Assembly (NCBI GenBank): GCA_965603285.1
Contig: CBFDCK010000002.1
Coordinates: forward strand, 410 to 64,409
From: an uncultured bacterium
GTDB lineage: Bacteria; Chloroflexota; Anaerolineae; Anaerolineales; UBA4823
DNA length: 64,000 nt
Direction: 5' to 3'
Shown: in pieces, positions 1-64,000 of the stretch
How the letters are laid out: the number at the start of each line of letters is the position of its first letter
How positions within the stretch are numbered: the stretch's first letter is position 1
Made by a program: the position numbers and the translations under genes
The notes under the pieces: generated by a model
The model's input: the letters and a program-made list of their open reading frames with translations, nothing else
What the model was told of the DNA's origin: nothing
Database searches by the model: none

Positions 1-1170
1 TTGGAGGCACTGTTGAGATTACGCATCACAACTTTCATCCTGTTGGTATTGTTCCTGATAATTCCAATTAATCATAATATTGCTTACGCGGATACACCAG
101 TTGTCCACGCAATTATATTTTACTCCCAAACGTGTGGTCATTGCCATAAAGTGATAACCGAAGATTTGCCACCACTTGCAGAAAAATATGGGGAGCAACT
201 TCAAATTATTGGCATTGATGTTACTTATGAAGAAGGACAGGATCTTTACCAGGCTGCGATTGTCAAATATGAAATTCCGGACCACCGCTATGGTGTTCCT
301 ACCTTGATCGTTGGTGACACAGTCCTCGTTGGTTCCGGAGAAATCCCAGCTCTATTTCCAGGTATTATCGAAGACGGATTATCAGATGGTGGGATCGATT
401 GGCCGGATATCCCAGGCTTGCATGAAATTCTTGTAGCCCAAGGTTTGGATTCTTCTACGGATGGTTCAAACGATCCTGTAGAAGAAGCGGCTACCTCTAC
501 CGAGGAACTGCATGATCCATCTCCTTCAGAAGAAGAAGTGGCCATTTCCGAGAATTCACAAGATGAACAATCACAATCAAATGTACTATCGCTGAATGAA
601 CAACCTGTAAGTTTCAGTTCTTTAATGGTGTATCGATTTACAAGCGACCTTGATGGTAATATTCTAGCTGTGATTGTTTTATTGGGTATGATCATCAGTG
701 TGATCGGAGTGGGATATAGATATATTAAAGGTTCTGAGAAAAGCAAATTTAAATGGCCAATCTGGGTAATACCAGTTTTATCTGTCATCGGACTTATTGC
801 TGCGATTTACCTCTCATACGTGGAGATTACGAGTACTGAAGCGTTCTGTGGACCAGTAGGCGATTGCAACACCGTTCAAGATAGCCCCTATGCCCATCTG
901 TTTGGGATCATACCGATTGGAGTTATGGGAATTGCTGGTTATCTAACGATTATTGCTTTATGGCTTGTTCAACAATATGGACCAAAATCTTTAAAAAAAT
1001 TCAGCACAGTAGCAATTTGGTCCCTTGCTTGGTTTGGAGTTTTGTTTTCAATATATCTCACATTCCTGGAACCATTTTTAATAGGCGCGACCTGTGCCTG
1101 GTGCATTGGTTCTGCAATTGTGATGACATTGCTTCTTTGGGTTACTACAGAGACTGCTAACGATTTATGA
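1..1170 (+). CDS. Thioredoxin-like domain fused N-terminally to a VKOR-family (vitamin K epoxide reductase-like) membrane oxidoreductase
   Basis: 389-aa ORF starting at the window edge (TTG at 1), so it may be slightly 5'-truncated. The N-terminus already looks like a signal peptide (LLVLFLIIPINHNIAYA). It has a Trx-like CGHC motif and a Ser/Glu/Asp-rich linker. Hydrophobic helices follow, carrying the VKOR hallmarks: loop cysteines CGPVGDC and an intramembrane CAWC. Confidence 0.75.
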   Translation: MEALLRLRITTFILLVLFLIIPINHNIAYADTPVVHAIIFYSQTCGHCHKVITEDLPPLAEKYGEQLQIIGIDVTYEEGQDLYQAAIVKYEIPDHRYGVPTLIVGDTVLVGSGEIPALFPGIIEDGLSDGGIDWPDIPGLHEILVAQGLDSSTDGSNDPVEEAATSTEELHDPSPSEEEVAISENSQDEQSQSNVLSLNEQPVSFSSLMVYRFTSDLDGNILAVIVLLGMIISVIGVGYRYIKGSEKSKFKWPIWVIPVLSVIGLIAAIYLSYVEITSTEAFCGPVGDCNTVQDSPYAHLFGIIPIGVMGIAGYLTIIALWLVQQYGPKSLKKFSTVAIWSLAWFGVLFSIYLTFLEPFLIGATCAWCIGSAIVMTLLLWVTTETANDL

Positions 1171-1384
1171 AAAGTTGAAAACAGAAATTCAAATATTACC
1201 CAACATTCGCCAATTATTTTGAACGGGAAGATAATTGCAGGCGCTTCACAAAAAACGGTGGAGCGTTTTGACTACAAATTCAACTTAGCACTATGGCACT
1301 CTTTGTATATGATAAATCTGACTTTATCGAAATTGGTGATATTGGTATATCCTATAGTTATTTTATCCTTGCAAATGATCCATA

Positions 1385-1726
1385 ATGCATGAATTACCCA
1401 TTACACAAAATATTTTGGAAATAGCACTACGTCATGCTAAAGCAGCCAATGCGTCCCGTATTATGAGCATAAATATTGTTATTGGGGAATTAGCTTCCAT
1501 TGTAGACGATTCAATCCAGTTTTATTGGGATATTATTTCAAATGATACAATTGCCGAGGGGGCAAAGCTTAATTTCAACCGAATTAATGCGGAATTTGAA
1601 TGCAAAGTCTGCGGTGAACGGTACAAGCTACAAGGAAATGAGCTTGTCTGTCCAGATTGCGGCAGTCTAAAAATCGACATCGTTGCAGGAAAGGAATTTT
1701 TTTTAGAGTCGATTGACGTGGAGTAA
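1385..1726 (+). CDS. hypA: Hydrogenase nickel-incorporation protein HypA
   Basis: 113 aa. N-terminal MHELPIT and a C-terminal zinc motif CKVCG...CPDCG typical of HypA/HybF. First gene of the hyp cluster. Confidence 0.9.
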   Translation: MHELPITQNILEIALRHAKAANASRIMSINIVIGELASIVDDSIQFYWDIISNDTIAEGAKLNFNRINAEFECKVCGERYKLQGNELVCPDCGSLKIDIVAGKEFFLESIDVE

Positions 1727-1780
1727 TTTTATGCTAATATCGCAGACAAAAGTCCATTTAAAGCCAATCGGAGTGCTATC

Positions 1781-2446
1781 ATGACAAAACGAGTTCCTGT
1801 TGTAGAAAAAATCATGAGTGCCAATGATCGCATTGCTTCTCAAAATCGCGCCAAATTAGACAATGAAAGTATTTACTCTCTGAATCTTATGGCTTCTCCG
1901 GGTGGAGGAAAAACGTCGCTCATTGAACTGACCATTAAAAACCTTGCCGATCGTCTAAGGCTAGCAGTTATTGATGGTGACGTAGCCACTAGTATAGATG
2001 CAGATCGTGCTGCATCTGCCGGCGCTGTTGCAGTTCAAATAAATACCGGTGGCGAATGCCATTTGGACGCTGTGATGCTTCAAAGTGCATTACGACAGGT
2101 TGAACTAGATGAAATCGATTTATTGATCGTTGAGAACGTTGGTAATCTGATCTGTCCGGCAAGTTTTAAATTGGGCACACATAAAAACGTTCTAATTTCC
2201 TCAATCCCTGAGGGAGATGATAAACCTTATAAATATCCCGGTATGTATAGAGGCGTTGACGCTTTAGTCATTAACAAAATTGATCTATTACCGTACGTCC
2301 CTTTCGATATGGATTATTTTCGTCGCGGAGTCGAAGTATTAAACCCCGGGTTAATAACTTTCCCGCTTTCATGCAGTACACAAGAAGGCTTAGATTCATG
2401 GATTAGTTGGGTGCTGCAACAAACCCAATCAAATCGAATTATCTAA
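1781..2446 (+). CDS. hypB: Hydrogenase maturation GTPase HypB
   Basis: 221 aa. P-loop SPGGGKTS, ENVGNLICP and NKIDL motifs. GGAG lies upstream of the ATG. Confidence 0.9.
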   Translation: MTKRVPVVEKIMSANDRIASQNRAKLDNESIYSLNLMASPGGGKTSLIELTIKNLADRLRLAVIDGDVATSIDADRAASAGAVAVQINTGGECHLDAVMLQSALRQVELDEIDLLIVENVGNLICPASFKLGTHKNVLISSIPEGDDKPYKYPGMYRGVDALVINKIDLLPYVPFDMDYFRRGVEVLNPGLITFPLSCSTQEGLDSWISWVLQQTQSNRII

Positions 2447-2498
2447 TGCGCCAACAGGAAACAAATTTACCGTTCTCAATTCAGATTGAATTAAATCC

Positions 2499-4931
2499 AT
2501 GAGCCAAACAAGTGGTGTACGCATTCATGTTACAGGTATCGTCCAAGGTGTTGGATTTCGACCATTTGTGTATGGCTTAGCAAAGAGTTTAAATCTCACT
2601 GGATGGGTACGTAATACCTCCGCTGGGGTTGATATTGAAGCTGATGGCACTTCAGAGGTGCTTGAAGCATTTACTGAACTGTTAGAAGTAGAGTCTCCAC
2701 CGCTGGCGCAAATAGATGAGATAATCGTTGCAACTCGTCAGCCAAACAGTTACTCAACCTTTGAGATCCTCGATTCCAAAGTCATCCCGCAAGCCTTTCA
2801 ACCCATTTCTCCAGACGTTAGCATTTGCGATGATTGCCTGCACGAGTTATTCGATCCGGAAGATCATAGGTACCATTATCCATTTATTAATTGTACAAAT
2901 TGCGGTCCTCGTTTTACGATCATTGAAGATATCCCTTATGATAGACCCAATACAACCATGGCTGCTTTTGAAATGTGCCAATACTGCGCAGACGAATACA
3001 GCGACCCGTCAAACAGGCGCTTTCATGCCCAACCTGTTGCCTGCCCCGAATGCGGTCCTTATGTATGGTTAGAAGAAAACGACGATAAAATTGCCAAATT
3101 TGAAATGGGTTTTAATAACCTCAACCTACAATTCAACAATCAAGCTTCAATTAAATCAATTGTTCTATCCCAACAATTGTTGTCAGGTGGAAAGATCGTA
3201 GCCATTAAAGGATTAGGTGGGTTTCACCTCGCTTGTGACGCTTTAAACCGTAGTGCTGTGCTCGAATTGCGTAATCGCAAACTTCGTGTGGATAAACCTT
3301 TTGCCCTCATGATGCCTGATATTATGACAATCGAGACTCATTGTTTGGTAAACAGAGAAGAAAAAATTTTGCTCGGTTCTCGCCAACGCCCGGTTGTCAT
3401 TCTGGAGAGGCGTCCTGGCTCCCCTATCGTCTCTGAAATCGCACCTGGACAACAAACTATCGGCGTTATGCTCCCTTATACCCCTTTACACTATTTACTC
3501 TTCGCGAAACTTGATGAGAATTCGCAGTCTTTTGATATACCTTCAGTACTCGTTATGACCAGCGGGAACTTAAGAGAAGAGCCAATCTCAGTTGAAAACG
3601 AAGAAGCCCTGAAAAATCTTTCAATGCTATCTGATGCTTTCCTGATGCACAACCGTCCAATTCACACTCGTTGTGACGATTCGGTATTTCGTGTTTTTAT
3701 TGATTCTTCAGACAATCAATCATCGATTACATTGCCTGTCAGACGTTCACGTGGCTATGCACCTTTCCCGGTGCATTTACCTTTTGAAGTGCCACCTATA
3801 TTAGCAACAGGAGCCGAATTAAAGAATACTTTTTGCCTCGCAACCAATAATTATGCGTTTGTGAGTCATCATATTGGTGACTTAGAAAATTACGAAACTT
3901 TTCTATCCTTTGTAAATGGGATAACCCATTACGAACGCCTTTTTCGTATCTCTCCAGATGTAATCGCATACGACCTCCATCCCGATTATATGGCTACCCG
4001 GTATACTCTTGAACGTGCCGAACAGGAAGGACTAGGTGCTTTTGGAATACAGCACCATCACGCCCATATTACAGCCTGCATGGCGGAAAACAATCATGGA
4101 AATGATGAGAAAGTAATCGGGGTATCATTTGATGGTACGGGTTATGGAGAGGATGGTGCTATATGGGGAGGAGAATTCTTATTGTCAGATTATCGTCAAT
4201 ATGAGCGACCTTGTCACTTGAGATATGTTACCCTGCCAGGTGGTGATAAAGCCATACGTGAACCTTGGAGAATGGCTTTGGTTTGGCTGGCTCAGTCAGG
4301 GATCGAGTGGTCAGATGATTTCCCTTCAGTAGAATATGCAGCACAGAAATCTACAGCAAGTATGCCTCTTCTTGATATTCTAGATCGCCAAATCCAAACG
4401 GGATTAAACTCTCCGCTCACTTCCAGTATGGGACGGCTATTTGATGCAGTCTCCGCACTCATCGGCGTGCGACAAGAAATCAACTATGAAGCTCAAGCAG
4501 CCATCGAGCTTGAGGCGTTGGTTGACCCAGACGTCAAAGGTGTTTATCCATTTAACATTGAAATAGCTTACAGTGGAAATAATACTGCTGATAATGTGAT
4601 GAGGACAATCGATCCCACTCCATTAATAAATTCGATTGTCTGCGATCTAAACAAAAATGTCCCAACATCAATCATATCTGCTCGTTTTCATAACAGCGTT
4701 GCTGAAATTGTAATGAACCTTTGTACAATACTCCGCGAAGAGCATAATTTATCCACAATCGCATTGAGCGGAGGTGTATGGCAAAATTTAACACTGTTTC
4801 GAAAAACTGTAGAACTCTTGCGCAGGCACTCATTTACAATCTTGACCCATCGCCAGATCCCATGCAACGATGGTGGGATATCATTGGGTCAAGCCGTTAT
4901 CGCTGCCAAAAGATATCAAAGTTCTCTATAG
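2499..4931 (+). CDS. hypF: Carbamoyltransferase HypF
   Basis: 810 aa. Acylphosphatase-like N-terminus (VRIHVTGIVQGVGFRPFVY). Paired zinc fingers (CDDC..CTNCGPRF and CQYC..CPECGP). YrdC-like and Kae1/ASKHA-like C-terminal parts. Confidence 0.95.
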   Translation: MSQTSGVRIHVTGIVQGVGFRPFVYGLAKSLNLTGWVRNTSAGVDIEADGTSEVLEAFTELLEVESPPLAQIDEIIVATRQPNSYSTFEILDSKVIPQAFQPISPDVSICDDCLHELFDPEDHRYHYPFINCTNCGPRFTIIEDIPYDRPNTTMAAFEMCQYCADEYSDPSNRRFHAQPVACPECGPYVWLEENDDKIAKFEMGFNNLNLQFNNQASIKSIVLSQQLLSGGKIVAIKGLGGFHLACDALNRSAVLELRNRKLRVDKPFALMMPDIMTIETHCLVNREEKILLGSRQRPVVILERRPGSPIVSEIAPGQQTIGVMLPYTPLHYLLFAKLDENSQSFDIPSVLVMTSGNLREEPISVENEEALKNLSMLSDAFLMHNRPIHTRCDDSVFRVFIDSSDNQSSITLPVRRSRGYAPFPVHLPFEVPPILATGAELKNTFCLATNNYAFVSHHIGDLENYETFLSFVNGITHYERLFRISPDVIAYDLHPDYMATRYTLERAEQEGLGAFGIQHHHAHITACMAENNHGNDEKVIGVSFDGTGYGEDGAIWGGEFLLSDYRQYERPCHLRYVTLPGGDKAIREPWRMALVWLAQSGIEWSDDFPSVEYAAQKSTASMPLLDILDRQIQTGLNSPLTSSMGRLFDAVSALIGVRQEINYEAQAAIELEALVDPDVKGVYPFNIEIAYSGNNTADNVMRTIDPTPLINSIVCDLNKNVPTSIISARFHNSVAEIVMNLCTILREEHNLSTIALSGGVWQNLTLFRKTVELLRRHSFTILTHRQIPCNDGGISLGQAVIAAKRYQSSL

Positions 4932-4966
4932 CTATTAGCTACTATGTTTCAAGGAGTGATATTTAT

Positions 4967-5221
4967 ATGTGCTTAGGTATACCAGGAAAGATTATAGAAA
5001 TCTATGATAATAATGATCTGATGATGGGAAAAATTGATTTTAGCGGGGTTACTCGTGAGGCTTGTCTCGCATATGTGCCAGAGGCTAAGGTAGGCGATTA
5101 TACACTTGTACATGTTGGATTCGCACTCAACTTGATCAGTGAGCAAGATGCCCAAGAGACACTCGAAATCATTCGCCAAATTGTCGATTTAAATACGGAG
5201 CTCTCACAAGAAATAGATTGA
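4967..5221 (+). CDS. hypC: Hydrogenase assembly chaperone HypC
   Basis: Internal ATG at 4967 of ORF 4778..5221, preceded by AAGGAG at 4951. The product starts MCLGIPGKI, the invariant HypC N-terminus with Cys2. Confidence 0.9.
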   Translation: MCLGIPGKIIEIYDNNDLMMGKIDFSGVTREACLAYVPEAKVGDYTLVHVGFALNLISEQDAQETLEIIRQIVDLNTELSQEID

Positions 5222-5274
5222 ACTTTCTATCATTTTGAATTAAAAAATAAATCATAAGGTTCTTCAATCAAACG

Positions 5275-6372
5275 ATGAAATACTTAACTGAATTTCGTGA
5301 TCCTGAACTAGCCCACGCAGTACTGGATGAAATTCATCGTACTGTAACGCGACATTGGGTTTTAATGGAAATATGTGGAGGTCAGACCCATTCAATCATG
5401 CGTTATGGTCTTGATCAACTGCTTCCTGATGAAATCGAACTTGTTCACGGTCCTGGTTGTCCTGTATGTGTCACCTCGCTAGAATTAATTGATAAAGCCC
5501 AGGAAATTGCATCCCAACCAGGTGTAATATTTACTTCTTACGGCGATATGCTTCGGGTTCCTGGTTCTAGTCGTGATCTATTCTCAGTAAGGGCTTCAGG
5601 TGGTGATATTCGCGTTGTTTATTCCCCTCTGGATGCCATAGAAATCGCCCAACAGAATCCCGAACAACAAGTTGTTTTCTTTGCAATTGGCTTCGAAACA
5701 ACGGCTCCAGCCAACGCTATGAGTGTCATTCAAGCAAAAGCCTTGGGATTAAACAATTTTAGTATCTTAGTATCGCATGTGCGAGTCCCTCCTGCCATGT
5801 ATGTAATTTTAAGCTCACCTCATAATCGTGTGCAAGGCTTTCTCGCGGCAGGACATGTATGTACGGTAATGGGTTATTGGGAATATCCTCCTATCGCAAA
5901 AAAATTCGGCGTTCCTATTGTAGTGACTGGTTTTGAGCCTGTTGATATATTACGTGGAATTCTGATGACAGTAAACCAGTTAGAGGAAACACGTGCCGAT
6001 GTAGAGAACGGATATCCTCGAATGGTTACTTACGAAGGGAATCGTCAAGCTCAAGCGGTGATCAACGAGGTATTTATGGAATGTGATCGAAAATGGCGGG
6101 GAATTGGAGAAATCCCCAATAGCGGATGGTGCTTGCGTCATGAGTTTTCTCAATTTAATGCTCTAAATCGATTTGCAGTTGATCAAATTCAAACAGAGGA
6201 ATCATCAATTTGTATTGCTGGTCAAATTCTACAAGGTTTGAAAAAACCTCCTGACTGCCCAGCTTTTGGAAGCCAGTGCACTCCCGAATATCCCTTAGGA
6301 GCGACCATGGTTTCATCTGAAGGCGCATGTGCAGCTTATTACCGGTATTCTGGGAAAAATATTCCATCTTAA
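5275..6372 (+). CDS. hypD: Hydrogenase maturation protein HypD
   Basis: 365 aa with [14 protein letters not shown] and GFETTAP motifs plus a C-terminal cysteine-rich region. Confidence 0.95.
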
Positions 6373-6417
6373 TTTGTATCGTAATTACCCTCTGAAAACA
6401 GATTGAGTAGACATATT

Positions 6418-7506
6418 ATGACTAAAAATTTACCAGACATGCAAGGGTCTGCCTGTCCTGTGCCCCTACAGCATAAAAAAAAGGTCGTTTTAGGACACGG
6501 AAGCGGCGGGCAGATGTCTCAAGACCTCATTGCCAACATGTTCTTGCCACAATTCGACAACCCTTACTTACGCGCCAATGATGATGCGGGAGTCGTTGGA
6601 GTTATCCTAGACCAAGGATTTGGAGAAGTAATTAGTGGACGCCTAGCGATCAGCACTGACTCTCACGTTGTCTGGCCGTTATTCTTTCCAGGTGGTGATA
6701 TCGGTCGCCTGGCAGTATGTGGAACTGTAAACGATGTCGCCATGATGGGAGCAACACCAAATTATTTAACTGCCGGTTTTATCCTTGAAGAAGGATTAAG
6801 TTTCGATATTTTAGAAAAAGTTGTGGGATCAATGCACGATGCAGCACTCGAAGCGAATATCACAATCATAGCAGGGGATACCAAGGTTGTTCAAAAGGGA
6901 AAAGCAGATTTGCTGTTTATCAACACAACCGGTATCGGAATTATGCCGCCAGGACACGAAATAAGTGGGGATAATGCCCAACCAGGTGATATTGTTATCC
7001 TATCCGGTTCAATTGGCGATCACGGCATCGCAGTCTTGGAAGCACGCCAAGAATTAGGATTCGCATCGGGAATTCAAAGTGACATCGCTCCTTTGAATCA
7101 CCTTGTTAACGCCATATTGAATGTGAGTAATCAGGTACACACAATGCGTGACCCCACTCGTGGCGGATTGGCAACCAGTCTTAACGAAATCGCACGTCAA
7201 TCTAAAGTGTGTATTTTCTTAGACGAGAACAACATCCCGATTAAACCAGGTGTCGCTGCTGTATGCGAAATCTTGGGTTTCGACCCACTTTTTATTGCTA
7301 ACGAAGGCAAGTTTATTGTTATTGTTGGTCGTGATGATGCTGACAAAGTGTTAGAAGCAATGCATGCGGAACGCTATGGGGAAGAAGCCGTTATCATTGG
7401 CGAGGTGAAGCCAGAACCACAATCTCGCGTCTTAATGAGGACTCCCATTGGAAGCACGCGTGTGGTTGGTATCCTTTCCGGGGAAATGCTTCCCAGAATT
7501 TGTTAA
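6418..7506 (+). CDS. hypE: Hydrogenase maturation protein HypE
   Basis: HGSGG motif, PurM/AIR-synthase-like body and the diagnostic C-terminal PRIC. ATG 6418 was chosen. TTG 6403 (the ORF-track start) is an alternative. Confidence 0.9.
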   Translation: MTKNLPDMQGSACPVPLQHKKKVVLGHGSGGQMSQDLIANMFLPQFDNPYLRANDDAGVVGVILDQGFGEVISGRLAISTDSHVVWPLFFPGGDIGRLAVCGTVNDVAMMGATPNYLTAGFILEEGLSFDILEKVVGSMHDAALEANITIIAGDTKVVQKGKADLLFINTTGIGIMPPGHEISGDNAQPGDIVILSGSIGDHGIAVLEARQELGFASGIQSDIAPLNHLVNAILNVSNQVHTMRDPTRGGLATSLNEIARQSKVCIFLDENNIPIKPGVAAVCEILGFDPLFIANEGKFIVIVGRDDADKVLEAMHAERYGEEAVIIGEVKPEPQSRVLMRTPIGSTRVVGILSGEMLPRIC

Positions 7507-7527
7507 TCCATCATATTGATATGTATA

Positions 7528-8094
7528 TTATGTTTTGTCGATGATTATCCAAGCATTGTAGCTTGCAATCTCTATCCTTGTCTTGGCATTAGGATAATCG
7601 AACAAAGATTGGATTCGCGACGGAGGAATAAATGAACTTCGCATTAATGCTAGCTTCTCTGCCAGAGCAAGCATTTTCACAGAGAATATATTAATATTTG
7701 GTTCTTCAATAACAATTCTCCCTCCCCTTGTTAGAACCCGCCATAACTCATTAGAAGTTTCCCGATGATTGCACACATGATGGAGAGCATCCACCATTAG
7801 AATACGCTCGAAAGATTCGCCAGGGAATGGTAGAAATTCAGTGTGAGAGCAGACCGTCTTTAATCCATCTTTATCGTCTGCCGCCCGTAACATCTCGATC
7901 GACAGGTCCGCAATTACAATTGAAGAAGCTAATTCCCTCATAGTCTCAGAGACTCGACCTGTTCCTCCACCCGCATCTAATAAGGCTCCAGAAATCGGTA
8001 AATTCAGATATCCGATTAGATTCTCAGGCTCCTGTATTTGAAATACCCTATCATATAATGGGGCGATAATATCGAAGTGATCAAAAAGATGCAT
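7528..8094 (-). CDS. Class I SAM-dependent methyltransferase
   Basis: 188 aa with the motif I sequence LDAGGGTGR and a Methyltransf_11-like layout. Substrate unknown. Confidence 0.7.
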   Translation of the reverse strand: MHLFDHFDIIAPLYDRVFQIQEPENLIGYLNLPISGALLDAGGGTGRVSETMRELASSIVIADLSIEMLRAADDKDGLKTVCSHTEFLPFPGESFERILMVDALHHVCNHRETSNELWRVLTRGGRIVIEEPNINIFSVKMLALAEKLALMRSSFIPPSRIQSLFDYPNAKTRIEIASYNAWIIIDKT

Positions 8095-8151
8095 AGTATG
8101 TACCTAATATTAATAAATTACCTTAATTGAATTTTCTAATATCAGTTATCA

Positions 8152-10062
8152 CTACAATATGATTATCGCCAGGAGGCGAGCAATCTGAGCTGCGATCATC
8201 GCAATAACAACTGTCAACAATGTGATTATAACCATATTTCGAATACCAAGTTCTCGTTTCAGGACAGCCAAGGTTGCCAAGCATGGGATATAAAATACCA
8301 CAAACACAGCATATGTGATCAACTGCACAGATGTCAGAACTTCGGAGAATTCTACACCTCCTAAAGCTTGGTACAGCATCACCAGTGAAAGTTCTTTGCG
8401 AAGGATTCCGAAAATTAAAGGCAGACCCACTGCAGCAGGTAATCCCAGAATCCAGGTAATTGGTCTCACCAAGGAATTTATGAAATTGTCTAAATTATAA
8501 AAAATAAGGATGGCCAGTACTAGACTTCCGGCAATCAAGATTGGCCAAGCTTCAACTACAAACTCGTGTAATCGAAACCAGGTCTTGTGAATAATAGTTC
8601 GAATTGTAGGAATTCGGTAAACTGGCATCTCTAAAATTAGTCCTGGTGTTTTTTCGGGTAACAAGCCGGATAAAATTCGCCCTGTGATGGCAATCACAAC
8701 TAAATTAAAGAAATATATCGCAAGTGCGACAGTTGGTCCTAAGTAAAAAGCGACAAGTCCAAACACAACAGCAATACGCGCGGCACATGGAACAAGGGTA
8801 GATAACGCTGCTGCCAGGAAGCGATCTCTGCGATTTTCTAACATCCGGGTGGACATGACTGCCGGCACATTACATCCATAACCTAAAATAAAAGGAACGA
8901 TAGCATTTCCATGAAGACCAATCCGCTTCATCAATGTATCCATAAGGAAAGCAATTCTTGGCAGATAACCAATATCTTCGAGAAAGCCTAACCCCAAGAG
9001 AAATGGGACCAAGTAGGGAAAGACGATTGCCACTCCTCCCGCTATTCCTTGTACAATGCCGATTAAAGAGGCTCCTAAAAGTGTATCAGCGCCAATTAAG
9101 TTATCCAGGAAAACTTCCAACTGAGAGAAGATATTAAGTAGCGGGGGCTCCAATATACTTCCTATCCCATAAACAATTTGAAAGAATAGAAACATGATCA
9201 AGACGAGAGCGACATATCCGAAAACAGGATGCAGTAAAATGTCGTCGATTCGATCGCGCCAGGAAACACGACGCTCGCCCTGGACTACGACAGCACTAGC
9301 GAGGTTGGTCGCCAGGGCTTGACGCTCCCCACTTATAACCCAGTCAGCTGATTGACCTCTGGTTTGCTCTATCATTAATTGTGCGTGGTTTAATTTTTGT
9401 AGCAACTGTGGATATTCATCATGGATTTGATCTTGCCACTGCATATCACCTTCTAATAGCTTGATCGCGAAGGGTTCAGGTTCAAGCATAGCTGCTTTCC
9501 CATCCAAATTTCCGGCAATTTCCAGGATTACTTCCTCAAGATCTTTAGCATAAGTCAACCTTTCAGGAGAATTATCCTGTTTGGCAACGTAATGCGCCGT
9601 CACAAATAAATTGCGTACTCCTCGCCCTTTACTGGCTATCAAGGGTACTACAGGTGTACCTAATAAGCCTTGTAATTCGGGTATATCGATAGTCATTCCT
9701 TCCCTGGCAGCTTCATCCATCATGTTCAGTGCCACCACTAAAGGCTTCTGCATTTCTAATAATTCAACAGTAAGTCCCAGACCCTGAGCAAGGTGAGAAG
9801 CATCAACAACATTTATGATCACACTGACTTCTCGTGAAGTCAAATATTGCAGTGTCACCTTTTCTGCCGGATTCATCCCCGATAAAGAATAAGTACCTGG
9901 AAGGTCAACTAAGTGGTATTTTTTGCCCGACACAAGGATTTTACTTTCGATATATGTAACAGTAGTTCCCGCGAAATTACCCGTTTCGGCTTTATAACCA
10001 GCCACATGGTTGAATAATGTACTTTTTCCGCAGTTGGGTTGACCGATAAGTGCAAAGCGCAT
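8152..10062 (-). CDS. feoB: Ferrous iron transporter FeoB
   Basis: N-terminal G domain (GQPNCGKSTLFN, DLPGTYSL) followed by a large polytopic membrane domain. The ATG at 10062 overlaps the feoA stop (TGATG). The ORF track begins one codon earlier at a TTG. Confidence 0.95.
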   Translation of the reverse strand: MRFALIGQPNCGKSTLFNHVAGYKAETGNFAGTTVTYIESKILVSGKKYHLVDLPGTYSLSGMNPAEKVTLQYLTSREVSVIINVVDASHLAQGLGLTVELLEMQKPLVVALNMMDEAAREGMTIDIPELQGLLGTPVVPLIASKGRGVRNLFVTAHYVAKQDNSPERLTYAKDLEEVILEIAGNLDGKAAMLEPEPFAIKLLEGDMQWQDQIHDEYPQLLQKLNHAQLMIEQTRGQSADWVISGERQALATNLASAVVVQGERRVSWRDRIDDILLHPVFGYVALVLIMFLFFQIVYGIGSILEPPLLNIFSQLEVFLDNLIGADTLLGASLIGIVQGIAGGVAIVFPYLVPFLLGLGFLEDIGYLPRIAFLMDTLMKRIGLHGNAIVPFILGYGCNVPAVMSTRMLENRRDRFLAAALSTLVPCAARIAVVFGLVAFYLGPTVALAIYFFNLVVIAITGRILSGLLPEKTPGLILEMPVYRIPTIRTIIHKTWFRLHEFVVEAWPILIAGSLVLAILIFYNLDNFINSLVRPITWILGLPAAVGLPLIFGILRKELSLVMLYQALGGVEFSEVLTSVQLITYAVFVVFYIPCLATLAVLKRELGIRNMVIITLLTVVIAMIAAQIARLLAIIIL

Positions 10063-10295
10063 CAAACTTCCTCGACAAGAATCTTAACTGCAATCCCCCT
10101 GCCCAAAGCTATTCGTCTGCCTTTACATTCGACAAGGAGAGGTCCTCCTAACGGTGCATGGCGAATGACTTTTGCAGTATCCCCCGGAAGCAAGCCCAAT
10201 TGGCGAAGTTTGAGTTCCACCCCTCGTGAACCTTGAAAACCCACAATGCACACCTTCTTCCCACTTTTAACATCCAATAATTTCATCACTATCAA
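10062..10295 (-). CDS. feoA: FeoA-family small protein
   Basis: 77-aa SH3-like FeoA-type sequence, translationally coupled to feoB. Confidence 0.8.
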   Translation of the reverse strand: MIVMKLLDVKSGKKVCIVGFQGSRGVELKLRQLGLLPGDTAKVIRHAPLGGPLLVECKGRRIALGRGIAVKILVEEV

Positions 10296-10645
10296 CCTTA
10301 TTTGAGTGATTATATCGTAAACATGCGCTATTTTAAATGAATATGTTCATGAATTTCTAGTAAAATATTTTTACTAATCAATTATTAATAAAATGATCAG
10401 TCAGCCGGGCAATAATAGGATAATTTACACTCATCCGTAAAAGATAATTCATTGACCACTGCTGTATCAACTGATTTTCTCATATTTGACTTCCAGGAAA
10501 CAAAAAGAGCCTTATAAGTTAAAAGGCTCCAAACAGAAACACGGCTTATTAATGTGAAAGAAGATTATTTTTATGAAAAGCGCGAATTATGCAACTCATT
10601 TATGTGGATACTCGCAATAACGAAGGAAGAAATTATTCCAAATGA

Positions 10646-10858
10646 CTAAACATCAGCTTTGAATTCGTCTTCTTCCAACCACGATTCATCATCGCCAATT
10701 TCCTTATCTTCCCCGCCATCTAATTCGTCTTCTACATCCTCCCAGCGTTCTTCAACTTCGGTATCAACCGGACTCGTGTAATTCATGCAAACAATATCTG
10801 GAGCATAGCTCAATCGCAGATGCGCCGCAGTATCCATCATCTCATAACACACAATCAA
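10646..10858 (-). CDS. Hypothetical small acidic protein
   Basis: Isolated 70-aa ORF with a highly acidic C-terminal half (EERWEDVEDELDGGEDKEIGDDESWLEEDE). No recognisable family. Confidence 0.3.
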   Translation of the reverse strand: MIVCYEMMDTAAHLRLSYAPDIVCMNYTSPVDTEVEERWEDVEDELDGGEDKEIGDDESWLEEDEFKADV

Positions 10859-11162
10859 TATAATAGCAACGAATTCGGGTCATGACTACATCCTGTATAT
10901 TAAAAAAATTGTTTATAAACAGTCATCTAAAAGCTAGACAGGCAGGCTTGGAAGGGTCGTAATGCTCCTTCAAAGACGTTCCTTGGCAGCATTAACACTA
11001 AGTAGTTGATTTGTATTGATACTCATAAGCTCACAGGATACAATATCAACTAATAATCATATTCTACGACATGGTTTATTGGTAATGCCAGTTGAGTTAT
11101 AGACCCGGAATTGTACCATTTAGAAGGAATGAAACAATAAAATTATTTCCCCCGGTAAATTC

Positions 11163-13406
11163 TCAACCTGGTCTTATGCGTTGTGCCTCCATAACGTTAG
11201 GTAAATTCTCCAAACGATCTAATAAACGACTTAGTTGAAGGATATCATGTACTTCTAGTACTATATCAAATACTGCTAAATTTCGATGTGTCTCCACTTT
11301 TGCCGTTGGCATATTAACACCTTCATCAGCAATTAAAGTGGATACGTCTTTCATTAAACCATCTCTGTCATATGCTTTTATGCGGATTGGGACAGGATAT
11401 GTGCTCTCTTGTTCACCCCACGATACCCGCACCAGGCGTTCCCGGTCACTAATTCGAAGAATATTGGGACAATCTTGCCTGTGAATCGTTGCACCTCGAC
11501 CACGAGTGATATATCCAACTATCTCGTCTCCAGGAGCCGGATTACAGCATCGAGCCAATGAGGTAAATAATCCTTTTATTCCCAAAACATTAACCGAACC
11601 TTCAGTAACGGGTTTGTCCCCTTCAGCTTTCGGTTTAGGTAGTTCCACTTCATCTTCTTTATCGGTTATTGTGAGAAACTTAACTATTCTGGCGACTGGT
11701 AAATCACCTGTACCTAATGCAACGTACAAATCATCTACATTCCGGTATTCGAATTCACTCGCTAAACGTTCTATTCTCACATCTGCTAAACCAAGGCGGC
11801 GCAGTTCTTTTTCCAAAACACCTTTCCCCTGCGCCATATTCTCTTCGCGCGCTTGTTGTTTAAACCACCTGCGAATTTTCGCCCTAGCTCGTTGGGTTTT
11901 CACCAATCCTAAATTAGGATTAAGCCAATCCCTGCTTGGACCTCCTCGTTTTGCTGTTAGTATTTCAACTTTATCCCCCGTCTTCAATTTGTAGTCTAAA
12001 GAGACGAGTTTGCCATTTATTTTTCCTCCCCGGCAGCGGTGCCCTATATCTGTATGTACATGATATGCGAAATCAATTGGTGTGGAATCCACTGGCAAAT
12101 CGATAATGTCACCTTTAGGGGTAAAAATATAGACACGGTCCTCAAATACATCGCTTTTCATACTATCCACAAATTCGCGTCCGTCTTCAACATCCTGGCG
12201 CCATTCCATCAATGAACGTAGCCAATTAATGCGCTTTTCATAATCCTCATCTCTTGCAGCCCCCTCTTTGTAACGCCAATGGGCAGCAATACCGTATTCC
12301 GCATTCTGATTCATTTCCGGTGTTCGTATTTGGATTTCCAGCGTCCTACCATCATCGAAATTCACTGCTGTGTGTAGCGAGCGGTAAAAGTTATCTTTTG
12401 GTGCGGCAATATAATCGTCAAATTCACCCTGAATGGGTCGCCAATGAGCGTGAATAATCCCCAAGGAGGCGTAACACGACGGTATATCAGGGACAATAAT
12501 CCGGACCGCACGAACATCATAGACCATATCGAACGGCACATCCTTACGCATCATTTTCTTAAAAATCGAATAAATATGCTTAGGGCGGGCTGAAATTTCA
12601 GCTTGAATTTCTGCTTGGTGCAGAACTTTTAATAGGTCGTTTTTAATAGATCCCATTTCTCGCTCACGAGATGATCTCAATTCAGCGAGATTATCAGTGA
12701 TTTCCCGATATCTAACTGGGTTCACATAACGAAATCCTAAATCCTCTAATTCCCATTTTATCTGCCAGATACCTAATCGATTTGCTAACGGTGCAAAAAT
12801 ATCCATGGTCTCTTGTGCAATACGAATTCGTTTCTGTTCTGGCATATAACCGAGAGTACGCATATTATGCAAACGGTCTGCAAGCTTGATTAGCACAACC
12901 CGAACATCTTCCCCCATTGCTAAAAAGGTTTTCCGAAGCGTTTCTGATACTAAATCATAGCGTCTGCTTCTATGCAACTTTTCAACTTCTTCGTCAGGAT
13001 TCTTACCTCCCCTCCGGTCAGCTAACTGCCGCTCTTCTTCCTCTCGTTCTTGATCCTCCGGTCTTTGGTCACCGCGTGAAACTCGCGGTAATTGGGTTAA
13101 TTTTGTCACTCCATCTACAAGAAGGGCGATCTCCTTACCAAACTCTCGATCCAAATCCTCCAATGTTATATCTGTATCCTCAACGGTGTCGTGCAGCAGC
13201 CCAGCTGAAACAACAGATGATGGTACACACAACTCTGCAAGTATGGAGGCGACAGATATACAATGATTAATATATGGTTCGCCCGATGCCCGTATTTGTC
13301 CCCTATGCGCATTTTCTGCTACTTGATAAGCGCGTATCACTTGCTCACGATCAGCCTCGCTGTAGTTTTCTGGAAGTGATTTAGTTAAAGTGTCTATGCG
13401 CATCAT
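11163..13406 (-). CDS. rel: Bifunctional (p)ppGpp synthetase/hydrolase (RelA/SpoT homolog)
   Basis: 747 aa. HD hydrolase motifs (HDTVEDT, ADRLHNMRT), a RelA_SpoT synthetase core (YRSLHT), and TGS and ACT-like C-terminal domains. Confidence 0.95.
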   Translation of the reverse strand: MMRIDTLTKSLPENYSEADREQVIRAYQVAENAHRGQIRASGEPYINHCISVASILAELCVPSSVVSAGLLHDTVEDTDITLEDLDREFGKEIALLVDGVTKLTQLPRVSRGDQRPEDQEREEEERQLADRRGGKNPDEEVEKLHRSRRYDLVSETLRKTFLAMGEDVRVVLIKLADRLHNMRTLGYMPEQKRIRIAQETMDIFAPLANRLGIWQIKWELEDLGFRYVNPVRYREITDNLAELRSSREREMGSIKNDLLKVLHQAEIQAEISARPKHIYSIFKKMMRKDVPFDMVYDVRAVRIIVPDIPSCYASLGIIHAHWRPIQGEFDDYIAAPKDNFYRSLHTAVNFDDGRTLEIQIRTPEMNQNAEYGIAAHWRYKEGAARDEDYEKRINWLRSLMEWRQDVEDGREFVDSMKSDVFEDRVYIFTPKGDIIDLPVDSTPIDFAYHVHTDIGHRCRGGKINGKLVSLDYKLKTGDKVEILTAKRGGPSRDWLNPNLGLVKTQRARAKIRRWFKQQAREENMAQGKGVLEKELRRLGLADVRIERLASEFEYRNVDDLYVALGTGDLPVARIVKFLTITDKEDEVELPKPKAEGDKPVTEGSVNVLGIKGLFTSLARCCNPAPGDEIVGYITRGRGATIHRQDCPNILRISDRERLVRVSWGEQESTYPVPIRIKAYDRDGLMKDVSTLIADEGVNMPTAKVETHRNLAVFDIVLEVHDILQLSRLLDRLENLPNVMEAQRIRPG

Positions 13407-13663
13407 ATCTGCTCTTTTTTCTAGTAATAAGTATAACCACGCCCCGCAATTGCATCAAGGTGCATTCACTAATTAATTGATACATATTCATCAATATAGA
13501 AATATCCAAGTCGTTGGGTTGCCACTTAAAGTGAAATTTCATTCCAATAGATCAAATTTCTTCGTTAATGGGTTATTGTCTTTTTTATAAAAATAGTGTA
13601 CAAATAGTAAGAAACAAGATTTGTGTTCATTTGGACTACAGTTATTGCGTATAGGAGATAATC

Positions 13664-14374
13664 ATGAAATATTTAGCGTCCTTCTCACTACTTCTGGCTC
13701 TGCTTGCTTCTCTCGTAGTTACTGCTCCTACCGTAGCAGCACCTCAATCTAGTATAATTCCTACTTTTAAGATCGAAAGTGTTTCGGCTGATAAAACAGT
13801 GACTATACGAACTCAAAATTTTCCTGCCCAAGATAGATTTGTTGTTACGATGGGTACAATGCATACCCGCGGCATCCATGGAATAACAGTCGCCACGGTA
13901 TCATCAAAAGGTGGAGGTACCCTCAAGTATACATTTAAAATTCCTGCCGCATTAAAGGGTTCCTACCAGATCTCCATTAGGATGCAAAGTAACACCGGTT
14001 CAGGTTACTATGCCTATAATTGGTTTTACAACAATACAGCCGGTACAGGAGGAGGGACGCATCATAATAACGGGTATAAGGGAATCCCCACCTTTATGAT
14101 TACAGGCGTGGAAAGAAATAACACTGTAACAATTAAAACACATAACTTGCCACCGAAAGATAAGTTCAAGGTGCTCATGGGTCCAATGGGTACTCAAGGA
14201 GTCAATGGATATCACGTTGACACAATTAATACTGGAAATGGTGGAAGTAAATCTTTTACGTTCAATATACCGCACCAACTTAAAGGTTCATATAAAATAT
14301 CTATCCGCTTACAAAGTGTAACAGGTTCTGGTTATTACGCCTATAACTGGTTTTACAATAACACTACACATTAA
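13664..14374 (+). CDS. Secreted protein made of two ~95-aa internal repeats
   Basis: Signal peptide (LLALLASLVVTAPTVAA). Repeats cover aa 32-125 and 141-234. Each starts IPTF and ends GSGYYAYNWFYNNT. AGGAG RBS. No known family recognised. Confidence 0.7.
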   Translation: MKYLASFSLLLALLASLVVTAPTVAAPQSSIIPTFKIESVSADKTVTIRTQNFPAQDRFVVTMGTMHTRGIHGITVATVSSKGGGTLKYTFKIPAALKGSYQISIRMQSNTGSGYYAYNWFYNNTAGTGGGTHHNNGYKGIPTFMITGVERNNTVTIKTHNLPPKDKFKVLMGPMGTQGVNGYHVDTINTGNGGSKSFTFNIPHQLKGSYKISIRLQSVTGSGYYAYNWFYNNTTH

Positions 14375-14419
14375 ACTTCAAAGGTCAGCAATGACTTGTC
14401 ACATGATGTGTGTCATATT

Positions 14420-14449
14420 GAGCCTGCTTCGAGAAATCAAAGCAGGCTC
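14420..14449 (+). terminator. Candidate intrinsic terminator after the repeat protein
   Basis: Perfect 10-bp stem gagcctgctt/aagcaggctc with a 10-nt loop. The downstream T-tract is weak (ttacattt). Confidence 0.45.
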
Positions 14450-14599
14450 TTACATTTAACTAATCTTACAAAATTCCTGATAAATGTGGTATAAAACCCT
14501 GTCGGCATTTAATTGACTTTTCTAAATTTATGGAACAATCAATTAATTCTCATCCTAAATACGAAAACAAAAAATATCAATCATTGATAAGAGAAGTGG

Positions 14600-15238
14600 A
14601 TGCAAAAAAGAAACAATGAACAATGGCTGTCTGACTTGAGTACTTCTGGTCCGGACCAGGAAGCTGCCCTGCAAGACCTCAGAGCGATTATCGCTAAAGG
14701 CTTGCCTTATGGGGTTGGTAAGTATCTCTCGTCTGACAACCCTCAATTCGAGCCTCTAATTGATGAAGTAGCTCAAGAGACTTTACTACGAGTATTATCG
14801 CGCTTGGACACTTTTGAAGGTCGCAGTCAGTTTACCACCTGGGTGCATAAAATCGCTGTGCGTATCGCCTTGACTGAATTGCGTCGGAGAAAGTGGCGTG
14901 ATGTCTCACTTGACAACATTATTGAAGATCAAACAATATCAGCAGCACCTCGAATTGTAGCCGATTCCTCCCCAAGCCCGGAAACTTCAGTAGAGCAAGC
15001 AGATATGCTTGCCCAAGTTCAACGTTTGATAATGGAAGAACTCACAGATAAGCAGCGACAAGCTATGACCGCAATAAGCATTCAGGGAATGCCAATTGAA
15101 GAGGTTGCTCGTCGGATGAACACAACCCGAAATGCACTCTATAAATTACTACATGACGCACGATTGCGGCTCAAACATCGTATGGCTCAAGAAGGTCTTA
15201 CGCCTGAGGATGTATTAACAATTTTCGAACAAGCGTAA
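14600..15238 (+). CDS. ECF-type RNA polymerase sigma-70 family factor
   Basis: 212 aa with sigma region 2 (FTTWVHKIAVRIALTELRRRKW) and region 4 (LTDKQRQAM...EVARRMNTTRNALYKLLHDAR). Confidence 0.85.
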   Translation: MQKRNNEQWLSDLSTSGPDQEAALQDLRAIIAKGLPYGVGKYLSSDNPQFEPLIDEVAQETLLRVLSRLDTFEGRSQFTTWVHKIAVRIALTELRRRKWRDVSLDNIIEDQTISAAPRIVADSSPSPETSVEQADMLAQVQRLIMEELTDKQRQAMTAISIQGMPIEEVARRMNTTRNALYKLLHDARLRLKHRMAQEGLTPEDVLTIFEQA

Positions 15239-15279
15239 GAATATCACCTCACATCACATCTTAGTATCAGAGGAAAGTT

Positions 15280-15579
15280 ATGGATTGGATTGGATCAATC
15301 ACTCAGAAACTCAGGAATGTATTTAAACCAACCACACAAAATCCCCAGTCTCAAAAAATTATGCTCACAAAACTAATGCATATGGTCGAACAAACGCAAG
15401 AAGAGGAAGATTCTTGCGATGATGTTCTGCAATTACTTGACGAATACGCCGAAATGGTGTCTCATGGTGAAGATGCAGAAAAGATGATGCCTTTAATTAA
15501 ACATCACTTGGATATGTGCCCTGATTGCCGGGAAGAGATCGAATCTCTTCTGTACGTAATACAATCTCAACAAATTTAA
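15280..15579 (+). CDS. Putative anti-sigma factor (zf-HC2-like), soluble
   Basis: 99 aa, directly downstream of the sigma gene. H..CPDC motif (HHLDMCPDCREE). No transmembrane segment. Confidence 0.55.
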   Translation: MDWIGSITQKLRNVFKPTTQNPQSQKIMLTKLMHMVEQTQEEEDSCDDVLQLLDEYAEMVSHGEDAEKMMPLIKHHLDMCPDCREEIESLLYVIQSQQI

Positions 15580-15646
15580 GTTCGCATCTTCTGGTACTAG
15601 TGGAAAAATTGCTATGTAACTAAAAGAAATTACAATATCTATTCTG

Positions 15647-15684
15647 AATCCGATAATCATCGTTTTGTGATATTATCGGATTTT
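15647..15684 (+). terminator. Intrinsic terminator after the sigma/anti-sigma pair
   Basis: 11-bp perfect stem aatccgataat/attatcggatt followed by a T-run. Confidence 0.6.
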
Positions 15685-15730
15685 AATTCCACTATATATC
15701 AACCAAACAGAAATATGAATAGGCTATAAA

Positions 15731-16480
15731 ATGATATTCCCTCAATATGAAGGTAACATACCACAAATATCTACCGATCAGATGGTTGAAGTAGACAGTC
15801 TTATGATCGATGAATATAAAATTGAGCTCGCTCAAATGATGGAAAATGCCGGACGCAATCTTGCACATCTTGCGCGGAAAAGATTCTTCAACGGCAATCC
15901 TCATAATAAGGACGTTGTGATCCTAGCTGGTACTGGAGGTAACGGTGGAGGAGCGCTGGTTTGTGCGCGCCGTTTACATAACTATGGTGCAAAGGTGACG
16001 ATTTTCTTAACAAACAACGAAGATATATTTAAGCCTGTTCCAGCCCACCAATTAGAGATCGCACGCCATATGGGAATACCAATATACCAAACCAATGCAA
16101 TATCTTCGATTAATTCTTCCGATTTAATCATTGACGGAATGATTGGTTATAGCTTAAAAGGCAACCCTCGTGGTGGTGCAGAAAAATTAATACTTTGGGC
16201 GAACTCAAAAAACACCCCAATTCTAGCCCTCGATACACCGTCTGGTCTCGATACTACGACTGGCAAAACCTTCAATCCGGTAATTAGAGCGACAGTAACG
16301 ATGACCCTTGCATTGCCAAAAACCGGACTGCTCTCCAATCATCTGAATGATATAGTCGGCGAGCTTTACCTTGCTGATATCAGTGTCCCACCATCACTTT
16401 ATGCTCTACTTTCTCCACCAATACAGGTTGGGAGTATTTTCGAAAAAAGTGACATTGTTCACATACCAGGAATCAATTAA
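15731..16480 (+). CDS. NAD(P)H-hydrate epimerase (YjeF N-terminal domain family)
   Basis: 249 aa. GTGGNGGGALVCARRL motif and overall YjeF_N/AIBP layout. Confidence 0.75.
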   Translation: MIFPQYEGNIPQISTDQMVEVDSLMIDEYKIELAQMMENAGRNLAHLARKRFFNGNPHNKDVVILAGTGGNGGGALVCARRLHNYGAKVTIFLTNNEDIFKPVPAHQLEIARHMGIPIYQTNAISSINSSDLIIDGMIGYSLKGNPRGGAEKLILWANSKNTPILALDTPSGLDTTTGKTFNPVIRATVTMTLALPKTGLLSNHLNDIVGELYLADISVPPSLYALLSPPIQVGSIFEKSDIVHIPGIN

Positions 16481-16625
16481 CTTCTTCAGTATAATAAGGG
16501 GTACTTATTAACTTCAAGCAAGTTTTTTGCAAAAAAATTTTCGAATCGGGTCAGTGGTAAGTGTTGATACGAGAACTGCGTGATGTGGATGTCCAAGAAC
16601 CCAATAATGATGAGGGACAAAAGTA

Positions 16626-16898
16626 ATGGGACAAGACAATAGCCAGATTAATACTAAGCATATCCCCAAACGACTTGTTATAAATCTGATTATCGAATTC
16701 ATTATATACGGCGGATTAGTCACGCTATATTTTCTGGTAATTCTACGTTATCTCAATGAACCGATAAAAAACCTTTTTGATAATAATCTCACTGTTTATG
16801 CCATTGTTTCACTTATTTTAATCGGTCTTCAAGGGGTGCTATTAGAACGTCTAACCTTTTATGTCCTGGATTGGGTAGGATTGAAACGATTCGAGTAA
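16626..16898 (+). CDS. Small membrane protein (2 predicted TM helices)
   Basis: 90-aa ORF ending 4 nt before the TauE/SafE gene. Has hydrophobic helices but no family recognised. Confidence 0.4.
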   Translation: MGQDNSQINTKHIPKRLVINLIIEFIIYGGLVTLYFLVILRYLNEPIKNLFDNNLTVYAIVSLILIGLQGVLLERLTFYVLDWVGLKRFE

Positions 16899-16902
16899 AC
16901 TG

Positions 16903-17799
16903 ATGGAATTCTTAATATCCGGAGTTACCATCAATCCAATCTTTCTAGCTGGTATTGGATTCCTGGTAGGCATACTAGGTGGTTTTTTCGGAGTCGGCGG
17001 CGGTTTCATCGCAGGTCCACTTATGTTCCTAACCGGTGTGCCAATGAATTTTGTTGTCGGTACAGATTTAGCCCATATGACCGGCAAATCGGTCGTAGCT
17101 GCACGCCGGCATCGGATTTTAGGTCATGTAGATATAAAACTCGGTTTAATAATGGTTGTAGGAACAATAATAGGGGTCGAAGCTGGTGCACAATTGTTTG
17201 AAAGCTTGAAGCAAACAGGACGTGTAGATCAATTCGTCGGTTGGATATATGTGGCTATCATGTTAGTCATCGGTAGTTTTATGTTTATTGAAAGCCTGCG
17301 TGCGACACAAATCATACGTACACAACGAATCTCAGCCAATGAGGCTGTAGGCTTCAAAGGATTATCACAGCGCATTTATGGAATACACATACCGCCAATG
17401 ATCTCGTTTCCTGTGTCAGGTATCCGTTCTATCTCATTATGGACTGTATTACTGGTAGGTTTTATATCAGGTGTTCTGGCAGGTTTTTTAGGCGTAGGTG
17501 GCGGGTTTGTGCGAATGCCTCTGCTGGTATACGTGATAGGCGTTCCAACTCATATAGCTATAGGTACCGATCTTTTTGAAATAATATTCTCAGCTGGTTA
17601 TGGAACCCTTACTCATTCTTTAAAAGGTAATGTAGACATAATGATGGCATTGGTTATGCTCCTCGGGGCGGCGATCGGAGCACAAATAGGTGCCCTCTCG
17701 ACAAGATATTTTACAGGTCCACGTATTCGATTGTTATTTTCTTTTTTACCATTCATAGGAGCGATATTGGTCGCCTACAAATTAGTAAGTGGTAGTTGA
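16903..17799 (+). CDS. TauE/SafE (TSUP) family anion exporter-like membrane protein
   Basis: 298 aa, polytopic, with duplicated GGFFGVGGGF / GFLGVGGGF motifs. Confidence 0.8.
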   Translation: MEFLISGVTINPIFLAGIGFLVGILGGFFGVGGGFIAGPLMFLTGVPMNFVVGTDLAHMTGKSVVAARRHRILGHVDIKLGLIMVVGTIIGVEAGAQLFESLKQTGRVDQFVGWIYVAIMLVIGSFMFIESLRATQIIRTQRISANEAVGFKGLSQRIYGIHIPPMISFPVSGIRSISLWTVLLVGFISGVLAGFLGVGGGFVRMPLLVYVIGVPTHIAIGTDLFEIIFSAGYGTLTHSLKGNVDIMMALVMLLGAAIGAQIGALSTRYFTGPRIRLLFSFLPFIGAILVAYKLVSGS

Positions 17800-17824
17800 T
17801 GTAGACGTCTATTGAGGATTTTGT

Positions 17825-18667
17825 ATGCGTATATTACTTTGTATTAGCAACTTTCCATATGCTACCTCTACTGTAGAATTCGGGAAACTTATTATTAAGG
17901 TACTGCAATCGAAAGCAACAGTAATGTCTGTTCGTTCAGCATCTGAATCCCCACACGTGGGCGAATCGATTCTTAATAACGCATGCAAACTTCTCGACCT
18001 TACTTCGGTTTCAAAACTAATTCGGTATGGTACTCCCGCTGAACAGATCCTGGAAGAAATAAAAAATGGCGATTATGACTTAGTAATAATGGGGGCTCAT
18101 GACCAGCCCTCGTTCGGAGAGCTGTTCTTAGGCTCTGTGTCAAGACGCATTGTCGATCAATCCCCTATCTCAGTTCTTATCGTTAGACAACCAAGTTCGA
18201 ACCTAGATAAGATTCTTGTTCCTATTGCCGGTCGCAAGGCATCAAATCCAACAGTGCAGATGAGCGCAAGACTTGCAAAAGCATTTAATGCCAAAATCAC
18301 ACTCCTACACGTCGTCTCAATGATCCCAAGCATGTATTCTGGAATGGATCGTCTGGATGAAAATCTCTCAGAATTGCTCCAAACTGAAAGCAGAATTGCT
18401 CGCAATATCAGAGATTTTACAAGAATGCTTCGCTCCATCGGCATAGATGCGCATATTGAACTACGTCATGGAACCCCAATTGATGAGATTTTACGCGCTT
18501 TGGAAAAAGACAATTATGCATTACTGGTCATTGGTAGTTCCAAGCATAGCAGATTTAACCGTCTTTTCACAGATGAAATCGCACTCCAAGTAGTCGATCA
18601 TGCTTTCTGCCCAGTATTAGTAATAAAAGAATTGACATCGATATCACCACAGGACAAAGCGGGATGA
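17825..18667 (+). CDS. Tandem universal stress protein (UspA family)
   Basis: 280 aa with two Usp-like halves (DLVIMGAH..GSVS.. and LLVIGSSK). Confidence 0.8.
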   Translation: MRILLCISNFPYATSTVEFGKLIIKVLQSKATVMSVRSASESPHVGESILNNACKLLDLTSVSKLIRYGTPAEQILEEIKNGDYDLVIMGAHDQPSFGELFLGSVSRRIVDQSPISVLIVRQPSSNLDKILVPIAGRKASNPTVQMSARLAKAFNAKITLLHVVSMIPSMYSGMDRLDENLSELLQTESRIARNIRDFTRMLRSIGIDAHIELRHGTPIDEILRALEKDNYALLVIGSSKHSRFNRLFTDEIALQVVDHAFCPVLVIKELTSISPQDKAG

Positions 18668-18721
18668 ATTAATTCCGCCCCACCACTCAGTCTGATAAAA
18701 CCTTCCATTTTATATTTATTT

Positions 18722-20947
18722 TTACGGTTCTGGTGTGGGAGTGTCCGTCACAATAGGTGTAGGTGTTCGAGTAACATTGAACTGTGATTCCCATCGGTAA
18801 AGTTTTTGAGGAGAACCGTAAAAGTACGTCTCTACAATTCTGCGAAAAACTGGAGCTGCATATTCGGAGCCATCGCCGATATTCTCAATCATTACCGCAA
18901 TGGCGATATCAGGTTTATCTTCCTGTTCGGCAAATGAATAACCAGCAAACCAGGAATGCGGTTCCCCTGATCCCGATGTCGCTGTACCTGTCTTACCAGC
19001 AACAGGGAACTCTAATCCAGAAAATGCCCGGAATGCTGTGCCAGGTGGAATTTCACTAGAAACAACACCTACCATCCCCTCTTGTATCGCTTCCAGATTG
19101 ACTTGAGAAACAGGTAGTTCGCCGATTACTTCTGGTTCTAATAAGAAAGTATCATTACCATCTTGTGTCACTATTTTTTCAACAACCTGGGGACGGTATA
19201 AAGTTCCCCCATTTCCTATAGCAGCCATAAAATTTGCTACTTGTAATGGTGTTACCTGTAAATCACCCTGCCCTATTGCCAGATTAATAGCATCCACTTC
19301 ACTTTGTGGATCTGGTACCTGACCGGACTCTTCTTCAATGACATCAATTCCTGTAATGCTTCCTAAACCAAATCCACGCGCCATGTCAGAGATTGCAGTT
19401 GTTAAACCCCGTTTATAAAGATCCAAACCTATATGCCAGAAATAAGGATTGCACGATCTAATCAACCCTCTTACCAGAGTTAAGGTCCCACTAGGACGCG
19501 TCACCCCATCGTTTTGAAAGCGTTCATAAGTCCAGTCATATCTTGGGAAACCAAATAATTCATCAAACACATAACCACATTCGTAAAGAGTATCAGGAGT
19601 ATATACACCACTTTCCAAAGCCGCAGCCATTGTTATCACTTTAAATACAGAACCCAACGGGTATTGACCTTGAGCGGCTCGATTAAAATGTGGGTTATCC
19701 GGGTTACTTGTTATTTCCGAAATTAAGTTACTCCAGTTGATATTCTCAAACTCATATGCGTTCGGATTAAAAGACGGCGAAGAAGCCATCGCTAATAATC
19801 GTCCTGTGTCACGCTCTATGACCACTACAGCGCCACGACGGAAACCGGCAATTGCCTCCTGTGCGGCTTTCTGTAAGTCATAATCGATAGTTGTATAAAT
19901 ATCCTGTCCAGGTTGACTTACCGCAGAACCCATGTCTTTTATTGGTTTTCCATCGCTGTCAAACACGAATAAATCTCCACCGTTTGAGCCGCCTATAATC
20001 GAATTCCCCCATCTCTCGATTCCTTCACGTCCTACTCGCTCGCTGCCTTGATATCCTTGGCTGCGGAATTCTTCAATTTCATCTTCTTGAATTGAGCTGA
20101 CGTATCCAACAATATGTGGTCCAACACCCCCATCTGGATAAAACCGTGAATTATACGATGAAGCAACGATAGCCCCCCAACTTGATAATATATTTAATCG
20201 CGCTGGATCCTCATCAGACGCAACTTCACCCATTGGTAGATACGCACCCGGTAAAGCCTCCTCAATCATTTCCTGGATTACACCAGCCTGTATACCTGTC
20301 ACCCGCGCAAGTAAAGTGACGATTCCAAAATCCTCTTCTAGGTCAATATAATCTGGATATAAACCGATAGCAGTTGCTTCTGTCTGAAGTGCCAGGGGTT
20401 CACCATCGCGGTCATATATGGTTGAACGGGGTGGAATATCATAATCCATTTTGAGATAATTACCATCCGCTAATTCAGGCAGCATCAAGGTATTGTCCCA
20501 TTGAATACGCCATTGTCCACCTTCCAAATCAAGATTCATTGAATAGTCACGAATAATGTCCCCAATAATGGAGCTGTGTAATTTTATTTTATATTCAATT
20601 TTGGAGTTTGCAGTGCTTGTTTCAGAATTAATAATATCGTAATCAAGCTCACTCAACGCAACTTCATTTGATAGTTCTGTGTATTGTTGGACGAATTGTT
20701 CTTCTGTGATCGTTTGTTTTGATGCCGAGGTGAGCGCTCTATACATTTCCTGGTAATCACCCTGCTTCCATGCAAATAAAAATCCCTTTGCAGTTGTTTC
20801 TGCATCTGGTACTGAAGTCGTTATCACCTCAGGTGATGGAAGTGTGTCAGTGACAATAGCAGCAGAAATGGTTTCTTCTCCCGTATTATTACTGCAGCCT
20901 GCTAGCAATAATAGGACTACAATTGTTATGTATTGTTTGATCTTCAT
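18722..20947 (-). CDS. Penicillin-binding protein (class B transpeptidase, PBP2-like) lipoprotein with NTF2-like N-terminal domain
   Basis: 741 aa. Lipobox LLLLAGCS. Transpeptidase motifs SVFK, SCN (RSCNPYF) and KTGT. Confidence 0.85.
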   Translation of the reverse strand: MKIKQYITIVVLLLLAGCSNNTGEETISAAIVTDTLPSPEVITTSVPDAETTAKGFLFAWKQGDYQEMYRALTSASKQTITEEQFVQQYTELSNEVALSELDYDIINSETSTANSKIEYKIKLHSSIIGDIIRDYSMNLDLEGGQWRIQWDNTLMLPELADGNYLKMDYDIPPRSTIYDRDGEPLALQTEATAIGLYPDYIDLEEDFGIVTLLARVTGIQAGVIQEMIEEALPGAYLPMGEVASDEDPARLNILSSWGAIVASSYNSRFYPDGGVGPHIVGYVSSIQEDEIEEFRSQGYQGSERVGREGIERWGNSIIGGSNGGDLFVFDSDGKPIKDMGSAVSQPGQDIYTTIDYDLQKAAQEAIAGFRRGAVVVIERDTGRLLAMASSPSFNPNAYEFENINWSNLISEITSNPDNPHFNRAAQGQYPLGSVFKVITMAAALESGVYTPDTLYECGYVFDELFGFPRYDWTYERFQNDGVTRPSGTLTLVRGLIRSCNPYFWHIGLDLYKRGLTTAISDMARGFGLGSITGIDVIEEESGQVPDPQSEVDAINLAIGQGDLQVTPLQVANFMAAIGNGGTLYRPQVVEKIVTQDGNDTFLLEPEVIGELPVSQVNLEAIQEGMVGVVSSEIPPGTAFRAFSGLEFPVAGKTGTATSGSGEPHSWFAGYSFAEQEDKPDIAIAVMIENIGDGSEYAAPVFRRIVETYFYGSPQKLYRWESQFNVTRTPTPIVTDTPTPEP

Positions 20948-21216
20948 AGGACGATGCTATTCAAATAATAGGAACCTAATTAATATTTCTAGATGGATCC
21001 AATCAGTTTATATCAGATGTGCTAAAAATGTTTACAATATCTCAACGTCCGTATTAAAATAGGCGACGGTGAATCATAAACGATTATACAACCACTTGCA
21101 AGCGCACACTCACAGAATAAGCTATAAATTCATCAATTGCTAATACATATTGATTAAATCATATTTGCCAATCATCGCTTATTATCAAGACGAAGCTATC
21201 GTACTAACCAATTAAC

Positions 21217-21248
21217 AACCTGCCCATCTACATGAGCAGGTTATTTTT
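21217..21248. terminator. Orphan hairpin plus T-tract next to the tRNA-Asp remnant
   Basis: Stem aacctgc/gcaggtt with a 12-nt loop, followed on the + strand by atttttatt. No + strand gene lies upstream. It lies just 3' (minus sense) of the tRNA fragment. Confidence 0.35.
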
Positions 21249-21261
21249 ATTATTTGAAATT

Positions 21262-21293
21262 CAGGCGGTCCTGACAGGAATGAACCCATCTGG
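21262..21293 (-). repeat. Degenerate copy of the 3' part (T-arm plus acceptor) of tRNA-Asp; candidate distal att repeat
   Basis: caggcggtcc is identical to 46731-46740. The next 17 nt match 13/17 (ctgacaggaatgaaccc vs ccgacgggattcgaaccc-type). After a 3-nt gap, atct.gg matches. aaatt just outside is also shared. Confidence 0.6.
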
Positions 21294-21595
21294 AATTAAA
21301 TTTAGGGGATAGAAATCGGTGTCGGTGTTTGGACCTAATGTTTCAAAAAAAAGAGTCCATTTAGCGTGCTTGAGAGCACACTTTTTCTGTTTTACAAAAT
21401 GCTCGCTTTTGTTTTTTAGTAGTTATCGGTCATACTCGTAGTATGCAAATACTTCATATTCAGTTGCCTGCCAGGTAAGTGTATCTCCTTGCGGGGTGAT
21501 TGTGCCAGCACGTACATTGATGCTCCCTAAATCCACGCTAACATAAACACCATTTGTATAATTCGTATGTATTCTTGATCGCTTTTTTGTTTCAA

Positions 21596-21618
21596 AAAGC
21601 CCTGATCTTCGGGGCTTT
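21596..21618 (-). terminator. Possible terminator hairpin after the ROK kinase gene
   Basis: 7-bp stem aaagccc/gggcttt 6 nt after the stop codon. The T-tract is weak. Confidence 0.3.
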
Positions 21619-21623
21619 GATCT

Positions 21624-22589
21624 TTATTTAAGGCTTTCAACTGCCCACATTGCTGCACCGATTACCCCTGCGTTTCCACCCAGTTGGGCTTGAAGAACTT
21701 CGACTTGTCCCACTGGCATGATAGTCACCCTCTCACGGAGTGTGCGCCGAATTGGCGCCAGAATTGGTTCACCAATTTGGGCCACTCCACCGGCAATTAC
21801 GATCTTGCGCGGTCCAATCGAAACGCAGACATTGGCAACCGCGATACCAATGTAGAATCCAGCATCTTCGATGATGGTCTGTGCTATTTCATCACCTTGC
21901 GCGGCGGCTTGGGCAATTACCCCGGGGGAAATTTTGTTAAGATCGTAATCTACCAACTCACCAATGATAGTGGTGCGACCCTGACAGACAGCTTTTATGC
22001 CATTAGCGGAAATCGTTGAGCCAGATGCATATGCTTCCAGACAACCGCGGTTGCCGCAACCGCAAGTAGGTCCATTGTAATCAATGATCTGGTGTCCCAA
22101 TTCGCCGCCCGTACCACCAATACCTAGGTGTAAGCGACCATTAATGACCAATCCACCGCCAATCCCAGTTCCAATCGCGAAGCAAGCCATCGTATCGACA
22201 CCTCTGCCAGCGCCAAAGCACCATTCCCCATAAGTGATTGCACGCGCATCGTTGATTATTGCCGTTGGCAACCCGGTGTAGTCAGCAATCGTGTCTCTTA
22301 AAGGCACCTCAGGCCAGGTTCCTGGCAGATTAGGCAATAAGAGCGTAAATCCACGTTCAAGGTCCAGCACTCCCGGCACACCGATGCCAATGCAGCGGAT
22401 GTCCTTTTTTGACAGGTCACCATCATTGACGACTTGCTCAATTAGCGCGCCCATGCGCGCCATCACGGCAGCATGACCTTCGCGCGCAAGGGTTGGGGTG
22501 GATCGCAGGTGATACACCTGCCCGCTTTCCAGATCGACAATTCCGGCGCGCAGGTTGGTACCACCCAGATCACAACCGATTATCTTCAT
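21624..22589 (-). CDS. ROK-family sugar kinase (glucokinase-like)
   Basis: Start taken at MKIIGCDLGGTN (ATG 22589), 1 nt after the upstream stop. Canonical ROK signature GELGH...CGCGNRGCLE. Confidence 0.85.
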   Translation of the reverse strand: MKIIGCDLGGTNLRAGIVDLESGQVYHLRSTPTLAREGHAAVMARMGALIEQVVNDGDLSKKDIRCIGIGVPGVLDLERGFTLLLPNLPGTWPEVPLRDTIADYTGLPTAIINDARAITYGEWCFGAGRGVDTMACFAIGTGIGGGLVINGRLHLGIGGTGGELGHQIIDYNGPTCGCGNRGCLEAYASGSTISANGIKAVCQGRTTIIGELVDYDLNKISPGVIAQAAAQGDEIAQTIIEDAGFYIGIAVANVCVSIGPRKIVIAGGVAQIGEPILAPIRRTLRERVTIMPVGQVEVLQAQLGGNAGVIGAAMWAVESLK

Positions 22590-22590
22590 A

Positions 22591-23505
22591 TTATTTAATG
22601 TAAGGACGCAGCACATCGCGGGACAATAAGAAACCTCGCTTGATTAAATCTTCGGTCTTTTCGAAAGCACGGTCCTCATGTTCGATGCTGATGACGTAAT
22701 CGTAGCCAACCCGGTAAAGCGCAGATATGAATTTGCCCCAATCGATATCGCCTAAACCGGGCAAGCGGGGTATCTGCCAGCCCATCCCTTGAGAAAGTAC
22801 ACCATTTTGGTAGAGACCCTCATGGTCAATCTCCATGTCCTTGGCGTGGACATGAAAAATCTTATCCCTGAACTCGTAGACCACGCGTTGGTAATCGATC
22901 ATCTGCAAGATCAGGTGTGAGGGGTCAAGATTCAAGCCAAAGTTATCATCGGGAATAATCTCCCACATTTTCTTCCAAATTGCAGGAGAACTGGCAAGGT
23001 TATTTCCGCCGGGCCATTCGTCGCAAGAGAAGATCATGGGACAATTTTCGATGGCGATATTGACTTGGTGCTCAGCACCAAATTTAACAATCGGGGGCCA
23101 GATTTCAGCAAAATCTTCCAAATTTTCTGGTAAGGTCTTATTCTTATCCTTGCCCACGAAAGTTCCCACGATAGGCACTTCAAGCAGTTCCGCTGCCAGG
23201 ATGACTTTCTTGAGATGCCCAATAACCACATCGCGGTGTGCGGGGTCCGGGTGCATGGGGTTGGGGTAGTAACCTAAAGATGAGATTAACAGTCCGTAAT
23301 CTTTCAAGACAGCATGAACTTCTTTTGCTTGGGCTACATCAAAATCGTTCAAATCGATGGTGGTAATACCGGCGTAGCGGCGAGCGGCTTTTTCGAGCGG
23401 CCAGCAAGCGATCTCCAATGTTTCAAAGCCACTTTCAGCAGACCAGGCTGCTACTTCTTCGAGTGGTTTGCCAGGAAATGCTGCAGTGAAAATTCCAAGT
23501 TTCAT
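22591..23505 (-). CDS. Sugar phosphate isomerase/epimerase (xylose-isomerase-like TIM barrel)
   Basis: 304 aa with AP_endonuc_2/XylI-like TIM features (MKLGIFT..., HVHAKD, SIEHED). Confidence 0.85.
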   Translation of the reverse strand: MKLGIFTAAFPGKPLEEVAAWSAESGFETLEIACWPLEKAARRYAGITTIDLNDFDVAQAKEVHAVLKDYGLLISSLGYYPNPMHPDPAHRDVVIGHLKKVILAAELLEVPIVGTFVGKDKNKTLPENLEDFAEIWPPIVKFGAEHQVNIAIENCPMIFSCDEWPGGNNLASSPAIWKKMWEIIPDDNFGLNLDPSHLILQMIDYQRVVYEFRDKIFHVHAKDMEIDHEGLYQNGVLSQGMGWQIPRLPGLGDIDWGKFISALYRVGYDYVISIEHEDRAFEKTEDLIKRGFLLSRDVLRPYIK

Positions 23506-23528
23506 AATTTATCCTCCAATAATATTAA

Positions 23529-24689
23529 TCAGATGGTGACATCAACCCACTCACCTTCTTTGGCGCTGTGTTCAATTGCCTCACAGAGCACCTGCTCGTA
23601 GTGTCCATCGGCAAAAGTGGGGAAATCTGTCGGGGCAGAATAATCTCCTGCTAAGATGTAGTTATAAACTTTGTTGTATAGTTGCTTGAAAGTATCTGGA
23701 AAGCCCTCATTGTGACCGCCGGGATAAGAAGCGGTGGTACGCGCTTCTGGAGAGAGCAGCGAGGGATCTTTCATCAAAACCTGGTTTGGTTGTGAGCGAT
23801 GCCCGATCCATAATTCGTTGGGGCGTTCCCCATTCCAAACCAATGAGGATAGCGAGCCATTGATCTCAAAGAAAATGCGATTCTTGCGACCAGAGCTGAT
23901 CTGTGAAACCGTCAAAATACCGCGGGCGCCATTTTCGTAATGCAGCAGCACGCTGGCATAATCTTCGGTGTGGATCGGTTTATCTTCGTAATCTTCAGGG
24001 GGCAATAATTTTCCGGTGAACGTTTCCAATGGTTTGAGTGGTTTCTTGCGAATTGGGTGGAAGGTCTTGAAATCGGCGTAAACTTCTTTGACTTTCAGAC
24101 CAGTGATAAAGGTCATCAGATCCAACCAGTGGGAACCAATATCCCCAATGGCGCGCAGCGTACCACCTAGCTCAGGCTCCAGCCGCCAATTCCAATCTGT
24201 AGGCAGCAGCAGCCAATCCTGAAGATAAGAACCTTGCAAGATGAAAATATCGCCCAAATCACCGTTTTGAACCATTTGGCGAGCTTGCTGTGCCATCGGG
24301 TAGAAGCGGATATTGAAGTTAATGACATTGACCAATTCTGTCTTCCGCGCAATTTTGACCAGATCGGCGGATTCCTGGCTGTTCATCGCCAGGGGTTTCT
24401 CACAAACGACATGCTTCCCGGCCTCCAGAGCAGCTTTGGCATGGGGGTAGTGTAAGTAGTTGGGGGTTGCCAGATGAATCACGTGAATATCTGGATCAGC
24501 CAGCATCTTTTCATAAGATGGATAGGCTTTTGTTATGCCTAATTCTGCAGCTTTATCCGATGCTAATTCTGTAGTCGCCTCCGCCAAACCGATCACCCGC
24601 ACATTATTTCGGCGCAACGCCTCCAGATGGGCTGGGCCGATGAATCCGGTGCCGACAATGCCAACATTGAGAGAATTTTTATCGATCAT
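23529..24689 (-). CDS. Gfo/Idh/MocA-family NAD(P)-dependent oxidoreductase
   Basis: N-terminal Rossmann motif [10 protein letters not shown] and the EKP motif (VVCEKPLA). Confidence 0.85.
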
Positions 24690-24740
24690 TCAACACTCCT
24701 TGATAAAACCTAACTGAGGGATATCTTTAGCAAGTAAAGG

Positions 24741-25487
24741 TTAGTAAGCTCCGGGATCTGAGTCATGTGGGGTTTCTATCTCCTGGTCATCTTGCTGAAT
24801 TTTGAATGTATCCAGGATCAAAGCGGTAGCGGTAGCACCACAGCGTGTGACACCCGCATCGATGACTTCGAGCAATGCGGGCAGTGTACGAACCCCACCG
24901 GCGGCCTTCACCTGCACTTTTTCGCTGACATTGGCCCGCATCAGGCGCAGATCATCAAGCGTTGCCCCGCTCGGTGCGAAACCCGTGGAAGTTTTTACCC
25001 AATCAGCCCCGGCTTCTTCACACAATTTACAAGCAGTCACTTTTTCTTCATCGGTGAGATAAGCATTCTCTAAGATAACTTTAACTTTCACCCCACGTGC
25101 ATGGGCAACATCACAAACTGCTTTTATATCCTCGCGCACATAGTTATATTTTCCAGAACGTAATTGGCCGATATTGAGAACCATATCCAGTTCCTTAGCA
25201 CCCTCATCCATGGCCAATTCAGCCTCAACCACCTTGACAGCAGTCAGGTTGCTCCCATGCGGGAATCCCACAACCGTGCTGACCAACACATCCGAATCTT
25301 TAAGCACTTCAGCAGCCAGATTGACATGGCAAGGTTTTACACAAACCGTCGCAACATGGTAACGGTGAGCCAGTTCGCACCCTTCAATAATATCTGTTTC
25401 GATTAATTCAGGTTTGAGTAGAGAATGGTCTATAACCTTGGCGAGTTGTTCATACGTAATCGTCTTACTATTTAGTGCGGTTGTCAT
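24741..25487 (-). CDS. deoC: DeoC/LacD-type class I aldolase (deoxyribose-phosphate aldolase-like)
   Basis: Start taken at MTTALNS (ATG 25487), 4 nt after the upstream stop. IDHSLLKP, VCVKP and the Schiff-base lysine context VKTSTGF. Has an acidic C-terminal tail. Confidence 0.8.
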   Translation of the reverse strand: MTTALNSKTITYEQLAKVIDHSLLKPELIETDIIEGCELAHRYHVATVCVKPCHVNLAAEVLKDSDVLVSTVVGFPHGSNLTAVKVVEAELAMDEGAKELDMVLNIGQLRSGKYNYVREDIKAVCDVAHARGVKVKVILENAYLTDEEKVTACKLCEEAGADWVKTSTGFAPSGATLDDLRLMRANVSEKVQVKAAGGVRTLPALLEVIDAGVTRCGATATALILDTFKIQQDDQEIETPHDSDPGAY

Positions 25488-25491
25488 TATG

Positions 25492-26577
25492 CTAGTTTCC
25501 TTGTTTCCATAAATCGATTGGTTTTGCTGCCGTTGGCGGGTCATATGGAAAGATAATTTTGCGCCCCTCCCCGGCTGACTGGTAGGCAGCATAAATGATT
25601 TTCAATACTTCACGGCCGTCCTGACCTGTTTCCATACAAGTTTCCTTACCGAGCACACAATTGATGAAATGCTGCATTTCCTGCGGGAAACCGTAGTTCC
25701 AAATCTCTTCGAACATGGTGAAGGTATAGCCTTTAGTGGCGCCGGATTTTTCTACAGCATAACCATAACCTTCTTCGGAGTAAGTGAGCAGTGAACTTCC
25801 ACGTAAGAGATCTGCGCGGGTGTGGCCTTTCACCCCATAAATCTCACAGCGATCATCAACGCCGCCACCTTTAGCCCAACTATTTTCCAGCATAGCGACT
25901 TTTCTATCCTCGTATTCGACGATTGTATAAGAATGATCTTCACCTTCAGTGCGATCCTGATGGATATATGTATCCATGAAAGCAGTGACGCTTTTGACTT
26001 TAGGCTTGCCTAACACCCAGCGAGTATACTCGATGGAGTGACAGCCCATATCCATCATTACGCCGCCCCCAGAGCGATTCACATCCCAAAACCAGGGCAT
26101 GTGTGGTCCAGGGTGCTCCTCAGACTGTTTAGCGAGGAACGGCTCCCCAATTGCACCCTCGTCAATTAGAGTCTTCGCCCGAACATACTTAGGCGCGAAG
26201 AGCAGCTCCTCTGCGTACATCAAGAGAACCCCAGCCTGATTGCAGGTCTCGATCATCTCATCAGCCTCTTCCAGGGTGACGCAGAGCGGTTTTTCAATTA
26301 TGACGTGTTTTCCAGCTTTAGCAGCATCTACGGTCACTTGGCAATGCAGGTCGTTGGGAATTCCCACAACTACAACATCGATATCTTTGTCTTCCAACAT
26401 TTCGCAGTGGTCACGATAAGCATCAGGAATGCCGCGTTCTTTAGCAAAAGTTTCAGCATTATTGGGGCTTACCACGGCAACCACTTCGGCGTTATGCACC
26501 CAATCTTTGATAGCAGCATAGTGGATATCGCTAACAAACCCCGCACCGACCATACCAACTTTTACTTTTTTGCTCAT
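25492..26577 (-). CDS. Gfo/Idh/MocA-family oxidoreductase
   Basis: VGMVGAGFVS Rossmann motif and EKPL motif. 361 aa. Confidence 0.85.
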   Translation of the reverse strand: MSKKVKVGMVGAGFVSDIHYAAIKDWVHNAEVVAVVSPNNAETFAKERGIPDAYRDHCEMLEDKDIDVVVVGIPNDLHCQVTVDAAKAGKHVIIEKPLCVTLEEADEMIETCNQAGVLLMYAEELLFAPKYVRAKTLIDEGAIGEPFLAKQSEEHPGPHMPWFWDVNRSGGGVMMDMGCHSIEYTRWVLGKPKVKSVTAFMDTYIHQDRTEGEDHSYTIVEYEDRKVAMLENSWAKGGGVDDRCEIYGVKGHTRADLLRGSSLLTYSEEGYGYAVEKSGATKGYTFTMFEEIWNYGFPQEMQHFINCVLGKETCMETGQDGREVLKIIYAAYQSAGEGRKIIFPYDPPTAAKPIDLWKQGN

Positions 26578-27081
26578 GGGATACTCCTAAACAATATAAA
26601 TTCCTTTGAAATAAATATCCGAAACCGCGCTGACGTCCATAAATTGGGATGAGGACAAGTTGTGATTCTCTAGTGAACACCACGATCAGGGACTTTGCGA
26701 ACGCCTTTATGGACCATTCACGCTCATTTATCCCAAAATTTTCTTCGCCACACCTCTGCCAGAGCTACCTCTGATCCGATTAGAAACTGCAACTCATGGT
26801 CTTACACAGCTTGGTACAACCCATCGGAATTATGGATGTTTCGAACAAGGTTAACCCGTCTTGACAATAGTCTTCAGCGGCATAGAATCTAGAGACCTTT
26901 CCAATTTTACCCGATATTCTCCCGTAGTATGTAAATATTTCATACCAAATGATATCCCCAGATATTTGGTATTCTGCAAACTCGTTTTAGGCCAAAATCC
27001 CCTGGCTGTATCTTTATTACTGCAAATCGATCCGTTTGTAATAGTTGTAAAGTCCGGCATCGCGCATTTCAGCGAAAGCTA

Positions 27082-28047
27082 TCAAAGATTGAGAGTGTCT
27101 CTAGTAATCAATATAGCGCCAACCAGCACGATCGAATCTCCCAATTCACACTTACCGATCTTATAGTTTTTATGGCTGCTTATGAATTCATATTTCTGCG
27201 CATATTTTTTGATCGGCTCGATCAGCAGATCTCCCATATTCGATACTCCGCCACCAATTGCAATCACTTCCACATTCACCAAGCAAAGCATATTCGCGAG
27301 TCCCAAACCCATTGAATAAGCAATCAGATCGATCTCTTTTAATGCGAATTCATCACAGGCGCGTGCCGCCTCCACCAGCTTGCGAGCATCGATAGCCTGG
27401 GCATCCCCGCCGGCCAACTCCATCAGGAACGAGTCATGGGGGACATATTTTGCCGTTCGCAAACGTTCTTCAATCGCCCAACCCGAACACAGGTTTTCTA
27501 TCTTTTCGGGTTTGCCCGGCTGGTCATGGGTCCAATCCGGCACATAAGTTTGCCCAAATTCTCCAGCGCCATATCCTTGACCATCATACAACTGTCCATT
27601 AATTACAATTCCGCCACCTACTCCGCTGCCCATATTGGTATAAAAGAAATATCGACTACCAACGCCGCTGCCATTGTTATATTCCCCCCAAGTAGCTGCA
27701 TTCGAATCATTGGCGATGACGGTTGGCAAGTTGAACTTCTCCTCAAACCAGGCTTTTAACGGAAAACCGCTCCAGCCGGGTATCTGCACCGATTTCAAAA
27801 CTTCGCCCTTAGCAGAATCGATCGGTCCGCCAAACCCACAGCCCAGCGCAACCAATTCTCCTTTCAGGTCACTAACTCTGGAAAACATCGCCGGTATATG
27901 GTCTTCAAGCCATTCCTGGATGCCTCGAGCGCCCGCATCGACATTCACTCTTCCCTGGTGTGTGTCAAGAATTTCACCATCACGGGAACTGATCGCTAAT
28001 TGAAGCTTGGTACCCCCGATTTCTACACCCAATATATATTTTTCCAT
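27082..28047 (-). CDS. Divergent ROK/ASKHA-type sugar kinase-like protein lacking the canonical zinc motif
   Basis: Start taken at MEKYILGVEIGGTKL (ATG 28047). The usual GEIGH..CxCGxxGC is replaced by GEFGQTYV...LCSG. Confidence 0.7.
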   Translation of the reverse strand: MEKYILGVEIGGTKLQLAISSRDGEILDTHQGRVNVDAGARGIQEWLEDHIPAMFSRVSDLKGELVALGCGFGGPIDSAKGEVLKSVQIPGWSGFPLKAWFEEKFNLPTVIANDSNAATWGEYNNGSGVGSRYFFYTNMGSGVGGGIVINGQLYDGQGYGAGEFGQTYVPDWTHDQPGKPEKIENLCSGWAIEERLRTAKYVPHDSFLMELAGGDAQAIDARKLVEAARACDEFALKEIDLIAYSMGLGLANMLCLVNVEVIAIGGGVSNMGDLLIEPIKKYAQKYEFISSHKNYKIGKCELGDSIVLVGAILITRDTLNL

Positions 28048-28180
28048 CTGATATGCTCCATCTTTTATATTATGCCCTGAAAAACATGTCATTCGGTTTG
28101 GCTGCATCCAAATCAGATATGGATAGCACATATTCCAATTATTTGTACGGTCAAACTAGCACTTATTGTTTCATTGCCCC

Positions 28181-28197
28181 ATAGATACGGATATATA
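28181..28197. promoter_or_regulatory. Candidate operator repeat, copy 1 (atagatacggatatata)
   Basis: 17-mer repeated 16/17 at 28253-28269, in the divergent region between the ROK-like gene and the GntR gene. Confidence 0.4.
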
Positions 28198-28220
28198 CTG
28201 CTATTTTCTGCCTTATTGGC

Positions 28221-28249
28221 TTGACAAAGGCGAAATTTGCCATTATTAT
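28221..28249 (+). promoter_or_regulatory. Sigma-70-type promoter for the GntR/sugar operon
   Basis: TTGACA (28221-28226), a 17-nt spacer, then TATTAT (28244-28249), about 70 nt upstream of the GntR ATG. Confidence 0.5.
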
Positions 28250-28252
28250 AAA

Positions 28253-28269
28253 ATAGATACGGATGTATA
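28253..28269. promoter_or_regulatory. Candidate operator repeat, copy 2 (atagatacggatgtata)
   Basis: Begins 4 nt after the -10 box, so it overlaps the expected transcription start. 16/17 identical to copy 1. Confidence 0.4.
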
Positions 28270-28317
28270 ACTAGGTGATTCCACCTTCAAGATTATATCA
28301 AGGATTTGGAGAGCGGA

Positions 28318-29085
28318 ATGCAATTCAGACAAAAAAGCGTTGAAGATATTGGCATCAAATCTGTAGATGAAAATAGCCCCATCCCGTTTTATCAACAGGT
28401 GCATATGGATCTATTGAATCTGTTGCAATCGGGTAAACTTCAGCCTGGAGATATGCTCCCCACTGAAAAAATACTCAGCGAAGCCTATCGTGTTGGTCGC
28501 CAAACTCTCCGTGAAGCCGTTACACGCTTGGTAAATGAAAATTTGCTGGAACGAACGCAGGGGCGCGGCACCGTCGTTTTGGCGGGTCAAAACCGCTTGA
28601 AATTCTTTTTGGATCGCAGCTTTGCCAAACAGATGATCGAAATGGGGTTAACCCCGCATTCCGAAGTTTTGCGTATCAATAGAGGACATATAGATGAAAC
28701 TTCTCCCTCTTCCCTACACAGCAAAATAGGGAGCAATTCCTTAGAATTGATCCGCCTCCGTTTTGGGGATGACACCCCCATCGGCGTGCAGTATACAACC
28801 ATCATCACCGACGCATGTCTGGAGTTAGGTGATGAGGATTTCGAAAAAGAATCATTGTACAGCTTGCTGCTGACCAAATACCGATTGTTAATCACCAGGA
28901 TTGACCACGTGGTCAGTGCCGTACTGGCTGATGAATGGCACAAATCCTTATTGAAATTTTCTGGGACTGCCCCCTTGCTGTTGGTTCATACGACTGCATA
29001 CCTTGATAACGGTGAGCCTATCGAGGCTTCCACCAGTTACTACAAAGCGGATAAATATGAATTCAGTGTTATTCAGAAATACTGA
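28318..29085 (+). CDS. GntR/HutC-family transcriptional regulator (wHTH plus UTRA domain)
   Basis: N-terminal GntR wHTH (LPTEKILSEAYRVGRQTLREAVTRLVNENLLER) and a UTRA-like C-terminal domain. ATG 28318 is preceded by GGAGAG. TTG 28306 is an alternative. Confidence 0.85.
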   Translation: MQFRQKSVEDIGIKSVDENSPIPFYQQVHMDLLNLLQSGKLQPGDMLPTEKILSEAYRVGRQTLREAVTRLVNENLLERTQGRGTVVLAGQNRLKFFLDRSFAKQMIEMGLTPHSEVLRINRGHIDETSPSSLHSKIGSNSLELIRLRFGDDTPIGVQYTTIITDACLELGDEDFEKESLYSLLLTKYRLLITRIDHVVSAVLADEWHKSLLKFSGTAPLLLVHTTAYLDNGEPIEASTSYYKADKYEFSVIQKY

Positions 29086-29141
29086 TATTCTCAAGAGCAA
29101 TATCCTAACCTTAAAAAAGTCTACTAATAAAGGAGTGCAAA

Positions 29142-30110
29142 ATGAGACTTGGCGTATACACCGTACTGTTTTCAGATTGGAGCCTTGAAGACACATTGAA
29201 ATATCTGACAACCAAGGACATCCACACAGTGGAACTGGGCGCCGGTGGGTATTCGGGCACTGCCCACGCTGACCCTGATATCCTGCTGAATAATGACAAG
29301 GCGTTAATTGAATTTATGGCGCTGCTGGATAAATATCAAGTCAAGATCAGTGCGCTCAACTGCTCGGGAAATCCAGTGTACCCTCAAAAGGACATCGCCG
29401 ATAAATTCCATTTGGAATGGGAGAAAGGCGTACAGTTGGCAGAAAAGATCGGGGTCGATACCGTCATCACCTTTGCGGGCTGCCCCGGTGGATCGCCGGA
29501 AGACAAATCCCAGAATTGGGTGACCTGCCTATGGCCGTCAGAAATCTGGCACACCATCCTGGACTACCAATGGAACGATGTGCTGATTCCTTATTGGAAA
29601 AAGGCCATAAAATATGCCGCCGATCATGGCGTTAAAGTAGCAATTGAACCGATTGCCGGATTCTGCGTCTACAACCCGGAAACATTCTGGCGACTGCGAA
29701 ACGGCATCGAGAGTGACAATATTGGCATCAATCTTGACCTGAGCCATATGTTCTGGCAGCAAGCGCAGCCGGAAGCTGTCATCCGTGAACTGCATGAAGC
29801 CATATTCCACTTTCATGCCAAAGACACACGCATTGACACCATCAATACAGCCAAGAACGGCGTACTGGACACGAAACACTTCAAAGAAGGTTTGAACCGC
29901 TCATGGAACCACCATTCGGTCGGTTATGGTCACGATGCCCTGGTCTGGAAGGACATCATCCGCAATTTGCGACTGGTCGGATACGATGGCACCATCAGCA
30001 TTGAGCATGAAGACCCTCTCGCTTCCAGGGAAGAAGGGCTCACTAAAGCGATCAATTTTTTGAGCGATATCATCTTAACCGAGGAACAACCAGAATTGTG
30101 GTGGGCATAA
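29142..30110 (+). CDS. Sugar phosphate isomerase/epimerase (xylose-isomerase-like TIM barrel)
   Basis: 322 aa. MRLGVYT..., HFHAKD, SIEHED. AAGGAG RBS. Paralog of 22591-23505. Confidence 0.85.
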   Translation: MRLGVYTVLFSDWSLEDTLKYLTTKDIHTVELGAGGYSGTAHADPDILLNNDKALIEFMALLDKYQVKISALNCSGNPVYPQKDIADKFHLEWEKGVQLAEKIGVDTVITFAGCPGGSPEDKSQNWVTCLWPSEIWHTILDYQWNDVLIPYWKKAIKYAADHGVKVAIEPIAGFCVYNPETFWRLRNGIESDNIGINLDLSHMFWQQAQPEAVIRELHEAIFHFHAKDTRIDTINTAKNGVLDTKHFKEGLNRSWNHHSVGYGHDALVWKDIIRNLRLVGYDGTISIEHEDPLASREEGLTKAINFLSDIILTEEQPELWWA

Positions 30111-30133
30111 TCGCCCACAAGGAGGATTGAGCG

Positions 30134-31165
30134 ATGACTATCAAGATCGGCATCATCGGCGCTGGAAGTATCGTGCGGTACAGACATCTCCCTGAAACGC
30201 GCGACAATGAACATGCTGAAGTCGGCGCGGTTTGCGACGTTGTTAGAGAAAGAGCTGAAGAAATGGCAGTTCAATATAACTGCAAATCATACACAGACTA
30301 TAAAGATTTGATTGCAGACAGAGAACTGGACGCCGTGATCGTGGCCGCCACCAATACAACACATGCAGAGATGACCATTGCTGCGCTACAAGCCGGTAAA
30401 GATGTGCTGTGCGAGAAGCCAATGGCAACCAACCTTGAAGACGCCCAGAAAATGATTGATACGGCTAAAAAGACCGGAAGGAAATTGATGATTGCCCATA
30501 ATCAGCGCTTGGAAGTCGCCAACCAAAAAGCGAAGGAGATCATCCAATCTGGAAAATTGGGAAAGGTACTAACTTTCCGCTCTGTATTTGGTCACCCAGG
30601 GTGTGAATATTGGGCTATTGATGGTGAGAGCACCTGGTTTTACAAAAAGAGCATTACCGCTATGGGCTGCCTCGGAGACCTGGCAATCCATAAGTTGGAC
30701 CTGTTGCACTGGATCATGGAAGACGATTATGTAGAGGTGTCCGCTTTTGCAGATACGCTCAATAAGACCTACCCGGATGGCACACTGATCGATGTTGAAG
30801 ATAACGCCACCTGCATATTGAGGACCAAAAAGGGCGCGACCGGCACAGTGATCGTCAGCTGGACCTACCAGAAGGAAGACAATAGCAGCACCTTCTACTG
30901 CGAAAAGGGTGTTTTACAGCTTTATGCCCATCCCGAATATTCCCTAATTGTTGATTACGATCATGAAAAAGCTGAGTATCACAAGACGGGTAAAAAATCT
31001 AGTAACGTCGAGCAAGTTAAATCAGGGATCATTGATGCCTTTGCAGATTGCATCATCAATGATACTGAACCGGCCATTCCAGGAACTGAAGGTTATAAAG
31101 CCTTAGAAACCGTATTGGCCTGCCTTGAATCGTCAAAAACTGGTATGGTTGTAAAAATCGCTTAA
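30134..31165 (+). CDS. Gfo/Idh/MocA-family oxidoreductase
   Basis: IGIIGAGSI Rossmann motif and VLCEKPMA. 343 aa. Confidence 0.85.
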   Translation: MTIKIGIIGAGSIVRYRHLPETRDNEHAEVGAVCDVVRERAEEMAVQYNCKSYTDYKDLIADRELDAVIVAATNTTHAEMTIAALQAGKDVLCEKPMATNLEDAQKMIDTAKKTGRKLMIAHNQRLEVANQKAKEIIQSGKLGKVLTFRSVFGHPGCEYWAIDGESTWFYKKSITAMGCLGDLAIHKLDLLHWIMEDDYVEVSAFADTLNKTYPDGTLIDVEDNATCILRTKKGATGTVIVSWTYQKEDNSSTFYCEKGVLQLYAHPEYSLIVDYDHEKAEYHKTGKKSSNVEQVKSGIIDAFADCIINDTEPAIPGTEGYKALETVLACLESSKTGMVVKIA

Positions 31166-31182
31166 TCCACGGAGAACAAAAC

Positions 31183-31905
31183 GTGAACAATGTACAAGAA
31201 ATACTGAAAATGGTTGACCACTCTCTCTTAAGCCCGTCTCTAACCGATGAACAGTTGAAGGAAGGCTGCGCTGTGGCTGCCCAATACCACACCGCTTCTG
31301 TATGCGTAAAGCCCTACCATGTACGCCAGGCCACCGAATACTTAAAAAGCACAGACGTGCTGGTTGGTGCGGTGATTGGCTTCCCACACGGCAACAGCAG
31401 CATAGCAATCAAAGCAGCCGAAACAGAGCAGGTCATCGCAGACGGCGCGGTTGAAGTCGATATGGTCATTAATATCGGCAAGGTGTTAAGTGAAGATTGG
31501 GACTATGTTGATAAGGAAATTGAAACGATCAGAATAATAACAAAAAAAGCCGGTGCTGCTCTTAAGGTGATCTTTGAAAATGACCTGTTGCCAGATGACC
31601 AATACAAGATCATACTTTGTGAGATTTGCAGTAAACACAGCGCAGATTTTGTTAAAACATCTACTGGTTACAACTACATAAAAGGACCGGATGGAAAATA
31701 TAGCTACCAGGGCGCTACGATGCACGACTTGAAACTCATGCGAGAACATTCCGCCCCCGAAGTTCAAGTAAAAGCAGCCGGTAACTCTGGTTCTTTGGAA
31801 ATCGTCTTGAAATTGCGCGAGATCGGCGTGACCCGCACCGGAACCGGTAAAACGGTTGAATTATATAAAAACGCGGTTGATAAATTTGGTCTTGAGAACA
31901 AGTAG
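31183..31905 (+). CDS. DeoC-type class I aldolase, second paralog
   Basis: GTG start. VDHSLLSP, VCVKP, VKTSTGY. Carries an insertion (NYIKGPDGKYSYQ) after the catalytic lysine segment, relative to the first paralog. Confidence 0.8.
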   Translation: MNNVQEILKMVDHSLLSPSLTDEQLKEGCAVAAQYHTASVCVKPYHVRQATEYLKSTDVLVGAVIGFPHGNSSIAIKAAETEQVIADGAVEVDMVINIGKVLSEDWDYVDKEIETIRIITKKAGAALKVIFENDLLPDDQYKIILCEICSKHSADFVKTSTGYNYIKGPDGKYSYQGATMHDLKLMREHSAPEVQVKAAGNSGSLEIVLKLREIGVTRTGTGKTVELYKNAVDKFGLENK

Positions 31906-31940
31906 AAAATACCAAACACAAGCATCAATTAATATTGTAG

Positions 31941-33000
31941 ATTCAACTCGTAAGTGCAACAACGATATTCGGTGAAAAAGGCAAGCTGAGGTAGGATAAG
32001 CGTTGCCAAAAGCCATCGAATAAATCGAAGGAGCACTTATGAATTCCTATAAACAGCTTGCCTACGAACAAAGATACCAGATTTCTTTCATGTTGAAAAT
32101 GGGATTTAGCCAAACAAAGATAGCCAATGAGATTAGTGTCCACAGATCCACGATCAGCCGGGAATTGCGTCGCAATCGAGGCAAACGTGGCTACAGGCCT
32201 AAACAAGCGCACCAAATGGCTCTCAATAGAAGAAATAAAGCGAATTATCGCTTCCCGCCCATCACCTGGGACCTGATAGAGAGTTTGATCCGAATGGATT
32301 GGAGCCCGGAACAGATTTCGGGGTGGTTGAAAAACAGACAAGATTTCCACATCAGTCATGAATGGATTTACCAACACATCTTGGTTGACAAACAGAACGG
32401 TGGTGACCTCTACCAGCATCTGCGTTGTCAAAAGAAACGCCGTAAACGCTACGGCAGCTACGATCGACGCGGTAAACTGCCTAACCGGGTGAGTATCGAC
32501 CAACGCCCTGCTGAAGTCGAAACTCGTCAACGTTTGGGTGACTGGGAAGTTGATACCATGATCGGAAAAAGACATAAGCAAGCCTTAGTAACCCTTATCG
32601 AACGTAAGTCTCGATTAGTTTTGATGCGCAAGGTTGAACAGCGCACTGCTGGAGCTGTTGAAGATGTAATCACTCACCTGTTAGAGCCCTGGACACATGA
32701 TGTGCATACGATCACAGCGGATAATGGGAAGGAATTCGCTCATCATGAACAAATCGCTAAAAAATTGAAAACAGAATTCTACTTTGCTCATCCGAATGCT
32801 GCTTGGGAACGAGGTTCGAATGAAAACGTCAATGGCTTGATAAGACAATACTTTCCCAAGAAGCAATCCTTTGATAATATTACAGATGATGAAACTGAAC
32901 TGGTTGTGAATTTGCTCAATAATCGACCACGAAAATGCCTTGATTTCAAAACACCTATTGAGGTATTCTTAGAACAATCTGTTGCACTTAATACTTGAAT
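31941..33000 (+). mobile_element. IS30-family insertion sequence (about 1060 bp)
   Basis: Terminal inverted repeats attcaactcgtaagtgcaac (31941-31960) and gttgcacttaatacttgaat (32981-33000) match 16/20. They enclose one IS30-type transposase ORF whose stop lies inside the right repeat. Confidence 0.8.
32039..32998 (+). CDS. IS30-family DDE transposase
   Basis: 319 aa. N-terminal HTH (GFSQTKIANEISVHRSTISRELRRN). DDE core with DNGKEF and WERGSNENVNGLIRQYFPK. Confidence 0.9.
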   Translation: MNSYKQLAYEQRYQISFMLKMGFSQTKIANEISVHRSTISRELRRNRGKRGYRPKQAHQMALNRRNKANYRFPPITWDLIESLIRMDWSPEQISGWLKNRQDFHISHEWIYQHILVDKQNGGDLYQHLRCQKKRRKRYGSYDRRGKLPNRVSIDQRPAEVETRQRLGDWEVDTMIGKRHKQALVTLIERKSRLVLMRKVEQRTAGAVEDVITHLLEPWTHDVHTITADNGKEFAHHEQIAKKLKTEFYFAHPNAAWERGSNENVNGLIRQYFPKKQSFDNITDDETELVVNLLNNRPRKCLDFKTPIEVFLEQSVALNT

Positions 33001-33209
33001 CCAAGTATCAAAAAACACCACTTTATATCTAAACATAATTAATAGTTAAGTAATTGCTGTGGCAGAAAAAAGAACAATATTATCTATGATAGAATCTGCC
33101 AATTACGATGCCAAATGAAGAGGAGGTGGTTGTTGGAAAATGCACACAAGTACGGCCTAAGTAAATCCGTTTCAACAAAAGTATAAAAACTAACTATAAG
33201 GAGAATTGA

Positions 33210-35372
33210 ATGAAGAAGTTACAAAAATCCCTAGGGCTGTTGGTTGCTTTGATGCTGTTCATCAGCTTGCTGGCCGCCTGCGCATCACCTGAACCTGCAA
33301 CTGAAGTACCAGCAGCCGAAGAACCAGCAGCTGAAGTACCAGCAGCCGAAGAACCAGTAGCCGAAGAACCGGCTGTTGAAGGCGGGACCTACACCATTGG
33401 TATTTCCAACCCCTTCATCACCAGCGAATACCGCACCCAGATGATCGATGATCTTGAAACAACCAATGAGGAATATATGGCATTGGGTCTGACCAATGAA
33501 TTGGTGATCGAGAGCGAGAACACCGATGTTGCTGGTCAGCTTCAGCAGATCGAAAACCTGATGAACCAGGGTGTCGATGCCATATTGGTCAACCCCGGTG
33601 ACGCAGTAGCCTTGAACCAGATCCTGGAAGAAGCCGTCGAAGCGGGCATCGTCGTCATTTCGATCGACCAGGAAATTGAGGCTGCCGGTGTGGTCAACGT
33701 TGGTCACAACCAGAAAGAATGGGCCCAGACCAGCGCTGCATGGTTCGCCGAAGAACTGCAAGAGGGCGACGTTGTATTGATCGAAGGCTTCATCGGTCAC
33801 CCCGCCAACGAATACCGCATGTCCGGTGTCTATGAAGAATTTGAAGACTACCCGGGTATCAACGTGCTAGCCAGTGAAACTGGCAGTTGGGACGAAGCAA
33901 CCGGTCAGCAGGTGATGGCAGACTTCTTGGCTGCATATCCTGACCTGGACGGTTACTGGACCCAGGACGGCATGGCTATCGGCGCGATGGAAGCCGTAAA
34001 AGCTGCCGGTCTCGATGAATATCCGCTGGGCGTTGGCGAAGGCCGCGTTAAGTTCCTCAAACTGTGGAAAGAAGCTCTGGAAGCAGATCCGGAATTCAAG
34101 TCCTTTGCCGTAGCTAACGCCCCCGGCGTGGCCGCAACTGGTCTACGCATTGCCGTGGAGTTGCTAGAGGGTCAGGAACTGAAAGATGAATCCCTTAGCG
34201 GGCAATTCGGCACAACCGTCATCGTTCCGATCCCAGTTACCGTAGACCCTGAAAATTTCAATGAAATCTACGCTGAATATGTAGATGGTGGCTATCCGGA
34301 TTCTTACCTCCTGGATGGCATTATGACCATCGAAGAAGTACAGGCTTTGTTCGAAGGAGCCATAGAACCAGCAGCCGAAGAGCCGGCTGTTGAAGGCGAG
34401 ACCTTTACCATTGGTATTTCCAACCCCTTCATCACTAGCGAATACCGCACCCAAATGATCGATGACCTTGAAACGACCAATGAAGAATACGTGGAAATGG
34501 GTCTAAGCAATGAACTGGTGATCGAGAGCGAGAATACCGATATTGCAGGTCAGCTTCAGCAGATCGAAAACCTGATGAACCAGGGTGTCGATGCTATTTT
34601 GGTCAACCCTGGTGACGCAGTAGCCTTGAACCAGATCCTGGAAGAAGCCGTCGAAGCGGGCATCGTCGTCATTTCGATCGACCAGGAAATTGAGGCTGCC
34701 GGTGTGGTCAACGTTGGTCACAACCAGAAAGAATGGGCCCAGACCAGCGCTGCATGGTTCGCCGAAGAACTGCAAGAGGGCGACGTTGTATTGATCGAAG
34801 GCTTCATCGGTCACCCCGCCAACGAATACCGCATGTCCGGTGTCTATGAAGAATTTGAAGACTACCCGGGTATCAACGTGCTAGCCAGTGAAACTGGCAG
34901 TTGGGACGAAGCAACCGGTCAGCAGGTGATGGCAGACTTCTTGGCTGCATATCCTGACCTGGACGGTTACTGGACCCAGGACGGCATGGCTATCGGCGCG
35001 ATGGAAGCCGTAAAAGCTGCCGGTCTCGATGAATATCCGCTGGGCGTTGGTGAAGGCCGCGTTAAGTTCCTCAAACTGTGGCAAGAAGCCCTGGAAGCAG
35101 ATCCAGAATTCAAGTCCTTTGCCGTAGCTAACGCCCCCGGTGTTGCCGCTACTGGTCTACGCATTGCTATGGAGTTGTTACAAGGAAAGGAATTAAAGGA
35201 TGAATCCCTTAGCGGGCAATTCGGCACAACCGTCATCGTTCCGATCCCGGTTATTGTGACCCCAGATAATTTCGCTGAAATCTACGCTGAATACGTAGAT
35301 GGCGGCTTTCCGGATTCTTACCTTCTCGATGGCATTATGACCCTCGAAGAAGTACAGGCGTTGTTCGAATAG
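33210..35372 (+). CDS. Sugar ABC transporter substrate-binding lipoprotein with two tandem, near-identical type-I periplasmic-binding modules
   Basis: 720 aa. Lipobox LLAACAS and a Pro/Ala/Glu-rich tether. Two ~330-aa Peripla_BP-like modules follow (GTYTIGISNPFITSEY... and ETFTIGISNPFITSEY...). AAGGAG RBS. Confidence 0.85.
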   Translation: MKKLQKSLGLLVALMLFISLLAACASPEPATEVPAAEEPAAEVPAAEEPVAEEPAVEGGTYTIGISNPFITSEYRTQMIDDLETTNEEYMALGLTNELVIESENTDVAGQLQQIENLMNQGVDAILVNPGDAVALNQILEEAVEAGIVVISIDQEIEAAGVVNVGHNQKEWAQTSAAWFAEELQEGDVVLIEGFIGHPANEYRMSGVYEEFEDYPGINVLASETGSWDEATGQQVMADFLAAYPDLDGYWTQDGMAIGAMEAVKAAGLDEYPLGVGEGRVKFLKLWKEALEADPEFKSFAVANAPGVAATGLRIAVELLEGQELKDESLSGQFGTTVIVPIPVTVDPENFNEIYAEYVDGGYPDSYLLDGIMTIEEVQALFEGAIEPAAEEPAVEGETFTIGISNPFITSEYRTQMIDDLETTNEEYVEMGLSNELVIESENTDIAGQLQQIENLMNQGVDAILVNPGDAVALNQILEEAVEAGIVVISIDQEIEAAGVVNVGHNQKEWAQTSAAWFAEELQEGDVVLIEGFIGHPANEYRMSGVYEEFEDYPGINVLASETGSWDEATGQQVMADFLAAYPDLDGYWTQDGMAIGAMEAVKAAGLDEYPLGVGEGRVKFLKLWQEALEADPEFKSFAVANAPGVAATGLRIAMELLQGKELKDESLSGQFGTTVIVPIPVIVTPDNFAEIYAEYVDGGFPDSYLLDGIMTLEEVQALFE
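33301..33360 (+). repeat. 30-bp tandem repeat x2 encoding the PAE-rich tether
   Basis: ctgaagtaccagcagccgaagaaccagcag is repeated 29/30. Confidence 0.85.
33366..35369 (+). repeat. In-frame 1014-bp tandem duplication (about 1.98 copies) inside the SBP gene
   Basis: The anchor ggctgttgaa occurs at 33371 and 34385, giving a period of 1014 nt = 338 codons. A central block of about 430 nt is identical in both copies. The edges are diverged. Confidence 0.9.
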
Positions 35373-35387
35373 TCTGTTCTCCAACTA

Positions 35388-35423
35388 GGTTCTCTGGCGA
35401 TCGATCGCCAGAGAACCTTTTTT
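35388..35423 (+). terminator. Intrinsic terminator after the SBP gene
   Basis: Perfect 30-nt palindrome ggttctctggcgatcgatcgccagagaacc followed by tttttt. Confidence 0.8.
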
Positions 35424-35515
35424 CATTATTGTAATATCGCAAGATCATTTTTTGGGGATCCATCAAGCCATTGGTATAATTGGATAATTGCTAATCAAAA
35501 CGTAATGGAATAAAT

Positions 35516-37054
35516 TTGAAATCGATATCACTTAATGCCCAACACATCACCAAACATTTTGGAGGAGTGGTCGCCCTCAGGGGTGGCTCGTTAAATGTCA
35601 ACTCTGGTGAAATTCTAGCCCTGGTAGGAGCGAATGGCAGCGGGAAAAGCACCCTGGCAAAGATTATTACCGGGGTTGTCTCTAGAGATTCGGGGGAGAT
35701 CATCTACAACTCAGAACCGGTTGTATTCAATAACCCGGCGGCAGCGCAAAAAGTCGGAGTCACCGCTGTTTACCAGGAACTTAGTTTAGTACCTTCGATG
35801 ACAGTGGCGGAAAACATCTGGCTGGATCACGAGCCGCTGACCAAATTCGGCCAAGTGGATACCCGCAAGACGATCAGCGAAACCAGGAAACTGCTAAAAC
35901 TGTTTGAAGGCACATTTCAGTCAACCCTGAGACCTAATGCTGTGATCGATTCGCTTCCCCCCGATGAAAAACAGATCGTCGAAATCCTCAAAGCCATCAG
36001 CCGCAAACCGGATGTTTTGATCCTGGATGAGGCGACTGCCAGTCTAGACCGCCGCCAGGTTGATTGTTTATTCACCCTGCTCATGGAATGGAAAGATCAG
36101 AACATGGCTTTGATCTTCGTCTCGCACCGTTTGGATGAGATCTTTCGGATCGCAGACCGTGCGGTTGTGTTAAGAAATGGCGATTCTGTGGGGGAAGTAA
36201 AGATCGCTGAAAGCTCACAAACCGAGATCGTTTCCTTAATGGTCGGGCATGAAAGCGGACTAGATAGAACTGAACGCACCACTTTAAAAATATCAGATGA
36301 AATTGCACTGGAGTTAACAGACCTAAAAACGGATGTGCTGGCGGGCGTTAACTTCACTGTAAAAAAAGGTGAACTGGTGGGGATTGGTGGTTTACGCGGC
36401 CAGGGTCAAACAAACCTGCTGCACACCTTGTTCGGCAATAAGCGCTTTGAAGGTCAGATCACACTATTTGGCGAAACAATGTCAGCAAACCATCCCCGCG
36501 CCGCCATGAAAAAGGGTATCGCTCTTGTGCCCGGTGACAGGGCTACCCAAGGCTTGTTATTAATCCGCTCCATATTTGAAAACTTGCATCTGCCCAATTG
36601 GCGGATATATGGTTTCCCTTTAAAACTAACAAAAGCCTATTCTGACGCTAATGGTATTGCCAAAACATTGAACATGGTGATGGAATCACTTGACGCACCG
36701 GTAAGTAGCCTCTCCGGCGGGAACGCCCAAAAAGTGGTGATTGGGAAATGGCTGTTACGCGACCCCAAACTCTTATTGTTGGATGACCCCACTAAGGGTG
36801 TTGATGTTGGTACCAAAGCCGAATTTTACAATCTTCTAGATCGCCTGTGCGAAACAGGAACTACAATCCTCTTCTACAGCTCCGATGACCAGGAATTGGT
36901 TGACCTTTGCCCTCGAGTACTGGTAATGCAGGACGGTTTCATAAAAGCCGACCTCTCTGGCAATAGTCTTACGAAGGCAAACCTGGTTTCCACCAGTATG
37001 GGCGTAGGCTTAGATGCGGTAAATAACAACAAGCCTGGTAAACATGGACAATAA
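35516..37054 (+). CDS. Sugar ABC transporter ATP-binding protein (duplicated ABC domains, CUT2/RbsA-MglA type)
   Basis: 512 aa, TTG start. Walker A GANGSGKST, LSGGNAQK signature and two ABC halves. Confidence 0.9.
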   Translation: MKSISLNAQHITKHFGGVVALRGGSLNVNSGEILALVGANGSGKSTLAKIITGVVSRDSGEIIYNSEPVVFNNPAAAQKVGVTAVYQELSLVPSMTVAENIWLDHEPLTKFGQVDTRKTISETRKLLKLFEGTFQSTLRPNAVIDSLPPDEKQIVEILKAISRKPDVLILDEATASLDRRQVDCLFTLLMEWKDQNMALIFVSHRLDEIFRIADRAVVLRNGDSVGEVKIAESSQTEIVSLMVGHESGLDRTERTTLKISDEIALELTDLKTDVLAGVNFTVKKGELVGIGGLRGQGQTNLLHTLFGNKRFEGQITLFGETMSANHPRAAMKKGIALVPGDRATQGLLLIRSIFENLHLPNWRIYGFPLKLTKAYSDANGIAKTLNMVMESLDAPVSSLSGGNAQKVVIGKWLLRDPKLLLLDDPTKGVDVGTKAEFYNLLDRLCETGTTILFYSSDDQELVDLCPRVLVMQDGFIKADLSGNSLTKANLVSTSMGVGLDAVNNNKPGKHGQ

Positions 37055-38036
37055 ATTCGATCTTCGAGATTGGTGGATAAATTTCAATAAGAAAAACACC
37101 TATGTGTTGGCCTTGGTCATCTTTATTGTGACAACCGCAGCATATCTTGTACTGCAACCAAATGCATTTGATGAAGGTGTACTCACCAGGCTGCTCACCA
37201 GCAACTTCCGCACATGGCTGCCGGTAATATTGTTAGCCATCGGGCAAACAATTGTTATGTTGGGCGGCGGTTTAGATCTGTCATCCGGATCGATGGTTAT
37301 ACTTGGCAATGTAATCTTGGCTATTTCGATCACCTCAAATGAAGAACCGTGGTTCAACCTTATGATCGTTCTCGTCGTGGTTGCGTTTGGTTTGATCGCT
37401 GGATTTTTAAATGGCTTTTTAACTGCATATATGGGTTTGCAGCCGATGATAACTACATTCGCCACCAGTTTTGTTTACAGTGGTTTAGCACTCCTGATCT
37501 TACCAAACCCCTGGGGTAATATCCCCAGAGAATATACAAAAATGTATCGCAACACGACTTGGTTTGGCATTCCCCTCGCCTTGTTCATCATTGCCGCCAT
37601 CCTCGTCATTTGGGCAGTGATCAGGAACCGGAAATATGGACGCTTCCTGTTCGCCGTTGGTGGAAAGGCCGACGCCGCCTATTACACCGGCGTGCGGGTT
37701 ACACGCGTCAGGATCTCCACCTATGTGATCTCAGGCTTCTTTTCTTCACTGGCTGCCATTAGCTACACACTCCTGACAGGCTCAGGCTCTGCCGTCAGCG
37801 GTGCAGAAATGACGCTGACCGCTATCACTGCTGCCATTTTGGGAGGCACATCAATGGCCGGTGGCTCTGGTTCGCTTATTGGTTCTGTCCTTGGTGCCAT
37901 CATTCTGGGGACGATTAAGAATCTGATCTCACTATCAAAGATGGATTCATGGTACCGGGTATTAGTGAACGCTACCGTGATTATTGTGGCGCTTGCTAGT
38001 CCCGGAATCATCAATCTTTTTCGGAGGAAAAAATAA
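37044..38036 (+). CDS. ABC transporter permease (RbsC-like, BPD_transp_2)
   Basis: 330 aa, polytopic. Overlaps the ATPase stop by 11 nt. Confidence 0.9.
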   Translation: MDNKFDLRDWWINFNKKNTYVLALVIFIVTTAAYLVLQPNAFDEGVLTRLLTSNFRTWLPVILLAIGQTIVMLGGGLDLSSGSMVILGNVILAISITSNEEPWFNLMIVLVVVAFGLIAGFLNGFLTAYMGLQPMITTFATSFVYSGLALLILPNPWGNIPREYTKMYRNTTWFGIPLALFIIAAILVIWAVIRNRKYGRFLFAVGGKADAAYYTGVRVTRVRISTYVISGFFSSLAAISYTLLTGSGSAVSGAEMTLTAITAAILGGTSMAGGSGSLIGSVLGAIILGTIKNLISLSKMDSWYRVLVNATVIIVALASPGIINLFRRKK

Positions 38037-38038
38037 TC

Positions 38039-39025
38039 ATGAGTGAAAATATCCAATCCTCTGAAAAGAAGAAATTCACCATATCGCCGCAAGTTACCGC
38101 TCTGCTGCTGGCTTTACTTTTGTTCTTAGCTAGTGGATTTTTGCCCAACGGGTTCAATTCAGTAGATACTGCAATCAACCAGGCTTTTAACATTTTGCGT
38201 CTTTCCTCCTTCCTGGCATTGATCGCCGCCGGGCAGACCTTGGTGATCATAAGTGGTGGTGAAGGTATTGATTTGTCCGCGGGTGCAATCGTTACTATCG
38301 CAGTGTTGATCACCTACAAACTAGTTAACGGTGACAATTCTTTAGTGCTGCCTGTATTATTGTTCGTGATCGCCTGCGGTGCAGCGATTGGATTGATCAA
38401 CGGTCTGGGGATCGCTTACCTTAAGATCCCCCCATTTGTTATGACCCTCGGTATGGCAGGGGTTGTAATAGGCACCTTGCTAGTCGTAACTCGCGGCCTT
38501 TACGATGGAAAAGTTGCGCCGATCATGACAAATATTATCGCTCGCGATCTGGTTTGGGGGATTCCGGGTATGTTGTTCTTGTGGATTATTTTCGGTGTAT
38601 TGATGACGATCTTATTGGAACGCACACGTTATGGTAAACAGCTCTTTGCTATCGGTGTGAACCGACTGACTGCCCGTCTGTCCGGTGTGCGTGTTGATCG
38701 AATGGTAGTCTCCACTTACACCATCGCCGGCGCATTAGCTGCCTTTTCGGGATTCATTCTGGTCGGCTTTACGCAGAACGCCGGTCTGCTGGTTGGCAAC
38801 CAATATCTGTTCCCCTCCATCGCGGCGGTTGCAATCGGCGGCACGCTGCTGTCTGGCGGCAAGGGCAGTTATTTCGGCACGATGGCTGGCGCCATCGTGA
38901 TCCAACTGATCACCAGCTTGCTTACCACCATGCAGTTACCGGAAGCGATCCAACAGATCGTTTACGGCTCGATCCTGATAGTCCTTTTGATCGTTTATGG
39001 ACGTGAGAAAGGAATACGACTGTAA
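38039..39025 (+). CDS. ABC transporter permease (RbsC-like), second subunit
   Basis: 328 aa, polytopic. Starts 3 nt after the previous stop. Confidence 0.9.
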   Translation: MSENIQSSEKKKFTISPQVTALLLALLLFLASGFLPNGFNSVDTAINQAFNILRLSSFLALIAAGQTLVIISGGEGIDLSAGAIVTIAVLITYKLVNGDNSLVLPVLLFVIACGAAIGLINGLGIAYLKIPPFVMTLGMAGVVIGTLLVVTRGLYDGKVAPIMTNIIARDLVWGIPGMLFLWIIFGVLMTILLERTRYGKQLFAIGVNRLTARLSGVRVDRMVVSTYTIAGALAAFSGFILVGFTQNAGLLVGNQYLFPSIAAVAIGGTLLSGGKGSYFGTMAGAIVIQLITSLLTTMQLPEAIQQIVYGSILIVLLIVYGREKGIRL

Positions 39026-39297
39026 TTTCAATCCAAAACCGCAATAAAATCATGGATAAATCACCTCAACTGAAGCCTCGACTTCTTCTCATAATTCAGG
39101 AATTGAGGCTTCAATTGCAGATGTAATTTACATTCTTTAAGACATCCTGGTGTGGGTGGAATGGAAGCCTGATGCTGTAACTGACCCATTTTGACCAAGG
39201 TCTCGATTCCATTAAGCAAACGCCTACATTGGATTTGCCATATACTATTATTCACAACTCAATCATATCCAAACCAGAAGAATCAGAGGAGATAAAA

Positions 39298-40485
39298 ATG
39301 CACAAGATCAGCTTGCTTGGCGCAGGATTCATTGGAATGTTCTACACACAGACGATCAACCGCAGTCGGTCTAAAGACGTAGTCTCGGTAGTTTACAATC
39401 GCACTCCTGAAACAGCCAAAGAATTCGCCAATAAATATAAAATCCCGCACTGGACCGGAGACATGGATGAAGCCATCAACGATCTAGAAACGGACGTTGT
39501 CGTAATCGGGCTGCCAAATTTCGAACACAGGGAAGCAGCCATCAAAGCTGCCAAAGCAGGTAAGGTCGTCTTATGCACAAAACCCTTAGCCCGCTCTGGC
39601 AAAGAGGCTAAAGAGATACTCGATGCCGTTGAAAAAGCCGGTATATTCCACGGTTATTTAGAGGATTTGGTCTACACCCCCAAAACATTAAAAGCGCTGG
39701 CTGCAGTGAAAGCCGGATCGATTGGTCGGGTGCTGTGGACACGCTCAAGAGAAACCCATCCTGGTCCGCACTCACCCTGGTTTATAGATAAAGAGCTTGC
39801 TGGCGGAGGAGCATTGATAGATATGGGCTGCCACTGCGCAGAGATCTGCCGCAGCTTTATCGGCAAAGATGTCAGACCGATGCAAGCCTTCGCTCACCAC
39901 GATACGATGGTACACCCAATCGCTGCCGAGGACTTCTCGATCGGCTTGGTCCGTTTTGAGAACGGCGCGGTCGGGCAGATCGAATCAAGCTGGACATTCA
40001 GAGGCGGCATGGACCTGCGCGATGAAGTATCCGGCACAGAAGGCACGATCTGGCTCAATCACTGGCTGCGTACTGGCTTTGAAATGTTCTCTTCAGGTGG
40101 CGGTCAAGGGTATGTAGCTGAAAAAGCTGAACTAGAGCAGGGCTGGCTTTTCCCGGTCGGCAATGAAGAAGATTCCTTAGGCTACGTTGAAATGTTCAAC
40201 GATATGTTCGACAGCATCGACAATAGCACAAAACCAACAGAAGACTTTTACGATGGATATGTCGTCAACTGCATACTAGATACCCTGTATAAATCCGCAC
40301 AATCCGGAAAATGGGAACCTGTCGAGATCGAAGATTGGCGCGGCGGCAAACATGAAAAAGTGATCACGACCACTGATTATGATGATGAACACATCATTAT
40401 CAAAGAAGAAAGAATGCCTGATGGAAAAATCAAATTGATCCTTCAGCATAAAGAAACCGGCAAAGTAACCCAGATCTTTAAATAA
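39298..40485 (+). CDS. Gfo/Idh/MocA-family oxidoreductase
   Basis: Start taken at [13 protein letters not shown] (ATG 39298, AGAGGAG upstream). VLCTKPLA motif. Has a C-terminal extension of about 50 aa. Confidence 0.85.
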
Positions 40486-40546
40486 TCACTACACTCTAAC
40501 TTGCTGTTCATTGTCAGAAAAATGAATCGCGCTGAGTAAAAATTTC

Positions 40547-41698
40547 ATGAACTCAAAAGAGCGCCTTCAATCTACCTTGTCACACCAAATTCCAGATCGT
40601 ATCCCCTTCGATCTCGGCGGGTCGCCAATGTCTGGTATCCATATCGCTGCCTATGAAAAATTGATCAAATATCTTGGGTTTGACGATCTCGAAACCGAGG
40701 TCTATGACCATATTCAACAACTGGCGCTCCCCCATGAGCAGGTATTAAAACAGCTTGAGGTTGATATCCGGACCATCAGATCAAGCAGCCCGGTTTCTTT
40801 CAAGCTGGATATTCAAAATATTGGAGACTATACCGAATACACGGATGAATGGGGAGTACGTTGGCGGAAGCCTCTTGTGGGTGGTTTTTATTATGACATG
40901 GTTTTCCACCCACTTGAATATGCTCAAAACCTAACGGAGCTCAGGGATTATACCTGGATAAATCCGGATGATGAAAGCCGCTACTCTGGTCTGGAAGAAA
41001 TAGCCGCTAATTACGCCAATAACGGATTAGGTGTAATGCATTGGTCAATTGGACCCGGCGTATCCGAAACACACGCCTGGTTGCGCGGCTATGAAAAATA
41101 CTATACTGATTTTTATTTAAATCCGGATATCGCTGAGACCATTATGTCAAAAGTTGTGGACATCAAGATCGCATACTGGAAAAACGCCTTATCCAGATCA
41201 GGCAAACACATAGATGTGGTCGTTGAAGCGGACGATTTGGCTGGACAGAACGGGCCGTTGATCTCCCCCAAGGCGTACCGTCAGTTCATTAAACCCCAGC
41301 ATACCCGCCTTTTTTCGGCCATCAAAAAGATCGCGCCACATGTGAAAATATTTTTCCACAGCTGTGGTGCAGTCCACGACTTTATTGGTGATTTCATCGA
41401 AAGTGGCATTGACATTCTCAACCCCGTGCAAAAATCGGCGACGGGAATGGACTTGCAGCAGTTAAAGCAAGAATTTGGTAAAGATGTCGTTTTTTGGGGT
41501 GGCGGTGTCGATACCCAAAGGGTATTCGATGGCGATGATATCAAGGCGGTCAGAGTAGATGTGCGCCAGAACATCACAACCCTGAAACCAGGCGGAGGAT
41601 TTGTATTCACACCTGTGCATAACACCCAGGCCAATGTACCCCCACAGAATTACATGGCAATGTGGGAAACGCTCCAAGAAGAAGGTCTTTACCGGTAA
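40547..41698 (+). CDS. Uroporphyrinogen-decarboxylase (URO-D) superfamily protein, MtaA/CmuA-like
   Basis: 383 aa. N-terminal ERLQSTLSHQIPDRIPFD. TIM-barrel-like length. HSCG (H-x-C) motif at KIFFHSCGAV. Not in a heme-biosynthesis context. Confidence 0.7.
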   Translation: MNSKERLQSTLSHQIPDRIPFDLGGSPMSGIHIAAYEKLIKYLGFDDLETEVYDHIQQLALPHEQVLKQLEVDIRTIRSSSPVSFKLDIQNIGDYTEYTDEWGVRWRKPLVGGFYYDMVFHPLEYAQNLTELRDYTWINPDDESRYSGLEEIAANYANNGLGVMHWSIGPGVSETHAWLRGYEKYYTDFYLNPDIAETIMSKVVDIKIAYWKNALSRSGKHIDVVVEADDLAGQNGPLISPKAYRQFIKPQHTRLFSAIKKIAPHVKIFFHSCGAVHDFIGDFIESGIDILNPVQKSATGMDLQQLKQEFGKDVVFWGGGVDTQRVFDGDDIKAVRVDVRQNITTLKPGGGFVFTPVHNTQANVPPQNYMAMWETLQEEGLYR

Positions 41699-41709
41699 AA
41701 AGAGTAAAC

Positions 41710-42549
41710 ATGTACAGCAAACGAAATTATCTGAACAAAAGCTATATCGAGATCATCAATCCAAACATTACACGCGGCAAGATCAAGTTCGCCATTTTTG
41801 ATTTTGACGGCACTATCTCCTTGATCCGCGAGGGTTGGCAACAGATCATGATCTCCATGATGGTTGATATCCTTATGCAAATACCAGAGCATGAAAGCCG
41901 GGACGAGATCGAAATAATCGTGCGTACCTATGTAGCCAATACAACAGGGAAACAAACCATCTACCAGATGATCCGCTTAGCGGAAGAGATCGAAAAAAGA
42001 GGCAGCGTGCCCCAAGAACCGCTGGCATATAAAAATCTATATCACGATCTGCTGATGAAGCGCATCATTGAACGGCTGGACGGCTTGCGCAGCGGTGATC
42101 TCCAACCAGAAGATTGGGCTGTGCCCGGCGCATTAGATATGCTGGCTGTTCTGAATCAGTATGAGGTCACTCACTTCCTGGCTTCCGGCACTGATGAAAA
42201 ATACGTGTTAGATGAAGCCGATCTTTTAGGCGTTTCGAAATACTTCGTCGGTATATATGGCGCATTAGATGATTACAAGAATTTCTCAAAAAAGATAGTC
42301 ATTCAAAAGATCATCAAAGACAACCAACTCAGCGGTCCCGAACTGGTCGGTTTCGGTGATGGTTACGTGGAAATTGAAGACACCAAAGCGGTCGGCGGTA
42401 TTGCCGTTGGGGTTGCCACCAATGAAACCGAACGCCAAGGTATTGATGAATGGAAGCGTGAGCGGTTAATCTCTTCTGGCGCAGATATCATTATGCCTGA
42501 TTTCCGCCAATATCAATATCTTATTAATTATTTAATGTTGGAGAAGTGA
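41710..42549 (+). CDS. HAD-superfamily hydrolase (phosphatase-like)
   Basis: Start taken at MYSKRNY (ATG 41710). Motif I FDFDGTIS, a capped HAD layout, and the late motif GFGDGYVE. Confidence 0.7.
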   Translation: MYSKRNYLNKSYIEIINPNITRGKIKFAIFDFDGTISLIREGWQQIMISMMVDILMQIPEHESRDEIEIIVRTYVANTTGKQTIYQMIRLAEEIEKRGSVPQEPLAYKNLYHDLLMKRIIERLDGLRSGDLQPEDWAVPGALDMLAVLNQYEVTHFLASGTDEKYVLDEADLLGVSKYFVGIYGALDDYKNFSKKIVIQKIIKDNQLSGPELVGFGDGYVEIEDTKAVGGIAVGVATNETERQGIDEWKRERLISSGADIIMPDFRQYQYLINYLMLEK

Positions 42550-42551
42550 AC

Positions 42552-43526
42552 ATGCCTTACCCCATTTTTGACCGCTCGAAATTGACTTTACTCTCGCTAT
42601 CAGATCGGGAACATGACCTATCCATGGATGTAATCCTAGACTTATCAGATGTGATCCCCACTTTTGAGAACGGGAATTTAGAAACTCTCGCCAAGCGCAT
42701 CGTTAAAGCCCACCAGCGCGGAGCAGCTGTGATCTTTTTAATGGGCGCCCATGTGATTCGCAGCGGCGTATCTCGTTTTCTGATCGACCTGATGGAAAAA
42801 GGAATGATCGACCTGATCGGATGCAACGGGGCAGTCACCATTCACGATATGGAATTTGCCATGATCGGCAAAACGACTGAGAGTGTTGCCAGGTATATTC
42901 AGGTCGGGCAGTTTGGTCTGTGGAAAGAGACCGGTCGGGTAAATGATGCCGCTAAATTCGCTTACGAGCATGGTCTTGGTCTGGGTGAATCAATTGGCAA
43001 AATGATCCATGACAACCCCGACGAATTCCCAAATAGCGATATAAGTGTGTTGGCAACCGGCTACGGCCTGGGCATCCCAATCACCGTGCACGTTGGCATT
43101 GGACAAGACATCGTTCACGAACACCCGAACTTTGACGGGGCTGCTTACGGCGCGGCCAGCTACCGCGACTTCCTGACGTTCGTCAACTGCGTCGAAAACC
43201 TGGAGGGAGGCGTGATGCTCAATATTGGTACAGCCGTGATGGGACCAGAAGTGTACCTGAAGGCATTGGCAATGGCCCGCAACGTAGCGATGCAGGAGAA
43301 TCGAGTGATTAAACATTTCACCACAGGCGTTCTTGATATAGTCGACCTGGGAGAAAACCCAGGAAAAGAAGCCCCAAAAACCGACGCCGTTTATTATTTC
43401 CGGCCATTTAAAACAGTCTTAGTGCGTACCGTTGCCGATGGTGGTGAGAGTTATTATGTCAGAGGAAATCACCGGGTAACCGTTTCCAATCTGCACCGTT
43501 TGATTTTAGAAAACCTTCAGGCGTGA
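42552..43526 (+). CDS. Deoxyhypusine-synthase-like (DHS-like Rossmann fold) family protein, function unknown
   Basis: The segment FLMGAHVIRSGVSRFLIDLMEKGMIDLIGCNGAVTIHDMEF resembles the DHS core (G..SSG.R......L......VD..VTT.G..E.D). GIPITVHVGIG resembles IPVFCPA.TD.S.G. The assignment is tentative. GTG 42546 is an alternative start. Confidence 0.45.
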   Translation: MPYPIFDRSKLTLLSLSDREHDLSMDVILDLSDVIPTFENGNLETLAKRIVKAHQRGAAVIFLMGAHVIRSGVSRFLIDLMEKGMIDLIGCNGAVTIHDMEFAMIGKTTESVARYIQVGQFGLWKETGRVNDAAKFAYEHGLGLGESIGKMIHDNPDEFPNSDISVLATGYGLGIPITVHVGIGQDIVHEHPNFDGAAYGAASYRDFLTFVNCVENLEGGVMLNIGTAVMGPEVYLKALAMARNVAMQENRVIKHFTTGVLDIVDLGENPGKEAPKTDAVYYFRPFKTVLVRTVADGGESYYVRGNHRVTVSNLHRLILENLQA

Positions 43527-43530
43527 GATT

Positions 43531-44583
43531 ATGGAAAACAAAAGGCTTGAAAAAATCCTTACATCTTTCCCGGAAGGAAAGATCGCCGTTCTGGGTGATT
43601 TCTTCCTCGACCTGTACATATCATTGGATCGGTCCTTATCCGAGCTTTCACTGGAAACCAATTTAGAAGCATTCCAGGCTGTGGACATCAAAGACCTTCC
43701 AGGCGCTGCGGGCGTGGTAACCAATAACCTGGTCGCTCTAGGAGCCAGCACATCTGCGATCGCATACACCGGTGATGACGGCAACGGCTACATGCTGCGT
43801 AAAGAACTGAGCCAACGGGGCGTTAACATCGAACACCTGCTGCAATCTACAGAACGCTTCACGCCTACTTATATAAAACCGATGATGACCGAAGTGGCTG
43901 GCTCCACGATTGAGCTCAACCGCATCGATGTCAAGAACCGCACACCTAATTCCTTAGAACTGGAAAATGAGATCATCCAGCGGATTAGAGTTGCCATTAA
44001 GGATCATGATGGCATCTTGGTCGCTGAGCAGGTCAAAGATGATAGCTGTAGTGTGCTCTCGCCGCGTGTGCGCATGGCGCTGGCGGATATATCGCTAGCG
44101 AATCCCGACAAAGTATTTATTGTAGATTCCAGGCATTTCACCGCCAAATATGAGCATGTCTCGCTCAAAGTGAATTTATTCGAAGCCATTAAAGCCGCTG
44201 GCGAGCTTAATGCTCGATTCCATACTCAAAAGAAAGCCGACAAGCTGGAAACAGCCATAATCTGCCAGCGCTTGCTATGGAAAAAGGTCAAAAGACCAAT
44301 TTTCATCACCCTTGGATCAAAAGGCATCAGCGGCTACGCAGATGGGGAAGATTTTTATCATCCCGGATATCACACCACTGGACCAATCGATATCGTCGGC
44401 GCTGGCGATTCGGTACTGGCTGGCTGCGGGGTATCCCTATGTGCCGGCGCTATGCCTGAGGAAGCTGCCTATATCGGCAATCTGATCGGTTCGATCACCA
44501 TTGAACAAATCGGCACGACCGGTATTGCCACGCCAGAACAGCTGCTTGAAAGACATTACGAATACCAAAAACAAAACCACTAA
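43531..44583 (+). CDS. PfkB-family carbohydrate kinase, HldE/RfaE kinase-domain-like
   Basis: 350 aa. N-terminal VLGDFFLDLY...PGAAGVVTNNLVALGA resembles heptose-7-P kinases. PfkB signature DIVGAGDSV. Confidence 0.8.
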   Translation: MENKRLEKILTSFPEGKIAVLGDFFLDLYISLDRSLSELSLETNLEAFQAVDIKDLPGAAGVVTNNLVALGASTSAIAYTGDDGNGYMLRKELSQRGVNIEHLLQSTERFTPTYIKPMMTEVAGSTIELNRIDVKNRTPNSLELENEIIQRIRVAIKDHDGILVAEQVKDDSCSVLSPRVRMALADISLANPDKVFIVDSRHFTAKYEHVSLKVNLFEAIKAAGELNARFHTQKKADKLETAIICQRLLWKKVKRPIFITLGSKGISGYADGEDFYHPGYHTTGPIDIVGAGDSVLAGCGVSLCAGAMPEEAAYIGNLIGSITIEQIGTTGIATPEQLLERHYEYQKQNH

Positions 44584-44607
44584 CTTCATGCAAAAGGAAA
44601 ATCAAAT

Positions 44608-45177
44608 ATGAAAGCTTATCAAGATATCATCGTTGACTACATTGATGACCTAAAATCCGTTTTGGACCAACTCTCCAAACCGGATCTCCTGGCGATCATC
44701 AACGCACTGGCAAAAGCCCGCCAGGATGAAAAAACTATCTACATTTGCGGCAACGGCGGCAGCGCGTCTACCGCCAGCCACATGGTTTGTGACCTCTCAA
44801 AGAACACCCGTAAAGATGAAGCTAAACGCCTCAAAGTGATCGGATTATCCGATAACATAGCCTTAATGACCGCCTATGCCAATGACGAAGGCTATGACCG
44901 AATTTTTGCCGAACAGATCATATCCTTGATCCAGCCGGGTGATGTGCTGCTGGCTATCAGCGGCAGCGGAAACTCTCCTAATGTGTTGCTCGGTGTAGAA
45001 ACCGCCAAGCAAATCGGCGCCACAACAATCGGGCTGACCGGTTTTCAAGGCGGACAGCTTATAGAGTTGGTCGATATTTGCCTGATTGTTCCCTACAACA
45101 GTCTGGAACAGATCGAAGATGTGCATTTGATTATCAACCACATCCTGACCATCAGCCTTGGGCAGGGCAAAGCATAA
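44608..45177 (+). CDS. SIS-domain sugar-phosphate isomerase (GmhA/DiaA-like)
   Basis: 189 aa. YICGNGGSASTASHMVCDL and ISGSGNSPNV motifs. Confidence 0.8.
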   Translation: MKAYQDIIVDYIDDLKSVLDQLSKPDLLAIINALAKARQDEKTIYICGNGGSASTASHMVCDLSKNTRKDEAKRLKVIGLSDNIALMTAYANDEGYDRIFAEQIISLIQPGDVLLAISGSGNSPNVLLGVETAKQIGATTIGLTGFQGGQLIELVDICLIVPYNSLEQIEDVHLIINHILTISLGQGKA

Positions 45178-45185
45178 AAAAGAAA

Positions 45186-46319
45186 TTGAACGCCCGCCAA
45201 CGTGTCATCCAGACCTTAGACCACCAACTGCCCGACCGCGTCCCTCTGGCAATTTGGGGTGGTCCGTATGGCATTGTGGACGAACTCTACTTCAAGCTGC
45301 TGCCCTTATTGGGTTTAAGCGAGCCCGTCGCACCCTTCCGCCAAGGCCACACCGTCAATCATATCGATGACCGCGTCTTGAAAAAACTGGGCGCTGACAT
45401 TCGCTACGTTTGGCCGGGAGCCTCGCCTACCAGCCCGCGTTACCCAACTGATGACCCTGATATCTTCCTGGATGGCTTCGGTCAGAAGTGGATCCAAACC
45501 TTCCCATACTTCACCGCCACAGATGGGTTGCTAAAACAAGCCCATTCAATCTCGGAAATCGATGAACTGGTCAATTGGCCGGATACCAGCAAACCCGAAT
45601 GGACTGCAGGGGTAGCTGAGCGATCGTGCATACTGGCAAAAGACGGAGAATACTACATTGCCGCCCGCATGGTCGTCTCGCATGGTCCCTTTCAGCTTGC
45701 CTGTGACCTACGCGGCGCTGCCGAATTCATGCTGGATATGGTGATGAATCCAGATTTCGCCGCCGCCCTGCTGGACAAAGTCACCACTACCATCTGCGGC
45801 TTGACCGATGCTTACATGCAATCGGGAGGCCAATATTATGACCTGATCGAACTTCCCGGCGATGACTATGCCAGCAACGTCAACCTGATTATCTCCCCCA
45901 AGATGTTCCGGGATTTCATCAAACCCTGCATTAAACGCATGGTGGAGACTATCCGCGCACACAAGTCAGATATCAAGATCATGTTGCACTCGGATGGCGC
46001 AATTCAAAAATTGATCCCAGATTTCATTGAACTCGGGATCGATGTGCTGCACCCACTGGAACCTGTTTCTGGTATAGATGTAGCTGCCGTAAAACACGAA
46101 TTCGGGCAGCAGATCGCTTTCATTGGCGGTATCGATATTTCCAAAGCCATGCCGGGTAATCTGCAAGACGTGTGTACAGACGTGGATCGCTGTATTCGGG
46201 ACCTCGCTCCCAGGGGAGGGTACATAATGGCACCCTGCAATCATTTACAAGCTGATGTGTCTCCCGAAAATGTGATTGAAATGTTCAGTTACGCGTGCGA
46301 GAACGGTAGATATAAATAG
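45186..46319 (+). CDS. URO-D superfamily protein, second paralog
   Basis: TTG 45186 gives MNARQRVIQTLDHQLPDRVP, co-linear with the N-terminus of the first paralog. HSDG replaces HSCG. Has the C-terminal motif APCNH. Confidence 0.7.
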   Translation: MNARQRVIQTLDHQLPDRVPLAIWGGPYGIVDELYFKLLPLLGLSEPVAPFRQGHTVNHIDDRVLKKLGADIRYVWPGASPTSPRYPTDDPDIFLDGFGQKWIQTFPYFTATDGLLKQAHSISEIDELVNWPDTSKPEWTAGVAERSCILAKDGEYYIAARMVVSHGPFQLACDLRGAAEFMLDMVMNPDFAAALLDKVTTTICGLTDAYMQSGGQYYDLIELPGDDYASNVNLIISPKMFRDFIKPCIKRMVETIRAHKSDIKIMLHSDGAIQKLIPDFIELGIDVLHPLEPVSGIDVAAVKHEFGQQIAFIGGIDISKAMPGNLQDVCTDVDRCIRDLAPRGGYIMAPCNHLQADVSPENVIEMFSYACENGRYK

Positions 46320-46734
46320 ATCGTGACTATGCGCATTTCTATGCTTTTTTCTTTAACTCCTCTAACAAGCTCGCGATAACCCAGAATTGGTCACCATGAT
46401 ATCGGCTTCATCAAAGTCGTAAACCCGGGTCAAACCTTTCCTGTCAATCTTCTGCGACCGCAACTCGGTCACACTTACACATCGTGCGTTCCATGCTGCC
46501 TTAAAGCGGTATCGGATCGTAACACCCCTCGTTATTCATCAAGTTATGCGTGAAAAAACGACTTTAACCACCCGATAATTGTGAAAGAACCCGTAGTACA
46601 CATATACTTCAGGCAAACTTTTTTCGCAATGCATAATCATTCTCAGGCTCCTCGATACATGTCGAATTAATATAAAAAAGCCCGGAGAGCGAAATAATCT
46701 TTCCGAACTTTCTGTCATACTAAAATTGCACAGG

Positions 46735-46809
46735 CGGTCCCGACGGGATTCGAACCCGCGATCTCGGCCTTGACAGGGCCGCGTGTTAAACCAGCTACAC
46801 TACGGGACC
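46735..46809 (-). tRNA. tRNA-Asp (anticodon GUC)
   Basis: Cloverleaf folded by hand: acceptor GGTCCCG/CGGGACC, D-arm GTGT..ACAC, anticodon stem CGGCC/GGCCG with loop CTGTCAA, T-arm GCGGG-TTCGAAT-CCCGT, discriminator G. It is followed by CC (the full CCA is not encoded). Confidence 0.9.
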
Positions 46810-47030
46810 GTGCGGGCAGAAGTTTACCATACGCAAGATTTAGCGTCAAGTGAAATGACTTTTCGCCTACTCCTAAGTACCCTCAATATATAAATCCGAA
46901 ACCTCGCCGTGCGAAATCAATTCCATGAATCCTGGATGATCTTCACTAATTTTCAGATCAGTTCATTGCCCTCCATGTGTGGGAAACTCGACCATCGTCG
47001 TTGTACATAAATCGAATCATGCATCGATCG

Positions 47031-48905
47031 TCATCTCTCAATTTGTGATTGCAGCAAGCGCAGCAAGGATCTACGTGCTAATAAATCAGAATTCACCATA
47101 CCCAGAACACGACCATCATCAACGACTGGCATGGCAGAAATCTCATGATGTTCCAATTTCCTAATTAACTCCAATATCGTATCCGAAGGTGCAACCGATA
47201 CCACATCTGTACTCATTATTTGCTTCAAAGGGATATTGTCAGGATCACCCAAAGCGGTTGAACGGGTAATATCCCATTCAGTCACAACACCTACCAATTC
47301 ACATTCAGGTGAGACAACAGCCAGTATCGAACTGCTGGCTTCGATAATCATAGCAGCAGCCTCACGAGCGTTATGATTTGCTTCAATCGTTGGGATATGT
47401 ACCATAATATCAGCAGCGGTGCGATCACTTTCACTTGATGCAATCCTGCGAATGCTTATTATTTCTGCGGCCTCGCTTGGCAACATATCGGCATCTGAAA
47501 TAAGCAAATCCACAAGCTCACGCATGTTACGCCGGATTACTCCTTCACGATATATTTGTGCAGAATTACGCCTTTTTTCAGCTAATTCGTTTAATTCTGC
47601 TGCATTATCATGCAGCCACATATCCACCGCTTCGCGATCACCCAGCATTTCCATGGGTATACGTAAATGCTCGGGGGTACTGATAAGATGCTCTTGAGCC
47701 GCATAAATTACACCACCTGAGTTCACCATGTAGTCAGTTGCAATCAGTACCCCTTTTCGCCGGTAAACTTCCCTCTCCATGCGCGCACGCGCAGCTTTAC
47801 GAGATTTTATAGGCGAATAAGTATTGGCTCCCTCAACGATAACAGCCCAGTCTCCCATCAGCCTCACTGTTATCGAGGGCTTGGTAGATTTATCTACACA
47901 CAGATAATTTGCGATTGGAGAGGCAGGAATTAAACAAAATGCCGACTCGCGTAATAGATCGTCAGGCGAGTTTGAATATTTAGTTCGTAGTAATTTATTT
48001 GTCTCTGGAGCTACTACCTGTTCGTAATAATCACGTGTTACCAGATCATTCTCTGCCCACATTTGATATAGTTCTTCAACCGGTAATCCTTCTTCTTTAT
48101 AGAGGTAACCTTGAATATCGCTTATTCCTGTGACTCGTGCACCAGGTAGACGTTTCCGCAGGATGCGTGCTGCGTGCGCACCCACAGCTCCAAATCCTTG
48201 AATTAATACATCCAAGTTATTTAGCTTCGGAATTTCCAGGTCACTGAACTGGGGCAATACTTTTAATCTCGACATCTCTTCTAAAAGCGCCTGCAAGGCA
48301 ATGATCGTCCCACCAGCCGCAGCACCGAGTTCATCGATGCGATTGCCTCCCATATCGACCGGTTTAGAAAGAGCTTCATCTAAACCGTTTTCAATCGCGA
48401 TTGTTTTCATATCCGCATCAGAGGTTCCGACATCCGGTCCCGGCAAATATATATCATGGTAGCAGTAAATCAAACGTGCGAAGCCACGCACTACCTCACG
48501 ATGCTCATCTGATGTCAAATCTCTCCCAGCAACAATTCCGGATTTTCCTCCACCATAAGGGAGGTCGGCTGCTGCATTTTTTAATGTCATTCCCCGTGCT
48601 AAATTATGAACGATCGATGGGGTAATATCCGGCAGCATACGGATGCCTCCCATTGAAGGTCTTCCCATTGCCAGATTGTCAACAACTAGATATCCGCCAA
48701 TCTCAAGAGTCGCATCCTCATCCCACATACAAACAATAACTTTGGGACCAAGGTTGTCAACCTCGATCCCCAACCTCGCTAACCGATCCACATCGAGGGA
48801 ATTAAATTCTAAAAAACATTTTCCGTCCCGAGATTGAAGGCGATTTTCCCACGTTTTTTCTGGCAGGTGTTCGCGCAGAAAAACTTCCATAGTTTTAGGG
48901 ATCAT
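47031..48905 (-). CDS. Glu/Leu/Phe/Val-type amino-acid dehydrogenase fused to a C-terminal CBS pair
   Basis: 624 aa. Catalytic region MGGIRM...KNAAADLPYGGGKSGIV, a Rossmann motif GFGAVGAH, and a last ~130 aa forming two CBS motifs. Confidence 0.85.
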   Translation of the reverse strand: MIPKTMEVFLREHLPEKTWENRLQSRDGKCFLEFNSLDVDRLARLGIEVDNLGPKVIVCMWDEDATLEIGGYLVVDNLAMGRPSMGGIRMLPDITPSIVHNLARGMTLKNAAADLPYGGGKSGIVAGRDLTSDEHREVVRGFARLIYCYHDIYLPGPDVGTSDADMKTIAIENGLDEALSKPVDMGGNRIDELGAAAGGTIIALQALLEEMSRLKVLPQFSDLEIPKLNNLDVLIQGFGAVGAHAARILRKRLPGARVTGISDIQGYLYKEEGLPVEELYQMWAENDLVTRDYYEQVVAPETNKLLRTKYSNSPDDLLRESAFCLIPASPIANYLCVDKSTKPSITVRLMGDWAVIVEGANTYSPIKSRKAARARMEREVYRRKGVLIATDYMVNSGGVIYAAQEHLISTPEHLRIPMEMLGDREAVDMWLHDNAAELNELAEKRRNSAQIYREGVIRRNMRELVDLLISDADMLPSEAAEIISIRRIASSESDRTAADIMVHIPTIEANHNAREAAAMIIEASSSILAVVSPECELVGVVTEWDITRSTALGDPDNIPLKQIMSTDVVSVAPSDTILELIRKLEHHEISAMPVVDDGRVLGMVNSDLLARRSLLRLLQSQIER

Positions 48906-48921
48906 TTAATTACTCCCAATT

Positions 48922-50190
48922 TTACAGTTTATGAAGATTTTGTGCAGCGATGAAAGACAAACCGTTTTCTGTTAATGCCCAAGCAGTCTTGTTTGTTGCC
49001 TCAAATTTATCCATAAAGTTCAATCTGAGATATTCCCAATCTCCCGAGTCGATAATTTCCTGTTTCTCCCGGAAGTAATCAAGGATATCAGAGGGATGTT
49101 GTCGTTTCTCATCTATCTCTGGATCAGCGCCTTCGTGTTTGGCAGAGATATTTGCCACGTGACCGGCAATTTCTACTAATTCGTCTCGGCGGTTATATGG
49201 TTGGCGAACGATAGACTTATAAGTTTCAACAATGTGGTGTTCAAAACGGACCACATCCTCAAAGCCCAGCGATTTTCTAAATTGGGCAGTGATCTCCATC
49301 GTCTCGTTGTTGATGGAATTGCTCCAGTTAAACCCGATCAATGGAGAAGTGCCATCATCGCGAGCAAACAACTTCGCACCTATCAGCGTCCATAACCCGG
49401 CATATGGATTATCGTTTCCCATATATACAGATATTTTAAATTCGATATCAATACCCAGGCGGTAAAGTAAATAACCTATAAACACAGTTCCTGGATTTAC
49501 ATTTAGTACCTGTCGTGTTCCGTAATTGGTGTAGTAATACAGGAATTCATCAAGCCATTTAAGCGCATATTCGTTAGGTTGACCTACACCCCCAAAATAT
49601 CCCGTGATTGTTTCAGGTCCACCCAAGTGTATATTCGAACCATCCGTGCCCTTTGTATCAAGTGTTTCAACAAATGAAGCGCCAATGATCTGCATAGCTG
49701 CTGCAACCGCTGGTAAATCTCCATCGGTCTCTTGTTCCTTCATTCTGCGTACCCTGATATACCGTCCCGGCATTATTTTTCCCTCAGCAATTGCTCGTTG
49801 CGCAATATCTATTAAATAGGGGAAGTATTGATATGCACTGATTTCAAGGGTGACCGCAAAATCATCTGCGAATTTTGTGGAGTCCGCTCGTTCATCCAAT
49901 ACTTTGCGGCGATATTCAGGTACGCTGATAAAAGCGTCATTATCACGCTGTTCCTCAAGCCAATATAAATCGTCCAGATAATCAGGTTTAATTTTTTCTA
50001 CTTTATTTAACAAATTAGGTAATTGGCGCGCCTGTTCAGCTTGCTGATTGATTTCCTCGGGTGTACCGTATTTCGCTACTACTTCGAGAAATTCGGAAAT
50101 CACTCTCATGTCCGGATCAAGCAGAACATTATTGATTTCGTCTAATCTTTCATACGGTATTCTTAACAACTGTTGTAAATTTTCACCCAT
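48922..50190 (-). CDS. Conserved-looking hypothetical protein (422 aa), no family recognised
   Basis: Long ORF with even composition, 16 nt upstream of the dehydrogenase gene on the same strand. GGAGG lies upstream of the ATG. Confidence 0.6.
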   Translation of the reverse strand: MGENLQQLLRIPYERLDEINNVLLDPDMRVISEFLEVVAKYGTPEEINQQAEQARQLPNLLNKVEKIKPDYLDDLYWLEEQRDNDAFISVPEYRRKVLDERADSTKFADDFAVTLEISAYQYFPYLIDIAQRAIAEGKIMPGRYIRVRRMKEQETDGDLPAVAAAMQIIGASFVETLDTKGTDGSNIHLGGPETITGYFGGVGQPNEYALKWLDEFLYYYTNYGTRQVLNVNPGTVFIGYLLYRLGIDIEFKISVYMGNDNPYAGLWTLIGAKLFARDDGTSPLIGFNWSNSINNETMEITAQFRKSLGFEDVVRFEHHIVETYKSIVRQPYNRRDELVEIAGHVANISAKHEGADPEIDEKRQHPSDILDYFREKQEIIDSGDWEYLRLNFMDKFEATNKTAWALTENGLSFIAAQNLHKL

Positions 50191-50283
50191 TAGAAAACCT
50201 CCAAATTTATAGTAATTATTACCGTTACTGCATTATTACATCAAGAGATATATTGGATCTTAGAGTGTCTAAGTCAAAAGTAG

Positions 50284-51138
50284 CTAATCCAATATTTCAA
50301 GCAGCTCTTCATACTCTTCATCCTTTATCTGAAAATAATTTTCGGGTTGTGGGAATGTTCTATCACCCACTTCATTCACATACTGCGTGAGCCCTTTGAG
50401 GATTACCTCTCCCGCATTACCGAAAACTTTTGCCATGCGAGGCTTGAACTTTGGATAAAGACCAAACATGTCGTGATAAATCAAGAGTTGTCCATGTGCA
50501 TCAGGTCCTGAACCAAGGCTCATAATCATACAATTCTCCGCAAGTTCGGTGATTATTTTACATACCCGGTCTGGTACCATTTCCAAAAGGATGCCAATTG
50601 CCCCAGCGTTTTCAAGCGCTTTTGCATCATCAATAATTTTTTTTGCTTGCAACGCACCTTTTCCCTGCACTCGGAAACCGCCGAGAGCACTTACACTTTG
50701 CGGGGTTAGTCCTAGATGACCGAACGCTGGAATTCCAGCATCTACGATTCCTCGAATTCGGTCTCCCATTTCGACGCCTCCCTCTAACTTAATTGCGTCA
50801 CACCCAGCCTCGCTCATAAACCGACCGGCATTTCGAATAGCGGATTCGACACTCGGTTGATAGCTCATATATGGCATGTCACCAATGAGAAAAACATTCG
50901 GTGCTCCTCGTCGAACTGCCTGAGTGTGTCGAATCATGTCGTCCATCGTAACTGGTAAAGTGGAGTCATACCCCAACATAGTCATCCCCAGGCTGTCGCC
51001 AACGAGGATCATATCTACCCCAGCTTCATCTTGTAAGTAAGCAGTCGGGTAATCGTAGCAAGTAAGCCATGATATTGGCTCATTATTTTTCATTTTCTTG
51101 AACAGCTTCAGCAGAGTCACTTTTTTGCGTTCCGTCAT
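50284..51138 (-). CDS. panB: 3-methyl-2-oxobutanoate hydroxymethyltransferase
   Basis: 284 aa. LTCYDYPTA, VGDSLGM and GCDAIKLEGG motifs. Confidence 0.9.
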   Translation of the reverse strand: MTERKKVTLLKLFKKMKNNEPISWLTCYDYPTAYLQDEAGVDMILVGDSLGMTMLGYDSTLPVTMDDMIRHTQAVRRGAPNVFLIGDMPYMSYQPSVESAIRNAGRFMSEAGCDAIKLEGGVEMGDRIRGIVDAGIPAFGHLGLTPQSVSALGGFRVQGKGALQAKKIIDDAKALENAGAIGILLEMVPDRVCKIITELAENCMIMSLGSGPDAHGQLLIYHDMFGLYPKFKPRMAKVFGNAGEVILKGLTQYVNEVGDRTFPQPENYFQIKDEEYEELLEILD

Positions 51139-51244
51139 TGTCCACCTCTGTATAGAAATTTAGTATATAAATATTTTATGTTAGAAAGGGCATAAAAGCA
51201 ACTACTCAGCAGATATTGTTTGGTAAGAAAATATACTTCACCTT

Positions 51245-51293
51245 AAAAATTTATGCGACGCTCGAGTGAAATCGCTCTCATGTTCGCGTCGCA
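51245..51293 (-). terminator. Intrinsic terminator after acsE
   Basis: 8-bp perfect stem tgcgacgc/gcgtcgca around a structured loop, followed on the minus strand by attttt. Confidence 0.5.
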
Positions 51294-51342
51294 CAAAATT
51301 CTTACAGGCATTCTTTGGCCATGTTAATTTTCTGTTTCTGAT

Positions 51343-52266
51343 TTACTGTTCGAGATAACTATCCGCATAAATCACTTTATTCAATAACACCTGAACTGTT
51401 TTCCATATCGCAACCTGCTCCGGATCATTCATATCAAAATCGTCAAATGCAGGTTCTTCCATTGCAGCGATACGGTCGACAATCGTTATATATGCCTTTC
51501 CTACAGGAGTACTGTCATCACGTACCTCAATAATACGAATGGTCTCCCTCAACTGCTCATCGAAAGGATTTGCAATCATTGTCTGTAATCCAACACCCAT
51601 TAACATAGCACAGTAAACCCTGTCAATGAGTGGTCGATTCTGGTCGGGCACAGAATTCGAAACATTTGAAAGACCTACCGAAATTGCCGGTGGTGGATCC
51701 CACGCAAATTGCAGAGTCCGGACTGCTTCAAGAAGCTCAGGTGCGTACTCCTGGCAGCCCGAAACTGTCAAAACTAGAGGATCAATTATCAAGTCCTCAA
51801 TTGGAAAATCGATTTCTAACATCCTTGGTATCAATTTCTCAAGCGCAATGGTCACCCGCTCATCTGCGCTAACAGGAATTCCGCTCTTTCCCATAGTAAG
51901 AGCAATCAGTTTTGTATTGTATTCCTTTGCCAGAAGAGGTACTTTTTCAAGCCTCTCCGCTTCAGCAGATGTCGAATTTATGATTGGTTGCGCCTTGGTG
52001 ACTTTCTTAAGTCCAGCTTCAATCCCCATTAAATTGGTGCTATCAAAACTCAAGGGAACATCCACAACGGTTTCAACAGACTCGACCATCCAAGGAAAGA
52101 CCTCCTCCCAATCTTTCTTACGAGGCCCAAGATTAAGATCTATAGCTTGAGCCCCTGCCTCAACCTGCTTTAGAGCCAGTTCCATGAAGAATTCTCGATC
52201 TCTTAACTTTAGTGCTTCCTTTACTTTTTCTGAAATGATGTGAATATTTTCGCCTAAAATATACAT
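51343..52266 (-). CDS. acsE: Methyltetrahydrofolate:corrinoid/iron-sulfur protein methyltransferase
   Basis: 307 aa pterin-binding (DHPS-like) TIM barrel. MYILGENIH, AQAIDLNLGP. Located inside the acs cluster. Confidence 0.85.
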   Translation of the reverse strand: MYILGENIHIISEKVKEALKLRDREFFMELALKQVEAGAQAIDLNLGPRKKDWEEVFPWMVESVETVVDVPLSFDSTNLMGIEAGLKKVTKAQPIINSTSAEAERLEKVPLLAKEYNTKLIALTMGKSGIPVSADERVTIALEKLIPRMLEIDFPIEDLIIDPLVLTVSGCQEYAPELLEAVRTLQFAWDPPPAISVGLSNVSNSVPDQNRPLIDRVYCAMLMGVGLQTMIANPFDEQLRETIRIIEVRDDSTPVGKAYITIVDRIAAMEEPAFDDFDMNDPEQVAIWKTVQVLLNKVIYADSYLEQ

Positions 52267-52280
52267 GGGTGACCATCCTT

Positions 52281-54230
52281 TTAATTGTTATTATCTGATC
52301 TGATTTCAACTAATGCTTCTTTAACCGATGGGAAAAGTGACATATCAGTATGTGGAAGAAATAATGCCGACATAAAGGCCTCGTAAAACGTGTTATCAGC
52401 CGATAACTCAATATATGTCATGCGTGATGCTATGTCTTTAATTCGGTTCAAGGCCTTCCGATCTAATAATGCGTAGTATGCGCCTTTCACAGACGTGTTC
52501 CCGAGAAATTCAAAGCGATCCCACGGCATATCCGGCAACAGCCCGATTTCAATCGCTTTCTCCACATTTATGTACTTCCCGAACGACCCTCCTATCAACA
52601 TTTGCTCAGTCTCTTCTAATGGCACTCCTACACTTTCCGATAAAACACGATAACCGGCATAAATAGCGCCCTTTGCGCGTAATAGATTGTCAATATCTAC
52701 CACAGTAATAACTATATCCTGCCCACTTTCTGTCTCTTCACCCCAAGCCACCACATACTCCAAACCATGTGCGCCGTCTCGAACACGTGCAATATTGAGT
52801 GAAGTTTTGATATTTCCTGCTTTATCAACCACGCCAGTCATAAACATCTCGGCTAATAACGAAATTAACCCACTTCCACATATGCCGATTGGTTTTGAAC
52901 CTCCTATTACTCGATAAGTTGGCTCAAAATTTTCACCACTAATCCACACTTCCTCTATGGCACCTTTTGTCGCTCGCATTCCGTCTACCACGCCTGCCCC
53001 TTCAAACGCAGGACCTGCAGAGCAGGCACACGTAACCAGCCAATCATGCGAACCGAGTACGATTTCCCCATTTGTCCCGACATCCATGAATAAAGTGGTT
53101 TTTGACGTATCATCCATGCCAGACGAATACACACCAGCCGTTATATCTGCACCCACATAACTTGCTATTCCAGGGAGGCAAATCACGGGCGCCTCTGGAT
53201 CGATATCAATCCCAACTTCCTTGGCTGTAAGTGCCGGTATATCATTCACCGTAGTCACAAATGGAGATAGGCGAATGCTTGATGCAGGTATACCTAATAA
53301 CAAGTGCATCATTGTGCTGTTGCCCGAAATCGTCGCCTTAACGATTTCTAGATTATTTATTTCACTTCCTCTTTTACGTTTACAGGCCTTAGTCAATAAC
53401 TTGTGGATTGAATTTAATACTAAAGAGCGCATTTCTTCGGCACCGTTTTTATTGCTGGCATAAACAATGCGAGAAATGATATCTTCACCTCGCGATATTT
53501 GTTCGTTATACTCAGAGATTTGAACCCTTGCCTTCCCGGAGACGAGATCAACAAGCCACAGTGTCACAGTAGTTGTTCCAATGTCGATTGCTATTCCCCA
53601 TATTGGATCATCTGGCGGTACTTTTCCAGGGATTATATCGATCATTCGCGCCTGGTTGAAACTTTCTCCCTCATCTTGGTTATCTAATAATACAGTTGTC
53701 TCCCAATCACCTTCACGCAAAATTGGGCCAACCCTGCGCAGCATTGCTAAAGGGATGTGGATATTTTCGTATCCAAATTGATTTCGTAAGACGGTTTTTA
53801 AGCGGCTAGCATCATCAATTTGATCATCCATGCTGGGAGGTGTAAGTTTAAGTGTTATCCGTTGAATGGATTGGTCGCGTCTGTAATCATAGTCGTCTGG
53901 AACCTGGATTTCAGCGACTGTCCGGTCTGTAGTAAGGCGCCTCTCAATTTTCTCTTGCGGAGGTACAACGACATTTATATCGCCTTCAACAACCGTCTGG
54001 CATGCCAAGGCGAAACCATTATCCACGTCCTCTTGGGATAGACGTACCACGCTGCGACGGCGTACAGAACCGGATGTCACCTGAACTGCACACCGTCCAC
54101 AACGTCCCTGCCCTCCACAGGGTTGAAAGATATCGATTCCAGCCAAACGTGCTGCTTCGATAAGCAAACTTCCGGTTGGAACACTTACAGGTTCTGGAGC
54201 GGTATCAAATACAACTATATGTTCAGCCAT
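52281..54230 (-). CDS. Corrinoid activation/regeneration protein (RACo-type: 2Fe-2S ferredoxin plus ASKHA ATPase)
   Basis: 649 aa. N-terminal plant-type ferredoxin motif CGGQGRCGRCAV. C-terminal ASKHA-like phosphate motifs (IAIDIGTTT, MDVGTNGE). Confidence 0.85.
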   Translation of the reverse strand: MAEHIVVFDTAPEPVSVPTGSLLIEAARLAGIDIFQPCGGQGRCGRCAVQVTSGSVRRRSVVRLSQEDVDNGFALACQTVVEGDINVVVPPQEKIERRLTTDRTVAEIQVPDDYDYRRDQSIQRITLKLTPPSMDDQIDDASRLKTVLRNQFGYENIHIPLAMLRRVGPILREGDWETTVLLDNQDEGESFNQARMIDIIPGKVPPDDPIWGIAIDIGTTTVTLWLVDLVSGKARVQISEYNEQISRGEDIISRIVYASNKNGAEEMRSLVLNSIHKLLTKACKRKRGSEINNLEIVKATISGNSTMMHLLLGIPASSIRLSPFVTTVNDIPALTAKEVGIDIDPEAPVICLPGIASYVGADITAGVYSSGMDDTSKTTLFMDVGTNGEIVLGSHDWLVTCACSAGPAFEGAGVVDGMRATKGAIEEVWISGENFEPTYRVIGGSKPIGICGSGLISLLAEMFMTGVVDKAGNIKTSLNIARVRDGAHGLEYVVAWGEETESGQDIVITVVDIDNLLRAKGAIYAGYRVLSESVGVPLEETEQMLIGGSFGKYINVEKAIEIGLLPDMPWDRFEFLGNTSVKGAYYALLDRKALNRIKDIASRMTYIELSADNTFYEAFMSALFLPHTDMSLFPSVKEALVEIRSDNNN

Positions 54231-54267
54231 ATATATAAATTTTGGCTTAGCTTTTCTCCCCTATTCT

Positions 54268-55599
54268 CTATAAAGCCTGTTCCATAAATTTTGGTATATC
54301 GATTGCTTCCCGAGGACCTACCCGTATCTCCCATTCAGGTAATTCTTCCTCCAATTCACCCGAGAGCACGGCAGTATGACCCGGGATGACGATACGCTTA
54401 TTGCTTATCTTATCCGGAACATTAAATTCTTTTACCGATTTGGCGATGCGTTCGGCATCAAATTTTCCTGCTGCCCATGCTGTGAGAACACTCATCCCTT
54501 CCGCGTCGGTAACCATTAACCATGCCGGCTTGCCCGAACTTTCTACTTCGTTCGCTACACTGAAGTAAGTAATACTGAAGTTCGTGGTAACTAACAAGGG
54601 ATCTTCAGGCTTGGGATCATTGATCTCGTACACCCCTGGTTTTACCTGGATGGGTTTTTGTGGGTCAGTAAAGATATTCTCTCGTAAGACTAATAGTGGA
54701 TAAGCTGTTTCAGGGCTGAAGTGATCGAGCACAATGAAACCGCTGTATTTACCAATAGCTTGCGCCGCCAGCATGACCTCGCGTGTCTGATTGCCCACAT
54801 CGCCCGGGAAACTTATGATCGGGAATCCAAATGGGCGGAATGTCTTCTTAAGTGCCATACGCCGCATTATTGTGTTAGCATTTAATGTACCATGAAAACC
54901 GCGCTGGGTCGGTGAAAGAACCAAATCTTTCACACCTGCGTTCTGAAGCTTTTCGGTCAAGTCTACCATTTCATCAATCGAATCAGCTTTCACACTTAAC
55001 GGGAAATCATTCTCTTTTGCGAATTCAGCCATGGATTCCCAGTTTTCCATCGTTGCATTGCATACCAAAGGTTTTTCATTTTCAACCAATTCGGATATGC
55101 TCGACTTTATGGAATCCAGATCGCCAATTAAGATCAATGGTTTGTGGCTTACTTCGCGTACGGCAGCCACTGCTGCTTTAAAATCTCCACCATCTGCTTG
55201 AACAGCAAATCCACTAATTGATAGTTCGATGCCCACATATTCAACCTTGTAGCTATCAGCCGGTGATACTTTTGCCTTGATATCCTCGGGAGTTTGGCTG
55301 TCATAAACACGTATAAACAGACCAGGTCTACTGTAAAAGGTTTTCTCGTGTCTAAAGAGAACCACCTCATTTCCTGCCTTTATTTCATAGCCGTTTGAAT
55401 TAATTGAGATTGGGCGCACAGGTGGCGCGGCAGCTTCCGACAACTGTTCCTTAGCCTCTTCGCTGACATGAGGACACAGGGAGAGCTCTACTTGTTTTGC
55501 CGCCAATTTCATTGCGAATGCCAGGCAAGTGGGAAAATCACAATCCTTACAATTCGTTTGGGGTAGTAGTTTGTAAATCTGAATGCCAGATAGTGCCAT
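54268..55599 (-). CDS. acsC: Corrinoid iron-sulfur protein large subunit
   Basis: 443 aa. N-terminal 4Fe-4S motif LPQTNCKDCDFPTCLAFAMKLA, typical of AcsC/CdhE. Confidence 0.9.
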   Translation of the reverse strand: MALSGIQIYKLLPQTNCKDCDFPTCLAFAMKLAAKQVELSLCPHVSEEAKEQLSEAAAPPVRPISINSNGYEIKAGNEVVLFRHEKTFYSRPGLFIRVYDSQTPEDIKAKVSPADSYKVEYVGIELSISGFAVQADGGDFKAAVAAVREVSHKPLILIGDLDSIKSSISELVENEKPLVCNATMENWESMAEFAKENDFPLSVKADSIDEMVDLTEKLQNAGVKDLVLSPTQRGFHGTLNANTIMRRMALKKTFRPFGFPIISFPGDVGNQTREVMLAAQAIGKYSGFIVLDHFSPETAYPLLVLRENIFTDPQKPIQVKPGVYEINDPKPEDPLLVTTNFSITYFSVANEVESSGKPAWLMVTDAEGMSVLTAWAAGKFDAERIAKSVKEFNVPDKISNKRIVIPGHTAVLSGELEEELPEWEIRVGPREAIDIPKFMEQAL

Positions 55600-55685
55600 T
55601 GTAAGTTCTCCAATACGTGTCGTGCATTATTTAGATTATTAATTGTTTAATGCGCAACCCGAATTTATCTACAAATCTTCATAAC

Positions 55686-58600
55686 CTATTTATTTTCTTT
55701 AGTTAAATCATCAATTGCTTCTTTAGTTCTCCTTAAGCTCTCCGGATGCCGAAGCACGACGATGTTCGCGCCAGATTCAATCAACATAACAGAGGTGAGT
55801 GTCTCCCATGTGATCGCTCTTTCGAGCCATTCTCCCCATTCCTCTGGAACACCCTGTCCAACCTTCGATTCTTTTGCTTTCCAGCATTCTTGACCAGGGG
55901 TTAATAGCATCGGCATTTGAGTCATGCTGTCCCCTTGGAGAGCAGCCAATCTCAAGCGCTCCATTACCGAATAGCCATATTCAAACCCATAGCCGAGTGC
56001 ACCGGTGGTCGGATCCATCACAATTTGATCCAGCGGTAAACCCATGTCGCTAATCAGGATATTAAGCTGTTTGGCTAAATTAACGTCCATTGCTGTACGA
56101 GCATCAACGAGATGACCATTTGCCATCGCAGCAGCAACAATTGTACGATAGTTTTTATCTTCACACACACCCAACAGCAAACGTTCACCGCTGAATGCAT
56201 CCGCAATCGGAACGAGAAACTCATTATCAACATCTGCTTGACCCGGACCAAATACAATCAATGGGAGACCGCTAGATTCAAGGACAGACCCGACTGTGTT
56301 TACCGCGTTATCGGCTGTACTTGGATTGCCATCCCTGTCTGTCACTGAGAGGTCCAACATGAGTAATTCTGCACCTGCCTCTTCGGCAGCTTTTGCCCAT
56401 TGGGCGGGCTCATCTACCACTGAACCCCATTCGTCTAGTAGGAGTTGGGACCAATCCTCTGGACGGCGGTCATTGATCTCGATTGCAAGAACAGGTTTGT
56501 TTGGCATTTCACCTTCAAAATCCATGAAAGGCATTGCCGTTTCACCACCCACAACTACTTTCCTCGTCCGGGTACCACCCTCTTCCTTTGTAGCTCCAAG
56601 AGTTACTTCCCTAACCTGACCGTGCCACTGCTCTTTCAAGATTTCCGTCTTCGTGTCCTGTTTGAGCCAGGGTTTATCGGGGGGAAGTTCAAGTACTTTT
56701 TTTTCAGTCTTCCCCGTAACGGATGGTGGAGGAGCCTCCGGCGCGGCTGAAGGTGGTGCCATGGGAGCAGTTGGCGCACCTGGAATTTGCAGAGTTAATG
56801 TATCAATACCACCCAGCTCTGCCAGGGCGGCTATCAATGCCCTTCGCAGCATTTCAACTGCTCTCTCTGCCTTGTCGACCGGTTCAGCGCTCACTTCTAC
56901 CACAGGTGGTACAGCAGCCGTAGCAACCACTACTTCAGGCTCTGGTGCTGCCTCAACTATTTCTGGTGTAGTGGTCTCCTCAACGACTTCGTGTTCTTCT
57001 TCGGTAGGATCTTCAGCTTTCTCAATTGCAGCTTCCACCACGGCTTCAGCCTGTGCGATCGTCACTTCAGCAGGTTCTGGCTCTCTGTCAGATTTTGCTT
57101 GCATCGGCTCCATCTTCAGAACTGGGTGATCTTTCTCATTAACCCAATCAATTAATTCTTCTACAGTTGTGACAGTATTTCCATCGGCAATACGTTCGAT
57201 CAAATCGGGAACACCTTCCCTGACTGCGCTGGCTTGAAATTCAGCAGCCATGGTCTCTTTTAGTACACTGCTCATCCAAACAACACGCTTGAAGCCCCCA
57301 TCTGCGGAGATGAACTTGGGGCTGATCAAATAAAACTTGCCAACACCCATAACCCCAGGCGTTTGCAAACCACCACCGGCGATACCAGCCAAAGTGCTGA
57401 AAGTCATCCCAGCTGGTGTCATACCTATGTCTTCTCGACTGACTATCATCACCCCGTTTAATTCCGGAATTACCATAACGATGCACTCGAAGCAACCACA
57501 AGCAGTCATCGGATTTTCCATGATTGAGTACATGGAAACTTCTTTAACTACTCCATGAGAACCAACTTTGGCATAGTCATTTGTCCCTTCCCAGTAACCC
57601 ATTTCCACGTCTATGGGCTTCCCCAGTTTAATTGGCTGATTGGGTCCGGTTGGATTAATGCTGAAGGACGCTTTACAGTCCAACCAATTGTATGCCCCAC
57701 ATAAACCTAATCGCTCTGGGCTTACCACACATACATGGTCCGGTGCGAAGGACTGGCACAAAGTGCAGGAATAGAATTCATCCACTTTATTGTCGGTTAA
57801 ATCAGATAAACGACGGTTGCGGAAGTCGTACGATTCCCGAGCTTTCGCCAACCACTCCTGGATTTTTTCGGGGTCGGTAAATATCGTTACCTGTACTTTG
57901 TCCACGATAGCACCAAAGTCGTTCTTGAATCGAGCGTGCAAAATCTTGCCAAAATGCTCAAGGTTAAAACCTTTCTCAGCCGCCCCATTCGATATTCTTA
58001 TCCAGGCGATGTCACGTTGACCAATGTGCTGTATTCCAGATGCGCCATTTATAAAGTAATGCACTTGGCGTTCGAGCACCGGTTCGAAATCATCTTGCAT
58101 CTGTCTTCCAGCTACTTTGACGATAATCCCCATATCGATGCTGCCCTTAGGTTCAACATCCTCGAATCCCGGACCGATGACTTCAACTTTGCCATCCACA
58201 ACTTCATCTAATGGAGCCATATACAGGTACTCAACACAGCGCGAGTATTTTCCACCAAACTCAATGCGCATATCATTTTTCCGGACTACCTCTCCCTCAA
58301 AAGCAGAGCCATAGGGAACCGGAACTGGAACTTCCGCCAATTTGATCTTTACACCCCGGATTTCAATGCACTTTTGCACCAATCGCTCCGCTCTCTCCAG
58401 ATCGTCTTTGCCTTCAATTTCTTCAAAAGGCATCGAGACAACATGTTCGTACGTGGTGACTCCAGTAGGCAGGATCTCAGGGATGACCGTGTCGGCGATG
58501 ACAGGAAAACCGTAATTGATCGCGCCTGCCGCAGCCGCGTATTTCAGATCATCCACTTCGCCCAACGCTAAAACAAAAGCAAAAACGCGTTCCTTGTTGT

Positions 58601-59372
58601 AGAGCAAGATTTCACGTGCCTGACCTGCTTTTAATCCACCAAAGGTAAGAGCCGAGCGAGTTGCAAAGCCTATTGCATAAATTGCGCTCATCGTATCTGT
58701 GCCAAATGGAACCGTATAAGTGTCGTACCCAAGCTCAACACCTTCTTCCATCAACTGGTGGATGATACTGCGACCATTTACATTTCCTGAAAGGAAGGTA
58801 AGGATATTGCGTTTCTGTAATTCGCGTACAATTTGGACTGCAACTTCGTTTGATTTAGCTGCTCCAACAATTGCAGCAAAACCAGGCATACGACCATCAA
58901 CCAGTTGAATGCCCCACGAACGCAGTTGAATATCATCAATCGGACCGTTCAAATGCCCCCCATCCATCCCGGTCCCATTATCAGAGTATACGGTACCTCC
59001 CGCCAACTCGAAACCCGCCATCGGCTCTGGTTGAAGACCGTAAATAAATCTAATGGCTTCAATCGTTTCAGCAGCTAGCAATGTTGCCATCCCGCTATCT
59101 AATGTTTCACCAAGATAAGGGGTCCAATGTTTTTCGGAAGGTAACGGATGCAGGAGCTGGCGTGCTTGCTGCAGGACAGGTTCCAATTCACCTAAAGATG
59201 TGACTTCCCGACCTGTCATGCCAAATATCGTCGGTAAGAAATAACCTGTGTTTGGGAAAGCAACCGGCGTGTCTGGTCCCTTTTCGGACAAAGATTTTTG
59301 AAGCATTAATTCGGCTTCGGTGACCAGCGCGTTTGATCCCCGGATTGCACGTGTTGCTATATAACGAGACAT
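55686..59372 (-). CDS. acsB: Acetyl-CoA synthase (AcsB) fused through a long low-complexity linker to the corrinoid Fe-S protein small subunit (AcsD)
   Basis: 1228 aa. The AcsB part carries the A-cluster cysteines ([24 protein letters not shown] and ACGCFEC). A ~150-aa Pro/Ala/Glu/Val-rich linker is encoded at about 56640-57100. The C-terminal ~320 aa match AcsD/CdhD ([66 protein letters not shown]). Confidence 0.9.
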   Translation of the reverse strand: [1228 protein letters not shown]

Positions 59373-59397
59373 AAACTACCTCCTACATACCTATTAT

Positions 59398-61413
59398 CTA
59401 ATCAGCAGCCACACCATATAAGGCTGCCCTTCGTTCCGCTAGTGGGAGTTCCTCAAGTTCAATCATTCTCGAATCGCCACTCTGTCCGAAACGTTCAGGA
59501 TCATAAGCGACCAAACCCAGCTCGGCACGCTTTTTATCGATATGTTCAAGCGTCTTCTCTATCGTTTCATCAGGATCTGGGATGAATTCCATCTTACCGC
59601 CGTATAATTCTTCCCATCCTTCGCTGATGAAGTTCGAGACAATATCGCTATCAGAAACCCGGTCCGGCATGCCGCTGACTGGTGAAGTCCCACCAAATAT
59701 TACATAAGCACCTGATGCCATACAATATGTACCAATTGAGAGTGCTTTTTCGCTCATCCATTCTGGTGCCAAGCCCACAGCTGGAATCTGGTCAATGTCA
59801 TCTCCTAGACCACCCTCTTCAACCACCTGTGTCAGGACGGTCAGAATTCGAGCGTTGTCAACACAAGAGCCCATATGCAAAACTGGTGGAATCCCAATCG
59901 TTTCACAAATTTCACGCAACCCCGGTCCTACTTTGTCCAACCCAGCTTCACCAAGCAGCAACCCCATCTTCGCGCTGGCGATAGCACCGCAGCCGGTCTC
60001 CACAACCAGTACATCCTGCTTAAGCAGTTCTTCTGTGATATATGTGTGAAGATAATCCTGTTGGCTGCGAGCATTGTTGCAGCCCACGATAGCAGCCACA
60101 CCTCTTATACGCCCCGAAATGACTGCATCATTTAAAGGTCTGAACGAGGCCCGGTACGCTCCTCCCAACATATAATTGATATATTCGTGAGAAAAACCTG
60201 GGATTAAATCTTCGCGGTGATCAGGGATATGGATTTTACCACGGTTCTGGTAATTATCAACAGCTTTTCGGAGGATATCCTTTGCTATGGACAAAGCATG
60301 GTGTTCATCGAATTCAATATGCGTTGCCCCTTTAATTTTTACTTTTGGTGAAGTGGTTATGATCAACGTATGGAAATTGCTCGCCAGCCCAACTAGCGCT
60401 TGCATAATGCATTGAACGTCAACAATCATCGCTTCCACAGCGCCTGTAAGGATGGACAATTCCTGGTGCAGGAAATTGCCTGCAGCAGGGATTCCCTGGC
60501 GCATAAGGATTTCATTGGCAGTACAGCAAATTCCAGACAGGTTAATTCCCTCAGCGCCGGCAGCCCTTGCGTATTCAATAATCTCTGGGTCTTGAGTGGC
60601 AGCCACAATCATTTGGCTGAGAGTAGGTTCGTGCCCGTGAACGACAACATTTACCATGTTATCTTTAAGAACACCCAGGTTCGCTTGCCCTAAAATTGGG
60701 GCCGGTGTTCCGAATAGAATATCGGACACATCAGTCGCTATCAAGCTGCCGCCCCATCCATCCCCAATAGCAGTTCGGACTGCATGCTGGAGGATGTGTT
60801 CAGCATCTTGATCATCACCAATATGGGTACGGTGAAGACATTCAACGATTTCGCGGTCAATACCACGCGGCATTACGCCAGTGTCTTCCCACAACTTTTG
60901 TCGCTTCTCTGGAGCACGTATAACCGGTATTACTTTCCCTTCCTGCTGACCAAACTGTGATAGATATAAATCCGCCAGATCATTTGCAATCTCATTAGGC
61001 GAGCGATCTTCTATTGGTATGCCATAGGTTGCAGCCAATGTCCGTAATTTCGCCACATCTCGAATGACATAACCCTCTGTTTCACCGTTAGCAACTGCTT
61101 TAAGGGTCATTGCCATGCCTCGCCCGTGATCAGAGTGTGCCGCAGCCCCAGCAGCGATTGCACGGATGAGATTGCGCGCTTGAACTGTGTCAATCGTTGC
61201 GCCGCAAACACCCGTTTGACCTTCTTTCGTTAGGCGGCATGGACCCATACTGCAGATTTTGCAACACATTCCAGCGCCACCAATATTACAAGCGGTAGAT
61301 TCATCGGCTCTGCTGAATGCGGTGCTAATACCGAGCTCATCAGCGCGAATTAACATTTCTTGCGCTGCGGGGTCTGCTGTGCGTTCTTCTTGTGTCCTCT
61401 TCTTTTTTGCCAT
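59398..61413 (-). CDS. cooS: Anaerobic Ni-Fe-S carbon monoxide dehydrogenase catalytic subunit
   Basis: About 671 aa. N-terminal cluster motifs CNIGGAGMCCKICSMGPCRL. HGH and cluster-C cysteine regions. ATG 61413 lies 7 nt after GGAGGA. The ORF track starts one codon earlier at a GTG. Confidence 0.95.
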   Translation of the reverse strand: MAKKKRTQEERTADPAAQEMLIRADELGISTAFSRADESTACNIGGAGMCCKICSMGPCRLTKEGQTGVCGATIDTVQARNLIRAIAAGAAAHSDHGRGMAMTLKAVANGETEGYVIRDVAKLRTLAATYGIPIEDRSPNEIANDLADLYLSQFGQQEGKVIPVIRAPEKRQKLWEDTGVMPRGIDREIVECLHRTHIGDDQDAEHILQHAVRTAIGDGWGGSLIATDVSDILFGTPAPILGQANLGVLKDNMVNVVVHGHEPTLSQMIVAATQDPEIIEYARAAGAEGINLSGICCTANEILMRQGIPAAGNFLHQELSILTGAVEAMIVDVQCIMQALVGLASNFHTLIITTSPKVKIKGATHIEFDEHHALSIAKDILRKAVDNYQNRGKIHIPDHREDLIPGFSHEYINYMLGGAYRASFRPLNDAVISGRIRGVAAIVGCNNARSQQDYLHTYITEELLKQDVLVVETGCGAIASAKMGLLLGEAGLDKVGPGLREICETIGIPPVLHMGSCVDNARILTVLTQVVEEGGLGDDIDQIPAVGLAPEWMSEKALSIGTYCMASGAYVIFGGTSPVSGMPDRVSDSDIVSNFISEGWEELYGGKMEFIPDPDETIEKTLEHIDKKRAELGLVAYDPERFGQSGDSRMIELEELPLAERRAALYGVAAD

Positions 61414-61416
61414 CAC

Positions 61417-61818
61417 TTAATCCTCCATTTCAGTTTTTATGACACCAATACCTGGACAGTTCCATAAGGGTCTGCCCGAATAACTAACATTTTGTGCAAA
61501 ACCTACTGTTTGCTGGCTTTTTTCAAATACCTCTGTATGGCGAAAGTACGATTTGGATCGGTCTGCTTCTAGGTATGTCGCTGAATCCGCTTCGACAGGA
61601 AGCTCCCACTCACCAAGATAACCCGCTTCTTGCAACTTCGTTTCGATTTCCTGATCATCTAATTTTTCAGGATTGAAACTTACCTCAACCATATGGAAAG
61701 TACTGCTTGCATAGACTTCTTCAACGCCAGGTAATTCGAGCAATATACGCCGCACCTCCACAACATGGTGGTCACCGTACATCGCTGGCAGGTTAAAAGA
61801 TATTGTTTTCATTGGCAT
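61417..61818 (-). CDS. HMA-fold-like small protein lacking the CxxC metal site; possible CODH/ACS accessory protein
   Basis: 133 aa. Residues 4-70 align to the ferredoxin-like HMA pattern (ISFNLPAM-YGDHH-VVEVRRILLELPGVEEV...VEVSFNPEKL...IETKLQEAGY). Its stop is 3 nt from the cooS ATG. Confidence 0.6.
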   Translation of the reverse strand: MPMKTISFNLPAMYGDHHVVEVRRILLELPGVEEVYASSTFHMVEVSFNPEKLDDQEIETKLQEAGYLGEWELPVEADSATYLEADRSKSYFRHTEVFEKSQQTVGFAQNVSYSGRPLWNCPGIGVIKTEMED

Positions 61819-61902
61819 TTTCCTTTGTTATTTTATTGTCTTCTTTTTATATGGTTTTCTTGAAAATTTAGTTCTATTACTTCTTTTTTTTGTACAATTA
61901 TG

Positions 61903-61947
61903 AAAAAAGCCTCGCTTAGAAACCCATTGGGTTAATCAAGCCAGGCT
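61903..61947 (-). terminator. Intrinsic terminator between the RACo-like paralog and the acs operon
   Basis: On the minus strand: agcctggctt...aagcgaggct (9/10 bp) with an inner aaccc/gggtt hairpin, followed by tttttt. Confidence 0.65.
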
Positions 61948-62241
61948 GAACGACTTGGTGGGGTCTTGAAGTAACATGATTCAGATTTCTATGATGACGA
62001 CTAATAATTCGATGTTCACCATTAAATACGTAATTGACACAGATCATTGCTAATCGCATTTTACTAACTGAATTTAGTTTTGATATTCCCGATTCTCGCA
62101 ATTTATAACAAAAATGTAATTGATGGACAAGTGACAAATATAACTATTTTTGTATGGTTTTTCTTCACACGGGTTCAAACAGTGGTTTTCTTTGATTTTT
62201 AGTTATTATTATAATGAAAAATAGGCATCTTTATCCATATT

Positions 62242-63828
62242 TCATATTTTATGTGTACCGTATGAATTCAAAGACATCGATTGTATATATCTATTAATAA
62301 ACATCTGGTCCTTTTCAAGATCAATCTGTTGGGCGTACCTAGCTAGCTTTTCCCCCAATGCAAAACCATCATCCGAAAGAAACATCGCCGCCCCCATCCC
62401 GGCCCCATTTGGTACAGCTTCAACCACTTCTGAAATAACCGGTGGGATCAATCCTAAACCGATTGCGGCGGATATATCCACTTGGCCGCCAAAGGAACCA
62501 GTCAAAATAACTCGCTCTAAGTCATCTGGGGATAGATTTATTCGGGACATAAGCGTATCTATGGTGGCGCGTATTGCGCCCTTCGCTTTTTGTAGTTCAC
62601 GGATATCCCATTGAGTTAGCCATAAATTATCGTCTTCTGTGAGCTGAATTCTGCGTACGCCGCGTTGATCAATGCCAATACGATTCGTTAATATCGAAGG
62701 TTCACTCATTATGCGCCCATTGGGTGCAACAACTCCCCACCGACGTAATTCATCCACCAGACTGAGAAGTCCAGAACCTGTGAGCCCAACCGGAGTTTCG
62801 TTCCCAATAGTCTCAAAGAGTATATTTTCTCCATCAATTTGTACTTTTACAATCCCGCCATCGACTGCTCGTGTACCACAGGAGATCATCACCCCTTCGA
62901 ACGCGGGGCCTGCCGCTGTTGAAGCCGTCAGAATTCTTTTACCGTCGGTAATCATTACTTCACCATTAGTTCCAAGATCAATAGCCGCCATAGGTCCTGG
63001 TGGTTCTTCAAATCCAAAAAAAGCTAAACAAGCCAATGCATCCGATCCAACAAATCCACCGATTAATGGCGGCATCCTAACACGAACTCTCTCAGGAAAT
63101 ATCCCGCCTAAGAGTGATCCGGCATCCAATATAGATTCCTTCTTGTATGGTTGAAAAGGATTAACCGCTATCGTATCTAACGGAAATTTTGCGATTAAGT
63201 GGTGCATTACAACATTACCCACAATTATGCCTCGTTCCACTTGGTTTCGAATCTTGGATGAAAGCCGGAGAGCATCGATTGCTTGGTTGATAGACGACAA
63301 AGCCAGGTTGTGAAGCCTTTCGTAGGTGATTGGGTCTCTACGGGCAGCAGCCAGTCGTGAAATTACATCCGCCCCATAAATGGACTGCTGATTTAGGACT
63401 GCCCCACCAGCACAAACCTCACCATTGTCAAGCGTCGTCAGAAACGCTGCCACAGTAGTAGAACCCAGGTCTATTGCTAAACCCAAGGGCAACCCCCCTT
63501 TTTTATAGCGATTGCTGGCACGAAACACCTTATCCGAATAAACAAGAATCGGTGATAATAAGACTTCTAGATTTTCTTGAACGCGCGTCCGGCATGCCAG
63601 ACGGGTGTTGATTGATAATTCACCTGCTGTCAAGTACTGTAATTCTATTGTGTCAGGTGGGGAAGCGCCCTTTTCGATTAACACCTTGCACAAACCGCAA
63701 GTGCCTTTGCCTGCACAGGGCTGTTCGAGCGGTAACCCAGAGGCCGCGATAGCTTCCCCCAAAATTCCACCTTGCTCTATGTTGACAGATTTACTTGTGT
63801 CTCCATAAATTACTGATACAGTAGGCAT
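62242..63828 (-). CDS. Second RACo-like protein (2Fe-2S ferredoxin plus ASKHA ATPase, DUF4445-like)
   Basis: 528 aa. CAGKGTCGLCKV ferredoxin motif. AIDLGSTTV and IDLGTNGE ASKHA motifs. Shorter than the in-cluster paralog. Confidence 0.8.
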   Translation of the reverse strand: MPTVSVIYGDTSKSVNIEQGGILGEAIAASGLPLEQPCAGKGTCGLCKVLIEKGASPPDTIELQYLTAGELSINTRLACRTRVQENLEVLLSPILVYSDKVFRASNRYKKGGLPLGLAIDLGSTTVAAFLTTLDNGEVCAGGAVLNQQSIYGADVISRLAAARRDPITYERLHNLALSSINQAIDALRLSSKIRNQVERGIIVGNVVMHHLIAKFPLDTIAVNPFQPYKKESILDAGSLLGGIFPERVRVRMPPLIGGFVGSDALACLAFFGFEEPPGPMAAIDLGTNGEVMITDGKRILTASTAAGPAFEGVMISCGTRAVDGGIVKVQIDGENILFETIGNETPVGLTGSGLLSLVDELRRWGVVAPNGRIMSEPSILTNRIGIDQRGVRRIQLTEDDNLWLTQWDIRELQKAKGAIRATIDTLMSRINLSPDDLERVILTGSFGGQVDISAAIGLGLIPPVISEVVEAVPNGAGMGAAMFLSDDGFALGEKLARYAQQIDLEKDQMFINRYIQSMSLNSYGTHKI

Positions 63829-63943
63829 CTACTCACCTTTAAATATTGCTTGTGTTCTATCTTTTTTCTGGAGGAATTTCATATTTAAACATCAAAAATC
63901 ACTTCTATCATAGTCAATTGTAAACCAAACATAACTTACATAT

Positions 63944-63972
63944 AAAAAAACGGCTCAAATGATTAAGAGCCG
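63944..63972 (-). terminator. Terminator for a minus-strand gene lying beyond the right window edge
   Basis: Stem cggctc/gagccg with a 10-nt loop, followed on the minus strand by ttttttt. Confidence 0.5.
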
Positions 63973-64000
63973 GCTAATTGTCACTTAGGTTGTTGAAGAT

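Follow-up and report, generated by a model that had tools for sequence, protein, structure and literature searches.

The carbohydrate-gene block that occupies the middle of the 64-kb stretch of DNA analysed here (hereafter the window), from an uncultured marine-sediment Anaerolineales, is best explained, with a probability of about 0.8, as the fossil remnant of an integrative element that inserted at the 3' part of a tRNA-Asp gene and was later stripped of its mobility genes. The block is an insertion with exact boundaries, is foreign in composition and is older than the split from a related lineage. The preliminary description had read it as an integrated island, and the empty sites at the tRNA repeat, the steps in GC3 at both ends and the lack of recombinase genes bear this out. 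From the geometry of the site we infer that a tyrosine integrase carried out the integration and was deleted afterwards.

The tRNA-Asp gene and its displaced 3' copy

The intact tRNA-Asp(GUC) gene, the regenerated target, was located on the minus strand at 46733-46809 by ARAGORN and at 46735-46809 by Rfam (69 bits), where the preliminary description had placed it. As determined by alignment, its sequence is the same as in two relatives with an empty site, L007 (GenBank JAUWPO010000069.1, a Chloroflexota MAG) and L054 (JGI Ga0209986_10007743). A 142-nt alignment of the tRNA region with an empty-site relative contained a single mismatch, at 46732, just beyond the gene. A distal copy of the tRNA 3' end in the same orientation, attR, lies on the minus strand at 21262-21287 (26 nt, GGGTTC-ATTCCTGTCAGGACCGCCTG) and spans the T-arm to the 3' end of the gene. 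Its counterpart attL, found by three-way alignment and pattern search, is an identity block at 46731-46757 (minus strand) that extends from the T-stem to a point 2 nt beyond the gene (GGGTTCGAATCCCGTCGGGACCGCCTG). The two copies match in 23 of 27 columns, with the 3' terminal 10-mer exact, and attR carries three substitutions and one indel relative to the tRNA. Beyond a 3-nt gap, a weaker match (AGAT) extends the likeness of attR to 21293, and the AATTT beyond the tRNA gene is common to both copies; the 10-mer and both of these motifs are as first described. The mismatches may have arisen by decay, or they may be original differences brought in by the element. The attR of L068, a related contig in which the site is also occupied, differs again.

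That such a repeat was improbable by chance had been argued from the exact 10-mer and its extension, and the statistics agree. When the tRNA was aligned to both strands of the window, attR was the top local alignment with a score of 33 (next best, 22), and all 60 dinucleotide shuffles remained below this value (mean 25, sd 2, maximum 30). A degenerate pattern allowing up to 3 mismatches matched the window only at attL and attR, and two matches occurred in 0 of 100 shuffles. Similarity between the two copies ends at about 32-35 nt, and the tRNA's first 50 nt had no detectable likeness to the sequence 5' of attR (p = 0.29). Since similarity is absent in the 5' half of the tRNA, attR is a 3' fragment and not a dead whole gene. 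It is accordingly extremely improbable that the fragment is the relic of a second full tRNA-Asp gene and that homologous recombination between full copies, with no site-specific integration, produced the empty sites. Recombination of two tRNA copies would give the single-tRNA junction of L007 and L054, but uniform decay of a whole gene would not produce so sharp an edge, with 23 matches kept in the 3' 27 nt and no similarity in the 5' 50 nt, and the foreign GC3 bounded exactly by both copies (see below) would be left unexplained.

The similarity block covers the tRNA from the T-stem's 5' arm to slightly beyond the 3' end. In the tDNA sublocation scheme for crossover sites (bioRxiv 10.1101/2020.11.02.365908), the T-loop sublocation would fit this extent as the crossover site, the 3' end being the alternative. 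Host flank starts directly 3' of attR, as in the empty sites. The junction sequences as constructed are ...CCCGTCGGGACCGCCTGAATTTCAAATAAT... for the empty attB and ...CCAGATGGGTTCATTCCTGTCAGGACCGCCTGTGCAATTTTAGTATGAC... for the circular attP. A host hairpin at 21218-21245 (minus strand), read from the alignments, follows the tRNA by ~20 nt where the site is empty; it probably served the tRNA as terminator originally and is now 25 kb from the gene. An island-borne hairpin followed by a U-run at 46671-46712 (minus strand), ~25 nt downstream of the tRNA (fold -20.3 kcal/mol, z = -2.6), is possibly its replacement; the hairpin sequence has been kept in L053, an island variant, and was not called in a consensus terminator scan.

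Empty and occupied sites in related lineages

The search for an empty site in relatives that the preliminary description had proposed was positive twice. In L007 and L054, whose contigs were assembled independently and are ~93% identical to the window, an intact tRNA-Asp is joined straight to the PBP2 flank, with the repeat marking the exact point of the junction. By BLAST, L007 6806-6947 aligned to window positions 46873-46732 and L007 6922-11978 to 21287-16229, and L054 gave the same picture. Compared with the empty site, the insertion measures 25,469 bp with one repeat copy counted, and the island body extends from 21288 to 46730. The occupied site is seen in six contigs of the window's own species, from at least five samples, each spanning one junction or the other.

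The site was also found occupied in two diverged contigs, L053 (91% identity, tRNA side) and L068 (93.7%, PBP2 side). L068 carries the window's attR changes C>T and G>A, plus the remnant of a ROK-kinase gene, and the ~6% diverged lineage to which it belongs has the same truncated end genes as the window. This lineage holds the island at the same site, as seen in L068 and probably also in L053. Because both contigs are occupied at that site, the insertion predates the split of the window lineage from the ~6% diverged one. The shared occupancy, attR substitutions and truncated genes uphold the earlier view of an old, immobilised island.

Whether the block was gained here or lost in L007 and L054 is judged from composition and from a weakly resolved four-taxon grouping over 176 bp of flank, in which (window, L068) versus (L007, L054) was favoured 6 to 2 to 2. 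We think it unlikely that the common ancestor of the four lineages possessed the island and that the L007/L054 clade later lost it, whether through precise excision or through recombination of one repeat copy with the other. The four lineages are near-equidistant (~93%), the pattern can be accounted for by one internal-branch event in either direction, and a precise loss at the repeat is the expected product of an integrase or excisionase. However, the GC3 of the block is still fully distinct from that of the host, so that the block is foreign regardless, and reversing the polarity alters the timing only: a tDNA-integrated island, with an earlier integration as the source of the repeat, is still needed.

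Composition, cargo and the search for mobility genes

From hand counts the block had been described as GC-richer than its flanks, at 53-62%. The direction of this difference held, with 47.5% total GC in the block against 41.5% in the left flank and 44.9% in the right, but its size did not, as the richest 2-kb interval inside the block reached 50.7%. Total GC was rejected as a boundary marker: a two-breakpoint fit set the right edge at 61.4 kb, misplaced by the GC-richness of codon positions 1 and 2 in the acs genes. As total GC is a poor marker on the right side, GC3 took its place. The windowed composition check was positive in this measure, which fully separated the 22 island genes (mean 0.519, range 0.441-0.595) from the 28 flank genes (mean 0.370, range 0.292-0.439) with zero overlap (Mann-Whitney U = 0, p = 2e-9) and stepped at each repeat boundary. 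The lowest GC3 in the island, 0.441, belongs to an IS30. The closest homologous clusters outside the island have GC3 values of 0.52 (L052) and 0.51 (L069), equal to the island's 0.519. With GC3 still wholly distinct from that of the host, a foreign origin of the block is indicated whichever way the event ran.

The cargo consists of three pieces, which form a rearranged mosaic of clusters for the uptake and breakdown of sugars, of a type common in GC-richer Anaerolineae. Segment A (21624-26577, minus strand; NCBIfam, Pfam) encodes a ROK kinase, a xylose-isomerase-like TIM barrel, a Gfo/Idh/MocA oxidoreductase, a DeoC aldolase and another Gfo/Idh/MocA oxidoreductase, and is colinear with L069 at ~78% nucleotide identity. 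Segment B (27082-31905; NCBIfam), homologous to L051 131-4430, holds a ROK kinase on the minus strand and, on the plus strand, a GntR regulator, a TIM-barrel isomerase, a Gfo/Idh/MocA oxidoreductase and a DeoC aldolase. An intact IS30-family IS follows at 31940-33001 (plus strand), with a transposase ORF at 32039-32998 (NF033563, 317 bits) and 22-nt terminal inverted repeats, 86% complementary, at 31940-31961 and 32980-33001. Segment C (33210-46319, plus strand; NCBIfam, Pfam) opens with a tandem-domain sugar-binding protein, an ABC ATPase, two permeases and a Gfo/Idh/MocA oxidoreductase and continues with a URO-D-like protein, a HAD hydrolase, a GSU2086-family protein, a PfkB kinase, a SIS isomerase and another URO-D-like protein. 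Its nucleotide identity to L052 is 80-85%; the L052 cluster runs on into another gene, and no tRNA was found on the L052 contig. The two URO-D/MtaA-like proteins, the GSU2086-family protein and the GmhA/HldE-like/HAD triad might conceivably belong to an undescribed anaerobic sugar pathway. A search for solved structures of the URO-D-like and GSU2086-family proteins yielded none. The cargo sits beside the organism's Wood-Ljungdahl genes.

Gene remnants were detected near both ends of the block. At 21453-21575 (minus strand), ~165 bp from attR, the N-terminal ~38 codons of a truncated ROK-kinase gene remain, with the start codon absent; they matched the second ROK gene of L069 (tblastx E = 1e-16; BLASTP 24/37 identities, residues 2-38). 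Adjoining the tRNA, at 46386-46530 (minus strand), is the frameshifted C-terminal part of a DeoR-family regulator, which matched the DeoR gene of L050 (tblastx E = 6e-8; BLASTP 14/26 identities, residues 218-243 of 267); in L050 this gene is convergent with a URO-D gene. The region 46320-46732 had been called non-coding, and it does lack an intact gene, but it holds this DeoR-family remnant, not an integrase remnant. Within the 500-bp gap 26578-27081 between segments A and B, a fragment at 26621-26659 (minus strand) corresponds to the 13 final codons of an ABC permease gene and may be a rearrangement scar; its match, to where the permease gene of L069 ends, is weak (tblastx 12/13 identities, E = 0.006).

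No tyrosine or serine recombinase had been noticed in the block, and our search agreed, with no family match among its 22 genes (ORFs of at least 90 aa). Stop-free segments of 46300-46760, 21240-21640 and 26560-27100, compared with Pfam at E up to 10, gave nothing relevant as an integrase remnant; the block ends, for which an integrase profile check had been suggested earlier, hold the DeoR and ROK remnants and no integrase debris. Apart from the IS30, the only mobility gene, the 22 genes serve metabolism, transport or regulation, and no relaxase, conjugation or phage genes and no ICE or IME remnant were found in the block. The L053 variant at the same tRNA is also without an integrase. An integrase may have acted in trans from elsewhere in the genome, the search having covered the 64-kb window. 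A prophage or its remnant was rejected, as phage structural, replication and lysis genes are absent among the 22 genes. A composite transposon was likewise rejected: the single IS30 is internal, and the block ends are tRNA repeats, not IS ends.

The island end sequences had no match in a phage database searched in distant mode, and the attR-arm 21-mer had none in viral contigs. The tRNA-Asp 3'-end 24-mer matched viral contigs 13 times, 11 of these being phage tRNA arrays. In the single-tRNA viral contigs L064 and L066, no integrase was found in the tested ORFs, which for L066 included the tRNA-adjoining ones. Other Anaerolineae loci that have a tRNA-Asp close by (L017, L034) contained ordinary neighbour genes and no integrase.

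Retention of both att-like sites together with the absence of integration and transfer genes corresponds to the published definition of CIMEs (PMC5704250), and a second, integrase-free island variant (L053) is present at the same tRNA. The island could then be alive, with usable att sites and with integrase and transfer machinery supplied by a helper element at the same tRNA-Asp, yet several observations make this very unlikely. At 23/27, attR has a T-loop part that is unlike between the window and L068, the two carrier lineages, as for unselected DNA. Divergence between lineages is alike in island and host flank (91-94%), which fits vertical descent. A JGI metagenome scan for the empty allele matched only the 93% lineage, and no empty allele of the window species itself turned up in it. 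No helper element was seen, and the viral contigs and phage database held no match to the attR arm. Taken as a single possibility, a working CIME-like catabolic hitchhiker that passes from lineage to lineage at the tRNA-Asp site with a helper integrase (the copies in the window, L068 and L053 then being separate arrivals and not one inherited insertion), or else an undescribed pathway in the cargo, appears quite unlikely to us.

Proposed history and comparison with known systems

Under the fossil-element reading, site-specific recombination would have brought the element into its Anaerolineales host at the 3' part of tRNA-Asp(GUC). The target would thereby have been split, with incoming DNA restoring the tRNA at attL and the 26-nt T-arm-to-3'-end copy, attR, left 25.5 kb away beside the original downstream flank. 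This would have taken place before the window lineage parted from the now ~6% diverged lineage. The integration and transfer genes would have been lost since, deletions or rearrangements would also have clipped the cargo at both ends (the DeoR and ROK remnants), and attR would have drifted to 23/27. The IS30 probably arrived later, and the remainder would be cargo.

The block offers a base-pair-resolved case of a whole sugar-utilisation locus gained horizontally in an uncultured marine-sediment Anaerolineales, a group in which, to our knowledge, mobile elements are poorly documented. The carbohydrate genes beside the Wood-Ljungdahl cluster are not ancestral core, which matters for metabolic roles inferred from MAGs. 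Fossils of this kind are missed by island finders that demand an integrase.

By the Islander principle, a regenerated target and a displaced fragment mark the ends of an island (PMC4383910). The block is like Islander islands in having a regenerated tDNA at one end and a same-orientation 3' fragment at the other, foreign composition, accessory cargo and an empty site in relatives. A tyrosine integrase gene is obligatory for Islander islands, which are presented as putatively active (PMC4383910), whereas the block combines an intact tRNA end and a 3' fragment with no internal tyrosine integrase, and its fragment has drifted, so that the Islander algorithm would filter it out. The more general marks of a tDNA island, an empty site with its junction at the repeat and a distinct composition, are both present.

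CIMEs are ICEs or IMEs that have decayed, retaining attL and attR but no integration and transfer genes; they were defined in Streptococcus, where derivation from ICEs is visible and helper mobilisation by accretion has been shown (PMC5704250). The block shares with them att-like repeats at a tRNA 3' end and the absence of integrase, relaxase and transfer genes, but has no ICE or IME remnant, a degenerate attR and no sign of recent movement. Within the Chloroflexota, Dehalococcoides islands integrate at the tmRNA gene ssrA and are described as mobilised site-specifically (PMC3146451). The likeness lies in the phylum, in catabolic or respiratory cargo and in site-specific integration at a small-RNA gene; the block differs in its target (tRNA-Asp, not ssrA), its host class (Anaerolineae, not Dehalococcoidia) and its cargo, and it shows no current mobility. 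The block is a genomic island of a well-documented, ordinary kind, and it makes no conceptual addition to the understanding of tDNA islands.

The displaced tRNA-Asp end and its empty sites

The only tRNA called by ARAGORN in the window was tRNA-Asp(gtc), located on the minus strand at 46733-46809, and Rfam agreed. Read in the tRNA orientation, its 3' end is ...GCGGGTTCGAATCCCGTCGGGACCGCC, followed by TG. A partial copy (attR) lies in the same orientation at 21262-21287 with the sequence GGGTTC-ATTCCTGTCAGGACCGCCTG; it matches the tRNA-Asp end at 23 of 27 aligned columns and terminates with the exact 10-mer GGACCGCCTG. The weaker AGAT match beyond a 3-nt gap and the AATTT common to both copies just outside the gene, as given in the preliminary description, were also present. 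When tRNA-Asp was aligned locally to the remainder of the window on both strands, attR ranked first (score 33, next-best 22), and 60 dinucleotide-preserving shuffles gave a mean score of 25 (sd 2, maximum 30). The degenerate repeat pattern with 3 mismatches allowed matched at two places only, the tRNA-Asp end and attR, and no shuffled sequence had two matches. The sequence 5' of attR was not significantly similar to the 5'-terminal 52 nt of tRNA-Asp (p = 0.29), indicating a 3' fragment with a sharp edge rather than a decayed whole gene. This sharp edge, together with the GC3 boundaries described below, makes it highly improbable that the distal copy is a dead second tRNA gene.

Relatives were sought using the flanking GDH-CBS protein, and 39 loci were found to encode one; their record titles identified the organism as an uncultured Anaerolineales/Chloroflexota bacterium. 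In the 624-aa GDH-CBS protein (47031-48905, beside CODH/ACS genes), a Glu/Leu/Phe/Val dehydrogenase domain is fused to CBS domains; the protein is conserved in many MAGs of Anaerolineales and in some of Desulfobacterota, at 56-70% identity. The adjoining 422-aa protein (48922-50190) had no Pfam or NCBIfam match.

In the closest locus, L007 (GenBank JAUWPO010000069.1, Chloroflexota MAG CSMAG_2478), positions 2-6805 aligned with the acs-side flank (window 53761-46957, 93.8% identity), 6806-6947 with tRNA-Asp and its leader (46873-46732, 99.3%) and 6922-11978 with the PBP2-side flank (21287-16229, 92.5%). The latter two segments have 26 nt in common, which is the repeat, and therefore the tRNA-Asp of L007 runs straight into the PBP2 flank. 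When a pattern designed for the empty junction only was scanned through JGI metagenomes, a second, independent contig with the same junction was recovered (L054, Ga0209986_10007743; 92.9% identical to the window and 93.3% to L007). The empty site that the preliminary description proposed to look for in relatives was thus confirmed in two contigs, excluding a chance origin of the repeat. The JGI scan yielded no empty allele from the species of the window itself.

Same-species contigs (99.7-99.97% identity) from several samples and assemblers spanned the tRNA-side junction (four contigs) and the PBP2-side junction (two contigs), so the junctions are not assembly artefacts. Two same-species contigs from different samples and assemblers, L048 and L049, both stop exactly at 21162, about 100 bp before attR, and L005 stops at 46811, 2 nt upstream of tRNA-Asp. 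These ends may reflect repeats or strain branching in assembly graphs; they are not due to island presence or absence, since empty-site homology continues to 21287. Between the GDH-CBS gene and the leader of tRNA-Asp, the window has 83 bp (46874-46956) that are absent from L007 and L054, whose alignments skip from 46957 to 46873.

Composition and cargo of the island

The total GC content of the island was 47.5%, compared to 41.5% in the left and 44.9% in the right flank. The block is therefore GC-richer as originally described, but the hand count of 53-62% was too high, the maximum over 2-kb windows being 50.7%. GC3 separated island and flanks completely (Mann-Whitney U = 0, p = 2e-9), with a mean of 0.519 (range 0.441-0.595) for all 22 island genes and 0.370 (0.292-0.439) for all 28 flank genes. 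By tetranucleotide distance, all 4-kb windows from about 20 to 48 kb grouped with the island. The acs genes (54-62 kb) were assigned to the same class, and because of this resemblance the total-GC breakpoint fit errs on the right boundary. The closest homologous clusters outside the island context match the island value, with GC3 of 0.52 (L052, 80-85% nucleotide identity to 39334-46318) and 0.51 (L069, about 78% to 21452-26603). Named homologues belonged to Anaerolineae, Anaerolineales or Anaerolineaceae, and a different, GC-richer bacterium of the class Anaerolineae was the most likely donor.

None of the 22 island genes encodes a recombinase, relaxase, transfer or phage function. The cargo consists of three segments. 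Segment A (21624-26577, minus strand) encodes a ROK kinase, a TIM-barrel isomerase, two Gfo/Idh/MocA oxidoreductases and a DeoC aldolase, and segment B (27082-31905) a ROK kinase, a GntR regulator, a TIM-barrel isomerase, a Gfo/Idh/MocA oxidoreductase and a DeoC aldolase. In segment C (33210-46319, plus strand), genes for a binding protein with tandem domains and for an ABC transporter precede those for an oxidoreductase, a URO-D-like protein, a HAD hydrolase, a GSU2086-family protein, a PfkB kinase, an SIS isomerase and another URO-D-like protein. Segments B and C are separated by an intact IS30 (31940-33001), which has 22-nt inverted repeats and a complete transposase; no clear target-site duplication was seen there. 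Its GC3 of 0.441, the lowest in the island, suggests later arrival.

The binding protein (33210-35372, 720 aa) has two Peripla_BP_4 domains fused in one chain, and L069 encodes a tandem protein of 725 aa. In the sub-cluster at 40547-46319, both URO-D-like proteins are MtaA-like, the GSU2086-family protein has an ArgZ-like Rossmann domain, and the HAD, PfkB (HldE domain-I-like) and SIS (GmhA-like) trio is reminiscent of the initial steps in heptose-nucleotide synthesis. No solved structure was found among sequence relatives of the URO-D-like and GSU2086 proteins.

Clipped cargo and shared inheritance

Cuts are seen at the edges of every cargo piece. The N-terminal remnant of a second ROK gene (38 codons, 24/37 identities to L069) lies about 165 bp from attR, and the gap at 26578-27081 holds a weak match to the final 13 codons of a gene for a permease. 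In homologous Anaerolineae sugar clusters, nickel-pincer cofactor genes lie between two ROK kinases (L050 2254-5159, with LarE-like, LarB (AIRC) and LarC (Ni_insertion) genes; L051 4661-5830, with LarC only); the corresponding place in the island is just this 500-bp scarred gap. At the other end, a frameshifted C-terminal DeoR regulator remnant (46386-46530) and the URO-D gene converge, an arrangement identical to that in L050 and L051. The tRNA-adjacent stretch had been called non-coding and the usual place of an integrase; it has no integrase, but it does contain this remnant, so the 413 bp consist of a truncated cargo gene and roughly 200 bp of island-end DNA and are not integrase debris.

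About 25 nt after tRNA-Asp, a hairpin followed by a U-run (z = -2.6) may substitute for the original tRNA-Asp terminator, which is probably the host hairpin at 21218-21245, located 20 nt after tRNA-Asp in empty sites. The island-end hairpin is conserved in the tRNA-side carrier L053 (ENA ERZ25074835; 91% identical across 44368-46457), which passes through a similar gene-free stretch, with no integrase, into the tRNA-Asp 3' end. A further carrier, L068 (JGI Ga0589502_0603428; 93.7% identical across 24202-21086), covers attR together with the distal end of the island and 176 nt of the host flank. Its attR (GGGTTTACTCCTGTCAGGACCGCCTG) has C>T and G>A changes in common with that of the window, whereas the T-loop part differs, and the ROK remnant is also present. 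The shared site of both carriers and the shared attR changes and remnant of L068 indicate vertical inheritance since before the lineages split (about 6% divergence, about 15% in intergenic DNA). Parsimony-informative sites in the 176-nt flank favoured (window, L068) versus (L007, L054) by 6 to 2 to 2, and a single event on an internal branch would explain the whole presence/absence pattern. That the island was already ancestral and was then lost in the L007/L054 clade is unlikely, and would alter only the timing.

Probable mode of integration and known systems

tDNA islands are defined by a target that integration has split and island sequence has regenerated, with a displaced fragment at the far end (PMC4383910); tyrosine-family integrases are the only ones known to target tDNAs (PMC4383910). 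The sublocations at which crossover is known to occur are the anticodon loop, the T-loop and the asymmetric 3' end (bioRxiv 10.1101/2020.11.02.365908). The similarity block, extending from the 5' arm of the T-stem to beyond the tRNA 3' end, is compatible with the T-loop class; the attR differences would then be decay of the displaced host copy. With crossover in the exact terminal 10-mer, the mismatched part of attR would have been brought in by the element.

We place about 80% probability on one ancient integrase-mediated insertion at tRNA-Asp, after which the mobility module would have been lost through deletions that clipped cargo genes too; the integrase step is suggested by the geometry only. 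The preliminary reasoning, an old tRNA-targeted island without integrase, was sound and is borne out by the empty sites. The locus offers a well-resolved sugar-locus acquisition in an uncultured Anaerolineales lineage, and no new principle.

The provirus-like contig L066 (1-9415, IMGVR_UViG_3300005836_000048) starts with a tRNA-Asp whose 3'-terminal 24 nt are identical and whose leader is similar, and it carries a phage virion-morphogenesis-like gene. In this part of the contig, the genes adjoining tRNA-Asp had no family match and no integrase was seen.

A still-mobilisable CIME (cis-mobilizable element) is very unlikely, as attR is degenerate and variable between lineages, the island co-diverges with its host, and neither helpers nor, in the JGI scan, empty alleles of the window's species were found. 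Compared with CIMEs, the att sites are putative and derivation from an ICE would be conjectural. The island falls outside strict membership of Islander, the database of tDNA-integrated islands, because it is without an integrase, but it behaves like a tDNA-integrated genomic island of that kind.

Follow-up and report, generated by a model that had tools for sequence, protein, structure and literature searches.

A two-module CUT2 sugar-binding lipoprotein of Anaerolineae with evidence of recurrent intragenic gene conversion

In the window (the whole 64,000-nucleotide stretch of DNA analysed here), a gene at positions 33210..35372 encodes a 720-amino-acid protein that is best explained as a substrate-binding protein, anchored by a lipid and with two binding modules in one polypeptide, that serves a sugar ABC importer of the CUT2 type. 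The DNA encoding these modules is identical in its core and diverged at its edges, a mosaic that we attribute to an old duplication followed by recurrent gene conversion within the gene, the two modules probably serving the same ligand and raising the local concentration of receptor sites. We put the probability of this explanation as a whole at roughly 85%.

All features described here lie on the + strand. The protein matches the Pfam family Peripla_BP_4 at 346 bits in two stretches (gathering cut-off 35.1), and its AF2 model (mean pLDDT 84.5) contains two folded modules, at residues ~60-383 and 397-720, in which pLDDT is mostly 84-96. As read from the translation, the N-terminus consists of MKKLQK, a hydrophobic stretch and LAA preceding C24; on the basis of this signal peptide and lipobox (MKKLQKSLGLLVALMLFISLLAA followed by C24; 33210..33281), we predict a bacterial lipoprotein. 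The sequence L-A-A-C agrees with the lipobox consensus, and C24 is unchanged across 33 homologues. A 15-nt tandem repeat detected by TRF (5.3 copies; 33291..33370) encodes a (PAAEE)n tether, predicted to be disordered (pLDDT <50 at residues 21-58), and its copy number varies among the close relatives P0281, P0284 and P0276. The larger repeat begins within this tether: copy 1 (33344..34357; residues ~46-383) comprises the tether end and module 1, and copy 2 (34358..35369) comprises a disordered 13-aa linker (residues 384-396; pLDDT <50) and module 2. The last ~15 tether codons lie inside the repeat unit, their second instance being the inter-module linker. In-frame tandem duplication of the tether end and the whole binding module would account for two complete type-I modules, which would sit as beads on a string, joined by a disordered linker of ~13 aa behind a disordered tether of ~35 aa.

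The period of the direct repeat is exactly 1014 nt (338 codons), in frame. When the copies are compared at this offset, they differ at 59 of 1013 nucleotides, spread over 52 codons, with 33 synonymous and 19 amino-acid changes. Every difference falls either in the 5′ edge (33344..33596 in copy 1, 34358-34610 in copy 2; 25 differences in 253 nt) or in the 3′ edge (34037..34356 and 35051-35369; 34 differences in 320 nt), and none falls in the 440-nt core between them (33597..34036 and 34611..35050), which we interpret as a recent conversion tract. With 59 differences placed at random, a difference-free run of this length was reached in 0 of 100,000 simulations (P<1e-5). The first-pass annotation had described an in-frame 1014-bp tandem duplication of two complete modules, a difference-free block of about 430 nt (33606-34034) and differences clustered at the module edges, and these descriptions hold; its example peptides (EEYMALGLTNE/EEYVEMGLSNE and TVDPENFNEIY/IVTPDNFAEIY) are correct in translation, and the count of differing residues is 19, where it had estimated about 17 in about 330. 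Near-identical repeat copies can be merged by short-read assemblers, and the exact identity of the core in the window's short-read-type contig could be slightly overstated.

Synonymous sites follow the same partition, with dS = 0 over 97 synonymous sites in the core versus 0.39 in the edges; in the part of the 5′ edge that encodes residues 61-129 (nt 33390-33596), dS is 0.43 and dN/dS 0.09. The edges as a whole have a dN/dS of 0.12, which gives no indication of positive selection, and purifying selection acts on both copies (dN/dS about 0.12). Functional constraint alone, with no conversion, could be proposed to keep the core identical, given that most of the predicted ligand-contact residues and many family-invariant residues sit there. 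We regard this as extremely improbable, as the synonymous sites of the core are identical too and the core differs at at least 45 nucleotide sites between the window and its relative L081, each difference being common to both copies of the respective gene.

The case for gene conversion between the copies, which the first-pass annotation had made from the window alone, is far stronger when related genes are compared. Across 117 two-module homologues, the two modules of each protein are 75-99.7% identical, whereas homologues are only 51-83% identical to the query. A tree of the modules pairs the N module of a protein with its own C module as sisters on deep branches; in shallow groups, N modules group with N and C modules with C. 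We classified four-sequence site patterns (two genes, each with two modules) as concerted, orthologous or cross. The Thermanaerothrix pair L029/L030 yielded 54/40/3 such sites, sharply segregated into just 4 runs, and similar mixtures were found for L028/L029 (41/31/1), L005/L006 (30/37/3) and L032/L034 (47/21/3). In runs tests on these four pairs, the observed clustering was reached in 0 of 20,000 shuffles. The window compared with L081 gave 103/3/3, and L081 has its own nearly difference-free core, independently of the window. Where the 3′ edges of the window and L082 overlap (34098-34355), the pattern is 2 concerted, 15 orthologous and 1 cross, and the 3′ edge of copy 1 carries old, paralogue-specific divergence.

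Divergence values point in the same direction. Between L029 and L030, the core differs by 7% between species and by 0-1% within a gene, and the 3′ edge by 9% between species and by 25-27% within a gene. The two cultured strains L028 and L029 show the same core and edge behaviour, and long-read assemblies give the same patterns. As a control, the downstream ATPase gene was compared in three pairs and diverged by 12-26%, above the module values. Significantly long identical tracts were present in 29 of 47 genes, with differences enriched in the 3′ quarter. Because the edges keep N-versus-C differences that are common to both species of a pair, the duplication must be older than those species, and because species-specific core changes are common to both modules, the core was converted after speciation. 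Duplication before speciation is indicated in this way for L029/L030, L028/L029, L005/L006, L032/L034 and window/L082, but not between deep clades. Two features expected of concerted evolution are present: paralogous units are closer to each other than to orthologous ones, and converted sites lie in contiguous tracts that include synonymous sites.

We propose that the 1-kb copies recombine and that one would repeatedly overwrite the other, mostly across the centre of the unit. The ends of the unit, above all its 3′ quarter, would be converted less often, and old paralogue-specific differences would build up there. The window would represent one such state, with 440 nt or more of converted sequence (dS = 0) between edges at a dS of about 0.4. 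The same recombination would now and then delete one unit, leaving a single-module gene.

A metagenome assembler might instead have created the duplication or the identity of its core. The window's protein is known from metagenome contigs, the longest of 75.9 kb, and its 90% cluster contains many fragments that break at the repeat, together with one collapsed single-module form. An artefact of this kind is nevertheless very improbable. An identical protein was recovered from a second contig in a separate ENA assembly record, and the diverged edges and the junction should leave only one linear route through the graph of the assembly. The architecture recurs in more than 115 independent sequences, some on long contigs or complete chromosomes, and is present in the cultured Bellilinea caldifistulae, Thermanaerothrix daxensis and T. 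solaris. Core divergence between species also matches edge divergence, which a chimeric consensus would not be expected to show. The possibility, raised in the first-pass annotation, that the architecture originated in assembly is excluded by isolates and long-read assemblies that have it. The repeat does break or collapse short-read metagenome assemblies, and caution is warranted with 'ribose-binding proteins' from Anaerolineae bins that are truncated or have a single module.

The two-module form is widespread. Anaerolineae encode more than 115 two-module homologues with 51-83% identity, isolates and long-read assemblies included, and about 50 species-representative Anaerolineae genomes carry the architecture (from a survey that lists 80 loci, the window's own genome not among them). 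The relatives in this survey place the window's organism as Anaerolineae-like. Two-module members also occur in other CUT2 binding-protein families. These numbers contradict the initial impression that a free two-module binding lipoprotein is unusual. That impression was to be given up if two-module orthologues proved both widespread and characterised; they are widespread, and searches of the literature and the PDB found no characterisation of them. Orthologues of the single-module form, for which a search had been suggested, exist as scattered relatives.

These scattered single-module relatives are consistent with collapse across the repeat. One of them, P0276, is complete and chimeric: its only module is N-type at positions 59-95 and C-type at positions 107-374, as predicted for the product of such a collapse. 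Three further proteins, P0019, P0050 and P0106, were considered as single-module evidence of a very recent duplication and rejected, as alignment showed them to be 5′-truncated two-module genes; each begins in the module 1 tail, and P0019 begins at a contig end.

The number of origins is a separate matter. The two-module form could have arisen separately and recently in many lineages, the window's among them, from single-module ancestors, in which case the similarity of the modules would reflect youth. Single-module genes are indeed scattered in the tree, and a Brevefilum-like clade is entirely single-module. L053, a single-module gene on a complete chromosome, is the closest relative of the window among the species representatives and groups as the sister of the window plus P0001; within that clade, two gains would be a more parsimonious history than four losses. 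Recurrent duplication would also agree with a junction linker that varies from 8 to 65 aa between deep clades, with the two-module members of unrelated CUT2 binding-protein families, and with a codon-level test between deep clades that found no paralogue-specific signal (398 orthologous versus 349 cross sites). Rooting of the module tree with distant single-module proteins gave no clear root, as the outgroups fell into more than one group and joined the tree within the family.

We consider recurrent independent duplication rather unlikely. It leaves unexplained both the coexistence of orthologous and concerted blocks in one gene and a within-gene divergence of 25% at the edge beside 0-1% in the core. 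Every junction lies 1-3 residues from the C-terminus, a tiny target for separate in-frame events, and homologous recombination can, by its mechanism, remove a unit far more readily than a unit can be gained, which makes parsimony counts unreliable. Several origins would in any case be compatible with later conversion, so that this alternative bears on the number of origins and not on the mosaic. Protein-level paralogue-diagnostic columns, tested in all homologues, carry signal within clades only; because of this and the null codon-level result between deep clades, we refrain from proposing one ancient origin for all of them. The window's clade may have undergone a separate, younger duplication, given that deep paralogue signal is absent and L053 has a single module.

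The genes downstream are those of a CUT2 operon. A terminator-like hairpin with a 14-bp stem and a T-run (35387..35418) separates the binding-protein gene from the ATPase gene and probably attenuates read-through, such that the binding protein would be made in excess. The ATPase (35516..37054) has two nucleotide-binding domains (ABC_tran twice), belongs to the double-domain class of ~500 aa and is of CUT2 type, resembling RbsA, XylG and YtfR at about 388 bits, which is under the equivalog cut-offs. It is followed by genes for two permeases of the BPD_transp_2 family (37044-38036 and 38039-39025), which are predicted to form a heterodimeric translocator. This gene order is kept in L081, L082 and L083, and the neighbourhood includes sugar-catabolic genes: deoC, GFO/IDH/MocA, sugar-phosphate isomerase-like, PfkB and SIS genes. 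The binding protein itself reached no NCBIfam equivalog, the best score being 79 bits against a cut-off of 335.

Predicted binding pockets do not support broadened specificity, one of the roles suggested for the duplication in the first-pass annotation. Nine residues (N67, F69, I70, N128, D153, Q154, R203, W227 and N303) align to ligand contacts of the E. coli ribose-binding protein. Modules 1 and 2 agree at all nine, and every one except I70 is invariant across the family. The 19 residues that differ between the modules include none of those aligned to ligand contacts. Both modules would therefore be expected to bind the same monosaccharide-like ligand and to take turns in docking on the translocator formed by the two permeases. 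A single lipoprotein would then provide two receptor sites near the transporter, increasing local receptor concentration and not the range of ligands.

It could be argued that the edge differences suit each module to a ligand or docking role of its own. In independent clades, it is repeatedly the 3′ quarter that escapes conversion. Some N-versus-C differences are directional in many orthologues, V/Y at 316/654 and S/A at 241/579 being examples, and the modules have different neighbours, tether versus linker on the N-terminal side and, on the opposite side, linker versus a free C-terminus. Specialisation of this sort is improbable in light of the shared predicted pocket residues and the low edge dN/dS. 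In the close relatives P0281 and P0284, the modules are far more uniform (about 96-97% identical across a stretch that takes in part of the linker), and the parts of the edges at which the window's modules diverge look identical by eye. The edge effect of conversion and the mismatch-divergence barrier are established theory, and together they would suffice without selection.

We suggest, tentatively, a broader reading in which free, lipid-anchored tandem binding proteins are a general and undescribed design of sugar ABC importers in Anaerolineae and Chloroflexota, found in several unrelated CUT2 families. Selection would hold them at two copies, long-lasting conversion would be favoured because both modules need the same ligand and docking surface, and single-module genes would be recurrent products of collapse. 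If this is true, homogenisation is functionally favoured and not a by-product. The family also provides an unusually clean case of prokaryotic concerted evolution, as its edges prove an old duplication and its core shows conversion after speciation, and the borders of conversion tracts can be read at single-site resolution in many independent lineages.

Each module resembles the solved CUT2 ribose, allose and xylose binding proteins (PDB 2ioy, 4pe6 and 2dri) in being a full Peripla_BP_4 domain, and a Foldseek comparison of the AF2 modules with 4pe6, 2ioy and 7e7m gave target-normalised TM-scores of about 0.8-0.86. The operon, with its double-domain ATPase and BPD_transp_2 permeases, is also typical of CUT2. 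The solved relatives are all single-module proteins of 270-350 aa, whereas the protein described here has two modules per polypeptide, a predicted lipid anchor and a long disordered tether. Sequence and fold searches of the PDB found no tandem Peripla_BP_4 structure. A literature search for free tandem sugar-binding proteins or conversion in binding proteins also found none, which is weak evidence as subscription journals lay mostly outside the search.

To our knowledge, work on tandem binding domains has dealt almost exclusively with importers of the GlnPQ type. GlnPQ of Lactococcus lactis has tandem binding domains, SBD1-SBD2, joined by a 14-aa linker; they are type-II, cluster F domains with differing specificities and affinities, and both are covalently attached to the membrane domain (PMC8025302). 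The present protein is similar in its two tandem domains and short flexible linker (about 13 aa), and its domains are likewise expected to be largely independent and to compete for docking, with several receptor sites beside the translocator. Unlike GlnPQ, it is a free lipoprotein: the permeases have genes of their own, no BPD_transp domain is present in the binding protein, and the hairpin follows the end of its ORF at 35372. Its modules are type-I, cluster B Peripla_BP_4 domains with identical predicted pockets, in contrast to the SBP_bac_3 domains of GlnPQ, and their DNA is maintained at 80-100% identity. The family is thus a natural contrast to GlnPQ, with a free lipoprotein and two near-identical type-I modules in many uncultured and a few cultured Anaerolineae, and permits a direct test of whether doubled receptor sites on one anchor speed uptake with membrane-tethered binding lipoproteins.

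As an instance of concerted evolution, the family can be set beside the 26 cases of long-lasting concerted evolution by gene conversion in prokaryotes, such as tufA/tufB, reported by Wang & Chen 2018 (PMC6053082), the main text of which contains neither 'ABC' nor 'binding protein'. Cases of the tufA/tufB type involve separate genes, whereas here two adjacent domains convert within one reading frame, and the unconverted edges preserve proof of the old duplication. Homogenisation of intragenic repeats is also known from repetitive surface or structural proteins, such as spider silk (cited in PMC6053082). As in spider silk, tandem in-frame repeats are homogenised and their copy number is changed by recombination. 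Repeats of the spider-silk type are short and numerous, whereas the unit in this gene is a globular ligand-binding domain of 338 codons, present in exactly two copies, and two copies (or one after collapse) are maintained across many species.

The gene at 33210-35372 (+ strand) encodes a 720-aa binding lipoprotein with two modules, the translation of which opens with a signal peptide and lipobox (…LLAA|C24) and matches Peripla_BP_4 twice (346 bits; Pfam). After the lipobox, 5.3 copies of a 15-nt tandem repeat (33291-33370, + strand) encode a Pro/Ala/Glu tether, (PAAEE)n; repeat number differs among three members of one 90% cluster (P0281, P0284 and P0276), so tether length appears to vary by slippage. 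The modules are encoded by direct repeat copies at about 33344-34357 and 34358-35369 (+ strand), with a period of exactly 1014 nt. Of 1013 nt compared, 59 differ between the copies, amounting to 33 synonymous codons and 19 amino-acid changes, and none of these differences lies in a core of 440 nt (33597-34036 = 34611-35050, + strand). A difference-free run of that length was reached in 0 of 100,000 trials in which 59 differences were placed randomly. Between copies, dS is 0.39, dN 0.045 and dN/dS 0.12 in the edges, and dS is 0 over 97 synonymous sites in the core (Nei-Gojobori). The first-pass annotation, which described a two-module duplication with mosaic identity, was therefore correct, with only small corrections to its numbers.

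The same annotation considered a free two-module binding lipoprotein unusual, a view not supported by the distribution of the architecture. In a homologue search over 5.8 billion proteins, 117 of the 120 matches listed were two-module proteins (638-767 aa, 51-83% identical to the query) whose sources, if given a name, were Anaerolineales, Anaerolineaceae, Bellilinea or Chloroflexota. The three apparent single-module matches (P0019, P0050 and P0106) proved to be 5'-truncated two-module genes, with P0019 beginning at a contig end. Scanning a single genome for each species yielded about 50 two-module genes, some in cultured Bellilinea caldifistulae, Thermanaerothrix daxensis and T. solaris and others on complete or megabase-scale long contigs, along with about 22 complete single-module genes. 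Clustering at 50% reduced the family to one representative, and the same search returned about ten further, distant proteins with two Peripla_BP_4 stretches. The two-module lipoprotein is both real and widespread, and apparently uncharacterised.

Interrupted genes in the scan (loci L026, L039, L044, L063, L064 and L068; frameshifts, premature stops and, in L068, a run of unknown residues) are probably products of faulty assembly or sequencing, not pseudogenes. The module analyses excluded them, with one exception: the module tree included, labelled single-module, the first modules of L063 and L068, which are intact. In Thermoflexus, Aggregatilinea and related clades (L038, L041, L047, L031, L037 and L033), an ordinary signal peptide lacks the lipobox cysteine, so that the mode of anchoring may vary from clade to clade; a conserved C-[TS]-G-P motif precedes each module in L038, L041 and L047.

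The two halves of every two-module protein share 75-99.7% identity, compared with only 51-83% between proteins and the query. On deep branches of the module tree, the first (N) and second (C) modules of a protein pair up as sisters, and in shallow groups N modules group with N and C modules with C. We classified sites in a codon alignment of 47 genes, by gene pair, as concerted (N = C in each gene, differing between genes), orthologous (N = N and C = C between genes, N differing from C) or cross, the last serving as the noise control. Concerted, orthologous and cross sites numbered 54, 40 and 3 in the Thermanaerothrix pair L029/L030, 41, 31 and 1 in L028/L029 (two cultured strains), 30, 37 and 3 in L005/L006, 47, 21 and 3 in L032/L034, and 26, 50 and 7 in L022/L027. 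Both signals were far above cross noise in several pairs, and they were spatially segregated along the gene: L029/L030 has 53 concerted sites in a row and then a 40-site orthologous block holding one concerted site, and in L005/L006 and L032/L034 the core is concerted and the edges are orthologous. The observed clustering was reached by 0 of 20,000 shuffles in these three pairs and in L028/L029 (runs test), with P = 0.0009 in L022/L027. The orthologous sites show that the duplication predates the species split, and the concerted tracts that the core was homogenised after it.

In L029/L030, the core is 7% diverged between species and differs by only 0-1% between modules of one gene. At the 3' edge of this pair, modules are 25-27% diverged and the species only 9%; figures for the cultured L028/L029 pair are similar. 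These divergences also argue against a chimeric assembly as the source of the pattern. Significantly long identical tracts occur in 29 of the 47 genes; over all 47, the 3' quarter holds a two- to three-fold excess of module differences. Conversion has a known edge effect, and recombination is suppressed as divergence grows; on this established theory, the enrichment fits a conversion edge effect reinforced by divergence-dependent suppression of recombination.

Closer to the window, the 3' edge compared with L082 (a relative with 93% nucleotide identity) contains 15 orthologous, 2 concerted and 1 cross site, indicating that the edges diverged long ago and that the identical core was converted afterwards. 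Comparison with L081 (P0001, about 83% identical, same gene order) gave 103 concerted, 3 orthologous and 3 cross sites, and the L081 core is nearly difference-free independently of the window. In two close relatives, P0281 and P0284, the modules are far more uniform than those of the window (about 96-97% over a span including part of the linker), and the edge segments in which the window's modules diverge look identical by eye; tract extents thus differ between close lineages. The site patterns, runs tests and L082 comparison together leave gene conversion between the copies, as first proposed from the sequence, well supported.

The window protein's 90% cluster includes a complete single-module chimera, P0276 (N-type at 59-95, C-type at 107-374), exactly the product expected from recombination, or assembly collapse, across the identical core. 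Many metagenome copies in this cluster are fragments of 82-466 aa, mostly on contigs under 11 kb, and the four looked at (P0019, P0050, P0106 and P0278) all begin in the 3' part of module 1. Either short-read assemblies evidently break or collapse at the repeat, or genuine deletion variants are in circulation. Single-module genes occur at scattered points of the module tree, among them a Brevefilum-like clade and L053 (on a complete chromosome), the sister of the window's clade. All junctions sit 1-3 residues from the C terminus, but inter-module linkers differ among deep clades. No paralogue signal is kept between deep pairs (398 orthologous versus 349 cross codon sites), and outgroups gave the module tree no usable root. 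The family could descend from one ancient duplication with many collapses or from several separate duplications.

Each module resembles ribose/allose/xylose-type binding proteins in sequence (2ioy, E = 5.8e-23) and solved binding-protein folds in structure (target-normalised TM-scores about 0.8-0.86); the solved structures found by sequence or fold search were all single modules, with no tandem among them. The AlphaFold model (mean pLDDT 84.5) has two well-folded modules and disorder in the tether (residues 21-58) and inter-module linker (384-396), and its pTM of 0.50 indicates that the modelled modules have no fixed mutual orientation. Between the stop codon and the ATPase start codon lies a strong terminator-like hairpin (35387-35418; 14-bp stem with 8 G-C pairs, then a T-run), the usual way, when placed between binding-protein and membrane-component genes, to make the binding protein in excess. 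A double-domain ABC ATPase gene lies 3' of the hairpin, followed by two BPD_transp_2 permease genes (Pfam/NCBIfam profiles). The transporter is a CUT2-type importer: domain, fold and operon place the binding protein with those of CUT2 systems, and its signal peptide and lipobox cysteine with lipoproteins, and it reached no NCBIfam equivalog cut-off.

Sugar-catabolic neighbours comprise a GntR/UTRA regulator, a xylose-isomerase-like TIM barrel and GFO/IDH/MocA dehydrogenases, alongside deoC (above its cut-off), a PfkB kinase and SIS and HAD genes, and the region looks like a carbohydrate-utilisation island. Upstream, a second sugar-catabolic set occupies 21624-28131 (- strand; two GFO/IDH/MocA genes, a DeoC/LacD-like aldolase and a ROK protein), and downstream two URO-D-like genes (40547-41698 and 45078-46319) lie with HAD, PfkB and SIS genes at 40547-46319 (+ strand). 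Between deoC (31183-31905) and the binding-protein gene sits an IS30-family insertion sequence (31940-33001), with 22-nt inverted repeats (31940-31961 and 32980-33001) and a transposase at 32039-32998 (316 bits; cut-off 80). The element is missing at the syntenic locus L081, and L083, a second contig with an identical binding protein, stops 138 nt upstream of the gene, near the IS end. The element may cut the transporter genes off from a promoter further upstream.

Pocket positions were mapped from the E. coli ribose-binding-protein sequence and its ligand contacts. The aligned residues (N67, F69, I70, N128, D153, Q154, R203, W227 and N303) are the same in both modules, do not overlap the 19 differing positions and, I70 aside, are invariant in the family. 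Because the predicted pockets are identical, the proposal that duplication broadens specificity is not supported. In GlnPQ, tandem domains with a 14-aa linker are largely independent and compete for docking (PMC8025302); by analogy, the likely gain from two modules would be that each lipid anchor holds two receptor sites close to the translocator.

The same pattern appears in another CUT2 binding-protein family, unrelated to the present one (identity 63-98% within proteins versus a median of 36% between them), in which one member is named Anaerolineales. Two-module proteins in other CUT2 families, 27-40% identical to the one studied here (P0150, P0163, P0166, P0178, P0183, P0186, P0204, P0216, P0246, P0250 and P0300-P0412), have halves 60-99.7% identical and a between-protein median of 36%; one is named Anaerolineales and others are labelled 'fructose transport system'. 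A tandem design with similar halves therefore recurs across CUT2 families. Papers on free tandem sugar-binding proteins were absent from the results of our literature search. Concerted evolution that persists over long times has been reported as rare in prokaryotes, with 26 genes found by Wang and Chen (PMC6053082), in whose main text the words 'ABC' and 'binding protein' are absent. The protein described here may work like the tandem domains of GlnPQ, but it does not belong with them: it is separate from the membrane domain, whereas the GlnPQ domains are fused to theirs, it has another fold and its two predicted pockets are identical.

Follow-up and report, generated by a model that had tools for sequence, protein, structure and literature searches.

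A sugar-uptake gene set adjoining a widespread, uncharacterised sugar-phosphate cassette in an Anaerolineae genome

The seven genes at 39298-46319 of the analysed DNA (a 64-kb stretch of an Anaerolineae genome, hereafter the window) combine two separate units, namely, a sugar-uptake set with two URO-D-like enzymes and a four-gene cassette encoding HAD, GSU2086-family, PfkB and SIS proteins. The HAD/GSU2086/PfkB/SIS group is a widespread, uncharacterised sugar-phosphate cassette, probably paralogous to, yet distinct from, the front end of the ADP-heptose pathway (GmhA, HldE kinase and GmhB). The features concerned are listed below; revised gene limits were set from ortholog lengths and the sequence.

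21624-22616, second ROK kinase
27082-28131, - strand, ROK sugar kinase, oriented divergently to GntR (PF00480, 170.8 bits)
28306-29085, + strand, GntR/UTRA regulator (Pfam/NCBIfam)
29142-30110, + strand, AP_endonuc_2 protein (Pfam/NCBIfam)
30134-31165, + strand, Gfo oxidoreductase (Pfam/NCBIfam)
31183-31905, + strand, DeoC aldolase (Pfam/NCBIfam)
31940-33001, inserted IS30 element, inverted repeats seen
33210-35372, + strand, CUT2 binding protein, tandem-duplicated
35516-37054, + strand, ABC ATPase
37044-39025, + strand, two permeases
39298-40485, + strand, Gfo/Idh/MocA oxidoreductase (GfoB), 395 aa
40547-41698, + strand, URO-D-like protein 1, 383 aa
41710-42549, + strand, HAD protein, 279 aa from ATG, matching orthologs
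42552-43526, + strand, GSU2086-family protein, ATG start, 324 aa as in orthologs
43531-44583, + strand, PfkB kinase, 350 aa
44608-45177, + strand, single-domain SIS isomerase, 189 aa
45186-46319, + strand, URO-D-like protein 2, 377 aa, TTG start 8 nt past the SIS stop

Gene layout and the uptake unit

As the first-pass annotation had stated, the ORFs of the seven + strand genes fill 39298-46319 with gaps of 2-61 nt (61, 11, 2, 4, 24 and 8 nt, in order), and a 272-nt gap lies at 39026-39297. The start of a transcription unit after this gap, which it had proposed, is probably not correct, as GfoB belongs with the upstream transporter genes: at loci L001, L004-L006, L085, L086 and L093, an ortholog of 78-97% identity comes immediately after the second permease gene, and the permease-GfoB spacing of 29-58 nt in relatives makes GfoB part of the transporter unit. 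The gene order of the upstream string was the same, without the IS element, in the Anaerolineae loci L001 and L004-L006, the ROK-GntR arrangement was kept in L002, and four Bacillota loci shared the order of ABC, permease, Gfo and AP_endonuc_2 genes ahead of the cassette. Neither promoter-like sites (16 versus 12.5 +/- 3.7 in shuffles) nor terminator-like sites (7 versus 7.8 +/- 2.7) were enriched; thus, sequence signals give no operon boundaries.

The complete seven-gene arrangement recurred only in one close relative, L093. The idea of a single seven-gene module holds for HAD, GSU2086, PfkB and SIS, which are strongly co-conserved, and fails for all seven together. The uptake-type context was confirmed, as were the family calls, with Pfam matches at or above the gathering score for GFO_IDH_MocA, both URO-D proteins, HAD_2, PfkB and SIS_2; the "DHS-like" call holds by predicted fold, the Pfam match being ArgZ-like_C_2nd (31.2 bits). 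It was also correctly noted that the window contains no nucleotidyltransferase of either common type and that no glycosyltransferase occurs among its ORFs scanned against Pfam; no already characterised pathway matching the gene set was found. GfoB has the Pfam GFO_IDH_MocA and C-terminal domains; it scored below the cutoffs of levoglucosan dehydrogenase (131 bits, cutoff 650) and IolG (121 bits, cutoff 355).

The URO-D-like proteins matched PF01208 with 72.8 (URO-D 1) and 96.5 bits (URO-D 2), were 31% identical to each other and scored far below the equivalog cutoffs of both HemE and MtaA. The AF2 model of URO-D 1 (pLDDT 94.3) had its best fold matches in MtaA (4ay8, E = 4.6e-14) and HemE, while URO-D 2 gave no sequence match in the PDB. 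Among 49 loci of the URO-D 1 family, CUT2 genes were found at 20, a second URO-D gene at 19, a B12-binding protein at six and the cassette at one; apart from the window, L093 alone had URO-D 2 at its position by the cassette. URO-D 1 is thus an MtaA-like accessory gene tied to the sugar transporter, and URO-D 2 is a lineage-specific addition.

The GSU2086-family protein and its cassette partners

The protein encoded at 42552-43526 matched NF052581 (GSU2086 family) with 373.6 bits against a cutoff of 250. The family comprises 2145 clusters at 50% identity, at least 590 stretches carrying it were confirmed among 600 candidates listed from species-representative genomes, and the literature and family libraries give no function for it. 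Neighbourhoods were counted at 58 informative loci, each with a flank of at least 2.5 kb. HAD, GSU2086 and PfkB were same-strand neighbours at 45 of these in at least eight phyla, among them Chloroflexota, Armatimonadota, Planctomycetota, Acidobacteriota, Bacillota, Latescibacterota and Acetothermia, with HAD directly upstream of GSU2086 on the same strand at 46 loci and PfkB directly downstream at 49. Other neighbours were SIS (23 loci), ROK (21, within 4 kb), Gfo (16), ABC transporter (8), DeoC (5) and URO-D (3) genes. GSU2086 was the best-conserved member (50-57% identity between phyla; HAD about 50%, SIS 32-41%, PfkB 26-41%) and was found fused to its partners as HAD+GSU2086, GSU2086+PfkB, PfkB+HAD+GSU2086 and SIS+GSU2086, as well as in GSU2086+CTP_transf_like and ARMT1 phosphatase+CTP_transf_like+GSU2086 proteins.

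The AF2 model of the protein (pLDDT 86.9) most closely matched LOR/SDH (3c2q), the ArgZ/AgrE C-terminal domain and deoxyhypusine synthase (DHS), which gives it a predicted dinucleotide fold of the DHS/ornithine-cyclodeaminase (OCD) type. The family profile aligned with AgrE (E = 3.5e-8) over the GAH...NGAxxIHDxE segment, and the motif A[IV]HD[IF]E is common to the family and the OCD domain of AgrE/ArgZ. Invariant His, Asp and Glu positions of the family include H69, H100, D101, H182, D188, D208 and D264.

By best profile, the enzymology is of the heptose type, as had been suggested, the top matches being rfaE_dom_I for PfkB and gmhA for SIS. The kinase (PF00294, 78.3 bits) scored 134.7 bits against TIGR02198 rfaE_dom_I (E = 3.7e-39, cutoff 345), its only match in a PDB sequence search was the heptose-7-phosphate kinase HldA (4e84, E = 8e-7), and it is distantly related to the kinase domain of RfaE/HldE. 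The isomerase (SIS_2, 76.0 bits) scored 121.3 bits against TIGR00441 gmhA (E = 3.5e-35, cutoff 209) and aligned with GmhA structures at E = 5e-27. Its signature, however, is GNGGSAxTAsHxxxD ... IEDxHxxxxH versus the canonical GmhA GNGGSAADAQHxAxE ... IQExHxxxxH, D replacing E68, E replacing Q175 and a different residue replacing D61; this non-GmhA signature was common to same-strand SIS genes adjoining GSU2086 in both context types, and the protein is a paralogue of GmhA whose active-site signature has changed. The HAD protein (HAD_2, 29.8 bits) matched no NCBIfam family, and contained motif I (DFDGT) and many invariant cap residues; a profile search of the PDB found only remote sugar-phosphate phosphatases (COG0546 and TM_1254). 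It is phosphatase-like, of subfamily IA (C1 cap) and not of the GmhB type. Since the kinase, isomerase and phosphatase fall below the HldE, GmhA and GmhB equivalog cutoffs, the SIS signature is changed and the HAD is IA-type, the earlier statement that they reproduce the sedoheptulose-7-phosphate route describes an analogy, not membership.

The ROK kinase at 27082-28131 (183.7 bits against ROK_glcA_fam, cutoff 260) probably provides a fifth cassette function, absent from the gene set described earlier. The second ROK kinase is an equally good candidate, and both are 24-34% identical to cassette ROK proteins.

Desulfobacterota loci, which are glycan-synthesis clusters, contained a [CTP_transf_like-PfkB] gene, GSU2086 and usually SIS (missing in L082), followed downstream by SDR, DegT, transketolase-like, methyltransferase and radical-SAM genes; HAD was absent from five of the six loci of this type (about 12-17 kb of DNA per locus). 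The Geobacter GSU2086 gene has hldE and gmhA as its two neighbours (GSU2085-2087), and its disruption caused a defect of growth on electrodes in Tn-seq, as did disruption of these two neighbours and of LPS-related genes listed in the same table (PMC5585712).

Proposed route and its alternatives

We hold with roughly even confidence that two units, each conserved independently of the other, meet in the window within one co-directional sugar operon of about 18 kb, from GntR to URO-D 2, with a sugar-phosphate route paralogous to that of heptose. The first unit (CUT2 ABC transporter, Gfo/Idh/MocA, AP_endonuc_2, DeoC aldolase and both URO-D-like proteins) would import and pre-process a sugar, and the second would consist of HAD, GSU2086, PfkB and SIS, a ROK kinase gene lying close by. 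A ketose or aldose omega-phosphate, supplied by the ROK kinase or by central metabolism, would be isomerised by the GmhA-like SIS protein and phosphorylated at the anomeric carbon by the RfaE-like PfkB to a 1,omega-bisphosphate, from which the IA-type HAD would remove one phosphate. What would set the route apart is the GSU2086 step, most likely epimerisation or isomerisation of a phosphorylated sugar by transient oxidation. LOR/SDH-type OCD and DHS enzymes use a bound dinucleotide such as NAD+ for transient oxidation, and the GSU2086 enzyme may likewise hold a tightly bound dinucleotide, NAD+ or conceivably a nickel-pincer dinucleotide; a nickel-pincer adenine dinucleotide is reported for TIGR00300-type enzymes in work cited in PMC13524815. 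In Desulfobacterota, GSU2086 and SIS would pair with an adenylyltransferase-kinase for glycan synthesis, whereas the coupling of the cassette to uptake in this Anaerolineae genome would make it a salvage or conversion route for an imported sugar. We infer how the steps are ordered, that phosphorylation is at the anomeric carbon, that GSU2086 has a redox or epimerase role, and which cofactor and substrate are used. In favour of the two-unit reading are the NF052581 membership, the adjacency, the fusions, the Desulfobacterota loci, the SIS signature, the conservation of GSU2086, the fold and motif link and the association of URO-D 1 with CUT2 genes rather than with the cassette. Against it, GSU2086 stands on its own at four Armatimonadota loci, SIS is lost or truncated in the close relatives L002 and L085, and type A and type B kinases, only about 26% identical, may not be orthologous. 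A phosphatase is unusual within a catabolic operon; the known fold relatives DHS and OCD oxidise C-N rather than C-OH bonds, and the locus offers no evident amine. In addition, the lack of HAD in five of six Desulfobacterota-type loci places GSU2086 where a phosphatase would be expected.

The last point is the basis of an unlikely alternative, in which GSU2086 is a non-homologous replacement of GmhB, acting on the 1,7-bisphosphate from the RfaE-like kinase in a variant ADP-heptose or heptose-1-phosphate pathway. The Desulfobacterota/Geobacter trio of HldE-like protein, GSU2086 and SIS does correspond to the canonical set with only GmhB missing, repeated fusions join GSU2086 to an adenylyltransferase, the next step of that pathway, and its invariant His/Asp/Glu residues could form a metal site. 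However, a HAD phosphatase adjoins GSU2086 at 46 of the 58 loci and is fused to it in some, two phosphatases within the three-domain ARMT1 phosphatase-nucleotidyltransferase-GSU2086 protein are hard to explain, no phosphatase was present among the PDB fold matches listed, the HD.E motif also occurs in dinucleotide-dependent cyclodeaminases, and diderm genomes could encode GmhB elsewhere.

It is likewise improbable that the whole string forms a single pathway that breaks down a rare, methylated or cyclitol-type sugar after import, in which URO-D proteins would demethylate, Gfo and AP_endonuc_2 oxidise and isomerise, ROK, PfkB and SIS phosphorylate and isomerise, DeoC cleave, and GSU2086 and HAD serve as catabolic helpers. 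The GntR/UTRA, CUT2 transporter, two Gfo, IolE-like AP_endonuc_2 and DeoC (above the deoC cutoff) genes are consistent with it, as is the collinearity of the cassette with ABC, Gfo and AP_endonuc_2 in Anaerolineae and the four Bacillota loci; the gene families resemble those of the frl (FrlR, FrlD, FrlB, FrlC) and iol operons. Against it, in most phyla no transporter lies near the cassette (ABC at 8 of 58 loci), the Desulfobacterota clusters are biosynthetic, URO-D and the cassette are not co-conserved, DeoC accompanies the cassette at only 5 of 58 loci, and the 50-57% identity of GSU2086 across contexts argues for a single conserved reaction.

A canonical heptose nucleotide-sugar pathway for an envelope glycan, with nucleotidyltransferase and glycosyltransferases encoded elsewhere and the DHS-like and URO-D proteins as passengers, agrees with the top named families (RfaE domain I, GmhA) and is nevertheless very improbable, given the kinase and isomerase scores (134.7/345 and 121.3/209 bits), the family-wide substitution of GmhA catalytic and zinc-ligand positions, the non-GmhB HAD, the lack of a nucleotidyltransferase in the window and, near the 78 non-Desulfobacterota loci, of any other than one GlgC-like gene (L034, opposite strand, at a distance of about 7 kb), and the conservation and frequent fusion of GSU2086, which show that it is not a passenger.

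Comparison with known systems

The URO-D proteins share their fold and PF01208 match with MtaA/MtbA, the methyltransferase components of O-demethylases and HemE. The HSCG of URO-D 1 aligns with the zinc motif HICG of MtaA, whereas the third zinc cysteine is absent, the family does not conserve the HxC cysteine, and there is an additional beta-rich insert. Some family members adjoin B12-binding proteins and further URO-D paralogues, as in corrinoid methyltransferase systems, although the window has no corrinoid protein and the typical neighbours are CUT2 sugar transporters.

The upstream half of the operon resembles catabolic modules that combine Gfo/Idh/MocA with AP_endonuc_2 (inositol iol, levoglucosan lgd) and the frl operon for fructoselysine; the features in common are the GntR/UTRA regulator, the CUT2 transporter, the IolG-like and levoglucosan-dehydrogenase-like oxidoreductases, the IolE-like TIM barrel, the PfkB kinase and the SIS protein. 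However, all matches fall well short of their equivalog cutoffs, IolD, IolB and IolA are absent among the window ORFs scanned, the SIS protein is GmhA-like and not FrlB-like, and the aldolase is of the DeoC type.

GSU2086 is similar in predicted fold to the LOR/SDH-type OCD domain (ArgZ/AgrE, TIGR00300/3c2q) and DHS (Foldseek E = 8e-8 to 1e-5, TM about 0.5) and shares with the ArgZ/AgrE domain the N-terminal nucleotide-loop segment bearing A[IV]HD[IF]E. It differs in that identity is just 12-16%, the sequence-level match spans about 75 residues, scores against the OCD/DHS equivalogs are negligible (15-25 bits), and its partners are sugar-phosphate enzymes and not enzymes of amino acids or polyamines.

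With the ADP-heptose pathway, the cassette shares the SIS isomerase/PfkB kinase/phosphatase logic and the top profiles; in Desulfobacterota, moreover, GSU2086 has a bifunctional HldE-like gene on one side and an SIS gene on the other. It departs from this pathway in its three sub-threshold enzymes with the changed SIS signature and subfamily-IA HAD, in having no accompanying adenylyltransferase outside Desulfobacterota, in the frequent presence of a ROK kinase, which suggests free-sugar input, and in its additional, strictly conserved enzyme with the predicted DHS fold, GSU2086.

Layout of the seven-gene stretch and its surroundings

The segment 39298-46319 is filled by seven co-directional ORFs of the + strand, the start codons of which were set from ortholog lengths and from a reading of the DNA. 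These genes and two features of the surroundings are listed below.

Genes of the seven-gene stretch and two neighboring features (positions, strand, description)
39298-40485, + strand: GfoB, Gfo/Idh/MocA oxidoreductase
40547-41698, + strand: URO-D-like protein 1 (PF01208)
41710-42549, + strand: HAD protein (Pfam HAD_2)
42552-43526, + strand: GSU2086-family protein (NF052581)
43531-44583, + strand: PfkB kinase, RfaE/HldE-kinase-like
44608-45177, + strand: SIS isomerase, GmhA-like
45186-46319, + strand: URO-D-like protein 2 (TTG start, PF01208)
21624-26577, - strand: second, paralogous sugar gene set (ROK, AP_endonuc_2, Gfo, DeoC, Gfo), adjoining the operon
46735-46809, - strand: tRNA gene (Rfam, 69.3 bits), inside the 711-nt gap after URO-D 2

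The gaps between the seven genes are, in order, 61, 11, 2, 4, 24 and 8 nt, and the family calls made for the seven proteins in the first-pass annotation were each at or above the Pfam gathering score. The 272-nt gap upstream of them is real; the unit that had been thought to start after it probably starts at a GntR gene. The seven genes close a longer string of co-directional genes, which begins with a GntR/UTRA regulator and continues with AP_endonuc_2, Gfo, DeoC (above the deoC equivalog cutoff), IS30, a CUT2 binding protein, an ABC ATPase and two permeases, in this order. A ROK kinase gene is divergent from the GntR gene. Promoter and terminator scans of the region gave counts not above the shuffled expectation and were therefore left unused as evidence, and a search with Rfam for riboswitches and other RNA regulators over the whole window matched the tRNA alone.

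The IS30-family element (31940-33001) is located between the DeoC and binding-protein genes and interrupts the long sugar operon. Its transposase is 319 aa long with HTH_38 and rve domains, its terminal inverted repeats are 22 nt (86% complementary), and the element is missing from the syntenic loci L001 and L004-L006 of other genomes. The CUT2 periplasmic binding protein (33210-35372) contains an internal tandem duplication with two Peripla_BP_4 domains (1014-nt repeat, ~91% identity) and, upstream of it, a Pro/Ala/Glu-rich linker repeat with a 15-nt period; the duplication is seemingly also present in the close relative L085. The GC content at 22-46 kb is 0.45-0.51, whereas in the 1-22 kb flank it is lower (0.40-0.44).

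Beyond the tRNA gene are glutamate dehydrogenase, an unknown gene, panB and a Wood-Ljungdahl CODH/ACS cluster, which are convergent to the seven genes and unrelated to them. A 422-aa ORF (48922-50190, - strand) between the CBS-domain glutamate dehydrogenase and panB had no Pfam match at E 1e-3. The Wood-Ljungdahl cluster (51343-63828, - strand) encodes a pterin-binding methyltransferase, two RACo-type corrinoid activators, a CdhD-like subunit, CODH and a 1228-aa ACS fused to a CdhD-like domain, while hyp hydrogenase-maturation genes are found at 1.8-7.5 kb. Together, the cluster and the hyp genes point to an anaerobic and possibly acetogenic organism of the Anaerolineae type.

Conservation of the cassette and of the uptake unit

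The cassette exists and is widespread. A genome scan (one per species), in which at least 590 of 600 candidate stretches were confirmed as GSU2086 family, gave at least 80 loci in Chloroflexota, Armatimonadota, Planctomycetota, Acidobacteriota, Bacillota, Latescibacterota, Acetothermia and Desulfobacterota. The window proteins were used to search the flanks of the 58 loci that extend at least 2.5 kb to either side. In these, HAD was found directly upstream and PfkB directly downstream of GSU2086 on the same strand (46 and 49 loci, respectively), and both flanked it in 45 loci. SIS and ROK kinase genes were nearby in 23 and 21 of the 58 loci, and Gfo, ABC transporter, DeoC and URO-D genes in 16, 8, 5 and 3, respectively. 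Consequently, the conserved unit consists of HAD, GSU2086 and PfkB, which ROK and SIS often accompany; a ROK kinase belongs to the cassette, both of the ROK genes in the window being candidate orthologs. In several Anaerolineae, SIS, ROK, HAD, GSU2086 and PfkB are arranged consecutively in this order. Between phyla, GSU2086 is best conserved (identity 50-57%), with about 50% for HAD, 32-41% for SIS and 26-41% for PfkB. Two close relatives have no intact SIS gene behind PfkB: L002 lacks it, and L085 keeps a 42-aa remnant; several genes of L002 are split by frameshifts, possibly through assembly errors or decay.

GSU2086 also occurs as HAD+GSU2086, GSU2086+PfkB and PfkB+HAD+GSU2086 fusions, in fusions of both orders with SIS and with CTP_transf_like, and in a triple fusion of ARMT1-like phosphatase+CTP_transf_like+GSU2086. 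By these fusions, its functional partners are isomerase, kinase, phosphatase and adenylyltransferase, the four enzymes that make up a sugar-nucleotide front end.

Close relatives of the window (83-91% identity) carry the order PBP, ABC, two permeases, GfoB, AP_endonuc_2, URO-D, HAD, GSU2086, PfkB, SIS, and the full window arrangement, including URO-D 2, was found in the metagenomic contig L093 (88-98% identity). Among the 49 loci of at least 6 kb that carry a relative of URO-D 1, CUT2 ABC genes were nearby in 20, a second URO-D paralogue in 19, a LacI regulator in 7, and Gfo and a B12-binding protein in 6 each; the GSU2086 cassette was nearby in only one (L093). Five further loci of this family with Pfam-labelled neighbors were all in carbohydrate contexts, namely, GH2, GH116, aldose-epimerase-like, AP_endonuc_2, LarA-like or mandelate-racemase-like genes, or sugar ABC transporters. 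In the relatives, GfoB begins 29-58 nt after the permease gene. This spacing and the neighbors of URO-D 1 assign GfoB and the URO-D genes to the uptake unit and not to the cassette. Thus, the seven genes, which had been proposed as one module, are the junction of two independently conserved modules: HAD, GSU2086 and PfkB do recur together, whereas the seven-gene set recurs only in L093.

Both URO-D proteins belong to the PF01208 superfamily (72.8 and 96.5 bits) and are far below the cutoffs of the HemE equivalog TIGR01464 (19.4 and 21.5 bits vs. 303) and of the MtaA/CmuA model TIGR01463 (about 47 bits vs. 235). The MtaA zinc triad, His-x-Cys ... Cys, is incomplete in both: URO-D 1 has H-S-C of the zinc site but Gly at the third ligand position, and URO-D 2 has H-S-D in place of His-x-Cys. 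The zinc-site Cys is not invariant across the URO-D1 family. The model of URO-D 1 (pLDDT 94.3) is about equally similar to MtaA and HemE and contains an extra beta-rich insert; the URO-D1-like family (loci L088-L172) is widespread, with a length of about 382 aa and the same type of insert, and the searches made here found no characterised close relative. A link of the URO-D genes to the corrinoid genes (CFeSP, MeTr, RACo) at 51-64 kb was rejected: the latter belong to the convergent, minus-strand Wood-Ljungdahl cluster, the tRNA gene and three other genes lie between, and tblastn with two B12-binding proteins found no small B12-binding corrinoid protein in the window, beside URO-D or elsewhere.

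Cassette enzymes and the heptose pathway

The heptose assignment of the first-pass annotation holds as an analogy, the best models being RfaE/HldE kinase and GmhA, but not as a demonstrated identity, the scores being below the cutoffs. PfkB scored 134.7 bits with TIGR02198 (HldE/RfaE kinase domain; cutoff 345), and RfaE is still by far its nearest subfamily (E 3.7e-39 vs. 1e-13 or weaker in other PfkB subfamilies, HldE models aside). SIS scored 121.3 bits with TIGR00441 (GmhA; cutoff 209) and 95-121 bits with the other GmhA equivalogs (cutoffs 265-320). The window SIS was aligned to GmhA structures and then compared with all SIS genes near GSU2086 at the positions of the catalytic and zinc-ligand residues of GmhA, namely, His64, Glu68, Gln175 and His183, plus Asp61 (B. 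pseudomallei numbering). Both histidines are kept, while Glu68 is replaced by Asp, Gln175 by Glu and Asp61 by Thr. The first two substitutions recur in same-strand SIS genes beside GSU2086 in both types of context, and Asp is never found at position 61 of the other cassette SIS proteins, which have Thr, Met, Asn, Ala, Ile or Ser there. Opposite-strand canonical GmhA genes in three Terriglobia loci retain the standard residues. This pattern indicates that the isomerase co-diverged with GSU2086, and it speaks for a substrate or a stereochemical outcome other than that of GmhA. In these Terriglobia loci (L036, L059 and L060), the canonical GmhA gene and a ROK gene are located, on the opposite strand, directly downstream of the HAD-GSU2086-PfkB triad; therefore, the cassette can adjoin a true GmhA in place of its own SIS variant.

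HAD matched no NCBIfam family, only Pfam HAD_2 and Hydrolase, and the only PDB entries reached by its profile were distant ones, sugar-phosphate phosphatases of HAD subfamily IA (COG0546 and TM_1254); it is thus not a GmhB-type enzyme (HAD subfamily IIIA, histidinol-phosphatase-like). Many Arg, Lys and Tyr residues of its cap are invariant, which would be consistent with a bisphosphate substrate. CTP_transf_like (HldE domain II/HldC type) had no match in the window or in 78 non-Desulfobacterota loci and was present only in L070, L079 and L082-L084, HldE-type nucleotidyltransferases being confined to Desulfobacterota-type loci. The one NTP_transferase motif near non-Desulfobacterota loci was in a GlgC-like gene of L034, ~7 kb off and on the opposite strand. 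As had been noted from the sequence, no nucleotidyltransferase was found in the window; the parallel statement on glycosyltransferases holds for the window ORFs scanned, among which there was none. Canonical ADP- or GDP-heptose biosynthesis was rejected as a membership on the sub-threshold scores, the altered SIS signature, the wrong HAD subfamily and the lack of a nucleotidyltransferase. The profile and residue comparisons show the cassette members to be paralogs of heptose-pathway enzymes standing outside those families.

In Desulfobacterota, a CTP_transf_like-PfkB protein of about 510 aa is followed by GSU2086, usually with an adjoining SIS gene. The companions are SDR epimerase/dehydratase, DegT aminotransferase, transketolase-like, methyltransferase, radical-SAM and O-antigen-type ABC genes, and these loci are clearly devoted to glycan or sugar biosynthesis. 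In Geobacter, GSU2086 has hldE (GSU2085) on one side and gmhA (GSU2087) on the other, and an electrode-growth defect was seen by Tn-seq for each of these genes (PMC5585712). A purely catabolic role of the gene string fits in part: the window and the Bacillota loci agree with it, whereas the biosynthetic clusters of Desulfobacterota and the many cassettes that stand alone do not.

GSU2086 family and its possible role

The window protein matched NF052581 over profile positions 2-299 of 301 (373.6 bits vs. the curated cutoff of 250, E 8.3e-112). The NCBIfam name "GSU2086 family" is a bare locus tag, and no published function was found in the literature searched, the Geobacter Tn-seq table being the only paper returned. 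Clustered at 90%, the family has at least 8000 members; at 50% identity it forms 2145 clusters. Among its invariant residues are H69, H100, D101, E112, H182, D188, D208, K239, N246, D264, R286 and K289. In the cultured Anaerolineae strain Ornatilinea apprima P3M-1 (L014), the HAD-GSU2086-PfkB triad is accompanied by a second, longer GSU2086-containing ORF on the opposite strand (38% identity; coordinates 3837-5537 and 9101-12031).

The AlphaFold model of the window protein (pLDDT 86.9, pTM 0.88) finds its closest PDB folds in the LOR/SDH protein 3c2q, in the cyclodeaminase domain at the C-terminus of AgrE/ArgZ and in deoxyhypusine synthases (E 8e-8 to 1e-5, TM about 0.5, 12-16% identity); no solved structure was found nearer than such a remote fold match. 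The model thereby shows a predicted dinucleotide fold of the DHS/OCD type. Accordingly, the earlier "DHS-like" call stands at the level of the fold but fails in sequence, with 15.7 bits against the NF002630 cutoff of 364 and no PF01916 match. A GAH...NGAxxIHDxE segment is common to the GSU2086 family and the NAD-binding AgrE/ArgZ cyclodeaminase domain (profile E 3.5e-8), the sequence-level alignment to these relatives spanning the first nucleotide-loop segment only. For TIGR00300 relatives of the fold, a nickel-pincer adenine dinucleotide has recently been reported, as cited in PMC13524815. Since the fold relatives include such cyclodeaminases, the GSU2086 family may likewise use an unusual cofactor.

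In the proposed mechanism, SIS would isomerise a ketose or aldose omega-phosphate, the RfaE-like kinase would phosphorylate the anomeric position, HAD would take off one phosphate, and GSU2086 may perform a cofactor-dependent transient-oxidation step, i.e., an epimerisation or isomerisation. The main rival, by which GSU2086 is an analog of GmhB, draws on the Desulfobacterota-type loci, in five of six of which no HAD was found within the DNA of the locus, but is weakened by HAD near-universally adjoining or being fused to GSU2086 and by the ARMT1-phosphatase fusions. An anti-phage defence role (a Sir2-like reading of the DHS fold, or other) was rejected, none of the seven proteins matching a PADLOC model.

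According to the boldest form of the transient-oxidation reading, which is considered unlikely, GSU2086 would be a new class of dinucleotide-dependent (NAD+ or nickel-pincer) sugar-phosphate epimerases/isomerases defining an unrecognised heptose/hexose branch, and the URO-D proteins would be metal- or corrinoid-dependent sugar-modifying enzymes. If true, this branch would be present in hundreds of bacterial species of at least eight phyla and would lead to an unusual anomeric sugar phosphate, with which Desulfobacterota would build glycans and Chloroflexota and Bacillota would salvage imported sugars, while the transporter-linked URO-D-like proteins could be, e.g., anaerobic O-demethylases of methylated sugars or cyclitols. 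Bacteria supply their envelope glycans through sugar-1-phosphate routes, that of heptose among them, and intermediates of the ADP-heptose type act as signals in innate immunity. The strict conservation of a fifth, entirely uncharacterised enzyme and its frequent fusion to the partner enzymes imply that textbook sugar-phosphate chemistry is still short of one step. The family occurs in the cultured organisms Geobacter sulfurreducens, which is genetically manipulated, Fervidibacter sacchari PD1 and O. apprima P3M-1, the last being a convenient experimental organism. Given the large family, its cultured members and the Geobacter fitness phenotype, the question is directly testable. The CUT2-linked URO-D-like family is a second, independent lead to uncharacterised carbohydrate chemistry in anaerobes.

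The core intuition of the first-pass annotation was borne out in that the cassette is real and uncharacterised, with one component of unassigned chemistry, and the literature searched held no characterised pathway that matches it. The ADP-heptose pathway has a heptose-1-P adenylyltransferase, and no gene for one was found in the window; the finding is a real, uncharacterised variant of a known pathway type.
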